DNA of 64,000 bases, taken from NCBI GenBank assembly GCA_026770705.1, contig JANJGN010000026.1:33604001-33668000 (forward strand), given 5' to 3'. Position 1 is the first letter of the stretch. The number at the start of each line of letters is the position of its first letter. The translations under genes were made by a program, and so were the position numbers. Positions 1 through 64,000 of the stretch are shown here, piece after piece. This stretch comes from Isurus oxyrinchus. Taxonomy: Eukaryota. Under the pieces are notes generated by a model, which worked only from the letters and a program-made list of their open reading frames with translations, was not told the origin of the DNA and did not search any database.

Positions 1-1580
1 TGGACAAGCCCATAATAAAGGAAAATAAGGAAATGGGCAGAGAAGTTGGCCAAATACTTTGGCCTTAACGAGGTGGTTACTAAAATGGCAGAGGCATTGG
101 TTTTAATTTTCCAAACCTCCCGAGATTCTGGAACAGTCTAATCAGGTTGGAAAATAGAGAATGAGGCTTTCTCTTAAAGAAAGGAGGGAAAGGGAAAGCA
201 AGAAACTACAGGCCAGTTAGCTTAACATCTGTCAGAGCGAAAATGTTTTAATCTTTTCTTAAAGAGTATATCACGGGTCACCAAGAAAATCCAAATGCAA
301 ATATGGAGATCCATCATAGTTTTGTGAAAGGGAAATCAATCACGTTTGGCTGATTTATTTGAGGCCTTTGAAGTAAGAAGGAACATGAATAAAGGAGAAC
401 CTGTGGGTGTGCTATACTTGGACTTCAAGAAGGCATTTGACAAAGTGGCACGTCAAGGTTATTACACAAAATAGTGGTGTCAGCAGTAACATTTCAGCAT
501 GGATAGAAGTTTGGTTAGCTAAAAGGGATAAATTGGTTATTTTAGATTGGCAAGATGTGACAAGTGGAGTGCCACAGGGATCAATGCTGCGGCCTCAACT
601 ATTTACAATTTATAACAATGACTTGAATTAAAGGACTGAATGAATTTGCTAAATTTGCTGATAACACAAAATAGATAGCAAAGTAAATGGTGAAGAGAGG
701 TTAAAGATCAGCAAAGGGATATCGATAGGTTAAGTGAGTGGGCAAAGAAAATGACAGATGGAGTATAATGTGGGAAAATATAAACTTGTCCACTTTGGCA
801 GGAAGAATACAAAAGCAGCGTATTATTGAAAGGGAGAGAGATGGCAGAACCCTGAGGTACAGAGGGATGTGGATCCCTTGGTGCATGAATCACAAAAAGT
901 TATAATGCAGGAACAGCAAGTGATGAGGAAGGCAAAGGGAATGTTGGCATTTATCACAAGGGGAACAGAATATAATGGAAGGATATTTTGCTACAGTTTA
1001 ACGGGGTGGCGATGAGACCTCGTCTGAATTACTGTGTACAGATTTGGTCTCGTTTAAGAAAGGATATAAAAGCATTAGAAGCTGTTCAGAGAATGTTCAT
1101 TCAAATGATACTGGGAGGTGTCGTCGGTTATCTTATGAGGAAAGTTTGGATAGGCTGGGCCTGTATCCATCGGAGTTTAGAAGAATAAGAGCTCATTTTA
1201 TTCAAACATATAATATCCTGAGGGGAATTAACAGGGTGGATGCTGAAAGGATGTTTCCCCTTGTGAGAGAGACTAACGATAGGGAACACGGTTTAAAAAT
1301 AAGAGGTCTCCCATTTCAGACAGAAATGGGGGGATTTTATTTTTTCTTTCAATGACTCGTGAAACTTTGGAACTCTCTTCCCCAGAGAGCGATGGAGGAG
1401 GAGTCATTAATATTTCAAGGCAGAGGTAGAGAGATTCTTCATTGACAAGGGAGTCAAAGGTTAGCGGAGATTAGGCGGGAATGTGGAGTTCACGCCACAA
1501 TCGGATCAGCTATGATCGGTAGTGAATGGTGGAGGAGGCCCCAGAGGCCGAATGGCCTACTCCTGCTACTGATCCGCACG
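1..1580 (+). mobile_element. CR1-type LINE fragment (degenerate RT and 3' end) in the IgM J-CH1 intron
   Basis: Broken RT motifs YLDFKKAFDKV (~413), TSGVPQGSML, FADNTK, LSYEESLDRLGLY; multiple stops/frameshifts. Confidence 0.9.
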
Positions 1581-2145
1581 TTCACATGTACATACGATTG
1601 GAAAATATCGTACTAACAGTCACTGGTATTCAGTTTAGGGTTCTATGGTCATTATATAGGTACCATTACAAAGGTACTTTCGAAGGGTTATTGCTGTTCT
1701 TTGTTTTGGGGGGGATGTGGAGAGGGGAGGGGGCATCAGGAAATTTGAACAGAGCCAATTTTCAAAGCTGCAATGATATAAATGATGAGACAAATTCTCT
1801 ATCACCACGTGCTGTTGATTGAGAAATAAATGGTGCCAAAATAATGGGGAAGATGCTCTGCTCTTCCATTTTAATCCACTGAAAGGTACGTCATTCAGAT
1901 GACATCAAAATGTTCTCTTTTAGTAATGGGATAGAGGCGGAAAAAGAGGTGTGGGTTTCTAAAGAGGGAACCGACAAGTGAGGGTCACCAAATGATGGGA
2001 ATAATAAATGATCAAATGTGGATGTGGGCTTTAGTTGGAATATATTTGGATATGTTTATAGTTCTAGTCTAATGTTGAGTTGTTTGGTTACTTAATGATC
2101 ACAAATCACAGAGCCTAACTTGTTCGATCGGCCATTCTTTCCCAG

Positions 2146-2445
2146 CGACACCGTCTTCGCCCACTCTCTACAGCCTGGTCTCCTCCTGTCAGCAACACAA
2201 CCCCGACGGCTCCGTCACCTACGGCTGTTTGGCGATGGACTACTCCCCAGAAATCACCAGCCTGACCTGGAAGAAAGATGGGCAGTCGATCGCTACTGGA
2301 TTTAAGACTTACCCGTCAGTGAGAAACCAAAAGGGAACTTTCACCCTGAGCAGCCAGTTAACCATCACCGAGTCAGAGGGAGAATGCAGCAAAATCAAGT
2401 GTGAGGTTCGATACAGCGGCTCAGACAAGAGCATTGAAATGCACT
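2146..2445 (+). CDS. IGHM: IgM heavy chain constant exon CH1
   Basis: cccag acceptor 2141-2145, gtaag donor 2446; open frame (A)[45 protein letters not shown]...[16 protein letters not shown] with C1-set Cys/Trp/Cys and light-chain-binding Cys; resembles shark Cmu1. Confidence 0.95.
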
Positions 2446-2659
2446 GTAAGTGTTGGGGAACCTGTGAGAAACAGAAAGGCTGTGATTGACCTGTATAGAG
2501 TCTTGGCTGTAACGCATTTATAATACTCTGCATTGTTCTGATCCCTGGAAATTCCAAGTTCGTGTCCATTGACCGCAAAGAGCCTGTTAAAATATAAGAA
2601 CTTATTGTATCTGTTATCAATTTCTTCTGCAAGAAATGGCTAACCTTTGTTTTTTGAAG

Positions 2660-2974
2660 GTCCTCGTCCTGACTTACCTCCAACTGTTCTCCTCACCGTG
2701 AGTTCCAGGGATGAAATCACAACCAAAAAATTTGCAACCGCCGTCTGTTCAATCATCGATTTCCGTCCGAAGCCAATCACCGTGAAGTGGCTGAAAAATG
2801 GACAACCCATGAATTCAGGAATTGTCACCTCTCCCGCCTTTGAAATGAATGGGAACTTCTCGGCGACCAGTCGGCTGCAAGTCTCCGCTGGGGAATGGTT
2901 CAGCGATGCGGTCTATACCTGTCAGATCACTCACCAAGGGGTCACCCAAAGTCGAAACGCCACCAAGTGTGAGG
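2660..2974 (+). CDS. IGHM: IgM heavy chain constant exon CH2
   Basis: aag acceptor, gtaaga donor 2975, phase 1; [10 protein letters not shown]...[21 protein letters not shown]...[10 protein letters not shown]. Confidence 0.95.
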
Positions 2975-3598
2975 GTAAGAAATACAAACTGTGGAAGCAA
3001 TAGATCATTCTGCACACCGGTGTTAATCAAATCAGGAATTTATTGGAGTTAGTAGAAAGCACGAAACAACATCTAATTTACTATCATATAGTTGGTGTTT
3101 CATTCCGATGTAAGGGCTGCATTCGGATTATTCACCATTCAGGATTTGATCACATCACGTCTCTGCACTGACGTCATAGAGTGTGTGAGGTGGACTTGAT
3201 ATCAGCTTTACCTTGAGTCAGCTGATCATATTTGGAGAGGCAGAAGGTGTCTGGAACCCTTCACTGGTAACAGCTTCGAGACAGAGTGTTGGAAAGTGCA
3301 CCCACCCTTTTTATAAAACATATTTCAGTCCTGCATTCCAGGGCCCAGGAATGATACATTTGTATTGGGAATGGGGCAACGCAGATTTATGAGAATGTTA
3401 CCGGGGCTGAACGACTTAAATTATGAGAACAATTTACACAGACCAAGCTGGTTTTCCATTGTGTAAAGAAGATTAAAAACGATAGTTAGAGGTTGATATG
3501 TCCAAGGTGATTTATTCTCCTTCAGGGAGTGAAGACTGAATACTGCTGTCCTGCTTCTGAAAGTGAAACTTTGGTTGATTTTCATTTCTGTCTCACAG

Positions 3599-3910
3599 GT
3601 GATCACCAATGCCTCAACGATCCCACAATTACTCTATTGCCACCTCCAATAGAACAAGTCTTACTGGAGGCGACCGTGACCTTAACCTGCATCGTTTCTA
3701 ATGCTCCTTATGGAGTCCTCGTGTCCTGGACACAAGAGAAGAAGCCTTTGAAATCAGAGATTGCCGTCCAACCGGGAGAGGATCCCGACAGCGTGGTCAG
3801 CAACGTAAACATCTCGACACAAGCCTGGCTGAGTGGGGCTGAGTTCTACTGCGTGGTGAGCCATCAGGATCTGCCGACTCCTTTAAGAAGTTCCATCCAC
3901 AAGGAACCAG
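3599..3910 (+). CDS. IGHM: IgM heavy chain constant exon CH3
   Basis: cacag acceptor, gtgag donor 3911; [34 protein letters not shown]...[13 protein letters not shown]. Confidence 0.95.
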
Positions 3911-4624
3911 GTGAGCGGTGAGATTGAAGCAATAAGTTGTTCAATGTGTCTATTTCCAGTGTAAATGTAAGGATCAATATTTACTATTCAGTGTATTCAT
4001 GGTCTACTCTGATTAGCAATTTCGCCAACGAAACGCCCTGGGCCTGTGGACTTTCAGGAGGAAATTGATAAGTAGATGAATGAACAATGAATTGAAGGCT
4101 GTGCCATTGGGTTTAGATGAAGCAAGATGGGAGGAGCCTGGTGCGAAGCTGAAACACCAACATGGACCAGTTGGGCAGAATGGCCTGTTTCTATGCTGTA
4201 AACTTTGAGAAACTTTCTCGTCCAACCCTATAAGTTCTCAAGGAAAAGGATTGTGCCACCTCTGCTCCGAGCTGGAAAGCCGGACAGATCCCAAACTATT
4301 TTATTTATTAATTCATGGGATGTGGGCGTCGCTGGCTGGGCCAGAGTTATTGCCCATCCCTAATTGCCCTTGACAAGGTGTTGGTGAGCTGCCTTCTTGA
4401 ACTGCTGCAGTCCATGTGGTGTAGATACACCCACAGTGCTGTTAGGAAGGGAGTTCCAGAATTTTGATTCAGCTATAGTGAAGGATCGGTGATATATTTC
4501 CAAGAAGTGGATAATGAAAAACCTTAATATTCATCACAAAACACGTTACTCTCACATCTAACCAGTGGTTTCATTGTCTATGAATGTATCCAGTTTATTA
4601 ACATTTATTGTACATTTTCTGCAG

Positions 4625-5016
4625 TTAAAGACCCGCGGGAACCGTCCGTGTCTGTCCTCCTGCCCTCGGCAGAACATGTCTCCGCTCAGGGATTCGTCTC
4701 CCTCAGCTGCTTAGTGACAGGTTTCTCCCCGCGAGAGATTTTCGTCAAGTGGACTGTCAATGACAAGCCGGTGAATCCCGGGAACTACAAGAACACCGAG
4801 GTAGTGGCGGAGAACGGCAATCGCTCCTTCTTCATGTACAGCCTGTTATCCATTGCAGCGGAGGAGTGGGCCAGCGGAGCTTCTTACTCCTGTGTGGTGG
4901 GACATGAAGCGATCCCCTTGAAGATCATCAACAGAACGGTTGATAAATCCAGCGGTAAACCGAGTTTTGTGAACATTTCCCTTGCACTGATGGACACCGT
5001 TAATTCATGTCAATGA
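4625..5016 (+). CDS. IGHM: IgM heavy chain constant exon CH4 plus secretory tailpiece (internal donor for the membrane form after 4954)
   Basis: [38 protein letters not shown]...[23 protein letters not shown]|[20 protein letters not shown]; NIS sequon and penultimate Cys; AGC G|gtaaac donor. Confidence 0.96.
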
Positions 5017-5043
5017 GAATCTCTCGGTTACATTTCAAACTTC

Positions 5044-5060
5044 AATAAAAAAATAATAAA
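5044..5060 (+). promoter_or_regulatory. Polyadenylation signals for secreted IgM mRNA
   Basis: AATAAA at 5044-5049 and 5055-5060, just after the tailpiece stop. Confidence 0.8.
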
Positions 5061-5439
5061 GTCCTTTTCTCCAATCGTGATTTAAATACACAGTCGTTTA
5101 AGTAATGTTGTTTTCCAATTTTGCTAATTTTAGACGTGTTTTGTTAAAATCGGATACTCACAGGGCTCAGACCCAAGTCTTGTACATCCAGTGCTCCCAG
5201 CTCAGATACACCCTGGGTTCGAGACAGAGTAAAGCTCATTCATTACAGGATTATGCAAAATAGCTTCACCAGCTCTCCTCCAGCTGAGGAGAAATCTGAC
5301 AATTTCTCATTTCCAATAAACAAACACAGCACATTTAGTTCTCGGTGTTCCTGCTTCTCTTGTCTTCCATCCCTTTAAAATGGATGTCAGCTTTAAGCTT
5401 CTGCACCACACCCACGGGGAACTGAAGTGAGGGTCACGC

Positions 5440-5960
5440 AGAAATATGTCCCAACAATCCCCCATCAGAGAGACGGGGAAGGGAAATTGTTACCCCATTG
5501 CACCTCCACCTCCCCAACAGAGAGAGGGGGAGCGGAAATTGCTAACCCACTGTACCCCGACTTCTCCAACAGAGAAAGGGGAGGGGAAATTGTTAACCCA
5601 ATGTACCCCCACTTCCCCAGAGAGAGTGGAAGGGGACATTGTTAAACCACTGCACCTTCACTTCCACAACAGCAGGTGGTGGTGGGGGGGAATTGTTTAA
5701 CCACTGTACCCCCACTTTCCCAACAGAGAGAGGGGAAGGCAAACTGGAAAACCACTGTACCTCCACTTACCTGAGATAGAAAACTGAAAGGAAAATTTTA
5801 AGCCAATTTTATCTCCACTTGCTAAACAAAAAGACAAGGAAGGCCATTGGTTAACCCGGTGTGTCTCCACCTTCTCAACAGAGAGAACCGAAAGGGAAAT
5901 TGCTTAGACAACCAGACAGAGCAAAACTATTAACTCACTGGACCCTCAGTCCCCTAGTAG
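5440..5960. repeat. Degenerate ~55-60 bp tandem repeat in the CH4-TM1 intron
   Basis: Recurring GGGAAATTGTTAACCCACTGTACCCCCACTTCCCCAACAGAGAG-like units. Confidence 0.75.
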
Positions 5961-6379
5961 AGAATCTGGAAGGGAATGGGTCTCTACTATAAGGACTCAG
6001 TTAACAACAGTCGAAGTCAGCTTCTAGCTTACTGGCCACAGATTTTAAACTCCCATCATGCTTGGGATGTTGTAAAAACGTCTACTTATGCAACATAACT
6101 TGAAGATGTTTTAACACTCTTGCCCTGTTAAGCTTATGCTAAGATTGATTTCCCATCATCCAAATCTAAACTGGTGACTGAATCCTCCCTGGGTTGTTCA
6201 AGGTTCTGTCCCTGAATTTTTATGAGGCACATGGTTGATTCTTTGCATTCGTTCATCTGATATCACCTTGCATCTCACAGAAAACATGTTTATACACAGA
6301 ACTTTGAAAATATTCACCGGATTTTTCACCGTCAAGGTCAGACTCGATCATTGGTATCTGGTGAACTTTGGAAAAATAG

Positions 6380-7500
6380 TAAAAATACACACAGCTGACA
6401 CAAATTGACAAACAAAAAACACGTCTACACACACACATAGGCACAGACACACAGACACAAATGCACACAGGTACAAGCAGACACATGTACACCAACACAT
6501 GCGGAACCACACAAAGACAGGCAGACACACATAGACAAATATACACACACGTGCACACACACGCAGACACACACGCACACAATCACAAACACATGGACAC
6601 AGACGCACAAACATACACAGACACACACGTACACACATAAACAAATACACACGCACAATCACACACATTCATAAACACACACACAATCACACACATTCGG
6701 AAATACACACACTGACACACTCGCTCACACACATATACACAATCACAAACACACACAAACAGATAAAACCAGACAAGCAGACTCATACAAGGATACAAAG
6801 CACAAATGTAACTTTTAGCATATGCATTATCACACGTTCACAATGAAAGAAATACAGACAGAAAGACACACACGATCGTACTCATTAAAACAATGCATGG
6901 ACATACAGTAACACATGCACACACATGAGCAGACAACACCCAGATACAAAAACACAGAGGAACCGACTAACACATTCACAGACACCCATGTGGACACAAA
7001 CATGAACATACTCATACACACTAGAACACAAAAAACACACGTTGGTACATATGAAAACATAAACACGCATTGATACATAGTTCTAAATATCGATCAACAC
7101 ACAAATGCACACATTAAAAACCCTATTTCTCTCTCGCTGTGTCATACACACAGACGCTGTGACACAGACATTAATATGCTGACACACAGTGGAACACAAA
7201 AAGACACATTAACACTCATATTAGCAGGCAGGAACTCGTAAACACAAATTAACTCAGATAGTAATAAGTCAACATAGACAACAATACACAAACACGCACA
7301 ATAACACACTCATACATACACATCAGCAGAAAAACCAAATATACATACAGACGCAGACACAAAAATACACAAATCAGCACTCATTAGCACATGAACACAC
7401 ATATTAACACACATGCACACCTATGGACACACAAGCAACCAGTAATGCAAAGTGCGAGATACTCGTGCAGACACTCACAAAAGCTAAAACACAACACAGA
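6380..7500. repeat. CA-rich low-complexity tract
   Basis: Imperfect (CA)n runs; produces spurious Cys/Val ORFs on the minus strand. Confidence 0.9.
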
Positions 7501-8033
7501 GGCCAGGCTATTGAAAGTATAATTCAAATGTACTTTTCTAACGGGCATATCCTCCGGCAATTGTCTCTATTACATAATAACCCAATAAACACTCTGAAAC
7601 AATGCTCCTACTGAGAAACTGATTTAAATTAATGATGCACCAAACATTCCCATCACAAATAGACAAACAAGATGGGAACTCACATCCGAGATTATAAAAA
7701 GCAACGTCCACAGTTTCCAAATAAGTAGCTCAGTGAATCTCTCCCGATACCCATCATAATATTCTCCAATAATAGATCATATGAAATTGTTCGAAAATAA
7801 CCTGATACTGGAGAAAATTTGCCATATTTTCTGACATGGACTGTATAAAGATTGTAAAGGGAGAACAGCTGTGGAGATAGTTACAGAGATGGGTTACTGA
7901 GTGTCACTTAATAGTAGATATACATTGAACATTGAATACATTAATAACTTATGACAGAGTAAAGGAAATATTTTTAAAATGATAGCCTAGATTAATAAAC
8001 AAGCTAATTATATTTCCTCATATATTCCCGTAG

Positions 8034-8161
8034 ATTCCACAGACCGCATCTGGATTGAAGACTCTGAGGATGATAACAGCAACATCTGGACAACTGCTTC
8101 CACATTCATCATCCTGTTCTTCCTGAGCATTTTCTACAGCACTGCCGTCACTCTGGCGAAG
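8034..8161 (+). CDS. IGHM: IgM membrane exon TM1
   Basis: tag acceptor, gtgag donor 8162; (D)[42 protein letters not shown] with acidic spacer and conserved mIg transmembrane motif. Confidence 0.95.
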
Positions 8162-8299
8162 GTGAGAAGATTCAATCCACTCACACTTCAAACTGACAGA
8201 AGCGGTTTGAAACATCTCTCAATGTTTCATTGATTAGAACTCTAACATAAGTGTCCCAGATTATAAACATCTGCTTCATTATTTCATCCTCTTTTACAG

Positions 8300-8308
8300 A
8301 TCAAGTGA
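8300..8308 (+). CDS. IGHM: IgM membrane exon TM2 coding part (IK*), giving cytoplasmic tail KIK
   Basis: cttttacag|ATC AAG TGA; AATAAA downstream at 8724 and 8760. Confidence 0.88.
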   Translation: MK

Positions 8309-9952
8309 CCGGTTGAATTTTGGACACCATAGATTTTCCTCAGCTCTTTATTGAGATCTCTGTATTCCGAATTTAAAATATATCCTCTCGGTGACTGTAA
8401 AAATGAAATACCTTCAGTTTCTGTTTCCCAATTTGTAACTGAGACAATCATGAACAGTATTTCCGTTTCTCTGTTTCAAACGTGCGAGATAATCGTGATT
8501 CATTGCAACAGCAGCTTATAATTTCCCACTAGTTTGAATTCCCTGTGTAAATAAGTAACTTTTCTCATTCCTCATTCACAATTAATCCCTTCCCTTTATA
8601 TTGAGCTCCTGTTTTCTCTTTCTGGTGTCTGTTACAGTTGTACACGCAGTTGGCAGCTCAGAGTGAATGTGCTCTGTTCTCAATGTGACCCTCAGTCATT
8701 ATATTCACTTCAGTTAACTTTAAAATAAACTTTTCTGTAAAATGTTCCCTGAAATTGTTAATAAATCATGAATGTGAAACGAACTGACTTTGCTGAACTC
8801 CTTTCTCTCAGACCCATCGACACCGCTCCATTTTCCCTATTACACAGCTTTCCCCCCTTTCCCAGGCAGGCATTTTTAACCAGTCTTGTCTGGGATCTGA
8901 AACAAAAACAGAAAATGTTGGAAAAACTCAGCAGGTCTCAGCATCTGTGGAGACAGAAAACGGAGTTAACGTTTCGAGTCCTCATGACTTCTTCAGAGCC
9001 CGAGATCCTTCAGTGAAAGAGTCACCGCGCCACCCAGCGGCCCATCGGTGTTAATACACCTTTACCTCTGCCTTTTTATGGCAAATTCCAGAGGCAAAAT
9101 GATTGCACAGCGAGGAGAATCTCGGTGATTTCACTCATACTCAGGCCTCTCACAGTCACATGTCAGGTAATTGTAAACAGCAGGGATCAGCTTAATCCGA
9201 GGTCCATATAGGACAGTATATGGAGGATGAAAGTTTCCTTTACACTGTCTCATTAAACACTCCCAGCGTCGGTGCAGCAGGGTTTAGATAGAGAGAAAAA
9301 GTTTTGTTTTTCCCCTCTTTATCCTTTCATGAGATATGGGTGTCGCTGGCAAGGCTGCTCTGAACAGTCCGTCTTCCGAGGCCATTTCAGAGGGCAGTTA
9401 ACTGTCAACCGCATTGCTGTGGACCTGGAATCAGATGTCGGCCAGGCCAGATGAAGATGACAGATTTCCTCCCCGAAAGGACTTGAGTGCAGCAGATGGG
9501 TTTTTACGACATTCGGTGATAGTTGTCATGGTCACCATCACTGAGGCCAGTTTTCAATTCCAGATTTTATTAATTGAACTCACATTCCAGCAGCTGCCAT
9601 GTTGGGATTTGAAGCCCAGCCCCCAGAGCATTCACCTGGACTCTCTGTACCTTGTCCGATTAAACACTCACAAGGCAGAGTCGTCACAGGCCGCCTTCTC
9701 AAGTCTATTAGGGATGGGCAAAAAATGCTGGCCCAGACAGCCGTGCCCACACCGCATAAACGAATAACAAAAAATACGTATATACCACACACAGTACAGT
9801 TGCTACAAACATTTGGATGATTCCTAGAGACTAGGGCCGATCGAAGAGCAATTCTGCAAATTATTACCACAGTTTGGGGCTTATCAGGGACACCAGGGAG
9901 CACAAATCGTGGAAATTCCCAGGCCCTGCGGCCTGCCTGATGCAACAAACAA

Positions 9953-10386
9953 CTGAACTCACTAAGCATCTCCCCAGGGATCCTCTCTTCCTGTTCCATT
10001 CCATCTGATACCATCCTCCTGAATTCACTGAGCATCACCCCAGGGGTCCTCTCTCCCTGCTCCATTCCCTCTGACACCATCCTCCTGAACATCACCCCAG
10101 GGGTCCTCTAATCCTGCTCCATTCCCTCTGACACCATCCTCCTGAACATCACCCCAGAGATCCTCTCTTCCTCCTCCATTACCATCCTCCTGAACTCACA
10201 GAGCATCACCCCAGAGATTCTCTCTCCCGGTTCCATTTCCTCTGATACCATCCTCCTGAATTCATTGAACATCACTCCAGGGATCCTCCCTTCCTGCTCT
10301 ATTCCCTCCATTACCATCCTCCTGACCTCTCTGAACATCACCCCAGGGATCCTCCCTTCCTGCTCCATTCCCTCTGATACCAGCTC
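9953..10386. repeat. Minisatellite, ~7 copies of a 66-bp unit (48- and 57-bp variants)
   Basis: Unit CTGAACTCACTGAGCATCACCCCAGGGATCCTCTCTTCCTGCTCCATTCCCTCTGATACCATCCTC. Confidence 0.9.
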
Positions 10387-10506
10387 AAATGGGAAGCTTC
10401 AACTCTCACTCCACTGATTCTGGCAGAGGCTGTTAAGCATTTTCAGTTTTAAACTAATAATAAGAACTCTCTGTTTAAGCAGTGTGACATGAGCAAAGAA
10501 CCCTCA

Positions 10507-10578
10507 TTCCCAAACCAGAAATTTAATCCGGGCTGCGGCATTGAAAGGGCCAAATTCTAACCACATGGCCACCAGGGA
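10507..10578 (-). pseudogene. tRNA-Glu pseudogene
   Basis: Reverse complement TCCCTGGTGGCCATGTGGTTAGAATTTGGCCCTTTCAATGCCGCAGCCCGGATTAAATTTCTGGTTTGGGAA resembles vertebrate tRNA-Glu; B box damaged. Confidence 0.7.
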
Positions 10579-11469
10579 CGTTATCCTTGTGTTTTGATAA
10601 ATGATACTTTTGCCATTTTTTTCATTTCAAGCTGCTTTATCCAGAGACAAAATGACCTATTCAGCCAACTAAACAACCATTGCCATTGGCTGGAACATGA
10701 AATTGACAGTGTGGTGAAATAGTACCAAAAGCTCTGAATTGCAAATTCAATTTCCAAAACCCACCAATCTAATCACTGCAGCTCCTGTGCAACTTGCAAG
10801 GCAACACACGACAGACATTCATCATCAAAAGTAATTGACCGACATAAAATTCTTCCACTCTCATGTTACATCTTCTAACTCCTAACCTCCACCTCAGTCA
10901 TTTCCAGTTCTATTTAATACCCATTTGGAACTTTAACTCTGCTCCTCATTCCACGGATTTTGGCCGACTTGCTATGCATTTTATATTATAATAAAGCCAG
11001 GAATTTGTGCTCTAATAAAAACAGGGGTGCTGAAGTTCCCAGCAGGTCTGGCAGCATCTGTGGAGACAGAAACAGGTTGAATGTTTTCAGGCCATATGGC
11101 ACTTCTTCAGACCTGAAAGGAGATAGAAATGTGATGGGATTTATGCTGCTGACGGGGCGGAGGGTTGGGGGGCGGTTAAGAAAATGGAGCAAAAACGTTC
11201 AGGGATAGGTTGGAGGTCAGGAGAGATTAAATGACAAAGATATCATGGAACACAAGTCAAAGGCAAAGGAAATTATATTATTAATTATGAAAGTAGGTAT
11301 TAATATCTAGACAAAGGTCAGCACTGACTGGAAGCAAAATAGCAGAATGTGTTAATTGCGGAAAAAGGGTCGGCGCTGTCTGAAAGCAAACATGAGAACA
11401 AGATGCAGGCTGGCACTTGGGGGGTGGGAGGCTGCAGGGAAATTAAAATGGAGGATGGAGTTGATGGTG

Positions 11470-11890
11470 TGAATCTGTTGACCTCAATGTTGAGTCCAGA
11501 AGGCTGTAGAGTGCCTATTGAGAAGATGAGGTGCTGTTCCTTCAGTTCGCATTGAGCTTCACTGGAACATTGTAGAAGGCCGAGGACAGAAATGTGAGTG
11601 TGAGTGAGATGGTGACAGGCAGGTCTGGGTTATGCTTGTGGACTGAGTGAAAGTGTTCCACAAAGCGGACAGTCAGTCTGTGTTTACTCTCCCCATTGTA
11701 GAGGAGACCACATTGAGGGCAATGAATGCAACAGCCTGAATTGCATGAAGTGCAAATAAATCTCTGCTTCATCTGGAAGGAGCGTTTGAAACCTTGGAGG
11801 GAGGTGGGAGGAGGTAAAGGGGCAGGTGTTACACCTCCTGCAATTGCATGGGAAGGTGCCATGGGAAGGGGATGAGATGTTGGGGGTGAT
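11470..11890 (-). mobile_element. Penelope-like element fragment (GIY-YIG region)
   Basis: FQMKQRFICTS...CIHCPQCGLLYNGESKHRL..RFVEH on the minus strand. Confidence 0.8.
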
Positions 11891-11943
11891 AGTGTTTTTT
11901 GAATCAGAAATTGGTTTCTGGTTGTGATATTTTGCACTACAGC

Positions 11944-12005
11944 GAGACCGGGAATCAAACCTGGGCGATGAGAACACCAGATCATAACCACTAGGTCACC
12001 AGGGT
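11944..12005 (-). pseudogene. tRNA-Glu(CTC) pseudogene with internal deletion
   Basis: Reverse complement CCCTGGTGACCTAGTGGTTATGATCTGGTGTTCTCATCGCCCAGGTTTGATTCCCGGTC. Confidence 0.65.
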
Positions 12006-12569
12006 GCTTGTGAATCATCCTGTTTAGAGAATTCAGCTGTCAACCAGAGCATTGGTGGTTTGACACCATCTAGGGCCAGTAGAATCTCTCTATTCCTGCT
12101 TCTAATTATATTACAGACACAGTTCTGCTTTGAGTCCTTTGGTTACAAGAAAATGTTGCCCTAACTTTGCCAGCCCTGCTGTTATCCAGTAGGTTCCCAG
12201 GCAAATAGTTATATGAATTTTTATTTCAAAGAAATGAGATAAATTAGAGCAAACATGTGCATAACATCCAACTCGTTGGGTTCAAAGCATCAAATAGAAA
12301 TTGATATAGAAACAAAAATAGCTGGAAAAGCTCAGCAGGTCTGACAGCATCTGCAGAGAGGAACACAATTGATGTTTCGAGTCTGTATGACTCTTTGAAT
12401 AGACTCTCAAACAGAAATTGATTCTGTGATTGCACATATAGAACTGGAACACACCATTGCACCGAGTGAATCCGTTGTCTGTTTACATGTTGCTCAGTGA
12501 AAGTTTCAATCATCCTTGACTTTGTGGCATTCGGGTACTGAATCGGTAAGCAGTCTATACTCAAAGGGC

Positions 12570-13150
12570 ATGTGAACATACGAATTAGGAGCAGGACTGG
12601 GCCACCCGGCCCTTCAAGCCTGTTCCACCATTTTATAAGATCATGGTTAACCTTTCAGCCCCTTGTTATATCTACCTATCTCTGCCTTAAAAAGATTCAA
12701 AGACTCTGCTTCCACTGCCTTTTGAAGGAGAGAGTTACAAATACTCACGATGCTCTGAGAGAAAAATAATTCTCTCATCTCTGTCTTAAATGAGTGAACT
12801 CCTATTTTTAAACAGTGACACCTAGTTCCAGATTCTCCCACCAGAGGAAAGATCCTCTTCACACCCACCCTGTCAAAACTCCTCAGGATCTGAAAGATTC
12901 CGATCAAGTCGCCTCTTAGTTTTCTAAATTCCAGCAGATACAGGCCTAGCCTGTCCATCCTTTCCTCATAAGACAGCCCGCCTATCTGTGATATTAGTCC
13001 AGTAAGCCTTCCCTGAACGACTTCTAACGCATTTACATCTTTCCTTAAATAAGGAGGCCAACACTTTCCACAGCACTCCAGATATGGTCACACAGGTGTC
13101 CTGTACAACTGAACCATAACCTTCTTACTTCAATTCCCCTCACAGTGAAT
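12570..13150 (-). mobile_element. CR1-type LINE 3' fragment
   Basis: MDRLGLYLLEFRKLRGDLI...FPLVGESGTR. Confidence 0.85.
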
Positions 13151-13185
13151 GATAACGTTCAATCCTAATTACTGAATCCTAATTA

Positions 13186-14040
13186 GTGAAGCAGCATTTC
13201 ACTTGCATTTCCCCCAACTTAGTCTACTGCATTTGTTGCTCCCAATGTGGTCTCCTCTACATTGGAGAGACCAAACGTAAACTGGGCGACCGCTTTGCAG
13301 AACATCTGCGGTCTGTCCGCAAGAATGACCCAAACTTCCCTGTCGCTTGCCATTTTAACACTCCACCCTGCTCTCTTGCCCACATGTCTGTCCTTGGCTT
13401 GCTGCATTGTTCCAGTGAAGCCCCACGCAAACTGGAGGAACAACACCTCATCTTCCGACTAGGCACCTTATAGCCTTCCGGACTGAATATTGAATTCAAC
13501 AACTTTAGGTCGTGAGCTCCCTCCCCCATCCCCACCCCTTCTGTTTCCCCCTTTTTTTCCCAATAAATTATATAGATTTTTCTTTTCCCACCTATTTCCA
13601 TTATTTTTAAATATTTTAAAATCTTTTATGCTCCCTCCACCCCCACTAGAGCTGTACCTTGAGTGCCCTACCATCCATTCTTAATTAGCACATTCGTTTA
13701 GATAATATCACCAACTTTAACTTTAACACCTATGTGTTCTATTGTACCATTGTCTCTGACATCTTTTGATGATCTGCTTCTATCACTGCTTGTTTGTCCA
13801 CACAACCACACCCCCCGCCCACCTCTCTCTCTCTCTATCTCTCCACCCCCACACATACACCTTAAACCAGCTTATATTTCAACTCTTTCTTGGACTCGAA
13901 ATCAAGTTCTGTCGAAGGGTCATGAGGACTCAAAACCTCAACTCTTTTCTTCCCCGCCGATGCTGCCAGACCTGCTGAGTTTTTCCAGGTAATTCTGTTT
14001 TTGTTTTGGATTTCCAGCATCCACAGTTTTTTGATTTTTA
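13186..14040 (+). mobile_element. Penelope-like element 3' fragment: GIY-YIG endonuclease end plus terminal repeat
   Basis: NLVYCICCSQCGLLYIGETKRKLGDRFAEHLRSV...RKLEEQHLIFRLGTL; near-identical copy at 46705-47330. Confidence 0.9.
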
Positions 14041-14984
14041 TATTTTTTTTGTTTTAATCCTAATTACTTGTTGTGCCTATATAGTTCCGCTTTTTTATCA
14101 ATTTCTTTCAGACCTCCTGAATAGCTTTGCACATCTGGAAACTATTCTCTCATGTTTCAGCCCTGTTACCCTGACATGTCTAAATCTCTTCACAGCCGAT
14201 TTACTCCTCTGTATCCTCCTCACAGCTTACATTTCCACCATTTACATCAGCTAAGTTTTGTCTACATGCGCCAGCGAGGGTCGAACTCAGCACCTGGTTT
14301 GGTAAGTCCACTGTTTTAACCACTGGGTTGCCCCAAGGAGGTAAATGTCCTCTTGCAACTTTTAAAACTACTATTATTCTCTGTACCATTTACCATGAAG
14401 ATACATAACTAAAGTGAGTAAAGTTTACGATGGTAAAAATGTGTTTACCCCCCTCAGGGAACTAAATCATATTGACACGTGCAGAGGAACATACACAGAC
14501 ATGGACACCGATAGTGACAGCTGCCTAAGGAAAGAAAGATATCCAGAAAGCAAGGATGTCACCAGATTGGCTCCGTTTTTGTTCCATTTCCAACTGCAAA
14601 TTTGGTGAATGCCTGCGGATGAACGGAAATGAAAAATACTGGGAAGCGTTTGAAATTTTTTTTAATAGATAATTAATTCTGTGACTCATTCTTAAAGCAG
14701 GAACAATGAGAAATGTAAACTACTAAATGTAGTTTGCAGGTTCAATATGCAGGATTTGAAACTGTATCAGGAAACATAAAATGGTTTCAAGCCCATTACA
14801 TAAGCAACTCAGCTCCGTCCATTGCTGCCATCTACCTTTTAATGCGACAAAGTGGTTACAGCTGAGAATGAAGACATGTAGCCCCATCTATTCCTGGCTG
14901 CCCTGCAATTTCTGCTGTCTCTCCTCGATCTTTCCTCCAGAATGGAGCACTGCACACCGAACGTGCACAGGAACACACATGTGA

Positions 14985-15350
14985 TTGAGGTGCATAAAAT
15001 TATATGGGGCATAGGTAGGGTAGACAGGAAGGAACTTTTCCCCTTAGTGGAGGGATCAATAACCAGGGGGCATAGATTTAAGATAAGGGGTGGAAGGTTT
15101 AGAGGTGATGCGAGGAAGAATGTTTTCACCCAGAGGGTCGTAGGAATCTGGAACTCACTGTCTGAAAGGGTGGTAGAGGCAGAAACTCTCATAACGTTAA
15201 AGAAGTATTTGGATGTACACTTGTGATGCCATGGTATACAAGGCAATGGGCCTAGTGCTGGAAAATGGGTTTAGAATAGTTAGGCACTTGTTTGACGGGC
15301 GCAGACTCGATGGGCCGAAGGGCCTTTTTCTGTGCTATGGGCCCCAATGA
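14985..15350 (+). mobile_element. CR1-type LINE 3' fragment
   Basis: IEVHKII.GIGRVDRKELFPLVEGSITRGHRFK...FTQRVVGIWNSL. Confidence 0.85.
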
Positions 15351-15406
15351 CTCTATAACTGAAGGGTTTGGCAAAATTGATTGAAAATATGAACCGTCTG
15401 AAGCTC

Positions 15407-15488
15407 TGACAATGGAGGGATTTGAACCCACGCTTCCACAAAAACTGGAACCTAACTCCAGCGTCTTGGACCACTCGGCAACGCAACC
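15407..15488 (-). tRNA. tRNA-Leu(TAG)-derived, probably pseudogene
   Basis: Reverse complement GGTTGCGTTGCCGAGTGGTCCAAGACGCTGGAGTTAGGTTCCAGTTTTTGTGGAAGCGTGGGTTCAAATCCCTCCATTGTCA; 82 nt with variable arm; mismatched acceptor stem. Confidence 0.75.
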
Positions 15489-17262
15489 ACTATAGTGGCA
15501 AAAATTGTCCGTGCCATGACTGAAATTTTCAATCACTCTCCACGTTGTAACATTCAGTAACTGAACGGTCTCCACTGAAAAAACATACAGAAAGAAACAT
15601 TCTCCTCTTGCATCTTTCCAACCTGCTTTTTCTTTCTGAGCCTTTTTAATGTGAAGCTACACAACTAATGTGAGTGAAGTTTGCGATGGTAAAAATGGGT
15701 CCATCCCCTCGTGGAACCGAACCACTTTGATACATTCCTGATCCGAACCACTTGCCGTGCAACATAGAAGCCCCTTTAAAACTGTAACTATTATTTTCAG
15801 TTTCCTCTCTTCTCCGACCAAAATGAATCACTTCACACTTCCAGACATTAAATTTCAGCTGCCACTTGTCCATCCAAATGGATTTGTTGAAGGGGCCGAA
15901 AGGAGAACCGACTCAAACTGGGAATGAAAGAGTGAGAATGAAAGAAGAGATGTGACGGGTGTTGTCGATCCCAGGGGAAAGAGACTCTGATCATTGTGAC
16001 AGTTCACACAGCAACAAGGAAACAACATTCCCTGATGAGGGCCAACTGCGAGCGGCAGGAGCGGGAGTGCCGAATAACAGCCTATTTAGTTAAAACATAG
16101 AAGACTTCTTCAGCCAATAACAGCATCGAGTGTGTTCGACATGAACATGAAGTGAACAGTGAGGGAAAATAGTGCCACAAGCTGCGGATGTACAACGTTC
16201 AATTTCGAAATCCACCAACAGAATCAATGCGGCTCCTCTGAAACTTTCAAGGCAAATATTGATCCTTTATCAGATGCCGTTCCCAGAACTATACACAGTC
16301 CTCCATGTGTGATCTAACCAGGGCTTTGTATAGCTGCAGCAAACCTTTCCCTCTTTTCTATAACAGTCTCTGTAACAGGTTGTACAGCAAGACAAATTAG
16401 ATTGTATAAGGCGACTGAGAAAAATGAGGACATGCTTGATCTGAATCAATCTCTTTGGAAAGTTTGGTATGAAATCAGCTGCATAAATACATTTATGGTT
16501 CAAAAAATATATCGGAATCTAAAGTCCAATTCCTGATGTCATTGGGTCAGGAAATCTTTGTTAATGATCACACAGTGTGCTGGGCACTGCAGAAACTCCT
16601 GCACCTCTTTAATATTGTTCCATAACTTTCATAAGCTCCATGAAATCTCTGTTCAACCTCCTTTGTTCTAAAGAGAACAATCGCGGCCTCAATAATCTCT
16701 CCACAAAGCTGAATTTCATCATCTATAGACATGATATAAGGTGGAAAATTGCAATGAGATTTTAAAAAATATTGCCAGCTGGCAGTTGGGAATATGGAAA
16801 AGGAACCAAAGCAGAAAGCCCAGTCTCCAGCTTTGCAAATTTTTCCAAATTCTTTGGGAAGCGGGATCAGAGGAGAACGAAGGGTGAACTGTCCGACTGA
16901 CCGTTCAAGGTACCGTTCCCTTCTTTAAGGTACTGGAACATTGACTCTGATGTTATCATTGAAATTAACTGATCTGAGACATGGAAAGGATTCTCCTCAC
17001 TGCACATCAGCAATTCAAGCCGAATATTGGTTTCGGGACAATCAGAACACTTGGTGACAGACAAGGCACCAAAAGGATCGAAGGGAGACTGTAGGAGAGC
17101 TGGTTCCAGGTGACACGGATGTGTCTGCAGTGGGTGGGATCAGACTGTTTCCATGTGTCTAAATCAATGCCTTACATTTTATTTTGGAAAAGTAAAACTT
17201 GTAGAGAACAATGATCATTCTGATAGTGGCAATCTGAAGCTTTAAGTACATATCTTGCGACT

Positions 17263-17336
17263 TTTTCTGTGGTGCAATTGATCAGCGTGTTCAGCTGTTA
17301 ACTGGAAGGTTGGTAGTTCGAGACCACCCGGAGACG
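17263..17336 (+). tRNA. tRNA-Asn(GTT)-derived, probably pseudogene
   Basis: TTTTCTGTGGTGCAATTGATCAGCGTGTTCAGCTGTTAACTGGAAGGTTGGTAGTTCGAGACCACCCGGAGACG; anticodon arm intact, stem mismatches elsewhere. Confidence 0.78.
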
Positions 17337-18219
17337 AAGATTTCACTGTTTATCAGCCCATCACATTCATCACCCCACAGCTCTGGGTTGTTAAGGTGCA
17401 TATTGGTTTCAAGCAAATAATCCACATTTCTGTTATTCAGTGACCCACACAAACGGTTGCTTTCTTATGAATATTTCAAATGTAAAGAGAAAATTATTAG
17501 GCCCACCATGTACCAATATCTAACTCATTGGAAAGATATGAAGTTATATGATTCAAGCAAACCCATCAGTGATTCTCTCTTCCTCAGCTCCACAGTGAGT
17601 GGGACAGGGAAGAGCGGAGAAGCGGCAATATTCCGGCCCCACACTCTCCAATCACCCGCTGCCAGCAGAAAGCAGCGACAGCAGCTTCAATCAGCAGATT
17701 ACTGTCCATCCCTGGGATGCAAGATACTCCAACACGGGCTAAACCTCCCAATACACCGAGCACAGGCTCAGGCAAACACAGGTAGATTAGATCCCGGCCA
17801 CTAAACCTCCGAGCAGCATTAACAGCATTCCCGAGAGACGGAGTCACAAATAAAAACGACGACAACTTTGTAAATCTTTTCACTGTGAAATTCTATCTTT
17901 TTATTTAAAAACTGACAGTTGTGAATCTGAAAATGAGCACCATGGGATTTGTGTTACTGACTGACTTGTTTTCCATTGTTTGTCCGACAGGTTTGCAACT
18001 CAATTTGTGTTGGAGATTGAAGCGAATCTGATTTCAAAATGTGGTTATAAAACAGATAAACATTAAATCCAGGAACAAATCCTGAGGAAATGGATCACAA
18101 TGTTTGGAAGTAGGTGCAGCTGAGAAGCAGAAACTGTGAATGATGTTATTGATGATTGATGGGAAAGCATTGGACCCTTGGGCTTCTGGTGGTCAATTTC
18201 CTTCTCTCCCATTGCATTC

Positions 18220-18690
18220 AGACTGTTAACTCGCTGTGATGTTTTCCCTTCCCACATTCGGAGCAGGTTAATGGCCTCTCCACAGTGTGAACTTGCTGGT
18301 GTCTCAGCCGATAGATGTATGAGTGAATCCCTTCCCACACATGGAGCAGGTTAATAACTTCCCACCAGTGTGACTGCATTAGTGAATTTCCGGCTAAGAT
18401 GGGTGATTCAATCCTTCCTCACATTCCCCACATTTTACAGATTCTCATCAATGTAACCATGCTTGTATTTCAACAGGCCAGATGATGCATTGAATCCTCG
18501 TCCACACACAGGACACGTGTACAGTTTCTCCCCACTGTGAACGGTGCTTTTTCCTTCCATGTTCAAACTCTGATGATATTCAGGCTACGATAAACTGGGC
18601 GACTCAGCCAGATCCTAGTGTGATGTTGGTTTGAGTTTCCTGACTGCAAATCTTCCCCTCCTAATACCCTGTGAAAATGATTTAAAACAG
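18220..18690 (-). pseudogene. C2H2 zinc-finger gene remnant
   Basis: VLGGEDLQSGNSNQ... then [23 protein letters not shown] (ATG 18560) followed by decayed fingers; paralogous to the ZNF at 28.3 kb. Confidence 0.75.
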
Positions 18691-19149
18691 AAAAACGGGA
18701 GAGAGGGAGAACCCACAAAAACACAAAGGCAGGTTGTGAAATTGAACTGAAAATTTGGAAATTTGTGGGACAGACACTACAGCAAAATGACATTCAAAGC
18801 TGTTGGATTGTCAAAACAATTCAACTGGTTGACTAATGTTCATCAGAGAAGGGAACCTTACACTCAGTCTGGGCCTACACAAGACCTCTATAGGAGGAGA
18901 GAGGCGGAGACAAAGAGGGAGATAGAGAGAGAAAATGAGGGAGAAATGCAAAAGGAGAGATAGAGAGTGATGTAAGAGGGTAAGGTTCAGAGGGAGAGAG
19001 AGATAGAGAGAGAGAGAGGTGAGAGTGGCAGGGGTGAAAGAGAGGGATTTCATATCAGCTCGACCAGAACTTTAACAGAACGTCTCGAACCCTGAATCTA
19101 CACCATCTAGAAGGAGCAAGGTAACAGGTGTACACAAACGCACGCACCA

Positions 19150-20080
19150 TCCTGACTTGTCTGGCATCCAGTGCTGCATGAACAGAAATGTCCTCCAATT
19201 AAATATTGGAAAAATTAAAGCCATTGTCTTTAGCCCCTCCCACCGACCCCCCCCCCCTCCCCACAACCACGACCACCACCACCCCCGACCCCCCCCCCCC
19301 CCCCCCAACACCCCGGCCCCCTACAAACGTCACTCCTTAGCCAATGGCTCCTTTCCTCTCCCCAGCAATTGTCTGAGGCTGAACCAGATTCTTCTAAAAC
19401 TTGATGTCATGCTTCAAACATATCTGCATCATCACAAAGACCGCTGATTCCCACCTCAGTAACATCACCGAACCCTGTCCTAATCTCAGCTCACCCAATT
19501 CTGAAACTCTCATCCATTCCTTTATTATCTCTAGACTTAACTACCCTAACGCACCCCAGGCCAGCCTCCCACATTCACCTCCCCAGTAAACTTGAGGTGA
19601 TGTAACACTCTGCTACCCATGTGTTTGTTTGCAGTAAGTCTTGCTCTCTCATCACCTCTGTGCCCGCTGACCGAAAAAGGCTCACGTTTAAGAAGCACCA
19701 ATTTTTAAAAATTCTCATCCTTGTTTTCAAATCCCTCTGGGGCTGCAATCACCCCTTTCTCTGTGATCTCCTCCAGGCCAACAACCCTTCAGGATCTCTG
19801 CACTGATCTCATCCTGATCTCTTGACCATTCTCAATTAATCAGTCCACCACTGGTTGCCATTTTTTAAGTTTCCGAGACCCCAAGCTCTGAAATTTCCTC
19901 CCCAAACCTCCCCACATCTCTATTCACTTTCTTCTATTAAGATACTCCTTAGCCTTACTCTTTCACAAAGCTTTTGGTCACCTGCCCTAATGTCTCCTTA
20001 TGTGGCTCGGTGTCAAATGTTACTTTGTAATATTTCTACAAAATGCTTTGGAACATTCAGTTACATGAAAGATGCTATAT
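19150..20080 (+). mobile_element. L2-type LINE 3' fragment
   Basis: LQLNIGKIKAIVF, ETLIHSFIISRLNY, ILVFKSL motifs. Confidence 0.75.
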
Positions 20081-20874
20081 GAATACAAATTATTGTTAGT
20101 TTGGATATATATTACTGTTCCTTCATCGCCACAGGGTGAAAGGTTGTGTAACTCCCTATCTAACAACATTGTGGGAGCACCTTCGCACGGGTTGCAGAGG
20201 TTCAAGAAGGTCAAACATCATCTTCCCCACAGGTAAATGGGGATGGGCAATATCTGCTGCTGGCCTTGTTAGTGGCACTGAAATCTCAAGGATTGCCTGT
20301 GTCGGATGGGGCGGTCCTTCCTTTAAACTCCGTCTGAGAGGAAAGTGACTGCTCCCGAGAGCTGGATGAGAGGAGGCAGCTCAGAGTCAGATGCTGAACA
20401 CACTGCAGCCCACATGGACATTACAAACTGCCCCCTTTCTTGGGTACTCAGTGCTGGAGGCGTAGCAACCAGCACATAGGAACAGAAGCAGGCCATTCAG
20501 CCCCACAAACCTGCTCCACCATTCTATTCGCTAAGCTCCCTTTTCCCATCTTTGTCAAATTACTTTTATATCTTTGCTTAACAAAATTCAATCTATTCAT
20601 GTCTTGAAAAATTCAACTGACCACCAGCATTCACAGCTTTTTGGGGAGGTTGGTCCTGGTTCCCACAACTCTTGTCTGAACACGTTATTCCTGATTTCAC
20701 TCCACGTTCTACTGTTTTGATTCTGCCCCCTTGTTCTCGATTCCCCAGCAGAGCAAATGTTTTCCCTGTATCTACCCTCACAAACACATTGATCATTTTA
20801 AAAAACAGCATATCACCCCTGAAACTTCAATATTTCATGAAATATAAACCAATTTTCTGCAGCCTGTTCACCTT

Positions 20875-21170
20875 GAAGTGCAGCAGCATTGACTTTAATG
20901 ACTTGGAGGAGCTTTCTACCAACTGTTCAGAATGGCGACAACTTATCCATCAAGCTGCATCACACTTTGAGTCACAGTGTCTTCATGATGAGGCACAGCA
21001 GCAGAGAAGTGGAATCAAATGCTGTGCTCCAGATCCCAATACTTCATGGATGTCCTGCCCCATGAATCCAAATATCTGCAGGTCAAGAATCAGTCTGTTC
21101 ATTTGCAAGAAGACCCATGGCAGAAACTCACCACCCTGAGTAGACATCATCCTTGAATCGAGAGGCTGCT
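20875..21170 (+). mobile_element. RTE-like LINE 3' end fragment (second copy ~26875-27165)
   Basis: EWRQLIHQAASHFE...SCPMNPNICRSRISLF..KKTH, a decayed C-terminal zinc finger; similar sequence at 26.9-27.2 kb. Confidence 0.6.
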
Positions 21171-22189
21171 GACAAAGTATTAAACAACAACTAACACAGG
21201 CACTTGAGCACTGAGAGAATACACATAGATGGACAGGTTGTTTAACAGAATTCTGACCACAGAAAGTTCATTCCAGTGAAGCCAGACTGAACATGAAGAT
21301 AAGGCAGAAATAGAGGCAGATATGATAGCCCAAGATTAAACATAATGCAAACTGAATTTGAATCACCATTGGAGCAGCTTTATTAGATTCACAATAACTA
21401 AGCATAATAAACAGAGGCCTTTCACTGTAGGATAATGAAAATACTGGACAAAGATAGGAATAGTTTCATTCTGAGGGGTTGAGGAGAGGCTTGGTAGAGG
21501 ATAGACAAAGGGTGTGGCTTCTGCAGCTACTGCAGTTCTGCACTCTCACAAGGAAGGGGGTGTTTAGATTATGTAAGTGTCACCATTAAGCTGCAAACAT
21601 AAAATCAAGGCTTTATTTAAGCAATGAAATGGATATAGAAATGAAGAGGCCCTGTCAGTTCAATGGAACTTGAGGGATTTAGGGTTATTAATAAAAATGA
21701 AACATTCTCGCCTCTGAGCCAGAAACTCCTCTGCAGACAGTGCTGGAGAGTGAAGTCGACTCTCCAGCTCATTCTGAGTTGACATCAGGCAGGATAGGTG
21801 TATCTGGCGGGTCTGGCTGTTCTCTCCCATTGGGTGAGCTGATCAAACTCTCCCGGCTGATGCCGGAACAACAAACCGGCTGGAATTAAATGGTTCCAAA
21901 CACGGAAGGGGGGTTAACAGCCTGCAAATTCTTCCACTAATTCACACTGTTCTCCAAGGGATGAATTCAAAGAGAAACAACAACTACGCCCTGTCATTTC
22001 CCGAAATAATGCCTGCTGCCTGTCCTGACTGAATCCATTTCAGCAACAAATGTTGATATGTTTGCTCCACACCCACAGGTGTGGACAGTTTCATCTGTTT
22101 AAAGCCACAAACAGAAAGGTCCAGTTTTCTCCTGGAGTTTGAGACAAATCAGCTTTCAAAATGATGCCGTTTCTGGCAATGAGGGAGAT

Positions 22190-22560
22190 CCGGACTCAGC
22201 CCCGCCCCTCATTCACTCCAATTGGTTGGAGGACCAGTCACTTTCGCTTGGTCCTCTAGTCCAGCCCCGTCTTCCTATTGGTCCCGAGATGCCGTCAATC
22301 AGTCTCCGGACATTGTGATCTGAGCATGCGCACGCCATGGCGACGAACGGTAAGACAGCTCGAGCGAGCGGGTTTAAAATGGAGGGTTTACAAAGACCGA
22401 ATGCGGATCCAGAGCCCAAAATAAAACCTGCAACATTTTCTACTTAAGACGCGACTAGAAACCGTAAACATTATCCCTGACTCCCCGGTTTCTCCCGCTC
22501 AGGTCTGACTGGAGTGAGTCCGGCGAGGCCCCAGCGCATGTGCAATGTCAGCTCATTCAG
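22190..22560. promoter_or_regulatory. CpG-rich promoter-like region between the two divergent ZNF pseudogenes
   Basis: GC box (CCCGCCCC), CCAAT/ATTGG boxes, NRF1-like GAGCATGCGCA (22322-22332), splice donor AACG|gtaaga at 22350. Confidence 0.6.
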
Positions 22561-23404
22561 GAAGCGTCTGTAAATGGAGAGAAAGTGGTAAAAGTTAGGG
22601 AGCGTCTCTAGAAATGGTGATTGTCAGGAAATGTCTGCAAATGAAGGAAATAATGACTGAGCATGGAGTGCTTAAAAACTAAGGGAACGTGCTGATGAAC
22701 AGGGAATGTCTGTAAAGAATCATTGAGTCATAGAATTGTATAACACTGTTACCAGAGAAGAAGATGATGCTTGACCTTGAACCTTTGCACTCTGTGTGGT
22801 GAAACTGCTCCCACATTTCTGTGAGATAAGGAGTTACAGGAATTTCACTCAGTGATGATGAAGGAATGGTGACATGTCCAAATCAACAACAACAATGTGT
22901 GTTTATATGGCGCCTTTCTTGTAATAGAAAACTCCAAAGTGTTTCACAGGAGTTTTATGAAGCAACTTTTGCCACTGAGCCCACAGAAGGAGATGTTTGG
23001 CTAGATGACCAAAAGTTTGGTCAGAGATTGGTTTTAAGAATTATCTTGGAGGGTATGAGGCTGGAGAAAATCACAGAGATAGGAAGGAGCGATATCCTGA
23101 AGAGATTTGAGAGCAAAAATGATAAATTTAAAATTTAAGTGCTTCTTAGCCTGGAAACGTACCTCAGTGAGCATGATGGTGATGAGTAAACAAGACTTGG
23201 TGGAGTAAGCACATGGGCAGCAGAGTTTTGAATGACCTCAAGATCACAGGGAGGTTTAATGTGGGAGGCCAGCTGGGATTGCGTTAGGATAGTTAAGTCT
23301 ATAGGTAACCAATGAATAGATAAGAATTTCAATTGCAGAGCAACTGAGACTAGGATGGAGTTGGATGATACTGAGGTGGAAATGGGCAGTCTTGGTGATG
23401 ATAA

Positions 23405-24610
23405 AGGGGAGCCTGTAGACAAACTGTACTTGGATTTCCAGAAGGCATTTGATAAAATGCCACATCAAAGGTTATCGCGACAAATAAAAGCTCATGGTGT
23501 AGGATGTAACATGTTAGTATGGATAGAATATTGGCTGGCTGGCAGAAAACAGAGAGTATGCATAAATTGGTCTTTGTTGATTGGCAGGATGTGATGCGTG
23601 GAGTCCCACAGGATCTGTGCTGGCACCTCAACTTTTTACAATTGATATCAATGACTTAGATGAGGGGAGAGAAGCCATTGTAGCTAAATTTGCAGATGAC
23701 ATGAAGATATGTAGAAATGTATGTTGTGAAGAGGACATAAGGAGGTTGCAGACGCATATAAATAGGCTGACTGATTGGGCAGAGATCTGGCAAATGGAGT
23801 TTAATATTGGAAAATGTGAAGTTATTCACTTTAGCAGGAAGAATAAAAAAGCAGAGTGTTACTTAAATGGAGAATGACTGCAGAATTCCAAGGTGCAGAG
23901 GGATATAGGTGTTCTAGTGCATGAGGCACAAAAAGTTAGTATGCAGGTATAGCAAGTAGTTAAGAAGGCTAAGGGAATGCTTTTCTTTATTACGAGAGGA
24001 ATTGAACATCAAAGCAAGGATGTTATGCTTCAGTTATACAGGGCATTGGTGAGACCACATATCAAATACAGTGTGCAGTTTTTGGTCTCCTTATTCAAAG
24101 AAAGATGTAAATACATTGGAGGTGGTTCAAAGGAGGTTTACTAGATTTCTACCTGGATGAGCGGGTTGTCTTTTGAGGATAGGTTGGACAGGTTGGGCTT
24201 GTTTCCACTGGAGTTTAGAAAAGGGAGGGGTGACTTGATTGAAGTATATAAGATCCTGAATGGTCTTGACAAGGTGGATATGCAAAGGATGTTTCCTCTT
24301 GTGGGTGAGTCCAGAACTAGGGGCATTGTTTTGAAATTAGGAGGCGCCCTTTTAGGACAGAGATGAGGAGAATTTTTTTCTCTGTGGACTCTGGAACTCC
24401 CTGCCTCAGAAGTCAGTGGTGGTGGAGTCATTAAATATTTTTAAGGCAGAGGTAGATAGATTCTTGTTAGGCACAGGAATCAAAGTTTATCGGGGGGTAG
24501 ATGGGAATGTGGAATTTGAAATGCAAGTAATCAGTCATGATTATATTGAATGGCGGCGTGGGCTCAAGGGGCTGAATGACCTAGTTATTCTCCTATTTTG
24601 CATGTTCGCA
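23405..24610 (+). mobile_element. CR1-type LINE fragment (RT and 3' UTR)
   Basis: YLDFQKAFDKMPH, GVPQGSVL-like, KFADDMKI, LDRLGLFPLEFR. Confidence 0.9.
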
Positions 24611-24764
24611 TGATGCAGATATGTGGTTTGAAGGTCAGTTTGGGGTGAAACATGACACCGATGTTGTGAACAGTCTGGTTCAGCCTCAGACAGTTGCTGG
24701 AGAGATGATGGAGTCTGTGGCTGTGGAGTGGAGAAGGGACTGAAGACAATGGTTTCAGTTATCG

Positions 24765-25390
24765 GGGAGACATTGGCATAGTGGTATTGTCACTGGACAA
24801 GTAATTCAGAGATCAGGGTAATGCTTGAGGGACCCAGGTTCAAATCTCACCACAACATCAAGCTTTCACCAAGACACCTTACACAGCACCTTCCAAACCC
24901 ACAGCCACAACTACCTAGGAGGACAAGGGCAGCAGATAGATGGGAACACCACCACCTGGAGGTTCCCATCCAAGTAACTCACCATCCTGACTTGGAAATA
25001 TATTGCCGTTTATTCACTGTCACTGGGTCAAAATCCTGGAACTCCCTTCGTAACAGCACTGTGGGTGTACCTACACCACATGGACTGCAGCGGTTCAAGA
25101 AGGCAGCTCACCCCATCTTCTCAAGGGCAACTAGGAAAGGGGAATAAACACTGGCCCAGCCAGCGAAGCCCATGAGTGAATAAAAAAAAACTTTACAAGA
25201 CAGATGGTAGAATTTAATTTCAATGAAAAGTCTAATGTTGGCAACAAAATCATTGTCGATAGTCATAAAACGCATCTAGTTCACTAATGTCCTTTAGGGG
25301 AGGAAATCTGCCATCCTTACCTGGTCTGGCCTACGTGTGACTCCAGACCCACAAGAATGTGATTGACTCTGAAATGCCCTCAGTTGTATC
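24765..25390 (+). mobile_element. tRNA-headed SINE interrupted by a LINE 3' fragment
   Basis: A/B-box head TGGCATAGTGG...GGTTCAAATCTC (24774-24850) resumes at ~25201 after an insert ending in an A-rich tail. Confidence 0.55.
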
Positions 25391-26270
25391 AAACCACAAC
25401 TGGAAAATGATTAAGAAATGAAACCAGACCACCCGGCATCGGCCCAGGCACCAGAAGCGACAAAGGCAAACTCAGCCCTGTCAACCCGATGAAGTCCTCC
25501 ATACTAACATCTACAGGCTGGTGCCAAGAATGAGAGAGCTGTCTCAGAGAGGAGTTAAGCAACAGCCTGACATACTCATATTCACGAAACCATAGTTCTT
25601 GTGGAGACAAAGTCCTGTCTTTACATTGAGGATACCCTCCATTATGTTGTCTGGTACTATAACCCTAGATCTCAAACAGATCATGCAACCATGAGGTGCT
25701 CTGAGCCATCGGCAGCAGCAGAATTGTACTCAACCACAGTCTTAAATTTTGCCTTGAATCATCATCCCCTTGATCATTTACTCAGTCTTCCATCCTATCG
25801 CAGACCATTTGTTCTTTCCTCCTCTCCCCCTCTCTTTTACCTGACCCTATATTCGCTGGAAAAGTATTAAATCTTTCACTCTTTCCTGTTTGGATAAAGG
25901 GTCACCGATGTGAAACATTCACTCTGTTTACCTCTCCATAGATACTGTTTGACCTGCTGAGTGTATCCAACATTTTCTGTTTTGAGGTCAATTTCTAGCA
26001 TCTGCAGTATTTTTTGGGGGGCCACTGTGTTTTCTCTCACTTATCGTTACCTGTTTAAAGGTGAAGAAGAGCTTTTAAAGAATGAAACAGCTGTAATTGT
26101 CTTGAAGGGTCATTCGGACTCGAAACGTTAACTGTGCTCCTCTCCACAAATGCTGCCAGACCTGCTGAGTTTTTCCAGGTATTTTTGTTTTTGTTTTAGT
26201 AAGTATCACCCTGTTCGACATGAAACTAAACTAATTGTTAATTCCTCATCGGTAATAATTTTAAACACAA

Positions 26271-26341
26271 AGTTTTGGCCGGGATTGAACCGGGGACTCT
26301 CTCATGTAAAGTCAACGTGATAATCACTGCACTGGGGAAAT
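26271..26341 (-). pseudogene. tRNA-Val(TAC) pseudogene
   Basis: Reverse complement TTTCCCCAGTGCAGTGATTATCACGTTGACTTTACATGAGAGAGTCCCCGGTTCAATCCCGGCCAAAACT. Confidence 0.65.
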
Positions 26342-28275
26342 GACTGTGAATCCCGCCGGACAGAGGGGCTGGCCCTGCAACCAATGAGGAGGTGGGGCTG
26401 ACTGAAGCATGTGCATTGTGGATAATGGGGGTCCACAATGGGTAAAGAGCGGGGATGGCGGGGCGGAGGGAGCGATGGACGAAGACATGTTGTGTAAACC
26501 CGCAGCCATGTTCAACTCGGGCTAAAGGCCCCAATATTTTTTATTCATTCCTGGGATGTGGGTGTCAGTGGCTGCAGCCAGCAGTTACTGGCCATTCCTA
26601 AGTGCCCTTGTTCAGAGCGCAGTTCAGGATCATCACATTGCTGTGGGGTCTGGGGTCACAGATAGGCCAGACCAGGTAAGGGTTTTTATAACAATCGACA
26701 ATGGTTTCATGGTCATCTTTAGACTTTTAATTCCAGATTTTTATTGAATTCAAATTTCACCATCTGCTGTGGTGGGAATTGATCCCACGAGGCCACAGCA
26801 TTACCCTGGGTCTCTTGAATATGAGTACGTCACAATGCCACTATGCCACCACAATGGGCACATGTAGGGGGCAATGTTTTAATGACTGCGAGGAGCTTGT
26901 TACCCATTGATCAAAATGATGACAACTTGTCCATCAAGCTGTATTAACCTTTGAGCTGATCAATAATGTCTTATTGATGAGGCAAAGCAGCAGCAGAGAA
27001 GGCAAGAAAAGGAAGAAAATCCTGCTCTCCTGATCTCACTACCTCATAGATGACCTGCCCCATGTGTCCAAAGATCTGCGTGTCTGTTCAGTCACATGAA
27101 GACCAATGGCAAAAACTCACAACCCTGAGTAGACATCACCCTCTAATCGAGGGATTGCTGACGACAGTGAGGGACAATGTGCAGAGGACGCATGCGAGGT
27201 CAATCTGGACCAGGAAGGAGGAGGAGAGAATGTTGTGAATTTCTATGCTGGGATGGATTTTGGAAACTCCTTTTACAGGGGGTTAGAAGGGGAGGATTTA
27301 TGCACAGCAAACTCAAAGCAAGAAAAATATTTGTCTCCTCTGAATTTCCATCCTGGACTGATAGTGATTGTTTCTATAAACTCATGGGGTACCGGAAGCA
27401 GAGGTCTTTTTTAAGGAGTATCTTAAAGGAGGAAAGGAAGATAGAGAGGCAGACAGGATTAGTAATGAAATCTCAGAGTTTATGGCCTTGGCAGCTACAG
27501 GTACCAAATGTGGAGCAAATGAAATCAGGAATTGTCAGGAAGTCAGAAGTAGAGGAGTGCAGATATCTCAGAGGTAACAAAGGAATGGATGATGGTTTCA
27601 GCAGCAAATGGGCTGAGACTTGGGTGGAGTCTGGTGATGTTACTAGTCTTCATGATGATGCAGGTATGTGGTTGGAGCTTGTCTTGGGGTCAAATATGAC
27701 ACCAATGTTTTGAAGGATCTCCTTCAGCCTCAGGCAGTTGACAGAGAGGGGGCTGGAGTCAGTGCCTAGGGAGTGAAGTTTGTAGTGGGGACTGAGGACA
27801 ATGTCTTCAGCCTTCTCAATATTTAAATGGAGGAAAATTCTCCTCATCCACTGCTGGGTGTTGGGCAGGTCAGTATGGTGTGTGACTTGGAGGGGAACCT
27901 GGAGGTGATGGTGTTCACATACACCCGCTACCCTGGTCCTTCTAGGTGGTGGAGATTGAGGATTCATGAGATTCTGTTAAAGTTCTGGTCGATTTGCACA
28001 AAATTAAATAATATTCCTCTCCTCTGATTCTGCTCCCAGCTTCTTTCACTCTTCTCCCCCCATATTCCAGAGTCTTGTGTAGGACGAGACTGGGTGGCAT
28101 GTTTCCTGAAGCATATTAGTGAACCAGCTGGGGTTTTACGACAATCCAGCAGTTTTCATGGTCATATTTTCCTAGTGTCAGCCCCACAAATCGCCAGATT
28201 CATTCAGCTCAATTTCACAATCTGTCTTTGTGTTTTTGTGGGGTCTCTTTTTTCTGTTTTAAATTATTTTGATAG

Positions 28276-29170
28276 GTTTTTAGAAGGGGAGGTTTTCGAA
28301 TCCGGAAACTCAAACCAAGCATCACATCAGGATCTGACAGAGTCATCCAATTTATCATAATCTTAAACATCATCAGATTTTGAACATGGAAGGAGAAAGC
28401 ACCATTCACAGCAGAGAGAAACCGCACACGTGCCCTGTGTGTGGACGAGGCTTCAGCCGATCATCTGGCCTGTCGAAACACAAGTGCAGTCATGCAGGGG
28501 AGAAACCATGGAAATGTGGAGACTGTGGGAAGGGATTCAGATCCTCTTCTGAGTTGGATACTCATTAACGCACTCACACTGGGGAGAAGCCGTTCATCTG
28601 CTCCATATGTGGGAAGGGATTCATTTGGTCAGCAAACCTGCTGACACACCAGCATGTTCACACTGGGGAGAGACCGTTCACCTGCTCCGAGTGTGGGAAG
28701 GGATTCACTCATTTATCGTCCCTGCTGAGACACCAGCAAGTTCACACTGGAGAGAGGCCATTCACATGCTCTGCGTGTGGGAAAGGATTCACTGATGCAT
28801 CCAACCTGTTGAGACACCAGCAAGTTCATACTGACAAGAGACTTTTTAAATGCCCAGACTGTGGGAAGTGCTTTAAAAGTTCTGGGCTCTGATGTCGCAT
28901 CAGCATGTTCACACTGATGAGAGACCTTTTAATTGTCCAGAATGTGGGAAATGCTATAAAAGGTTCTGGGAACTAATGTTCCATCAACGTGTTCACACTG
29001 ACAAGAGACCGTTCAGGTGCTCTCACTGTGGGACTGGGTTCAGGAGATCACCTGAACTCACTGTACACCAGCGAGTTCACACTGGGGAGAGACTGTTCAC
29101 CTGCCCCGAGTGTGGGAAGAGATTCACACAGTCATCCATCCTGATGAGACACCAGCAAGTTCACAACTAA
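28276..29170 (+). pseudogene. Tandem C2H2 zinc-finger gene (9 fingers), disrupted
   Basis: Repeated CxxC...HxxxH with HTGE(K/R)PF linkers; stops at 28358-28360 and 28566-28568 and a frameshift near 28888. Confidence 0.9.
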
Positions 29171-29230
29171 CTCTTTCGAGTACAAACACGTTTCCATCTG
29201 TTTCAGATGAAGTTACATTGTTTCATAGTT

Positions 29231-29302
29231 TGTCATTGTGAGATTTGAACTCTTGATCTTGGGGTTACAAACCCAGTACCATAACCACTTGGCTATTTAG
29301 GC
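29231..29302 (-). mobile_element. tRNA-like sequence / SINE head (TGT loop)
   Basis: Reverse complement GCCTAAATAGCCAAGTGGTTATGGTACTGGGTTTGTAACCCCAAGATCAAGAGTTCAAATCTC with A and B boxes; poor stems. Confidence 0.5.
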
Positions 29303-29489
29303 CAAACCCCACAAGTAACTACAGTGATTGGATTTCGCTGTTAATCACATTCAGGACTGAACCATGTTCTTTGGGGTCTATTTCTGCTGAATGTTAATCA
29401 ACTCCAAACCAGTTGTAGTTGTTAGTATTGTTGAAATTTAAAAAAGATTAGTTTTGTGTAAAGTACACAGTGAGGCGAATCTTTTTAAT

Positions 29490-30610
29490 CTCTCTAACTC
29501 ACGAAGTTCCTTTTGAAGGGCTCTCCCTCTCCTCTGTCTTCTCCATACTCACCCCCAACAAGTGTGAGGAGCTCATGGAGCTTCTTTGTCACTAAGATTG
29601 AGACAATCCCATCTGTTGACTCTGCTGCTTCCCTCTCATCCACTGGCCAATCGGGCAAAACTATCTTTAAAGCTCCTCCTTGTCCGAGCCCTGAACTTAC
29701 ATCTTTCCCCAGTTTCTCTTCTATCTCTCCCTCATTCCCTTCAGTGCTCATCTTATCCATGAGACCCACCTTCTGCTCCACTGACTCTAGTCCCACTAAG
29801 CTGCTGACCATTCAACTCTCGCTCTCTCCTGGTACTATCCCTCTATCTTTAATCCACCATCATCACCCATTCTATAAAAAAAAATCTTTAACCCCATCTC
29901 CAACTCCCTTTCCTCTCCAATGTCCTTGTACTTGGTGTCCCCCAAGGATCTATCCTTGGACCCTCCTGTTTCTCATCTACCCACTGCCACTAGGTGACAC
30001 CATCCAAAAGCACCACATAAGGTTTCAAATGTACACTGACAACTCACCCTCACCACCATCCCTCTCCATTCCTCCAATTACTAAATTATCAAACTACTTA
30101 TCCGACATCCAGTACTGAAATAAGCAGAAATTTCCTCCAATTAACAATTTGGAAGTCTTCAGTCACCATAATAAATTCTGTTCCCTAACTACCAAGTCCA
30201 TCCCTCTCCCTGGGAACTGTCTGAGGCTGAACCACACTCTTCATAATCTTGGTGTCATATTTCACCCCAAGATGAGTTTCTGACCACATACCCGCACCAT
30301 CACGAATACCAGATATTTCAATCTCCATAACGTCACCTGTCTCCCCCCGCACCCCAGCTCATGTGCTACTGAAACCCTCATCCATGCCCATGTTACCTTT
30401 AGACTTGACAATTCCAATTGACCAACCTCAATACATTCACCCCACCCCCACATGGAACCGTGAGATCATCCAAAACTCTGCTGCCTGTGTGCTTTCTCAC
30501 ATCAAGTCCTGTTCATCCATCACCCCTGTGCTCACTGACCTACATCGGCTCCTGGTCAAACAATGCCTCGATTTTAAAATTCACATTCTTGATTTCAAAT
30601 CCCTCCATGG
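29490..30610 (+). mobile_element. L2-type LINE fragment; sits where the leader of the next V would be expected
   Basis: FFVTKIETI, GVPQGSILGPLLFLIY-like, IIQNSAACVL. Confidence 0.8.
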
Positions 30611-30730
30611 CCGTCTATCATCTGAATTATATCTACATCAATATAACACTGTCTGTGAACTATTGCTGTCAGTTCAGTTCAATTGAAGTAATACTCTCTG
30701 ATTTCCTCTTCCTTTGATCGTGTGTTCCAG

Positions 30731-31034
30731 ATCTGAGCAATGGAGATTCTGTTACTCAGCGCGAATCCTCGCTCACACAGGCAGAGTGAGAAGATGTCGC
30801 TTTAACCTGCATCTTTACTGGCGATGGTTATTACTTATCCTGGTGCTGTCAATACCCAGACAGACAGCCCGAGTTTGCACTCCAGAGACACATGGGCGGT
30901 GATTCTGAATTTAAGGCGGATTTTGCTTAGAGCCGGTTTTCTGATACATTCCAGCAGACAGACAGATTGTACCGATTGACCTTCTCGGAGCTGCGGCTGT
31001 CTGACACCGCAGTATATTACTGTGCACTGAGTCT
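30731..31034 (+). pseudogene. TCR alpha/delta V pseudogene
   Basis: ccag acceptor; LSNGDSVTQRESSLTQAE*EDVALTCIFTGDGYYLSWCCQYPDRQPEFALQR...ADFA*SRFS...ELRLSDTAVYYCALS; two stops; degenerate heptamer catagcg and no nonamer. Confidence 0.88.
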
Positions 31035-33743
31035 CATAGCGATTGTTCCTCGTTCAATAACTGCTGCAGCTTTCTGGGTTACAGCTTCTCTCTGTTGAGG
31101 GCTGTTTACCACAGCGGGTCAGACACTGTCACGTGAATCCATTCCTACTAGCAATAAAACAAGCACAAGAACAAGTACAACAAAAACTGCATCTGAAATC
31201 GGTCCCTTTGATTGCTGACCCTCTTCCCGATGATTGCATTAACGTTATGGGGGCTGAATTGGCTGCTCGCCATTCCCCATTTCCCAAAACTATCTCCAGA
31301 CCCTTTCCTGGAACCGTTCTACTAGTTTAGCTTCAGAGGCAGTTCGTGGCAAACAGAAAAGGAATAATTGTTCTGAAACATCAGTCTGCAGTGGAAACAG
31401 CAGTACTCCAAGCTATAAGGGCGTAATAATTATATGAACCAGTAAATGTTCCTAAATGTAAAAGAAATTTGGACATATTAAAACAGAGCATGTGTAATCT
31501 GAGCAGTTCCTGAAAGTGTGCTGCCATCTTGCGGGAGAAATCAGAATTGTCCCCGTCATTGTTTCCTTCAGTTCAGAGAACTGTTGTTCAGGAATTATCT
31601 TCCGAAGACACTCAAAGGGCACAAATCCCTACGGCAATCCTCATAAGCGCCATCTAATTACGTTCATGTTGAACAATGGCTCTCTCTTTGATGATTGCAT
31701 GAACGGAATGAGGGCAGAATTTGCTGCTCCTTATTCCCATTAAGAAAACACACTCCCACCCGCTTTCCTGGTGCCAGTTCAGTTGGTTTCCCGCTTCTTC
31801 TGACATGGCTGCAATAATTGGTTGTTTCTACCGGCCTGCAGGGGAAGCAGAAGTCCGCCAGCTCGAGACGATTCGAATAATTTGATGAGCCTGTTTAAAT
31901 GTCCCTCAGTGTTAAAGACTTTCGGACATATTGAAAAGAATTATCCGTTTCTGAGGTGTTGCTGCCACCTGGTGGAAGCAATCAGAATGCCGCGGGCAAT
32001 ATTTTCTTCAATTCAGAGCGACTGCTTAGGAGTAATATTTCTAGGAGACTCAAAAGGTAAGTAAGATCGATTGTTGTAATTCTATATCGTGATATTACTA
32101 TAGTTGCTGCACTAGGGTGTACCTCTTTTTATATCACATTACACTGAGTGGTCAGCATTGATTGTTGCCTGAATATACAATGTGTGAAGGCGTAAGTTTG
32201 GTGAGTGAGGGTGTTCAGTGAAGATACAAATTAATTAATCAAAATAAATGTAATTCGCTCAATAAAGATGGCAGGAGAGGTGATGTGTCTCGGCTGCAGC
32301 ATGTGTGAGCTACTGGCTTGCACTGCAATCCATGGCAACCACATAAGACCATAAGACTTAGGAGCAGAAGTAGGCCATTCGGCCCATCGAGTCTAGGTCC
32401 GCCATTCAGTGAGATCATGGCTATTCTGATAATCCTCAACTCCACTTTCCTGTCTTTCCACTATCACCCATGATTCACTTACTTACTGTATTTCTCAACC
32501 TTGGATATATTTAACGACCTAGCCTCTTTGGTAAACAATTCCACAGATTGACGACCCTCTGAGAGAATAGATTCCTCCTCATCTCTATTTTAAGTGGGGG
32601 GCCCCATTACTCTGCGATTATGCCCACCCCCACCCCCCCCCCCCCCCCCCCATCCCACGTCCTAGGAAACCCTGTGCCACTCTGCGTAACATCTGTCGCT
32701 TGTAAAATGCTAGAGTCAATTATTAAGGAAGTAGTAACAACCTAACTAGTGTCTTACAAATGTTCAACATGACATGTTCAACTCTTTTCCACAATGCCCC
32801 TATTAATAAAGCCTAAGATACTGTATGCTTTATTAACTGCTCTCTCAACATGCTGTGCCATCTTCAATAGCTTATGTACATATATATATGCAGGTTCCTT
32901 TGTGCCTGCATCTCCTTTTGAGTTTGTCCCTTTATTTTATACTATTTCTCCATATTCTTTCGGCCAAAATGAATTGCATCACACTTCTGTGGCATTGAAC
33001 TTCTTCTGGCAAACCACCCACGTCTCTATGTCCTTCTGAAGTTCAAATCTATCCCAAACAAAATTCACAAAGTTTCCAATCTTTGTATTATCTGCTAGTC
33101 TTGGAATCTATCTCAGAACAGCACAATCTAGTTTCTTACATCCAGGTCACCATAAGAAGACAAGTGTTATTCGTGGGAGCGTTGCTGAGCTGGAAGTCAG
33201 TGAATAGAAGCAGCTCGAGCTGCGCTGCAGCCAGTGTCCTCATTGTGGGAATAGTTCAGCTGCTAGAGACCGGGGTTGGGCATAAGAGTCCGGTACGTTC
33301 ATTAGGGACTGTCTCGATGTCCTGGGCCCACATCCCACCTTTAACAAACACCACCCAATACGAACTCATGCACCGACCTCCCGGTTCATCACTGTGGGGT
33401 AAGGAGGGCGGCAGCACAACTGGCAGAAAGAAAAGCTCCCTAACCCCAGCCCTGTACAACAGAGTATTGTGGGAGGGGATTTCACATCCGGATCACAATC
33501 CCAATGTAGAGTCAGAAAATTGCAGCCTCCTTTTATAAACCTGTCTCTTATTCACAAAACATTTAGCCAGCGACCCGAGAACCGTGCGGCCCATCAATGA
33601 TCTCAGCTAAGCTGCCCTTTGTAAATCAACTCGATCCCCTAAGGTGTTTCAGTCCAGCCCTGAAGTCCGGTCTCCCAGGGCAGTCCAGGGCTGCAGTCTC
33701 CAGCTCCCCGTCACATAAACCCCCAGCTCTAGGCAGCAGAGCG

Positions 33744-33786
33744 ATGGGAATCCTCCTTGTTTTCACCCTGTGTGTCTGTATACCCC
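33744..33786 (+). CDS. NAR-TCR V leader exon
   Basis: MGILLVFTLCVCIP plus phase-1 donor gtgagt, in frame with the V exon at 33935. Confidence 0.85.
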
Positions 33787-33934
33787 GTGAGTACCGATCA
33801 AACAAACCGACATTGTGTGGGTTTAATATAAAGCTGCTTGAGTCCATCCCAATTACAGACAATGTCTGCGGGTTTAACCCCGCTCCGTGGTTCGGCTCTG
33901 ATGGTCCATTACACTCTCTCTGTTTAATTTCCAG

Positions 33935-34222
33935 GCTCTTTCAGTCAGTCAGTGACACAGACCCCAGCAGCGGTGACCAGGAAGGAGTGTCAGTCTCTCA
34001 CCATCATCTGTGTTTATTATGGTTATTATTATTTACAAAATGGACACTTCTTCAAACAAACCCAGACCGGGACAGAGTGGGAGCGGATCTCCAGCGGGGA
34101 GAGATTTGTTGTGTCGGTGAATAAAGCAGGAAAGACATTTTCACTGGAAATTCGGGACATGAGAGTTGAAGACACCGCCAACTATTACTGTAAAGCTCAG
34201 TACAGATACAACATTGGTTAAT
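33935..34222 (+). CDS. NAR-TCR (IgNAR-like) V exon, possibly a germline-joined VD
   Basis: SFSQSVTQTPAAVTRKECQSLTIICVYYGYYYLQNGHFFKQTQTGTEWERISSGERFVVSVNKAGKTFSLEIRDMRVEDTANYYCKAQYRYNIG*; short FR2-CDR2 region as in VNAR, extra FR1 Cys, YYCKA. Confidence 0.88.
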
Positions 34223-34250
34223 CACAGAGGAAAAGGCCTGAACAAATAGC
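34223..34250 (+). other. 12-RSS 3' of the NAR-TCR V
   Basis: CACAGAG + 12-nt GAAAAGGCCTGA + ACAAATAGC. Confidence 0.75.
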
Positions 34251-34564
34251 TCTGTACAATTAAAATATATATTCTCCGGGCCCAGATAGTGAATTGTCGG
34301 GTTGATGTTATCATCGCTGGAATCTGATTACGTTTTATTGTAATTTCCACCATTCCATTATCTTTCTTTGATATTTGTCTCGGTTTATATGAAGCGAACA
34401 TCTCGTTCCCTGGACCAGTTACTCAGCCCTCAGGGCCTCACAAAGCACAGTGTGAGCCGGCAGACATTTTGAAACATTGAATATTGTTTATTTTTTTCAA
34501 TCCGCTGAATATATGGCAGTTTCTACTGTCTGGTGATGATTTCCCGCCAGGTTGAGTTGTCGGT

Positions 34565-34603
34565 GGTTCTTGTGCCGGGGAGACTGAGAGCAGTGTTACT
34601 GTG
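34565..34603 (-). other. 23-RSS 5' of the NAR-TCR J
   Basis: GGTTCTTGT + 23-nt spacer + TACTGTG as read on +. Confidence 0.88.
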
Positions 34604-34656
34604 GTGGAAATATGATTCTGTGGATGGATCCGGTACGATGTTGACTGTCATAGCCG
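34604..34656 (+). CDS. NAR-TCR J segment
   Basis: WKYDSVDGSGTMLTVIA plus phase-1 donor gtaagt; DGxGT motif of NAR-type J. Confidence 0.9.
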
Positions 34657-37271
34657 GTAAGTGACTCCAGCCACCCTCCCCCTCACACCTGTTGCGGCCT
34701 GTCCTAGCTAATGTTCACCCGCTGCTTTTTATTGTGATCAGTGTCAGTTTAGTCCCACGAAAAGGAAAACAGATGGTTTTCATAAGGAAACCTCTCTGTT
34801 GGCTTTTTCGATTTGGGGGCAGAATATTATTCAGGAGCCGGGTCGAATGTCTAGGTGAAACTATGTGTGAGATCTGTCAGACTAGGTGGTCAACGGGATC
34901 AGGGTGGGTGGAGGATGGAGTGTGGGGACGTGAGGGAGGGGATTTTAAGTTTGGAGGAGCGTGAGGGTTCGCTGCATCTGAACCATTATTAGTTTCACTG
35001 GTACATTGGGGGCCATCAATCCCTCTGATTCACAATACTAATCATTTGTAAGTTTGGAATTGCTAACATTTATCTCTTTTGAATGTAGATTTTTGAGATA
35101 CTGGATTGCTTTAATTTATCTGTATCTGTGATTTCTGCAAATTAAAACAACACAGAGCAGTGGGAGAGTGAGGATGATGCACTAAACTGCTAGAAGGGAA
35201 CAGGAACATAAGAGAACAATAATAATCGAAACCAAGAGAAAGGTTGGATGATTTCTGGGGGCCGTTCAAAATTCTTCCTGGCACGAGTGTGGGGGGTGAG
35301 GTTTATGGAGGGAAAGGCTGCAATGGGTCCAGTCTGGAATGCTAGGTAAACGCTTGGCCTCTTTGTTAGGGAAAGATCTAAATCCTTTGGAGTGAGTGCA
35401 ACAAAGTTTCATCAGACTGATTGCTGAGATAAAGTCTTACGAGAAGAGATTGAGTTGTCTGGGTCTATATTGCCCCGGGTTTCGAGGAATTGAGATGTAA
35501 TCTCATTTGAAACATGTAATATGGAAGACAGGGCAGATTCCCGGTGGATGTTTCCCAAGGCTGGTAAGTCTATAACTATGGGTCAAAGTTTCAGAATAAA
35601 CATTCGGCCATTAGAACTCAGAAGAGGAGAAGTCAAACCATTGTTGTGAGTCTGTACCTCAGAGAGCTTTGGATACTCAGTGCTGACTGTACTTAGGACG
35701 GTATTCGATAGATCTTTGGATACTAAAAGAATGAAGGGATATGGGGGCACTGCTGTAATGTGATTTTGAGGATGGAGATCAGCGACGATGGTATTGAATG
35801 GCAGAGCAGGTTTGAAAGGTGCTATAGCGGCCTCTCCATCTCCTTGTTAGGTTCTCTGCTTTGATTTCTTACGTTCCTGAGAAATGCAATCAGCAACAAT
35901 CCACGTCTCTCTAGAACGATTGAACAGGCTGGGCCACTTTTCATTGTAAAAGAGGAAACCGAGGAGATATCAGAGAAACCTTTTAATTATGAATGTGTTC
36001 AATCGGGTGGATGTGGAGCAACTGGTAATTTGTGGCTGAGTCCAGAGCAATAGGAGATTATTATAAGGTAGCCACTAATTGAACATAAAAGGCATTAAGA
36101 AAAATACATTTGCATGAACACGTGTCAGAATGTGGAACTGGAGGTCACATGGAGTGGCTGGAGCAGAGAGCATTGATAGATTTATGGGAAGACTTCAAAA
36201 TACAAGAGGAAGAGCGGAATAAACAGGCAGAAGGATGTGGACCGAATTTGTCATTTAGATTTCGGGCAGGAAGGGCTGGTTTGGAGTGTAAACATAGGCA
36301 TCAATCAATTAGGCCGAATGGCCTATTCCTCTTCTGCAGATTGTGTATAATGTAAAACCTTCGAGAATACTCCGCTCAGAGAACCAGGGACAGAATCAGT
36401 CAATGAGCGGAAAGAATTGAAATTGTCAGAGAGCCGGAAGAGACAGCTCCCAGTGAGTAACAGGGAAACCACTGCGGAAACTGAACAGACTGATCCCAAC
36501 CGACAACTGAGAGAGATTGGGACAAGTTCCCACGATTGCAAAAAGCGCAAACAGCACATTAACGTAAAATAAAGTGAGAGTAACTGTAAATATTTCAAAT
36601 TAAAAGGACACGGAGAAATTTGGGCCCTCATGTTAGATGAATATAGAGAAACAGATCAAAAAGTTGATAGAAACTCCCGAGCAGTGGTCAACTCCAGCAA
36701 ATGATTAACCTTTGACCACCTATGTTCACTATCGGTTTGGCCCAATCAGTGCTGATGAATCTCATCAAGTTATTATGGATCTTGCTTTGATGCTAAACAG
36801 TTCGGTTAGTCTCGGGCAATCATTTTGGAAACTGATTGCTTCGCTGATAATAAAATGTTCCTTCTGGAAAAATAGAAACAGAAATGTAATATACATTACA
36901 TGCTGCACTGCAGTTGAAATCCGGTCCATCCTGTCGGTGCTGCCCCTCTAAAAATGCAACCCAATTATCCCCACTACTCTCTTTCCCCGTAGCCCTGTGT
37001 TTTTCCATGTTCCAACATTTATCCATTACTCGTTTGGAAAACACCCTTAACCAGTTTCACCGTCTGTTCAGACAATGCATGCCAAATAGTAAGAACTCGC
37101 TCTGAAACACAAAATAACACCTCATCCTTTCACTGCTTCATATTTCAATAACAGTGAATGAAGTTAAAGCAGGTTATAAATTAAACAAACTCACCCAAAA
37201 CCACAGCATCTACTGCGATTAACAAGTTTCCCAGTCTCTAAATAGATTAAGATCAAATTTTTCTCCTGCAG

Positions 37272-37577
37272 ATTCCAGTTCCATTGTATCCCAGAATCCG
37301 CCTGTCCAAACCTCTGCTGTGGGTGACACCGTTACTTTAAGCTGTGAGTATTCAGGTGTCTGTCAGTACACAGTACACTGGTACCGTCAGTCCCCAGGAC
37401 AGGCTCCGGATTACTTGCTTCAGAGACATGCTTCAGGAGAAGAGGATAAAGAAAACACTGTTGGGGGGAGAAGTTCTGCTTCTATCGATCCTGCCGAGAA
37501 AATCAGCCGGTTAAATATCTTCAAACTACAACTGAGCGATTCCGCTGGGTATTACTGTGCACTGAGTCAGCGCACAG
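37272..37577 (+). CDS. Supporting TCR delta V segment of the NAR-TCR cassette (no leader exon found)
   Basis: ctgcag acceptor, phase 1 matching the NAR J donor; SSSIVSQNPPVQTSAVGDTVTLSCEYSGVCQYTVHWYRQSPGQAP...LQLSDSAGYYCALSQRT; extra Cys in CDR1; open frame. Confidence 0.9.
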
Positions 37578-37616
37578 CACAGTGATACAGAGCACGGAGG
37601 GTGCCATACAAAAACC
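37578..37616 (+). other. Consensus 23-RSS of the supporting Vdelta
   Basis: CACAGTG + 23 nt + ACAAAAACC. Confidence 0.96.
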
Positions 37617-37635
37617 TGAACATGGAGGGATTAGA

Positions 37636-37674
37636 CACAGTGATAAAGAGCAGGGAGAGAGCTGTACAAAACCT
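37636..37674 (+). other. Second, duplicated 23-RSS
   Basis: CACAGTG + 23 nt + ACAAAACCT, 58 bp after the first. Confidence 0.85.
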
Positions 37675-40319
37675 GAACATGGTGGGATTACAGACATACA
37701 ATGACACAGAGTGCAGGGATATTGGGAACTCAAACATTATTCACGAACATTTTCTCAAAGGTTGTCCGCATTTTACCGCACAGGATAAAGTGCTTAAACT
37801 GATCAGGTCTGCATTTCCTTCTCGCTCCTCCCACCCTTGAATTCTCCTCTCTGCCCAATGCTCCTGTGAATATACTTCATGAAATTATTTCACATTCTCA
37901 TACTCCATTATTTCCCATGAATCGGTATTTTACCGATTCATAATAACTCAAGTGAGTTTATTGCCACCTTTTTCTACGGGGACCGGGAGATTTTTTCTCT
38001 CTCTCTTGTTTGGTCCAGTCCGCCTTTTACCGATTGAGTTGATAAGAAGTCACCGCCTCCTGTGATTTCCCGGATTCTGCCTACGATCGGCTGAGAGATT
38101 CCCTCAACTCAACAGGACATTTACTGTCTGTTGGAACCGAAAACTGGGGCACCTCTCGACTAGAAAGGATTTAGATCCAGACATGTAAGATAGCATTTCC
38201 CACAATTGAGCGTAGCTGGGAGTGGCATCTATCTGTGACACGGACCGCTCTGCACTCGGGACAAACGGGCCGCACATGCGGACTGGAACAACACAGCCTC
38301 TTACAATCGGCCTGTTCTATTTTAATCAACCGCCGCAGCCGCGCAGCGGGTTACTGGCCTCAAACATGACCGAAATCAAGTTTTATGAAGCTGATCAATG
38401 ATTTCCCCATAATGGATGACGTCAAAATGCCTTCTATCAGTCACAGCCCATGTTTCATCCAATCAACCAGGGCCAGGGTGTCGGGGACCGGTGGGTGGGG
38501 GAACAGCCGGGAGTGGGGCGCCTCCAGCTCAGCTGACAGCCTGGGCATAAGAATGGAGGCTATTTGACTAAAGGATGTAATCAGGAGCGAAATGGTGCTG
38601 GGCAAATAAATTACAACTGTTTCAAAGTCTGGATTTAGCTCAGTTTAGGGCCCCATTGTTCATAATTGATATTAGAACATGCCTGGAGGCCGGATGTTAC
38701 GTCACTATCCGTGTTCTCCTCTGTCTCCCCTGAGCAATTAGAGCTGCTCCGTCTGGTCTCACTACCTTCTCCCGTTCCTCATTTAGATCAAGGGGGCGCT
38801 AATAAGATGATTTTGACCAGGTTCTCTCTTTCACCTGGCGACTCCTGTAAAGGGTACAAAGATATGAAGTCGAGGTAACTCTTTTTAGGCGAGGCCCCCA
38901 GAAGAAGTCCAGAATAAGCGTTGTCCACAAGTTGTTCATGCCCTGACAAGGTGTCTCAGGGAGTCTCCCGATGTGGTTCACTTCACAGGTGCAGCAACAA
39001 TGAGCATGAAAGGGTGACCCCCTGTCAGTGGCGAGCGTCCCTTTAAACTGCGCTTGCAATTAACACCAAGATCGTGTTTTTTCCCGATCACCTGGACTCT
39101 GTTGGAGAGTGCTTTACTTGAAGCATTTGCACCAACCGCTGTGCAGCATCTTTAAGTAAAGCGAGCAGGCATTTTTGCAGCCTCACTGCGGCTCCCAGCT
39201 CTGACTTCAACTTCTTTATCGACATTACCTCGTGATCCCGAGTTCCATACTCCTCAGTCTGGAGAAACTTCCACCCAGTATCTGCCCTGTAAAGCCCCTG
39301 AAGAATACTATTTGTGTTCATGAGATCACCTCTCATCCTCTTAAACTCTAGGGATTATAGGCCCGGGCTACTCAATCTCTTCCCATTAGACAATCCATTC
39401 ATCTCAGGAATCAGCCTGATGCACCTTTGCTGCACTCCTTCCAAAGCATCTTGATCTCTCTTCTGTAAGGACACCAAAACTTTACACAGTATTTCAGACT
39501 GGAGTCCATTTCAGTCCTCCCCTGCATAAAACTCACCCAGCATCCTGGGGTCGGATTGCACTTTGAAAGGCGTCCAGAGATCATCCAATCCTTTTCTCCC
39601 TTTGGACGAGCTATTTCTTGCTGGTTGTCAATGATCATGCACCAGTTTCTAATTGTTCCCTTATGTTCATGTTCTCCTTTATAAGATTAATGCATCATCC
39701 TTATTCTCTCACTGCACTATGTTGTTTCCATTAACATTAATCAGGGATACAGATAAATTACAGCAATCCCAACTCTCAACATCTGCTTTAAAATAGAGAG
39801 AAGTGTCTGCAGTTCCAAACTTTCACGTTTCAGCCTGAGGGCTGAAAAGGAGGAGAGTGATTGGTTCTACGAAGACAATTGAAAGATATGGCGGGGACAA
39901 TGTCGCTAATTTCAGTCATTGATTGTCCAATAATAAAATTCCATATTTACCCACATCAGGATCACTTATATCTGAAGTCCGTTGTGTCACTCTCCCGTTT
40001 TTCTCCCGGGTCAGGTATTGAACAAGCCACTGCAGGTATCCAAACTTGCCGCAGTTGTGTTGAGTTTATTCACCTGGTGCCTCATTCACATTGTACGGCT
40101 TGAGAGACTTGCAGTTGTTAACCATTTACACTGTTCAGTTTCTGAATTCCAAACAGAACGGTTAAACGAGTGGTTTCTGCAGTGCGGCCGCCGACAGCTC
40201 AAAGACCGTTGATCAGCGGAACCGGTTTTAGTCACGTTGAAATCACACAATGGGACAAAATTAAAACACAATTTGCTGGAATTCAGAAATTGAACCGGAT
40301 TTTATAGAATGAGCTGTTG

Positions 40320-40320
40320 G

Positions 40321-40354
<34 letters not shown>

Positions 40355-40690
40355 GTCTATTTCTCCCTGCCTCTATATCTTTCCTTCTTTCCCTGTCTCT
40401 GTCTGGGCCTCTCTCCCTTTGTCTATTGCATTCTCCTTTCCTTTCTAAATTTCTGTCTTTGTTGTTGTGTCTCTCAGTTGTCTCTCGCAATCTCTCTCTC
40501 TCTCTCTCCCTCTCTCTCTCCCTCTCTCCCTCTTTCTCTCTCACCCCCTCCCGTCTCTCTCGCACACACACTTTCTGCTCTCTGCGTCAATCTTTGTCTC
40601 CATCCTGTGACTCTTTCTGAGTGTCTCGGCATATTTTCCTCCTTTTCTCTCCCTCATCTCTCACTTTCTCTCTTTCATTCTACTTTCCTT
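40320..40690. repeat. CT-rich microsatellite/low-complexity tract
   Basis: (CT)n runs. Confidence 0.85.
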
Positions 40691-43600
40691 GGCTTTCATG
40701 CTCTACTTTCATTGGTTCCAATCGAAAGTGTCACTTTTCCCTTTTTTGTTCAGAATCCGAAATATTCGCAAACTTGACTTTCTGTCAATAAAACGTTTTA
40801 ACTTTGGATGCAAATTTACAGCCGGAAAGCGTCGGTTTCTGATTCTGGTGCTGTCAGAGGTGAAGATTCAGTGTTCACAAAATGAACTCCCACCATTCAG
40901 GTTATATGGCAGCCCAGCGATATTTTCCGTACAGTGCCTATATCGGTTTGTATCACTGAATATTTAGCACACAATAAAACATCCCACTGTCACTCAGTTC
41001 TACATCTGTCAGGATTAAACTGAAAAAACGATCTGATACCCGGAGTGTTGAATAGATTCGGCCGCCCACACTCTCTGCTTACTGCCCTCCCTCTGAATTC
41101 ATTTTGATTTTCAGTGTCAGCGCCTTCTCGTTTCTTTGGTGCCAGAAAAGATCATATCGGCGGCGACCTGTGGAGTTTCAACAGGGCAATACCATTCATC
41201 CTTTCTCCAAACATGATACTGATGATGCAGGTTGCTTAATTGTGTTTGAATAGTACAGACTTTCGAATAGTCAATGAACAGAAGACAAATGGATGTTTAG
41301 ATACTGGAGACAACAATAAATCCTCGTTCCTTTCCTTCATCGCACCAACATTGTATGAGGCCATTCAGCTCATCGTGTCAGTGTAGCATCTTTGGCAGAG
41401 GCACCAAATTGTTCGCACTTCACTGTTCACCCTGCTTTGTCTTGCAAAGGTTTCCATTTCAAGTAGTTACCCAATTATGTTTTTGACATTTGTTATTGAA
41501 ACTGCTTCCACCAACCTATCCGGCAGTGCATTCCACAACTCAACAACTTAGAGTGCAAATAAATGGCTGCTCAGGTTGCCTTTGATTCTTTTGCGAATTA
41601 ATTCAAATCTAAGTTCTCTGATTACCGAGATTTCCGCCGGTGGATGCAACTTCCCTTATTTATTCAACTAAAACAGCTCATAATTGTTAATATCTCCATC
41701 GCATGTTCTCTCAATCTTTTCTGTTCAACACAGAACAACCGCAGATTCTCAAGTCGCTCCACAAAGCTAAAGCCTCTCATCAGTTGAAGCTTCCTAATAA
41801 ATCTCTCCCGCACCTTCTGCAAGACCGTCAAATCATTCATCAGGTGTGGTTCACATATTTATACACAACAGTCCAACTGAGAACTTAACAGCCTTCTAGA
41901 AATGTTTAGCAAAGCATCCTAATCCTATTGATAAAATCAAGAATTTAAATTCATTTTTACAGCAGTCCCAGCCTCCACTACCAACTTCAAACGTTTGTGC
42001 ACTTTGCAAAGTCTCCATCTCTCTGTTCCGACAGCGCCAATGAACTTGCATCATTATGTTCATATCGGATATCCTCATCACCTTCAGGCATGAAGAAAGT
42101 CAAACAGATAGGTGAGCAAAAAGTATCTGGAGAGGTGCAGAAGGGCGAACTGCAAGATACAGAACCATATGTAGATAACTGTTGAATACCTTTAACAGAA
42201 TGCACATCACTTAACTTGCTGGGATTGGGGGGTCTGGTGGTTGGGGGTTCCAAACAATTACATATTGTGTGGAGTCAGGATGTCACATCGGAAAGACAGG
42301 GATAGTTTTTTTGTACGGGCCTCTCGTTGTCTGGTGACGTTCTGTTTCCTAGAACCTAGCTATCCACAGTGCTGTCAGACAACTTCGCCTAGTGAATGGT
42401 TAAATGGACCGTTCTTGCAGCTTTATGTAAGGTAGCACATATCACATGCTTCCCAAAGATGTTTGTTATGACTTGGCAGGCCTGGATGTGTGCCAGACGG
42501 ACCAAACCCACAAGGGAAACTTGGCCACGTTATCACAGTTTTGCAATTTGTTTTTATTCCGAGCAGTTTTGTGCACTGAATTCAGAAGTAATGAGCCTAC
42601 TGGAACCTTTAGAGATTTTTTAAAAACCATATTTAAACATATATTAACAACAGGAAATATTTCAAACACACACACATACGTTTAGAGTTGCTGAGTACTA
42701 TAACAAATATAAAACTTCCTAATTTACCTGATTTCAACCTGCACACACCTATTGGGGAAATATTCTAAAATAGATTTTAAATTAAAGTAAATACAAGCAA
42801 GCAAGGTTAGCAAAGGACACACTCGACAGCAGAATTCCAAAGGCTTTTACCCAACTTTAGCTCCTCGACACAGTTGACGTTTGCTCACATGGTTAGAGGC
42901 TTCCCCAAGGCTATTTCACACACTCCTGTTAGATCTTACATACTTCCTGAAACACGGGCCCCATTACCTCAGTGGGTTGAATGATTGTGAATATCGGTGT
43001 CAAGCAGATGAAAGGCAGCATGTTATCAGATTAAGAAACACACCAGTAACAGAGGCTCAGGCCCACAGCAAAAACTTCATAAATCCTGAACAATATGGTA
43101 TTGGGCACAATCCACCCTCCGAGTGAACAGTGGAGTTACATGAGTCAGCTACCTGAAAAATTCAAAGGAATTTAAATCTCTGCGATCCATGTGTGGAAAT
43201 GGCAGCTTCGATGACAGGCTGACAGGTTGTTCGACATATGTCAATTTCCATTACCCCCCGAATCAACATCACTGAAGCAGATCACCAGGTCATTATCACC
43301 TTGTTCTTTGTGGGAGCTTGAGGTGGTAAATTGCCTGCCATGTTTCCCACATAAAGACACTCCAAAGCCTTCTTTGGTTGTAAAGTGCTTTTTAAAGTTC
43401 TGATGTCATGAAAGGCACTGTATAAATACATGTTCTTCTTTCCTTATTGTTCTTGAGAGGCATTTTGAGAATCAGAGCCGGAAGATGGGGTTGAGTTCTT
43501 TATACTAAGTGCAGTGTTAAACGTTACAATAAAACTCACCATCTGGACTCTCTCTCCCTCTGTATTTTACTCTCTTTGTGTATCTTTGTGTCACTCTCTA

Positions 43601-44001
43601 GCTCTTTATTTCCATAACTCTATCTCTGAATTGTTGTGTGTCTTGAAGGAAGTTGAAGAAAGAAATATGCACACAAATTAAGGAATTTAGTAACAAACAG
43701 ATTAATAATAATGGGGCTTGCGCAACGTAGTATTACGTCAGTAGAAGAAGTATGTAAAGGGGCTAAGGGAATTGAGTTCCCACAGTGTGCACTGTTGTCT
43801 TTATAAAGCAAAATGCAAATAAAAAAGAAAGGCAAGGTAACGGCGAATGAAACTGATCAGGGTGAGAAGTAAAGGCAGTGGAGCATCTAGGCATTGATGA
43901 CTATAACAAAATATGCTCCAAGATGAGGATAGGGATTAATAAAATTTTGAGGGAAACCAACTAACCATCTGGTTGATTGAACGCTAGGCAATTCCAGTGA
44001 A

Positions 44002-44083
44002 GCGGGATGGTCGAGTGATTGAGGTAATGGGCATAAAATAGAATAAATGAATGCTCACGTGCAATTGAACTCCATTCCTGGGA
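44002..44083 (+). pseudogene. Highly degenerate tRNA-Leu(TAA)-like remnant
   Basis: GCGGGATGGTCGAGTGATTGAGG...CATAAAA...TTGAACTCCATTCCTGGGA follows the layout of tRNA-Leu(TAA). Confidence 0.35.
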
Positions 44084-45016
44084 GTTTGTTTATCAGTGCT
44101 GCTCCTACTTTTGTTGATTAAGGAAAATGGAGGTAAGGTACTGAAGTTGATGGACAGAGCAACAATTCTCTTAGTAAATGCAGAGCAAGCTCGAGGGGCT
44201 GAATAGCCTCCTTCTGTTCGTGTACGGAAATATTATGACTCCAGATGCAGAGGTTAAGTTTGTCCCAGGGAGAGAGATGCAGAGAGGGGGACCGAAAAAT
44301 AGAATGTTGGGCTGACAGGGAAATAACAAGCAATTTATTTAAAGCAAAAAGAAATTTTGGCACAGTGTGTGACAATGACAGATAAGTTCAGGGGTTTAAA
44401 AGACGCTCTTGGAAAGTCAGTTGTTGAAGGCGATTGGGATTTAATTGGGGCAACTGAAGGCAATTGGGATTAAAACCATTAAATACTGTAGTGTTTAACA
44501 AAACAATGTTGTAGAATTGGCGGGTATATGAACTCCTCGTATTTCTGTCTTACATCTCCCCATCTTTTAGCAGTTTAATAAAAACAACTAATAAATAGTG
44601 GAGGTGAGTGGGGATGTTAGAGACTGCCGCTCTCAACTACCACATTTTCTAACCACCTAGCCTCAATGCCTGAGGGACGTGCAGCTGTTAACCGTTCTCA
44701 CTGTTCAGTTTCTCCAGTTCTAAACAGCAGTTAAACGATCGGTTTCTGTACTGCGGTCGCTGACAGTTCGATGTCCGTTGCTCAGCAGAACCGGATTTAG
44801 TCAGACTGAAATCGCACAATGGGACAAAATTAAAACACAATTTGCTGGAAATCAGAAATTGAACCGAAGGATTTGATAGAATGAGCGGCAGGCTCTCTCT
44901 CTCTCTCTTTGACTGTCTCTGTTTCTCCCTGCCTCTATATCTTTCTGTCTCTGTCCTCGTCTGCCCCTCTCTCCCTTAGACTAACAGTTGCGTCAAATCT
45001 GGGTGTGATTTACAGG

Positions 45017-45240
45017 GACATTATAGAGGGAGCTTTACTCTGGATCTAACCCCGTGCTGTACCTGTCCTGGGGGTGTTTGATGGGGACAGTATGCAGGAA
45101 GCTTTACTCTGTATCTAACCCCGTGCTTTACCTGCTCTGGGAGTGTTTGATGTGGATGTTATAGGGGAAGCTTTATTCTGTATCTAACCCCGTGCTGTAT
45201 CTGCCCTGGGTTTCTTTTTGACAAATTAGAGGGAGCTTTA
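45017..45240. repeat. ~69-bp tandem repeat (3+ copies)
   Basis: AGGGAGCTTTACTCTGTATCTAACCCCGTGCTGTACCTGTCCTGGGAGTGTTTGATGG units. Confidence 0.85.
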
Positions 45241-46704
45241 CTTCGAGAGGGAATGAAATAGAGAAAGGACGCGCAGAGAGAGGACGAGAGAGAGTTCGGG
45301 AGCATTAACTTTTCATATGTACTTTAAAAATTATATTATTGTTCTAAAATGAGTTGGTTTTGTAGTTAAACAGACTGTCTTTTTTTTCCAGACCTGTTTG
45401 GCCGGACATTCAGAAACACAAGATCTTTTTTAAGAAATTGCTTTTTACTGAAATAATCCTTTTCGGTTCAATCAAAGAAGTTCCTCGGGATTATTTTCCT
45501 GTCGAACTTTTTAGCTTTTGATCTTTTATGCGCCCTGGCATTTGAAAACCAACTGCTAACTGAATCCTAACGGAAAGTTTTCTGCTCGTGTTTGCACCGA
45601 CTGTATTACGTTCAATGTTACCGTGCATAACTTCGTTTCATCTGGTATGTTTCACTTTCAGTTAGGTTTAAACATCATTGTGTCAGATAGCTTGGAAATT
45701 GAAAATAAGATGATTTTGAAAATAACTTGATTTCTTTCACTATGTTGTCTGCTATGTTCCATTCTATTGCAGTTTTAGCTCCTTACTTTGCTCAGGAGTA
45801 TTATAACAAATTATACACATCTTGTGAAATTCATCAATCGGTTTACTTTGTCTGTTTCTCTCTGTCTAACTTCATTCGATTCCATGGATATGTTTTGTCC
45901 AAGTAGAGATTAACACCATATCTCAGCAACTGTAATTTTTGATGATTCATATTTGGCACTAATTCCGATGTGTCAATGAAGAGAAAATGTCCACTAAATG
46001 GAAGCAACATCCTGTTCAGTGGGGAATTTGTAATCAACATGGGAGATAAGAGTGACTGATGATTTAGTAGAAGTGCCAGCGAGATTTGATTTAATCACAC
46101 GACACTTTTAAATGCTGCATTAAGAGGGCAGCAAAGAGACCAAATATATCAGGGAATATATGAATACAGCCAGAAGTTGCTTCCCAACACGAATTACCTT
46201 GCTAGGCCATTCTAGAGGGCACTTAAAGCTCAACTACATGGCTGGGGCTGTGGAGTCACATGCAGGCCAGACCACGTAAGGACTGCAGGTTCCCTTCTCT
46301 AAAGGACATTAGAGAATCAGATTTTTTATGACAATAGATGATCGCCATTGGGACTAAGCTGTTTTCAATTCGAGATTGGTTTTATTAATTAATTGAACAG
46401 ATTCAATTCCACTAGTTGCTGTGGGGCGGGGGGGGGGGGGGGGGGGGGGGGGTGGGGGGGGTGAGATTGAACCCAGTCTCCACATCAGCACCGCCTGAGA
46501 GTTGGAGAAGTTTTGTAAAGCAGGGAGAACAGAATAGAATCAGGAGGATAACAATCCTGGAAATATTGCACCACATCATAAAGTAATCACGATGTAATAC
46601 AACGCAGTCAACATCTGTAAGTGACAGACACTGGCAGGTCAACGCGTTCCTAAGTGACCTAAGGCCTTACAGGGACCAGTGACATTGCAGCTACCCCACC
46701 GTCT

Positions 46705-47330
46705 TCAGTGAAGCCCAATGCAAACTGGAGGAACAACACCTCATCTTCCGACTAGGCACCTTACAGCCTTCCGGTCTGAATATTGAGTTCAACAACTTCA
46801 GGTCGTGAGCTCCCTACCCCATCCCCACCCCCTTTCTGTTTCCCCCTTTTTCCTTTTTTTTTCCTATAAATTATATAGATTTTTCTTTTCCCACCTATTT
46901 CCATTATTTTTAAATATTTTAAAATCTTTTATGCTCCCCCACCCCCACTAGAGCTGTACCTTGAGTGCCCTACCATCCATTCTTAATTAGCACATTCGTT
47001 TAGATAATATCACCAACTTTAACTTTAACACCTATGTGTTCTTTTGTACCATTGTCGCTGACATCTTTTGATGATCTGCTTCTATCATTGCTTGTTTGTC
47101 TAAACAACCACCTCTCTCTCTCTCTATCTCTCCGCCCCCCACACACACACCTTAAACCAGCTTAAATTTCAACTCTTTCTTGGACTGGAAATCAAGTTCT
47201 GTCGAAGGGTCATGAGGACTCGAAACGTCAACTCTTTTCTTCTCCGCCGATGCTGCCAGACCTGCTGAGTTTTTCCAGGTAATTCTGTTTTTGTTTTGGA
47301 TTTCCAGCATCCGCAATTTTTTTTGTTTTT
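46705..47330 (+). mobile_element. Penelope-like element 3' fragment / terminal repeat
   Basis: Near-identical to 13410-14040 (KLEEQHLIFRLGTLQPSGLNIEFNNFR* plus tail). Confidence 0.88.
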
Positions 47331-48344
47331 ATCTTGGTAGAAACATTTGCTCAAGTTTACAAACCGCCAGAAGAATTTACTGGAATGCATATATTTCACT
47401 GTGGATTTTTTTTTTCTGACTGGTATAACTGCCATCCTGCGGTTTTTGTTTTTCAGCTCAAAAAATAAACTAGGTCATCAAAACCCTGTTGTCTCAGATA
47501 TAGATAAAGGGAAGATGGAGGAGAGCAGATTAATGAGTCAAATTATCAGAAAAGTGAAGGCGAGCTGTTTTAAATCCAGTCCAATATTCTTAATGTGGGA
47601 GTAGAGAGCCTTTTGAGGGGCTGCGCTCAATAACTGTTCGTGGATTGGTGCACAGAATATCCCATTTGCTTACGCAGCGCCGCAAAGGCCAGTCCTGAGG
47701 CCAAGTCGAGTTACATACACCATTTGTACCAGTGTTGGGTGAAAAACAGAAAAAGATGTGGACAGGCCCACAAGTTGCTATAATTAATTTACTATTTCCA
47801 TCAACAATTACAGAAATCAAAGGACGGCCCAGTCCATCCAGACTGCCCCGTAGTAGGAATTAAGTAAATTGGAATTGCAGTCACTATGGTAATGTAGGAA
47901 ATGGTCAAATTATGCACAGCAAGCTCCCACAAAGAGCAGTGTGATCATTTGTTTCATTGATATCGTTTGAGGTTTAAATGCACGGGAGATTTGACCAGCT
48001 CTTTTGTGCAATAAGTGGTGGGGTGTTTAAGGTCCTCCTCGGGGAGGAGGGCGGGAGTGCGTGAGAGGCGGAATTTCCATTTAATAGCTCATCCGAAAAA
48101 TGCTACCACGGACATTGCAGCACTCCCTTCATACTGGCAGAAGTGTCAGCCTGAGTTATGTGCTCACGCCTCTAGAGTGGGGCCTGAACACACACATTTC
48201 TGATAGAGAAGCAGAGTTGTGAGATGGAACAGTTAAACTGAGCCGCGGATAGCACTTACCCACAAAGGGTGGGTTTCTATGAGCTGGTAGTTCTACATCA
48301 CTGCGGGTTTTTTTACAGCGACAGATGAGTTTTAAACCAATGTG

Positions 48345-48777
48345 TTGCGGCTGTGTCCTGGATTTCCGCTCAAGTGATCGTTAGAGGAAACTTCTTTCCT
48401 TCGTTAGTCTGACCCGCCTCGGATTTCCCTTTGGTAAAATCTGCATCTCTTTTACTGCTTCTATCTCGATACAAAATAAAACGCAGAACCTGATTCGTGT
48501 GCTGTCTGTACCAGTACAGGCCGGGATTACTATGATTTGTTGTGTAGCTACAGTCTATTTTCTTGCTGTCTCCTTCAGTAACATGCAGTGAGGTCTGAGG
48601 TTGGGACACAGAATCTGCCTGAATCAAACCTGAAATAAAACGTAACGAAAAACGAATGCAATACTGAGTTTAAAAGTCTATTAACATCACATAACTGCAA
48701 ACGGATAAAATGATCTGGCTGCACCTACCGAACATCAGCCACAATAAAATCAGATGACGATGTGGCATAAGCCACAT
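48345..48777 (-). pseudogene. TCR alpha/delta V pseudogene (leader 48729-48777, V exon 48345-48629), inverted
   Basis: MWLMPHRHLILLWLMF G|LIQADSVSQPQTSLHVTEGDSKKIDCSY...LYWYRQ...FPLTIT*AEIQDTAA; stop in FR3, YYC deleted; RSS CACATTG-23-AAAAAAACC at 48306-48344. Confidence 0.88.
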
Positions 48778-49016
48778 TATATCCTGAGCAACAATCTCTT
48801 CGAAAAGCAGATATATTTACTTTTGCAATCTGTTACATTAAGAAACAGTTCTCCAGAGAGCTTTAACGGAAGGGGAGTAAGGGGCGGGGGCTTTTGTCAT
48901 TCTTCTGTAATTCTTTTCCAATAAGAAGTAGCGAATGAGTAAACTCGGTCACCACATTTTGACACGAGTGCTGACTGGCCAAATATAGTTCCTCTACTTC
49001 CTCCTACGCCGTCTAA

Positions 49017-49026
49017 TGGCATCACT
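49017..49026 (-). promoter_or_regulatory. CRE-like TCR V promoter decamer
   Basis: AGTGATGCCA ~240 bp upstream of the leader ATG; AGTGACGTAA lies at a similar distance (50926-50935) upstream of the next V. Confidence 0.45.
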
Positions 49027-50168
49027 CAGTAGATGGAAGGAGGAGGGGACAATGTTTGGCGGCTGGGGGGAACTATTCTGGATGGAGCTTGTGTTTGGCA
49101 ATTCGCCCCTCCCTCCCCTCCTCAGACCTCTTGGTCAGGAGAGAAAATAATGAGGTACATTCTTCATGTTGCAGGAGGAAAATAGCGAACCAGAGAAACT
49201 CGGAGAGAGAATAACAGGACTGAAAAAGACGGAAGAGACACAAATAAGGAAGGGAAGGGTGAATAAGAAACACTGAGGAAGAAATCACACGATGATTGCC
49301 ATAAGGGAACAGCTGCTTTTCCTAGTGTTGTTCTAGCCATTGCCCAGTTATGGGCGATGGTGGCAAGATCGGCATTTATTGCCCATCCCTTGCTTCACAT
49401 AAGGATCTTATGATGAGCCTCCTCCTCCAACCACCAGTGTGTGTATGGTGAAGGTGCTCCACTGTACAGCTTACACCGGAGTGAGAATTGACTGTGGTTT
49501 GTAGGATTAATTGATAACACAGCACATAAAGAGGTCATTTGGTTAAGCGTGCATGTGCTTGAAGCCTGCAGGAGTTATCCAATAAACGCGAGGCTATTTT
49601 CTTTTTCTGTAGACCTGCATGTTTCATTTTGAAACATTTATCCAATTGCTTAATATTGTATCTGCTACCATCATTCTTTCAGGAAGGCTTTCAAGATCAC
49701 AATAACTCGCCTTGAAACAAATCATTAATCCCGCCACCCCGCCCCCACCCCCCCACCCCCCCCCCCCCCCCCCCCCCACACCCCCCCCACCCCTCGTCCC
49801 CGCCCTCCCCGGAATGATTAACTTGAATCGATACCATCTGTTTATCGACCCTCCTGCCAGAAGAAAAGGTTTCTCCTCATGTACTTTCTAAGGAAATTTT
49901 CATAAATTTGGTCACCTCAATTAAAATTCCCCTTACTTTCTCTGGTGCAAGGGAAAGAAAAGGTTTCTCGATTCACTCGAGCTAAATGATATCCGTAATC
50001 CTTGACACCATTGTGTTAGAACATGAAAAATGTGTTTTTCATCATTTTCTTAATGACAGATTTTATTTTTGAAGAGTTGCTCTGTGGCAGATGCCTTTTC
50101 TTATCTCTCCAGCTTTTCTCTGGTATAACGATGATTTATACGGAGTAGAGCGGCTTTGAAACACTGTG

Positions 50169-50706
50169 ACCTTCAATCCGCAGAAATAGATGGCGCTGTC
50201 TTTAGGCTCTGCTGCAGAAACTGACAAAGGAAAAACTTGATATTGACGGAAATCACGAGCATCGAATTTTCCGTTCGCAAACTCCGCATCCCTGCACCTA
50301 GTTTTATCATAGTACAACAGAGACTGGGATGCCTGTTTCGGGTACAGCCGGTACCAGCAGCAACACGGATCATGAGAACTGGAGTTGTATTTACAGTTCA
50401 AAAGTGGATTATCTCCCTCATGTACCTTCAACTCATATTGACTCTGCATTACCGAACTCCCTTGGGTTTTATCTGTAAAATAATATAGAAACTTCAGTTA
50501 ACACACTTACTGGTTACGAACATTCCAGTCCACAATTACGGTATAACTATTATAAGGGACATTTGGATAATTCACACTAGAGAAAGAAAGACATTTTAAA
50601 ATTTACGGATTACAAGGGGTAGAATGATAAGTCATATCAACACAGGGCTCACATGTCCCAGTATACCTATTACAAAGGAGATCAGGAACAGCTCAACAGC
50701 CGTCAT
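50169..50706 (-). CDS. TCR alpha/delta V segment, open frame, inverted (V exon 50169-50472; putative leader 50667-50706)
   Basis: tacag acceptor; KTQGSSVMQSQYELKVHEGDNPLLNCKYNSSSHDPCCCWYRLYPKQ...AEPKDSAIYFCGLK; CACAGTG at 50162-50168 with weak nonamer; leader donor ambiguous. Confidence 0.72.
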
Positions 50707-50949
50707 CTCTAAAGTCCTGGCAAAATATTCCTGACCATAATGTTAAAGTCTTACCAGGCACGTGCTTAATCAAGGTTTGTTTCCTTGGCTCACGATCACC
50801 ACAATGATATCCCGAAAGTTGCTCTGTTACAAACAGCAGAAATGACCAGGTGATAGACATAAGCAAGAAATAAACGCAGTTAGCGGCAGTCTGGTTGGGG
50901 TAGCAAAGATCACTTGTGTGCATGGTTACGTCACTCTAGTGGAGTACTA

Positions 50950-52680
50950 GGTGCCACAAAACCCACTGTAATATAAATAGACACATAATCTGGATTATTA
51001 TAAAGAAATGTTTAGCTTCGTAATGCAATAACTGAGGCAGGCCTTGTGCAATATAAATGAAAGTAATGTTTCAGTTATTTTAACCAGAGACATATTCTAA
51101 GTAAGTGCTAACTCAGTGCTTTGTGAGGTAGGCATGGAATACCGAAATAAAAACTGAAACAAGCATCTAGCGTAATTCAAACGAAGACAAGATTTAATGC
51201 TGATATAATTGCACAACCAGTGGTGAAGTTTAAACACTGACGGATCGTGGTCTAACATAAAGAAACAATTTCTTCAGTACAGTGATGCCTTGTTGAGATA
51301 CAAGGTCTAGTGTGAAATAAAGATAGAAATGAGCTACCGCGGTAATAACTGACGCAAGCCGATCCTAAACTAAAAGGATACACGTCTATTTTAAAATAAG
51401 CAATGACTTTGACTTGTGCTGTGAAAACTGAGATAGGGTCTTGCGCAATATAAGCAACCGCGTGATTTGAAGCAGAGCATAGAAAAAGCGCTACGCATAA
51501 GATAAAGAGTTACATAGTACAGTGCTAACAGTGAAAGGTCATCTAATGCAATAATTGCTTGGACACAGTCCAGCATAATACAAATGGCGACATGATCTAC
51601 TGTCGCAAAAACAGAGGCAAGGCCGAGTCTTTAATAAGTTGAAACACACATTCCTGTGCATTAATATCTGTGGCAGAGTTTTGTGTAATATGAACAGAGA
51701 TAATATTCGTACACCAATAACTGAGATAGGATTAGTGCAACTTAAACAGTTGAACAGTGTAATGTAATATGTAGAACAGCATCTACTGCAATATAAACAT
51801 GGCTGGGAGCTTGTGTAATATGAACAAAGACAGAGTCTAAAGTTGCAGTAACTGGGCAGGCCCTCAATTATTGTAAACAGTAACTTTATCCAGTCCAATT
51901 ATGACGAATACAGCGCCCAGAGCAACAAAGGAAGTGTCATGTTCTTGTAATATAAACAGGAACAGGGTCTCCTGGCATATAAACTGAAACATGGCCGACT
52001 GCACGATTAACTGAATCATCCCCCAGTGTTTTATAGCTGAAGCAGAATTTAATTCATTAATATCTAAGACCTGGCCGACTGTAATGTCAGAAGGGATGTG
52101 TTGGACGGCAATGATAAACTGACGCCGGTTCCGTCCGAAAACAAACAGACACATGGTCGAATGGAGTAACAATTAAGAGATGGCCTAACACATGTTAAAG
52201 AATAGAAGGAGCTGAGATTGACACGGGTGCAAAGACGCAAGAGACTAGTCCAGTACAAAATAGAATAATATGTGATCTCGTGCAGCAGCTACGGGATTGC
52301 ACTGAGACCGAGTCTGTAGGAGATAGAACAATGGCATGGTGTTCTGGGATATTGAGTCAGAAACATGATCTAGTGTGATATGAAATCAGATAAATGTCCG
52401 GGGTAATATGGACTAACAGAGATCTAGTGTAATGAAAACTGAGATAAGGCCTGGAATAATCTGCAAAGGGACATTTCGCATTTTACAACAAACAAAGATA
52501 GGATGAAAGTTAACAGAACTATAGTCTGGTACAGTATTAAATAAAATAGGACCTAGTGTGAAATAAGCAAGGGACGAATCTCATGCTGTAATAAAATGCC
52601 ACTTAGTCCAATATAAACAGAAACATGATCTGGTTTAAAATTATCAGCGGCATGGTCTAGGCATTAAAAACTGAGAGAGG
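50950..52680. repeat. Old degenerate ~30-bp AT-rich tandem array
   Basis: Recurring TGTAATATAAACAG(A)GAxAGGGTCTAG-like units; related stretches at ~54760-54920, ~57200-57340 and ~58150-58280. Confidence 0.55.
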
Positions 52681-53324
52681 ACACCCTTTAAAACCAGTGA
52701 CATCGTCTAAAGCATTTTTTAACAAAGCCTGCTGTAATCGAAAGGAACGTATGGTCCTACTGCCACCAGGTGGACGCTGAATGCAATGTCCCCAGTTCGC
52801 CGATGCCAAAACGTTGATGGAAAAGATAGCTCTCAGGAGGACGCTAAGATTCTGTAAAGGAATACAAACCAGTTAAATGTGTGGAAGCAGCATAGAAGAC
52901 GGACGTAGCGTGAAATCCTGCACTTGGTGATGGTGCTGGATGGATGGGGGGATGGTGGTGGTGGGGGCGGGTGTTGGTGGGTGGGGACAGGATATTACTT
53001 ATAGATCACGGAAAGTTAAAATTCTGGCACAGTCTGCAGTTAGGAAATCAAATGATATGTTAGCCATTTTGGAAACGGATTAGAGTAAAAGAGTTTAGAA
53101 GCCTTACAGCAATTGCATAATTAATTGTATATATCCCAGTGAGATTTCCTAGGGTACTGTACACAGTTTTGGTTTTCAAACCGAAGGAAGGATGTATTTG
53201 CCTTAGAGAGGATAAAACAAAGGTTGACCACATTAATTCCTGGGATGAGGTGCTTGTCCCATGAGAAGAGGTTAAGTCGGCTTTGCACACGTTCCACTGA
53301 AGTTTTTTAAATTATTTTTTTTAA

Positions 53325-54440
53325 GGGATGTGGGCTCCACTGCCTGGGCCAGCATTTTTTGCCCATCCCTAATTGCCCTTGAGAAGGGGTTGGTGAGCTG
53401 CCTTCTTGAATCGCTGCAGTTCCTGTGCTGCAGGTACACCCAAAGTCCAATTACAGATGGGATTCCAGGATTTTGACCCAGCGACAGTGAAAGAGCGGTG
53501 ATATTTTCCCAAGTCAGGATGTTGGGTGGCTTGGAGGGCTGATTCCTGATGTTGGTAATCCCATGTGTCTGCTAGTCGTGGTCCTGAGTGTGGAAGGCGC
53601 TGTCTAAGGAGTCTTGGTGAATTCCTTGGTACACACTGCTGCTATGTGCGTCGGTGGTGGAGGGAATGAATGTTTGTGGATGGGGTGCCAAATAAGTGGG
53701 GTGTCTGATCGTGGGCTGTGTCAAGCTCCTTGAGTGTTGCGCTCATCCAGACAAGTGGACATTATTCCACCACACCCGTGCCTTCTAGATAGTGAACAGG
53801 CTTTAGTGAGTCAGGAGATGAGTTACTCGAAGCACGATTCCTAGCTTCTGGCCTGCTCTTGTAGGCATACTTTCATGTGCATAGTCCAGTTCAGTTTCTG
53901 GTCAATGATAACACCCAGGATGTTGATATTGGGGGATTCACAGATGGCAATGCCATTGCACGTCAAGGGGCGATGGTCAGATTCTCTCTTGCTGGAGATG
54001 GTCATTGCCTGGTACCTGTATGGCGTGAATATTACTTGCCACTTATCAGCCCAAGTCTGGACATTGGCTAGGTCTTGCTGCATTTGGACATGGACTGCTT
54101 CAGTACCTGAGGAGTCGTGAATGGTACTAAACATTGTGCAATCATCTGTGGACCTCGTCACTTCTAACCTTCTGATCTAAGGAAGGTCATTGATGAAGCA
54201 GCTGAAGATGGTGGGGCTAAGGGCACTACCTTGAGGAACTCCTGCAGTGATGTCCTAGAACTGAGATGATTGACTTTAAACAGCCACAACGATCTTCTTT
54301 TGTGCTGTGTATGACTACAACCAGCGTAGAGCTTTCCCCCAAATGCACATTGACTCCAGTTTTGCCAGGGCTCCTTGACGCCACAGTCAGTCAAATGCTG
54401 CCTTGATGTCAAGGGCAGTCATTTTCAACTCCCCTCTGAT
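53325..54440 (-). mobile_element. LINE fragment (CR1/L2 group RT and 3' tail)
   Basis: MQQDLANVQTWADKWQV...NILGVIIDQKLNW; tail GCATTT...GCCCATCCCTAATTGCCCTTGA also seen at ~4320 and ~58555. Confidence 0.8.
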
Positions 54441-57400
54441 AATAACGAGAGAGGATCTCATATATAATTCTTAAAGGGTTGCACGGATTTTGGCTTCACA
54501 GTGGAATCTAGTACCAAGGCTCAAAGTCTCAGCATACGGGGTCGACAATTTGGTACTGATGGTTCTGTACCCATTGAGCTGTGGGGCTTCTGGTGACAAA
54601 AAGAATTAAGGAATATGGGGATATTCCTGTAACATGGAATTGAGATAGAATATGAACCATGAATTCACTGCTTGGTGGTGAAGACTCGAACGGTCGATTG
54701 CCTAATATATTCCTAGCTCGTATATTTTTATGTAGAACCGTCTCCTTATTTTTACATAAATAGAGAAACGTGGTCTAGTGCATTCATTCGTGTTCCAGTG
54801 TCTCGTGTAATATAAACAAAAATATGATTTGGTACAGTGCAACTGAGATAAGTTCGACTGGACTAAAGACAATGACATGTTCTTGCACAGTAATAACAGA
54901 GATAGATCCTTGTGCACTATGAGCAGAATCTCCGTTCAGCTGCCACTACGTGTCTACAGATTTCCAAAGCGCCACGACAGCACTGCCTCTTTATTTCTAT
55001 TGCACATTTTTATTTTTATTTTCAGCACTGTTTGAAAGTTTGACATTGTAGTTAATGTAAAAATGTTGGGTGCAAGTTACTGATTCTCGTACTAGCAGGT
55101 CAACAGACACTGATGACAACCTCATCACGTTCAGCAGGAGGTAAAATGGGTTTTATGTGCACTAATTGAAGATGAGCTCGTTTGATTTACGCACAGAAAC
55201 ATCAACGGCAGAGGAAAGTCACTTGGACGCCAGCAATCTTTCTTTGGTTATTTAAGGACAAGAGAGGGATATTGACCAATATATAGTGTAGGACCATGAG
55301 AACTTTAATTCATCCCAGAACAGCCAAGGTTCATGATCTCCCCAAAAAGATAGCATATTTTCAATAGCCTGATTAGAATTCTGATATTTATGCTCAGGTT
55401 CTGAAGTTGAGGTGGAATCCACAATGTAATGACACTCAAATCAGAACAATCAGAAAGGAATAATTGGTATTCTAGTTGTGCGAGGCTTCTTGAGGATGAG
55501 TGACCAGAATATGATAGAATTCTTCATCAAGATGGAGAGTGACATAATTGATTCTGAGACTAGGCCCTGAATCTTAATAAAGGAAACTACGATGGTTTGA
55601 GGCGCGAGTTGGCTATGATGGATTGGGAAATGATACTTAAAGAGATGACGGTGGATAGGCAATGGCAAACGTTCGAAGAGCGCATGGGTTAACTGAAACA
55701 ATGTCACTTTAGCTGAAAGGCTTGAGGTAATATCTTATATTTACAAATATACCATTGCATTCGCTAATGTAGTTTCTGTTAAGTTTCCCTATGCTAATAT
55801 CACATAAAGCAGCCTGAAGAATACAATTACTAAACTTAATTCATCCAATTCCAATTTATGGGCTCATCAAGCCTAAAGGAAAGACGGGGCACACTCACCC
55901 CATCAAAACTGTGCCCGCTCTCTGGAAAAAAGTGCCTATAATTAGTTGTACTCTCTTTCTCTTTTTCCAAACTCCTGTACGTCTTCCACTTCCAAGCATC
56001 CGTACAATTTCCTTTTGAAGGCTACAACTGAATATGGTCCCATCTCCCTAAGGAAATAAAGCCCAGCTCACAGCAATTCGCTGCAAAAAAAAAATCTACC
56101 TTTTCCTCTTTATTCCCCTACGAATTGTCTGAACGTTGGCTACCGATCCTTCTGCCAGTGGAATTAGCATCTCACTAACAATTCTGTAAAACAAACCTTC
56201 AGAAATTTAGAAACCACTATTATAATCCCCCTGTAAGATTCTTGTCCTTTTTCTCTAATTTCTTCAGATACCCGAGGTGTCTCATCTCTGGTTCAGTTTG
56301 AATAAATATCTTCTGGGCCTGCTCCAAAACTATTGCATGCTCCTGAAAGTGTGGTTTCAAATAAATTCAATACCTTTTTTACCCTTCAGATAAATTCTAG
56401 CGATATATGCTCGCTTACAACTAGTCTAAGCAATAATTTGCGTAATTCCAATCTCTAAGACTATTACTTTCGCCGACAGCGCACAGAATCATTTGTATGC
56501 TCAACAAAATTGGTTTGTTTAGAATCACCTGTATGCTCAACAAAATTGGTTTGTCTAGTTCTGTCGAAGGGTCATGAGGACGCGAAACGTCAACCCTTTT
56601 CTTCTCAGCCGATGCTGCCAGACCTGCTGAGTTTTTCCAGGTAATTCTGTTTTTGTTTTGGATTTCCAGCATCCGCAGTTTTTTTGTTTTTATGTTATTG
56701 GTTGTTTTCAATGTCAGTTAGATCACTGCTGCCACCTGCTGACCAACACCTTCTACTACAGGCCCTGGAGTTTATCTAAAATGATTCAGAATTCTACTCG
56801 TAACATGTCCATTTGCTAGTGAATTTCACTCAGTGAAGTTTTTCAGCGCAAACCACGAGAGACAAGAAATGAAAAGGATTTAAGACGGAAGTGCCAATAT
56901 TACTGTTATGAATTTCGAGTTTTCCGTGAGAAGGTGTGCAGTTACTGAGGAAGAGACTGGCAGTGAAGAAAGGAACAAAACCATTTCTGCCGGTGGAGTG
57001 GGATGAACAGCTGCAGCTCAGTTTCTTCTGGCGGAGGCTCACTTGCGCCCATTTTATAGCGCATTCCAAATGTCTGCAACGAGCACAGGGCGTATCGAAA
57101 TTTTAGAGATATTTTCAGTGCACAGTTGCAACACGGAGATGTTTGCGCCATCTTTTTACTTATATTTTCATTACGCTAGACAGACGTTCATGTGATAGAA
57201 TCAGAGGCATGGCGTAATAAAATATAAACAGGGCAAGGGCCCAATATAATAAAAGTCCAGAGACAGCGTCTGATGTAATATAAACAAAGATATGCATTTA
57301 TGCAGCAACATCTGACACATGGCCAAATGTAATATAAATTATTATACTATAATATAATGCATCGTATTATGAAATACTATAATATAATAACATTACATAA

Positions 57401-57599
57401 TCAAATGTAGCTACGTAGGACAATCCGTTGTGACACTATTCTATGCATGGGTAAGGCATTCAAAGTTTGTGGGCTTGAATCCCACCAGGGTCAAATTTTG
57501 AAGGGGCGAATAGAGACAAACTCAGCTCTGATTCTGCAGCAGTGATAACTGCGACGGGGTTCTTGTGTAATGTCACGTGAAATAGATGCAATGCTGGAA

Positions 57600-58150
57600 T
57601 AAACTAGACAGGTTCTTCTGTTGAGGCTACAGCAGGAGTACTGTGTGCAGTTCTGGTCGCCACATTATAGGAAGGATGTGATTGCACTGGAGGGGGTGCA
57701 GAGGAGATTCACCAGAATGTTGCCTGGGATGAAACATTTAAGTTATGAAGAGAGGTTGGATAGATTTGGGTTGTTTTCGTCGGAGCAGAGAAGATTGATG
57801 AGCGATCTCATCGAGGTGTACAAGATTATGAAGGTTAGCACCCCTTACTTGAAGGGTCAGTCATAAGGGGGCATAAGTTCAAGGTGAGGGGCAGGAGGTT
57901 TAAGGGGGATGTGAGGAAAGCTTTTTTTTGCCCAGAGGGTGGTGACGGTCTGGAATGCATTGCCTGGGAGGGCGGTGGAAGCGGGTTGCCTCACATCCTG
58001 AAAAAGTATCTGGATGAGCACTTGGCACGTCATAACATTTAAGGCTATGGGCCAACTGCTGGTAAATGGGAGCAGTTAGATAAGTCAGGTGTTTCTCACA
58101 TGTCGGTGCAGACTCGATGGGCCAAAGGGCCTCTTCTGCACTGTGACTCT
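57600..58150 (+). mobile_element. CR1-type LINE 3' fragment
   Basis: EYCVQFWSPHYRKDVIALEGVQRRFTRMLPG. Confidence 0.88.
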
Positions 58151-59768
58151 GTGAATATAAACAGATGTTTCATCAGTCCAGCAATAACAGAAACAGTGTC
58201 TCATATTGTATAAATGGAGAAAGAGCTTCGTGTTACATACGCAGTGATAGAGAGCATATATACGGTTCCGAGCTAAGATATCCATTTGCTTGAGGAATCG
58301 AATGACCTCAACTATCACTAATCTATGAAAATTCAGTCACCGGAGCTTACATTGATTAGATGTACAGCCACCTCCATTTGACCTTGCATGGCATGACCTA
58401 TAGTCAATTCCCCACTAACAACATCCTGAACACCCGTGGCTACAGCAGCCCAACAGAGTTTGAACATTATGCGGATTCCCAATCGTAGCTGTTGCATGTG
58501 AAGCCCATAGGATGCAATGCAGCAGCACACAAAGGCTCTATTTTATTAATTTATGGGATGTGGGCTTCGCTGGCAGGGGCAGCATTTATTGCCCACCACA
58601 AGTTGCCCTTTGGAACGTGGTGGTGAGCTTCCTTCTTCAACCACTGCAGTCTATGAGGTGTAGGTACACCCGCAGTGCTGTTAGGGAGTGCCAGGCTTTT
58701 GGCCCAGCAATAGTGGAGGAACAGCGATATATTTCCAAGTCAGGATGGTGAGTGACTTGGAGGAGAACTTCCAAGTAGTGATGTTCCTATCTCTCTGCTT
58801 CCCTTGTCCTTATAGGCTTTAGTGGTCGTGGGTTTGGAAGGTGCTGTTGATGGAGCCTTGGTGAGTTCCTGCAGTGCACCTTTAGATGGTGCACACTGCT
58901 GCTTCTGTGCATCAGTAGTAAGTACCGCCCAAACCCATGATGTCAATCACTTAGAAGGGCAACTGAACATGGTAGAACCATCACATCCACTTTCCCCTCC
59001 AAGTCAAACATCATTCCAACTTATTTATATCGCCGGTCTTTCATCGACCCTGGGTCTTAATTTTGTAAATCCTAGCTAACAGCATTGTGCAGACAACTTG
59101 CGCAGAGGGGCTGATGTGGTTCATGAAGGTTGCTCACCAGTGGGAAGTAGAAAACTGCATTAAATACCAGCCTTGATACTGATGTTCACATCATGAGTAT
59201 AGAGGCGAAATAATACGAGGAACAGCGGATACAGAATCACAAATACCTGGCGTTATCTTTCTTGCTTTTGTTAGTTCTTTCTTTCATTTTTACTGTATAT
59301 TTGAATTCTTTCCTTTTTCTTCTTTCTCTATTTCAGATTTTCTCTCCTCTCCTCCCTCTTCCACTTTGATTCATTAATTCTCTTTCTGCTTTTGGAATAT
59401 GATGAATACTCTTGCATCACAAGAGTATTACTTTTTTGAGCATGACGATAAGGCAGTGATGGAACGGCGAATTTTTAAACACAAACCCCGCCCAGCACGG
59501 TGTTCTACGCAACCCGGGTCTCTCCTCCTCCTCTATGAATGACATTGTGAGCGATGCCGTCAAATGCGGCAGGAGGACGAGACAGTTCTCCTGTTCAAAC
59601 CCAGATAATTGATTCGTTACGTTTTGATAACAGCAGAATTGCACGAGACGCTTCCTCCTCTCTAGCTCTACATATATGCAAACCCGTTTTTCCACGGTAC
59701 TCTAACAGATTACAACAACAAATAGAACTGCTCTTCCAAGGGGCTGTTGTTGCATCATAATAGATCCC

Positions 59769-60257
59769 ATGTCGTACCGCTGTCCCATTATATTCTGATT
59801 GGTGTTCGGCAAGTACGGCCAGGCCTGGTATCTGTTTACACTTTTGTGGTGCCATGAGGCGTTCTAACACAGTTAGAGTTATAGTTGCCCCTCAGTTCTA
59901 TTTTATTTCAAGGGAGATTCGGGCAGATTCGGTATAACAAGCTCAGATAACACTCTACGTGGCTGAATGAGATGGTGTGATAAAAGATTGTAGGTAATAG
60001 ACACAACAAACCTCCGTGACCCCGATCTGTAGTGGCACTGACAGCGCACAAAGGCTCCCCGTTTTATTTTTCATTGGGATAACAACAGGAAAATTGACAT
60101 GGATTTTGCCAAGAGAAGATTCGAGGCCAAGCAGACTAATGCAGAAAAAAAAGTTTCCTTTATCGATCACTGGAGAGGAAATCTAGGACACCGCCGCATC
60201 TTTCTGTGTGCTGAGGATCACAATTGTTTCAAACTCATCTGTCACTGTACAAAAACC
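59769..60257 (+). pseudogene. TCR alpha/delta V pseudogene with 23-RSS; paralogue of the 48.3-48.8 kb V
   Basis: Decayed leader with TGA and GC donor; EIRADSV*QAQITLYVAE*DG...EI*DTAASFCVLR; RSS CACAATT-23-ACAAAAACC at 60219-60257. Confidence 0.82.
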
Positions 60258-61199
60258 TCAGCGATATAGAACTGCCATACGCTTTCTCCCCAGGTCAAAC
60301 GAACATGACCTACTCTGTTAGTGCCATCCGCTGCTCAGTCGGTCTGACTCCTGCATCTGAATTATAAGCTTATAAATTCAATTCTCACTCCAGAGAGTTC
60401 AGTCCACAATCCAGGCTGATTCTCGGGTGCCAGAGGAGACGTTGAACCGAGGGTCCGGCGACTCTCTTAGATAAAAAGATTCCAGGCCTCCATTTGGTAG
60501 AATGATAGAGCATTTCTCTCAAGTTTCCTGGACCTATTCTAATGTCTAAACCGACATCACTAAAAGAGCTTACCATGTTGCCTTTTTGTGGGAGCTTGTT
60601 GTGTATATATTAGTTACCGCATTTCCTACATTTCAACAGCGGCTGCCCTGCGAATTGCTGCATTAACGTTTTAAGGTGTGTAGGGAAGGCTGGATTTGCT
60701 CACTGCCATTGTTCGTATGTGTAACATATTAAATATTGCAATTCCTGGAACTGTCTCAACTTCTAGAATCACTTCGATGATGTTAGTTACTTGACTGGAT
60801 ATCACACCTGCACAATGGTGCGCTGTGCCTTCAAAGGAGCTGAGAGGATTTGCAACAATCTGCAAAAAATATTTGAGCAGAGACCCGAAACAACTCTTTA
60901 TATCTGAGCGATCAATGTAAGGGTGAACACAGAGCAGCTTACCGCTGATTTCAACGAGCTTCATTAACTTTCATCTGGCTTTCTCCTCCATGTTTTGTTT
61001 ACACACATCCTCCAAATCAAGATTTTGGATAACTCAGTGTTATTTGGGAAATTCAGATGGGAAACTCAGGATGGCAGCTATTTTCAGTAAAATGTTAAAA
61101 ATATAATCCACTATATTAGTCTAAATTCTATTCTCTTGCTCTTTCTGAAGCAACGGTTTACTTCCAATGCTTGTTAAAGTCAAAGGTTAACTTCAGTTA

Positions 61200-62270
61200 C
61201 CTGGATGGCTGGCGGACAGCAGAGAGCGTGGATAAATGGCTCTTCTTCGGTTTGGCAGAATGTAATGAGAGGAGTCTGTATGGGGCCTCATTTTTTTAAC
61301 GATTTACATCAAGGATTTGGATGAGGTGAGTGAAGTCATGCTAGCTAAATTTGCAGATGACACAGAGATAGGTAGGAAAGTATGCTGCGAAGAGGGCATG
61401 AGGAGGTTGCAGGTGGATATGGATAGGTTGAGTGAGTGGGCAGAGACCTGATAAATTGAGTGTAATGTGGGAAAATATGAAGGTGTTCACTTTGGCAGGG
61501 AGAAGAAAAAAGCAAAGTATTACTTAAATGGATAATGACTGCATAATTCTGAGGTGCAGATGGATCCACATGTTCTAGCTCATGAGTCACAAAAAGTGAT
61601 TTTGCAGACACTGGAAATAAGTAAGAAGGCTAATGGAATGCTATGCTTTATTACGAGAGGGATTGAATATAAAAGTACGAATGATATGCTTCAGTTATAC
61701 AGGACATTGTTGAGACGGCACCTCGAATACTGTGTGCTGTTCTGTTCTACTTTTTTAGGGAAGGTTGTAAATGCATTACAGGTGGTTGAAAGGAGATTTA
61801 CTAGATTGATGTCTGGAATGAGTGGGTTGTCTTATGAGGAAAGGTTGGACAGACTGGGTTTGTTTCCACTGGAGTTTACAAGAGTGAGGGGTGATTTCGT
61901 TGACGTATACAAAATCCTGAACGGCCTTGACAAGGTGGACGTCAAAAGAATGTTCCCTCTTGTGGGTGAGCCCAGAACTAGGGGGCACTGTTTTAAAATA
62001 AGTGTTCACCCTTTGAGAACAGAGATGAGGAGAATTTTCTTCTCTCAGAGGGTTGTGCGTCCTTGGAACTCTGCCTCAGAAGGCAGTGGAGGCGGGGTCA
62101 TTGAATAGTTTTAAGCAGAGGTAGACAGATTCTTGTTAGGCAAGGGAATCACAGTTATCTGGGTTAGATAGGAATGTGGAAATCAAAACACAAGAAGATC
62201 AGCCACGATCTTATTGAATGGTGGAGCAGGCTCGAGGGGCCGAATGGTCCACTCCTGTTCCCAGTACTAT
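61200..62270 (+). mobile_element. CR1-type LINE fragment
   Basis: KFADDTEIG, KANGMLCFITRGIEYK...LSYEERLDRLGLFPLEF. Confidence 0.9.
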
Positions 62271-62789
62271 GTTCTTATGTAATCAGTTCTTATACCTTTG
62301 AAAGCCTTTTTTGTGCTCGCTGTGTGAGGGTCGGAGAAGATGTGTTGTTAAGCGCCAACTATGATTTCAACCAGTTCACTTGGATATCTCTTAACATATT
62401 TCGGGAACATTAAAGCATCAAAAAAAGTTTTTTAAAAATACACAGACTAATCTGACACCAAAAAGCACGAAATAATGGGGCACGTGACAATGATTGGAAG
62501 AGACGGTCTTTGCTTCGGGATCGGGTAACAAGCTCAGTGTCTGCCATCGTCGGCTGCTCTTGAGGAAGACCCAAAGACACGGTTGTGGGGAGGGGGAACC
62601 ACATAATTTTCAGCAGTTAGCCCAGAGGAACAAATGGAAGAGAGAAACAGTGAGTCAATCTGTTTGTTCACTGACCTGTAACTAAGGTGCAGATTGTAAT
62701 TTAATTGTCCCTCTGGAGACTGTCATTTAGAATAAATGAGGGATGCTTTGATACACATCTTCGGTAATTCCTTGAGTTTCTGAGAGACG

Positions 62790-62859
62790 ATGCACGGGCC
62801 AGCGAAAGGCCTCTTCTTCGCTATTTGCTATCCCATTCTCGCTGTTATTGGTGTGCCTG
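62790..62859 (+). CDS. Probable first coding exon of a GPR139/GPR142-like GPCR
   Basis: MHGPAKGLFFAICYPILAVIGVP G|gtaagt; resembles, from memory, the N-terminus/TM1 start (YYPxLAxIGVPxN) of chondrichthyan GPR139-like receptors; remainder not seen in the window. Confidence 0.55.
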
Positions 62860-64000
62860 GTAAGTGATGAATCCCGAATAAATGTTTGTGTTGATGTAAA
62901 TCTCTAGATGTTTAGTCTCTTCTCTTCAGAGTCTGCATTTAAGGGAGTTCAATCGAATTATATCGGTGCTCTGTATGATATTATACTGTGTTATGTTGGA
63001 TTATAGCTCTACTTGCGCTTGCATTATGGGGCATTGCAAAATATTATTCAATTTATTATGCTGCATATTTAGAGAAATGCTTTTTATTAGAATGCTGAGA
63101 TATGAATTGTAATGTTTGCCTTTGCATAGACATTAACCTGTTATATTGTTGAACATCGTGTTTTATTCTAATCCAGTCAAATGCAATCTAGCATTTTGAG
63201 TATTGAGCGAGATCATTGCATATCATCATGTACTGACCTGCATTTTCGTGCGCTGGTCCTATCAATATATCAGAAAATTAATTGTTACAGTGCAATTATT
63301 CAATTAAATGAATTGTAATATAAAATACTTTCAGTGATAATACACATATACAATGCAACCTCTAGAAGTATGTAAAATTTACAGTATGATTTCCCACTGG
63401 GCAGTCCTAATTGTTAATCTGGCTTTGGGATTTAATCATGGAATCGTTTGAAAAAGGGGAGTGAGGTCTCAAGATTTTTAATGTGCTTTGCTTTGTGCTG
63501 GTAGGTCTTATAAATTTTGGATAGTTATATTTTTAATCATCAGCGGGATGTGGGTTTCCGTGACAAGATCAACATTTATTGCTCTTCACTAGTTTCCACT
63601 TCAGAAAGTGGGGTTGCATTTGTTTCTTCAGCCGATCCTGTATGTATGGCACGGATGCTTCACAGGAACTTCACCTGATTAATTTCATACTGAACGGCGC
63701 AAGGGGATATTTGACCAAAGGGTACTCACAGAGTTTACTTCTAAGGAACGTTCTAAAGAGGAAAGAAGAGCTGGAGCCGTAGAGGGAGGGGTTTTCAGAG
63801 ATCAGAGCGTCGGCAGCTAAACGCTGAACCTCTACAAATGAAAAGATTAATGCCAGGGGCACGAAACTGCAGAATTGGAAGCATATGATGGATCTCAGAC
63901 AGTTGCAGTGTGTTACAGGAATTGAAGAAGGCGAGATAACAGAAGAAGTTAAAAATGGACGGACGAGGTTATTAAAACAGAGACGTTGCCATTCAGGGGG

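What the first reader, a model, noticed from the sequence alone, without database searches (positions are those of the whole stretch)
2146..37616. Apparently intact IgM constant region ~25 kb from, and co-oriented with, a NAR-TCR/TCRdelta V cassette
Seen: all six Cmu exons are open with canonical splice sites and both polyA signals; TCR V material begins ~22 kb after TM2 on the same strand. Known: sharks make IgHV-TCRdelta chimeric rearrangements, and Ig V or defective Ig clusters have been reported in the nurse shark TCRalpha/delta locus. Inference: a functional IgM cluster could sit in or next to the TCRalpha/delta locus, so that one VH serves B cells as IgM and T cells by deletional joining to downstream Ddelta/Jdelta.
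Basis: partly seen in the sequence, partly recalled or inferred. Interest (0 to 1): 0.8.

Follow-up and report, generated by a model that had tools for sequence, protein, structure and literature searches.

The report
Shark IgM gene beside NAR-TCR cassette
An unbroken shark IgM antibody constant gene lies 25 kb upstream of, and facing the same way as, a complete-looking NAR-TCR T-cell-receptor V cassette, but a 2025 paper already described this antibody/T-cell-receptor neighbourhood in sharks, so this is a clean example and not a discovery.

Summary
Window 2146-8308 (+) carries a six-exon IgM constant gene (CH1-CH4, TM1, TM2). Every exon is open, all splice junctions are AG/GT in phase 1, there is an internal membrane-form donor, and there are two pairs of AATAAA signals. 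T-cell-receptor V material starts 22.4 kb after TM2 with a dead V at 30731. An anatomically complete NAR-TCR cassette follows at 33744-37616, on the same strand.

Linkage of IgM clusters to the TCR alpha/delta region, with TCR-type V exons between IgH clusters, was published for four elasmobranchs, a catshark among them (Flajnik et al. 2025, PMC12227049). This scan has also met the arrangement repeatedly on other DNA of this genome.

The proposed mechanism, deletional joining of the VH to a downstream Ddelta/Jdelta, finds no support:
- The remaining 26 kb of the window holds no other J-like motif and no constant exon apart from Cmu. D segments could not be searched.
- V segments lie on both strands, and four of seven are dead.
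- An unverified scan note puts the only noted Ddelta-Jdelta-Cdelta 3.67 Mb before the window.

The V-D-D-J lies outside the window.

Verdict: real, ordinary, already known. Interest is low.

The parts
2146..2445 (+). Cmu exon CH1 (phase 1; light-chain cysteine in LVSSC)
   Evidence: Sequence read, junctions, Pfam C1-set E 9e-10.
2660..2974 (+). Cmu exon CH2
   Evidence: Pfam C1-set E 3.4e-18.
3599..3910 (+). Cmu exon CH3
   Evidence: Pfam C1-set E 1.2e-8.
4625..5016 (+). Cmu exon CH4 with secretory tail. The internal donor for the membrane form lies after 4954. AATAAA at 5044 and 5055.
   Evidence: Pfam C1-set E 3.1e-21. 62-94% identical to cartilaginous-fish IgM CH4 pieces, with the tail conserved.
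8034..8161 (+). Cmu exon TM1 (acidic linker plus membrane span [27 protein letters not shown])
8300..8308 (+). Cmu exon TM2 (Ile-Lys-stop). AATAAA at 8724 and 8760.
30731..31032 (+). Dead V of the leaderless supporting-V type: two in-frame stops, Trp replaced, no RSS left
   Evidence: tblastn at 37% identity to the supporting V. Sequence.
33744..33786 (+). NAR-TCR leader exon (donor GT at 33787)
33935..34250 (+). NAR-TCR V exon (33935-34222) with its 12-spacer RSS (34223-34250)
   Evidence: Pfam V-set at 28 bits. Best solved-structure matches are shark VNAR domains, E 3e-17. Three 75-80% homologues share its unusual features.
34565..34656 (+). NAR-TCR J (34604-34656, ...DGSGTMLTVIA, donor GT at 34657) with its 23-spacer RSS (34565-34603)
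37272..37674 (+). Leaderless supporting V (37272-37577, acceptor AG in phase with the NAR-TCR J donor), consensus 23-RSS 37578-37616, second 23-RSS 37636-37674
   Evidence: Pfam V-set E 1.4e-15.
40962..41171 (-). Dead V fragment
48306..48621 (-). Dead TCR-type V: stop in FR3, second cysteine lost, 23-RSS 48306-48344 kept
50162..50706 (-). Open TCR alpha/delta-type V. Leader 50706-50667, V exon 50472-50169, perfect heptamer 50168-50162, weak nonamer.
   Evidence: Pfam V-set E 1.8e-12. Human TCR delta and alpha V domains are among the best solved-structure matches.
59914..60257 (+). Dead V (several stops) that keeps a consensus-nonamer 23-RSS at 60219-60257

Best explanation
This is the constant half of an ordinary shark IgM minilocus. 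It sits in the antigen-receptor complex of a shark chromosome, where IgH clusters and TCR alpha/delta-type V segments are interspersed.

The IgM gene most likely works like any shark IgM cluster. V-D-D-J joining happens within the cluster, upstream of the window. J is spliced to CH1-CH4. The secreted form uses the tail and the AATAAA signals at 5044/5055. The membrane form uses the internal donor after 4954, TM1, TM2 and the AATAAA signals at 8724/8760.

The neighbour 25 kb downstream is a separate unit, a doubly rearranging NAR-TCR cassette. Its NAR-type V (12-RSS) would join its own J (23-RSS). The J donor would splice to the leaderless supporting V, whose 23-RSS must join a distant Ddelta.

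Shown: the anatomy and the open state of both units. Inferred: their use. Nothing in the window ties the two units together functionally beyond proximity.
For: - Exon structure, phases, splice sites and polyA signals.
- C1-set on all four CH exons.
- CH4 and its tail are conserved against bamboo shark, elephant shark and other IgM pieces.
- NAR-TCR anatomy. NAR-type V by VNAR matches.
- Seven V-like segments on both strands, three open and four dead.
- The 9-30 kb spacer holds only old interspersed repeats (65-92% identity) and no gap.
- Small runs guessed to be RNA (49-98 million letters) hold 0.23-0.47 of the sampled words of 2100-5100. Exons make up 0.43 of those words. This fits transcription of a Cmu whose exons are word-identical to this one.
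Against: - The V-D-D-J is outside the window. Only an unchecked first-stage note (s1-868886) calls it intact, so the cluster could be defective upstream.
- No reads could be laid, so transcription of this particular copy is not shown. The run shares cannot tell it from paralogous clusters, and the runs are only guessed to be RNA.
- Contiguity of 9-30 kb was not checked with reads.
- The supporting V could not be assigned to TCR delta rather than Ig V by sequence. That assignment rests on its position and its splice anatomy.
Confidence: 0.85

Rival explanations
1. The cluster's VH is shared: B cells use it for IgM, and T cells use it by deletional joining to a Ddelta/Jdelta/Cdelta lying downstream on the same strand.
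For: - IgM/IgW V to TCR-delta D-J-C chimeras are known in nurse shark (Criscitiello 2010, as cited in PMC5931798, and in PMC12227049).
- From established knowledge, VH carries a 23-RSS like V-delta.
- The IgM gene and the NAR-TCR cassette are co-oriented.
Against: - No other J-like motif and no constant exon apart from Cmu in the 26 kb after the cassette.
- V segments are in mixed orientation and mostly dead.
- The only Ddelta-Jdelta-Cdelta noted on this piece lies 3.67 Mb before the window, upstream and not downstream (s1-871158; unverified, strand unknown).
- The VH itself is not in the window.
Confidence: 0.05
2. The Cmu belongs to a defective or orphan cluster. Its constant exons are still open, but it makes no heavy chain, like the relic clusters and dead V segments around it.
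For: - Four of the seven V-like segments in the window are dead.
- Scan notes describe several truncated or constant-less IgM clusters on the same chromosome.
- The first 2.1 kb upstream of CH1 hold LINE debris and no J.
Against: - All six exons, the splice sites and the polyA signals are unbroken, and the conserved residues are kept.
- A first-stage note reports an intact V-D-D-J just upstream (s1-868886).
- Small RNA-like runs hold essentially the exon share of words.
Confidence: 0.08
3. The juxtaposition is an assembly artefact that joins an IgM cluster to TCR V DNA across the repeat-rich 9-30 kb.
For: The spacer consists of interspersed repeats. I could lay no reads on it.
Against: - No N in the window, and no recent duplication or high-identity repeat at a possible joint.
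- The same neighbourhood is published for four species.
- It recurs at many places in this genome according to scan notes.
Confidence: 0.02

Closest known systems
Elasmobranch antigen-receptor complex (AgRC): IgM/IgW/IgNAR miniclusters linked to TCR alpha/delta (Flajnik et al., Sci Adv 2025, PMC12227049)
   Same: An IgM minicluster lies in cis with TCR alpha/delta-type V exons and a NAR-TCR V. Shark chromosome-level assemblies, a catshark among them, show TCR-type V exons between IgH clusters.
   Different: Nothing in kind. This report adds exon-level and RSS-level anatomy of one instance: spacing, strands, and which V segments are open. The paper's coordinate table (S1) was not held, so I could not check whether this very cluster is listed.
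Doubly rearranging NAR-TcR (Criscitiello, Saltis and Flajnik, PNAS 2006; described in PMC5931798)
   Same: A NAR-type V with its own J and RSS pair. The J carries a splice donor. A leaderless supporting delta V follows with an in-phase acceptor and its own 23-RSS.
   Different: - No free D is seen between V (12-RSS) and J (23-RSS). The V coding end runs nine codons past the cysteine.
- The canonical Trp is replaced (HFFKQ), and three homologues share this trait.
- The supporting V has two tandem 23-RSS.
- The cassette lies megabases from the noted Ddelta. Its use is untested.
IgHV-TCRdelta chimeric rearrangements and TAILV / VH-delta segments (Criscitiello 2010; Deiss 2019; as cited in PMC12227049)
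   Same: Physical closeness of VH and TCR delta elements, which the 2025 paper offers as the basis of such chimeras.
   Different: Here the Ig element is a complete constant gene of a cluster, not a lone VH inside the D-proximal TCR delta region. No chimeric transcript was examined.

Membership tests
Shark IgM heavy-chain constant gene (minicluster type) | Four C1-set constant exons in order, phase-1 junctions | tested here: met
Shark IgM heavy-chain constant gene (minicluster type) | Secretory tail with N-glycosylation site and penultimate Cys; internal donor in CH4 leading to TM1 and TM2; separate polyA signals for the two forms | tested here: met
Shark IgM heavy-chain constant gene (minicluster type) | Own V-D1-D2-J a few kb upstream on the same strand | not testable with these tools
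   It lies outside the window.
Shark IgM heavy-chain constant gene (minicluster type) | Transcribed and spliced in B-cell tissue | tested here: inconclusive
The word shares of small RNA-like runs fit exon content but are not copy-specific.
NAR-TCR cassette | NAR-type single V domain with a leader | tested here: met
   The top solved-structure hits are shark VNAR.
NAR-TCR cassette | Own RSS-flanked joining partner(s), and a J that ends in a splice donor | tested here: met
   12-RSS on V, 23-RSS on J, donor G|GTAAGT. No separate D was found.
NAR-TCR cassette | Dedicated leaderless supporting delta V downstream, with an acceptor in phase and its own RSS | tested here: met
   The 23-RSS has consensus heptamer and nonamer.
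NAR-TCR cassette | Expressed as NAR V - delta V - C delta chain | not tested
   No reads could be laid. No transcript data were to hand.
TCR alpha/delta locus proper (ordered V array leading to D-J-C delta) | D delta, J delta or C delta within reach downstream of the V segments, and V segments in consistent orientation | tested here: not met
   No other J-like motif and no constant exon apart from Cmu up to 64 kb (D segments not searchable). V segments lie on both strands and four of seven are dead. D-J-C delta is noted 3.67 Mb upstream (unverified).

The most novel reading that the evidence does not exclude
The NAR-TCR J at 34604 carries a 23-RSS, the same kind as a shark JH. By the usual shark grammar, the 12-RSS on the 3' side of the IgM cluster's D2 could therefore join it by a 35-45 kb deletion. 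That deletion would remove JH, Cmu and the NAR V. The result would be VH-D-D-J(NAR-TCR) spliced in phase to the supporting V: a three-domain VH-Vdelta-Cdelta chain, reminiscent of TCR-mu. An earlier scan note on another piece (s1-866940) raised the same geometry. Nothing here shows that it happens.
Probability: 0.04. Interest if true: 0.8.

Novelty: already known. Interest (0 to 1): 0.2.

Why it matters
That would bear on how the two receptor systems separated. As it stands, the window is a well-preserved, gap-free example of the published shark Ig/TCR neighbourhood. It is useful as an annotated reference instance: an intact Cmu next to an intact-looking NAR-TCR cassette. It is also a concrete place to test, with thymus and spleen RNA, whether proximity leads to cross-locus joins.

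Tried and rejected
- **Read laying.** There is no evidence from reads on expression, splicing or contiguity. The self-comparison left out 6500-6600. Local scripts read the window file only.
- **Contig look-up.** I therefore have no DNA of relatives, no exon-versus-intron comparison, and no route to the upstream V-D-D-J.
- **Exon searches.** CH4 found only 9 pieces, the best 94% identical and none exact. It gives no copy-specific transcript evidence. I left the third word search and the big representative search unused, because the protein's identity was not open.
- **Supporting V.** The solved-structure search for the supporting V returned mostly antibody scFv chains and does not separate TCR delta from Ig V.
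- **Papers.** The supplement of PMC12227049 (table S1, coordinates) is not held. PMC7039070, PMC7909615, PMC3222143 and PMC1458790 are not held.
- **Scan notes.** They did not give the strand of Ddelta-Jdelta-Cdelta or the place of the J-alpha array, so I could not settle deletional versus inversional geometry.
- **Other segments in the window.** A search for a D between NAR-TCR V and J, and for further J segments, found none beyond the NAR-TCR J.
Full report
**Observation**

The + strand of 2146-8308 carries a complete IgM constant gene. I read the sequence and checked every junction by script.

| Exon | Coordinates |
|---|---|
| CH1 | 2146-2445 |
| CH2 | 2660-2974 |
| CH3 | 3599-3910 |
| CH4 with secretory tail | 4625-5016 |
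| TM1 | 8034-8161 |
| TM2 (Ile-Lys-stop) | 8300-8308 |

- All acceptors are pyrimidine tract plus AG. All donors are GT. All junctions are phase 1.
- The internal donor AGCG|GTAAAC after 4954 joins TM1 in frame.
- AATAAA lies at 5044 and 5055, after the secretory stop, and at 8724 and 8760, after TM2.
- Each CH exon is a Pfam C1-set domain (E 9e-10, 3e-18, 1e-8, 3e-21).
- The intradomain cysteines and tryptophans, the CH1 light-chain cysteine and the tail [20 protein letters not shown] are all present.
- CH4 is 62-94% identical to IgM pieces of bamboo shark, elephant shark and unnamed assemblies. The tail is almost invariant.

The first 2145 bases are LINE debris with no J. The V-D-D-J must therefore lie further upstream, outside the window.

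**What lies downstream**

A tblastn with the window's own V and C translations, an RSS scan and a motif scan find seven V-like segments.

| Position | Strand | State |
|---|---|---|
| 30731-31032 | + | Dead, leaderless supporting type; two stops, RSS lost |
| 33935-34222 | + | NAR-type V, open |
| 37272-37577 | + | Supporting V, open |
| 40962-41171 | - | Dead |
| 48346-48621 | - | Dead; stop, cysteine lost, 23-RSS kept |
| 50169-50472 | - | Open; own leader, perfect heptamer, weak nonamer |
| 59914-60218 | + | Dead; 23-RSS with consensus nonamer kept |

The minus-strand V at 50 kb has human TCR delta and alpha V domains among its best solved-structure matches.

The 9-30 kb spacer has no N. 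It holds only old interspersed repeats of 65-92% identity and a broken C2H2 zinc-finger array at 28.4-29.2 kb. I found no constant-domain exon other than Cmu and no J other than the NAR-TCR J. These searches were blunt: tblastn with IgM domains and a J-motif regex that itself misses the NAR-TCR J. D segments cannot be found this way.

**The NAR-TCR cassette**

Its anatomy is complete.
- Leader 33744-33786 with donor.
- V exon 33935-34222, followed by a 12-RSS (CACAGAG, 12, ACAAATAGC).
- J at 34604-34656 (DGSGTMLTVIA), preceded by a 23-RSS and ended by G|GTAAGT.
- 2.6 kb further on, a leaderless V whose acceptor is in phase with that donor. It is followed by a consensus 23-RSS (37578-37616) and a second copy of the RSS (37636-37674).

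The first V is NAR-type: its best solved-structure matches are shark VNAR domains (E 3e-17 downwards). Three homologues from public assemblies (75-80% identity) share its oddities, so these are family traits and not damage. The oddities are HFFKQ in place of the canonical Trp motif, and a coding end that runs on past the cysteine (AQY...). Sequence alone did not separate the supporting V from antibody V domains. Its assignment rests on the cassette architecture.

**How it most likely works**

The IgM gene looks like the constant half of an ordinary autonomous shark minilocus. It has alternative secreted and membrane 3' ends. The NAR-TCR cassette is a separate doubly rearranging unit. Its NAR V would join its own J. 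The J donor would splice to the supporting V, and that V must reach a Ddelta. Anatomy is shown. Use is inferred.

Expression could not be tested properly. One indirect hint remains. Five small runs (49-98 million letters, guessed to be RNA, from several studies) hold 0.23-0.47 of the sampled words of 2100-5100. Exons plus 3' UTR account for 0.43 of the words. Runs that small cannot assemble a shark genome, so these are probably transcripts of a Cmu with word-identical exons. That does not single out this copy among paralogues.

The general idea, an IgM cluster in or beside the TCR alpha/delta region, is correct but published. Flajnik et al. [quoted passage not shown] - TCR alpha/delta-type V exons lie between IgH clusters.
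- This proximity explains the VH-to-Ddelta rearrangements found earlier in nurse shark.

This scan has also met the same arrangement many times on other DNA of this genome. The earlier follow-ups reached the same verdict.

The specific mechanism, deletional joining to a downstream Ddelta/Jdelta, is not supported.
- I found no other J-like motif and no other constant exon in the following 26 kb.
- The V segments point both ways and are mostly dead.
- The only Ddelta-Jdelta-Cdelta noted on this piece is 3.67 Mb before the window (s1-871158). That note is unverified and I do not know its strand.
- Notes also place TCR V fields and IgM clusters on both sides of that D-J-C, from about 8 Mb before to 5 Mb beyond this window.

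The picture is a large mixed complex, not a V array that leads to a nearby D-J-C.

**What is outside my reach**

A first-stage note (s1-868886) reports an intact IgM-type V-D-D-J in the 12 kb that end at position 2000 of this window. It also reports another NAR-TCR 46 kb from that V-D-D-J, in the opposite orientation. If both are true, this IgM cluster is complete and lies between two NAR-TCR cassettes that point in opposite directions. I could not check either.

**Most novel reading not excluded**

The NAR-TCR J has a 23-RSS like JH, and it lies downstream on the same strand. From established knowledge of shark clusters, the grammar is V23 / 12-D1-22 / 12-D2-12 / 23-J. The 3' 12-RSS of the cluster's D2 could therefore join that J by deletion. 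This would place a VH-D-D on the supporting V and give a three-domain VH-Vdelta-Cdelta chain. I give this about 4%. Thymus RNA would settle it.

**Verdict**

The arrangement is real, ordinary for sharks, and already known. Earlier notes call the genome a catshark, and one calls it a lamnid. I did not verify the species, and both are among those covered by the 2025 paper.

Noticed in passing
window 34189-34250 and 34565-34603: NAR-TCR V (12-RSS) faces its J (23-RSS) with no free D between them. The V coding end runs nine codons past the Cys (KAQYRYNIG) and ends in TAA just before the heptamer. Three 75-80% homologues have similar long ends, so this may be a germline-fused V-D family trait.
   Followed up: partly
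window 34040-34056 (NAR-TCR V, FR2): The canonical Trp of the W-Y/F-R/K-Q motif is replaced (G-H-F-F-K-Q). The F-F-K/R-Q form is invariant in all three homologues found, so it is a lineage trait and not a defect.
   Followed up: partly
window 37578-37674: The supporting V carries two 23-RSS 58 bases apart (37578-37616 with consensus heptamer and nonamer; 37636-37674).
   Followed up: no
window 30731-31032: A dead leaderless V that begins at a splice acceptor like a supporting V, with no NAR V relic found upstream of it. It may be the remnant of a second NAR-TCR cassette.
   Followed up: partly
window 28380-29170 (+), related copy 18245-18885 (-): C2H2 zinc-finger array broken over several frames (Pfam zf-C2H2, zf-H2C2_2), with a 76% inverted relative 10 kb away. 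Probably a decayed ZNF gene or a repeat-borne copy.
   Followed up: no
window 389-1588, 23401-24612, 61202-62257: Three copies, about 70-79% alike, of a LINE-like element with reverse-transcriptase-like ORF pieces. One lies in the J-Cmu intron.
   Followed up: no
window 50340-50400 (-): The open TCR-type V has an unusual cysteine run before the FR2 tryptophan (HDPCCCWYRLY) and a weak nonamer. It may be an open reading frame that is seldom used.
   Followed up: no
protein P0009: A 112-residue protein labelled Salmonella enterica in NCBI is 91% identical to part of this shark CH4. It is almost certainly contamination of that bacterial assembly.
   Followed up: no
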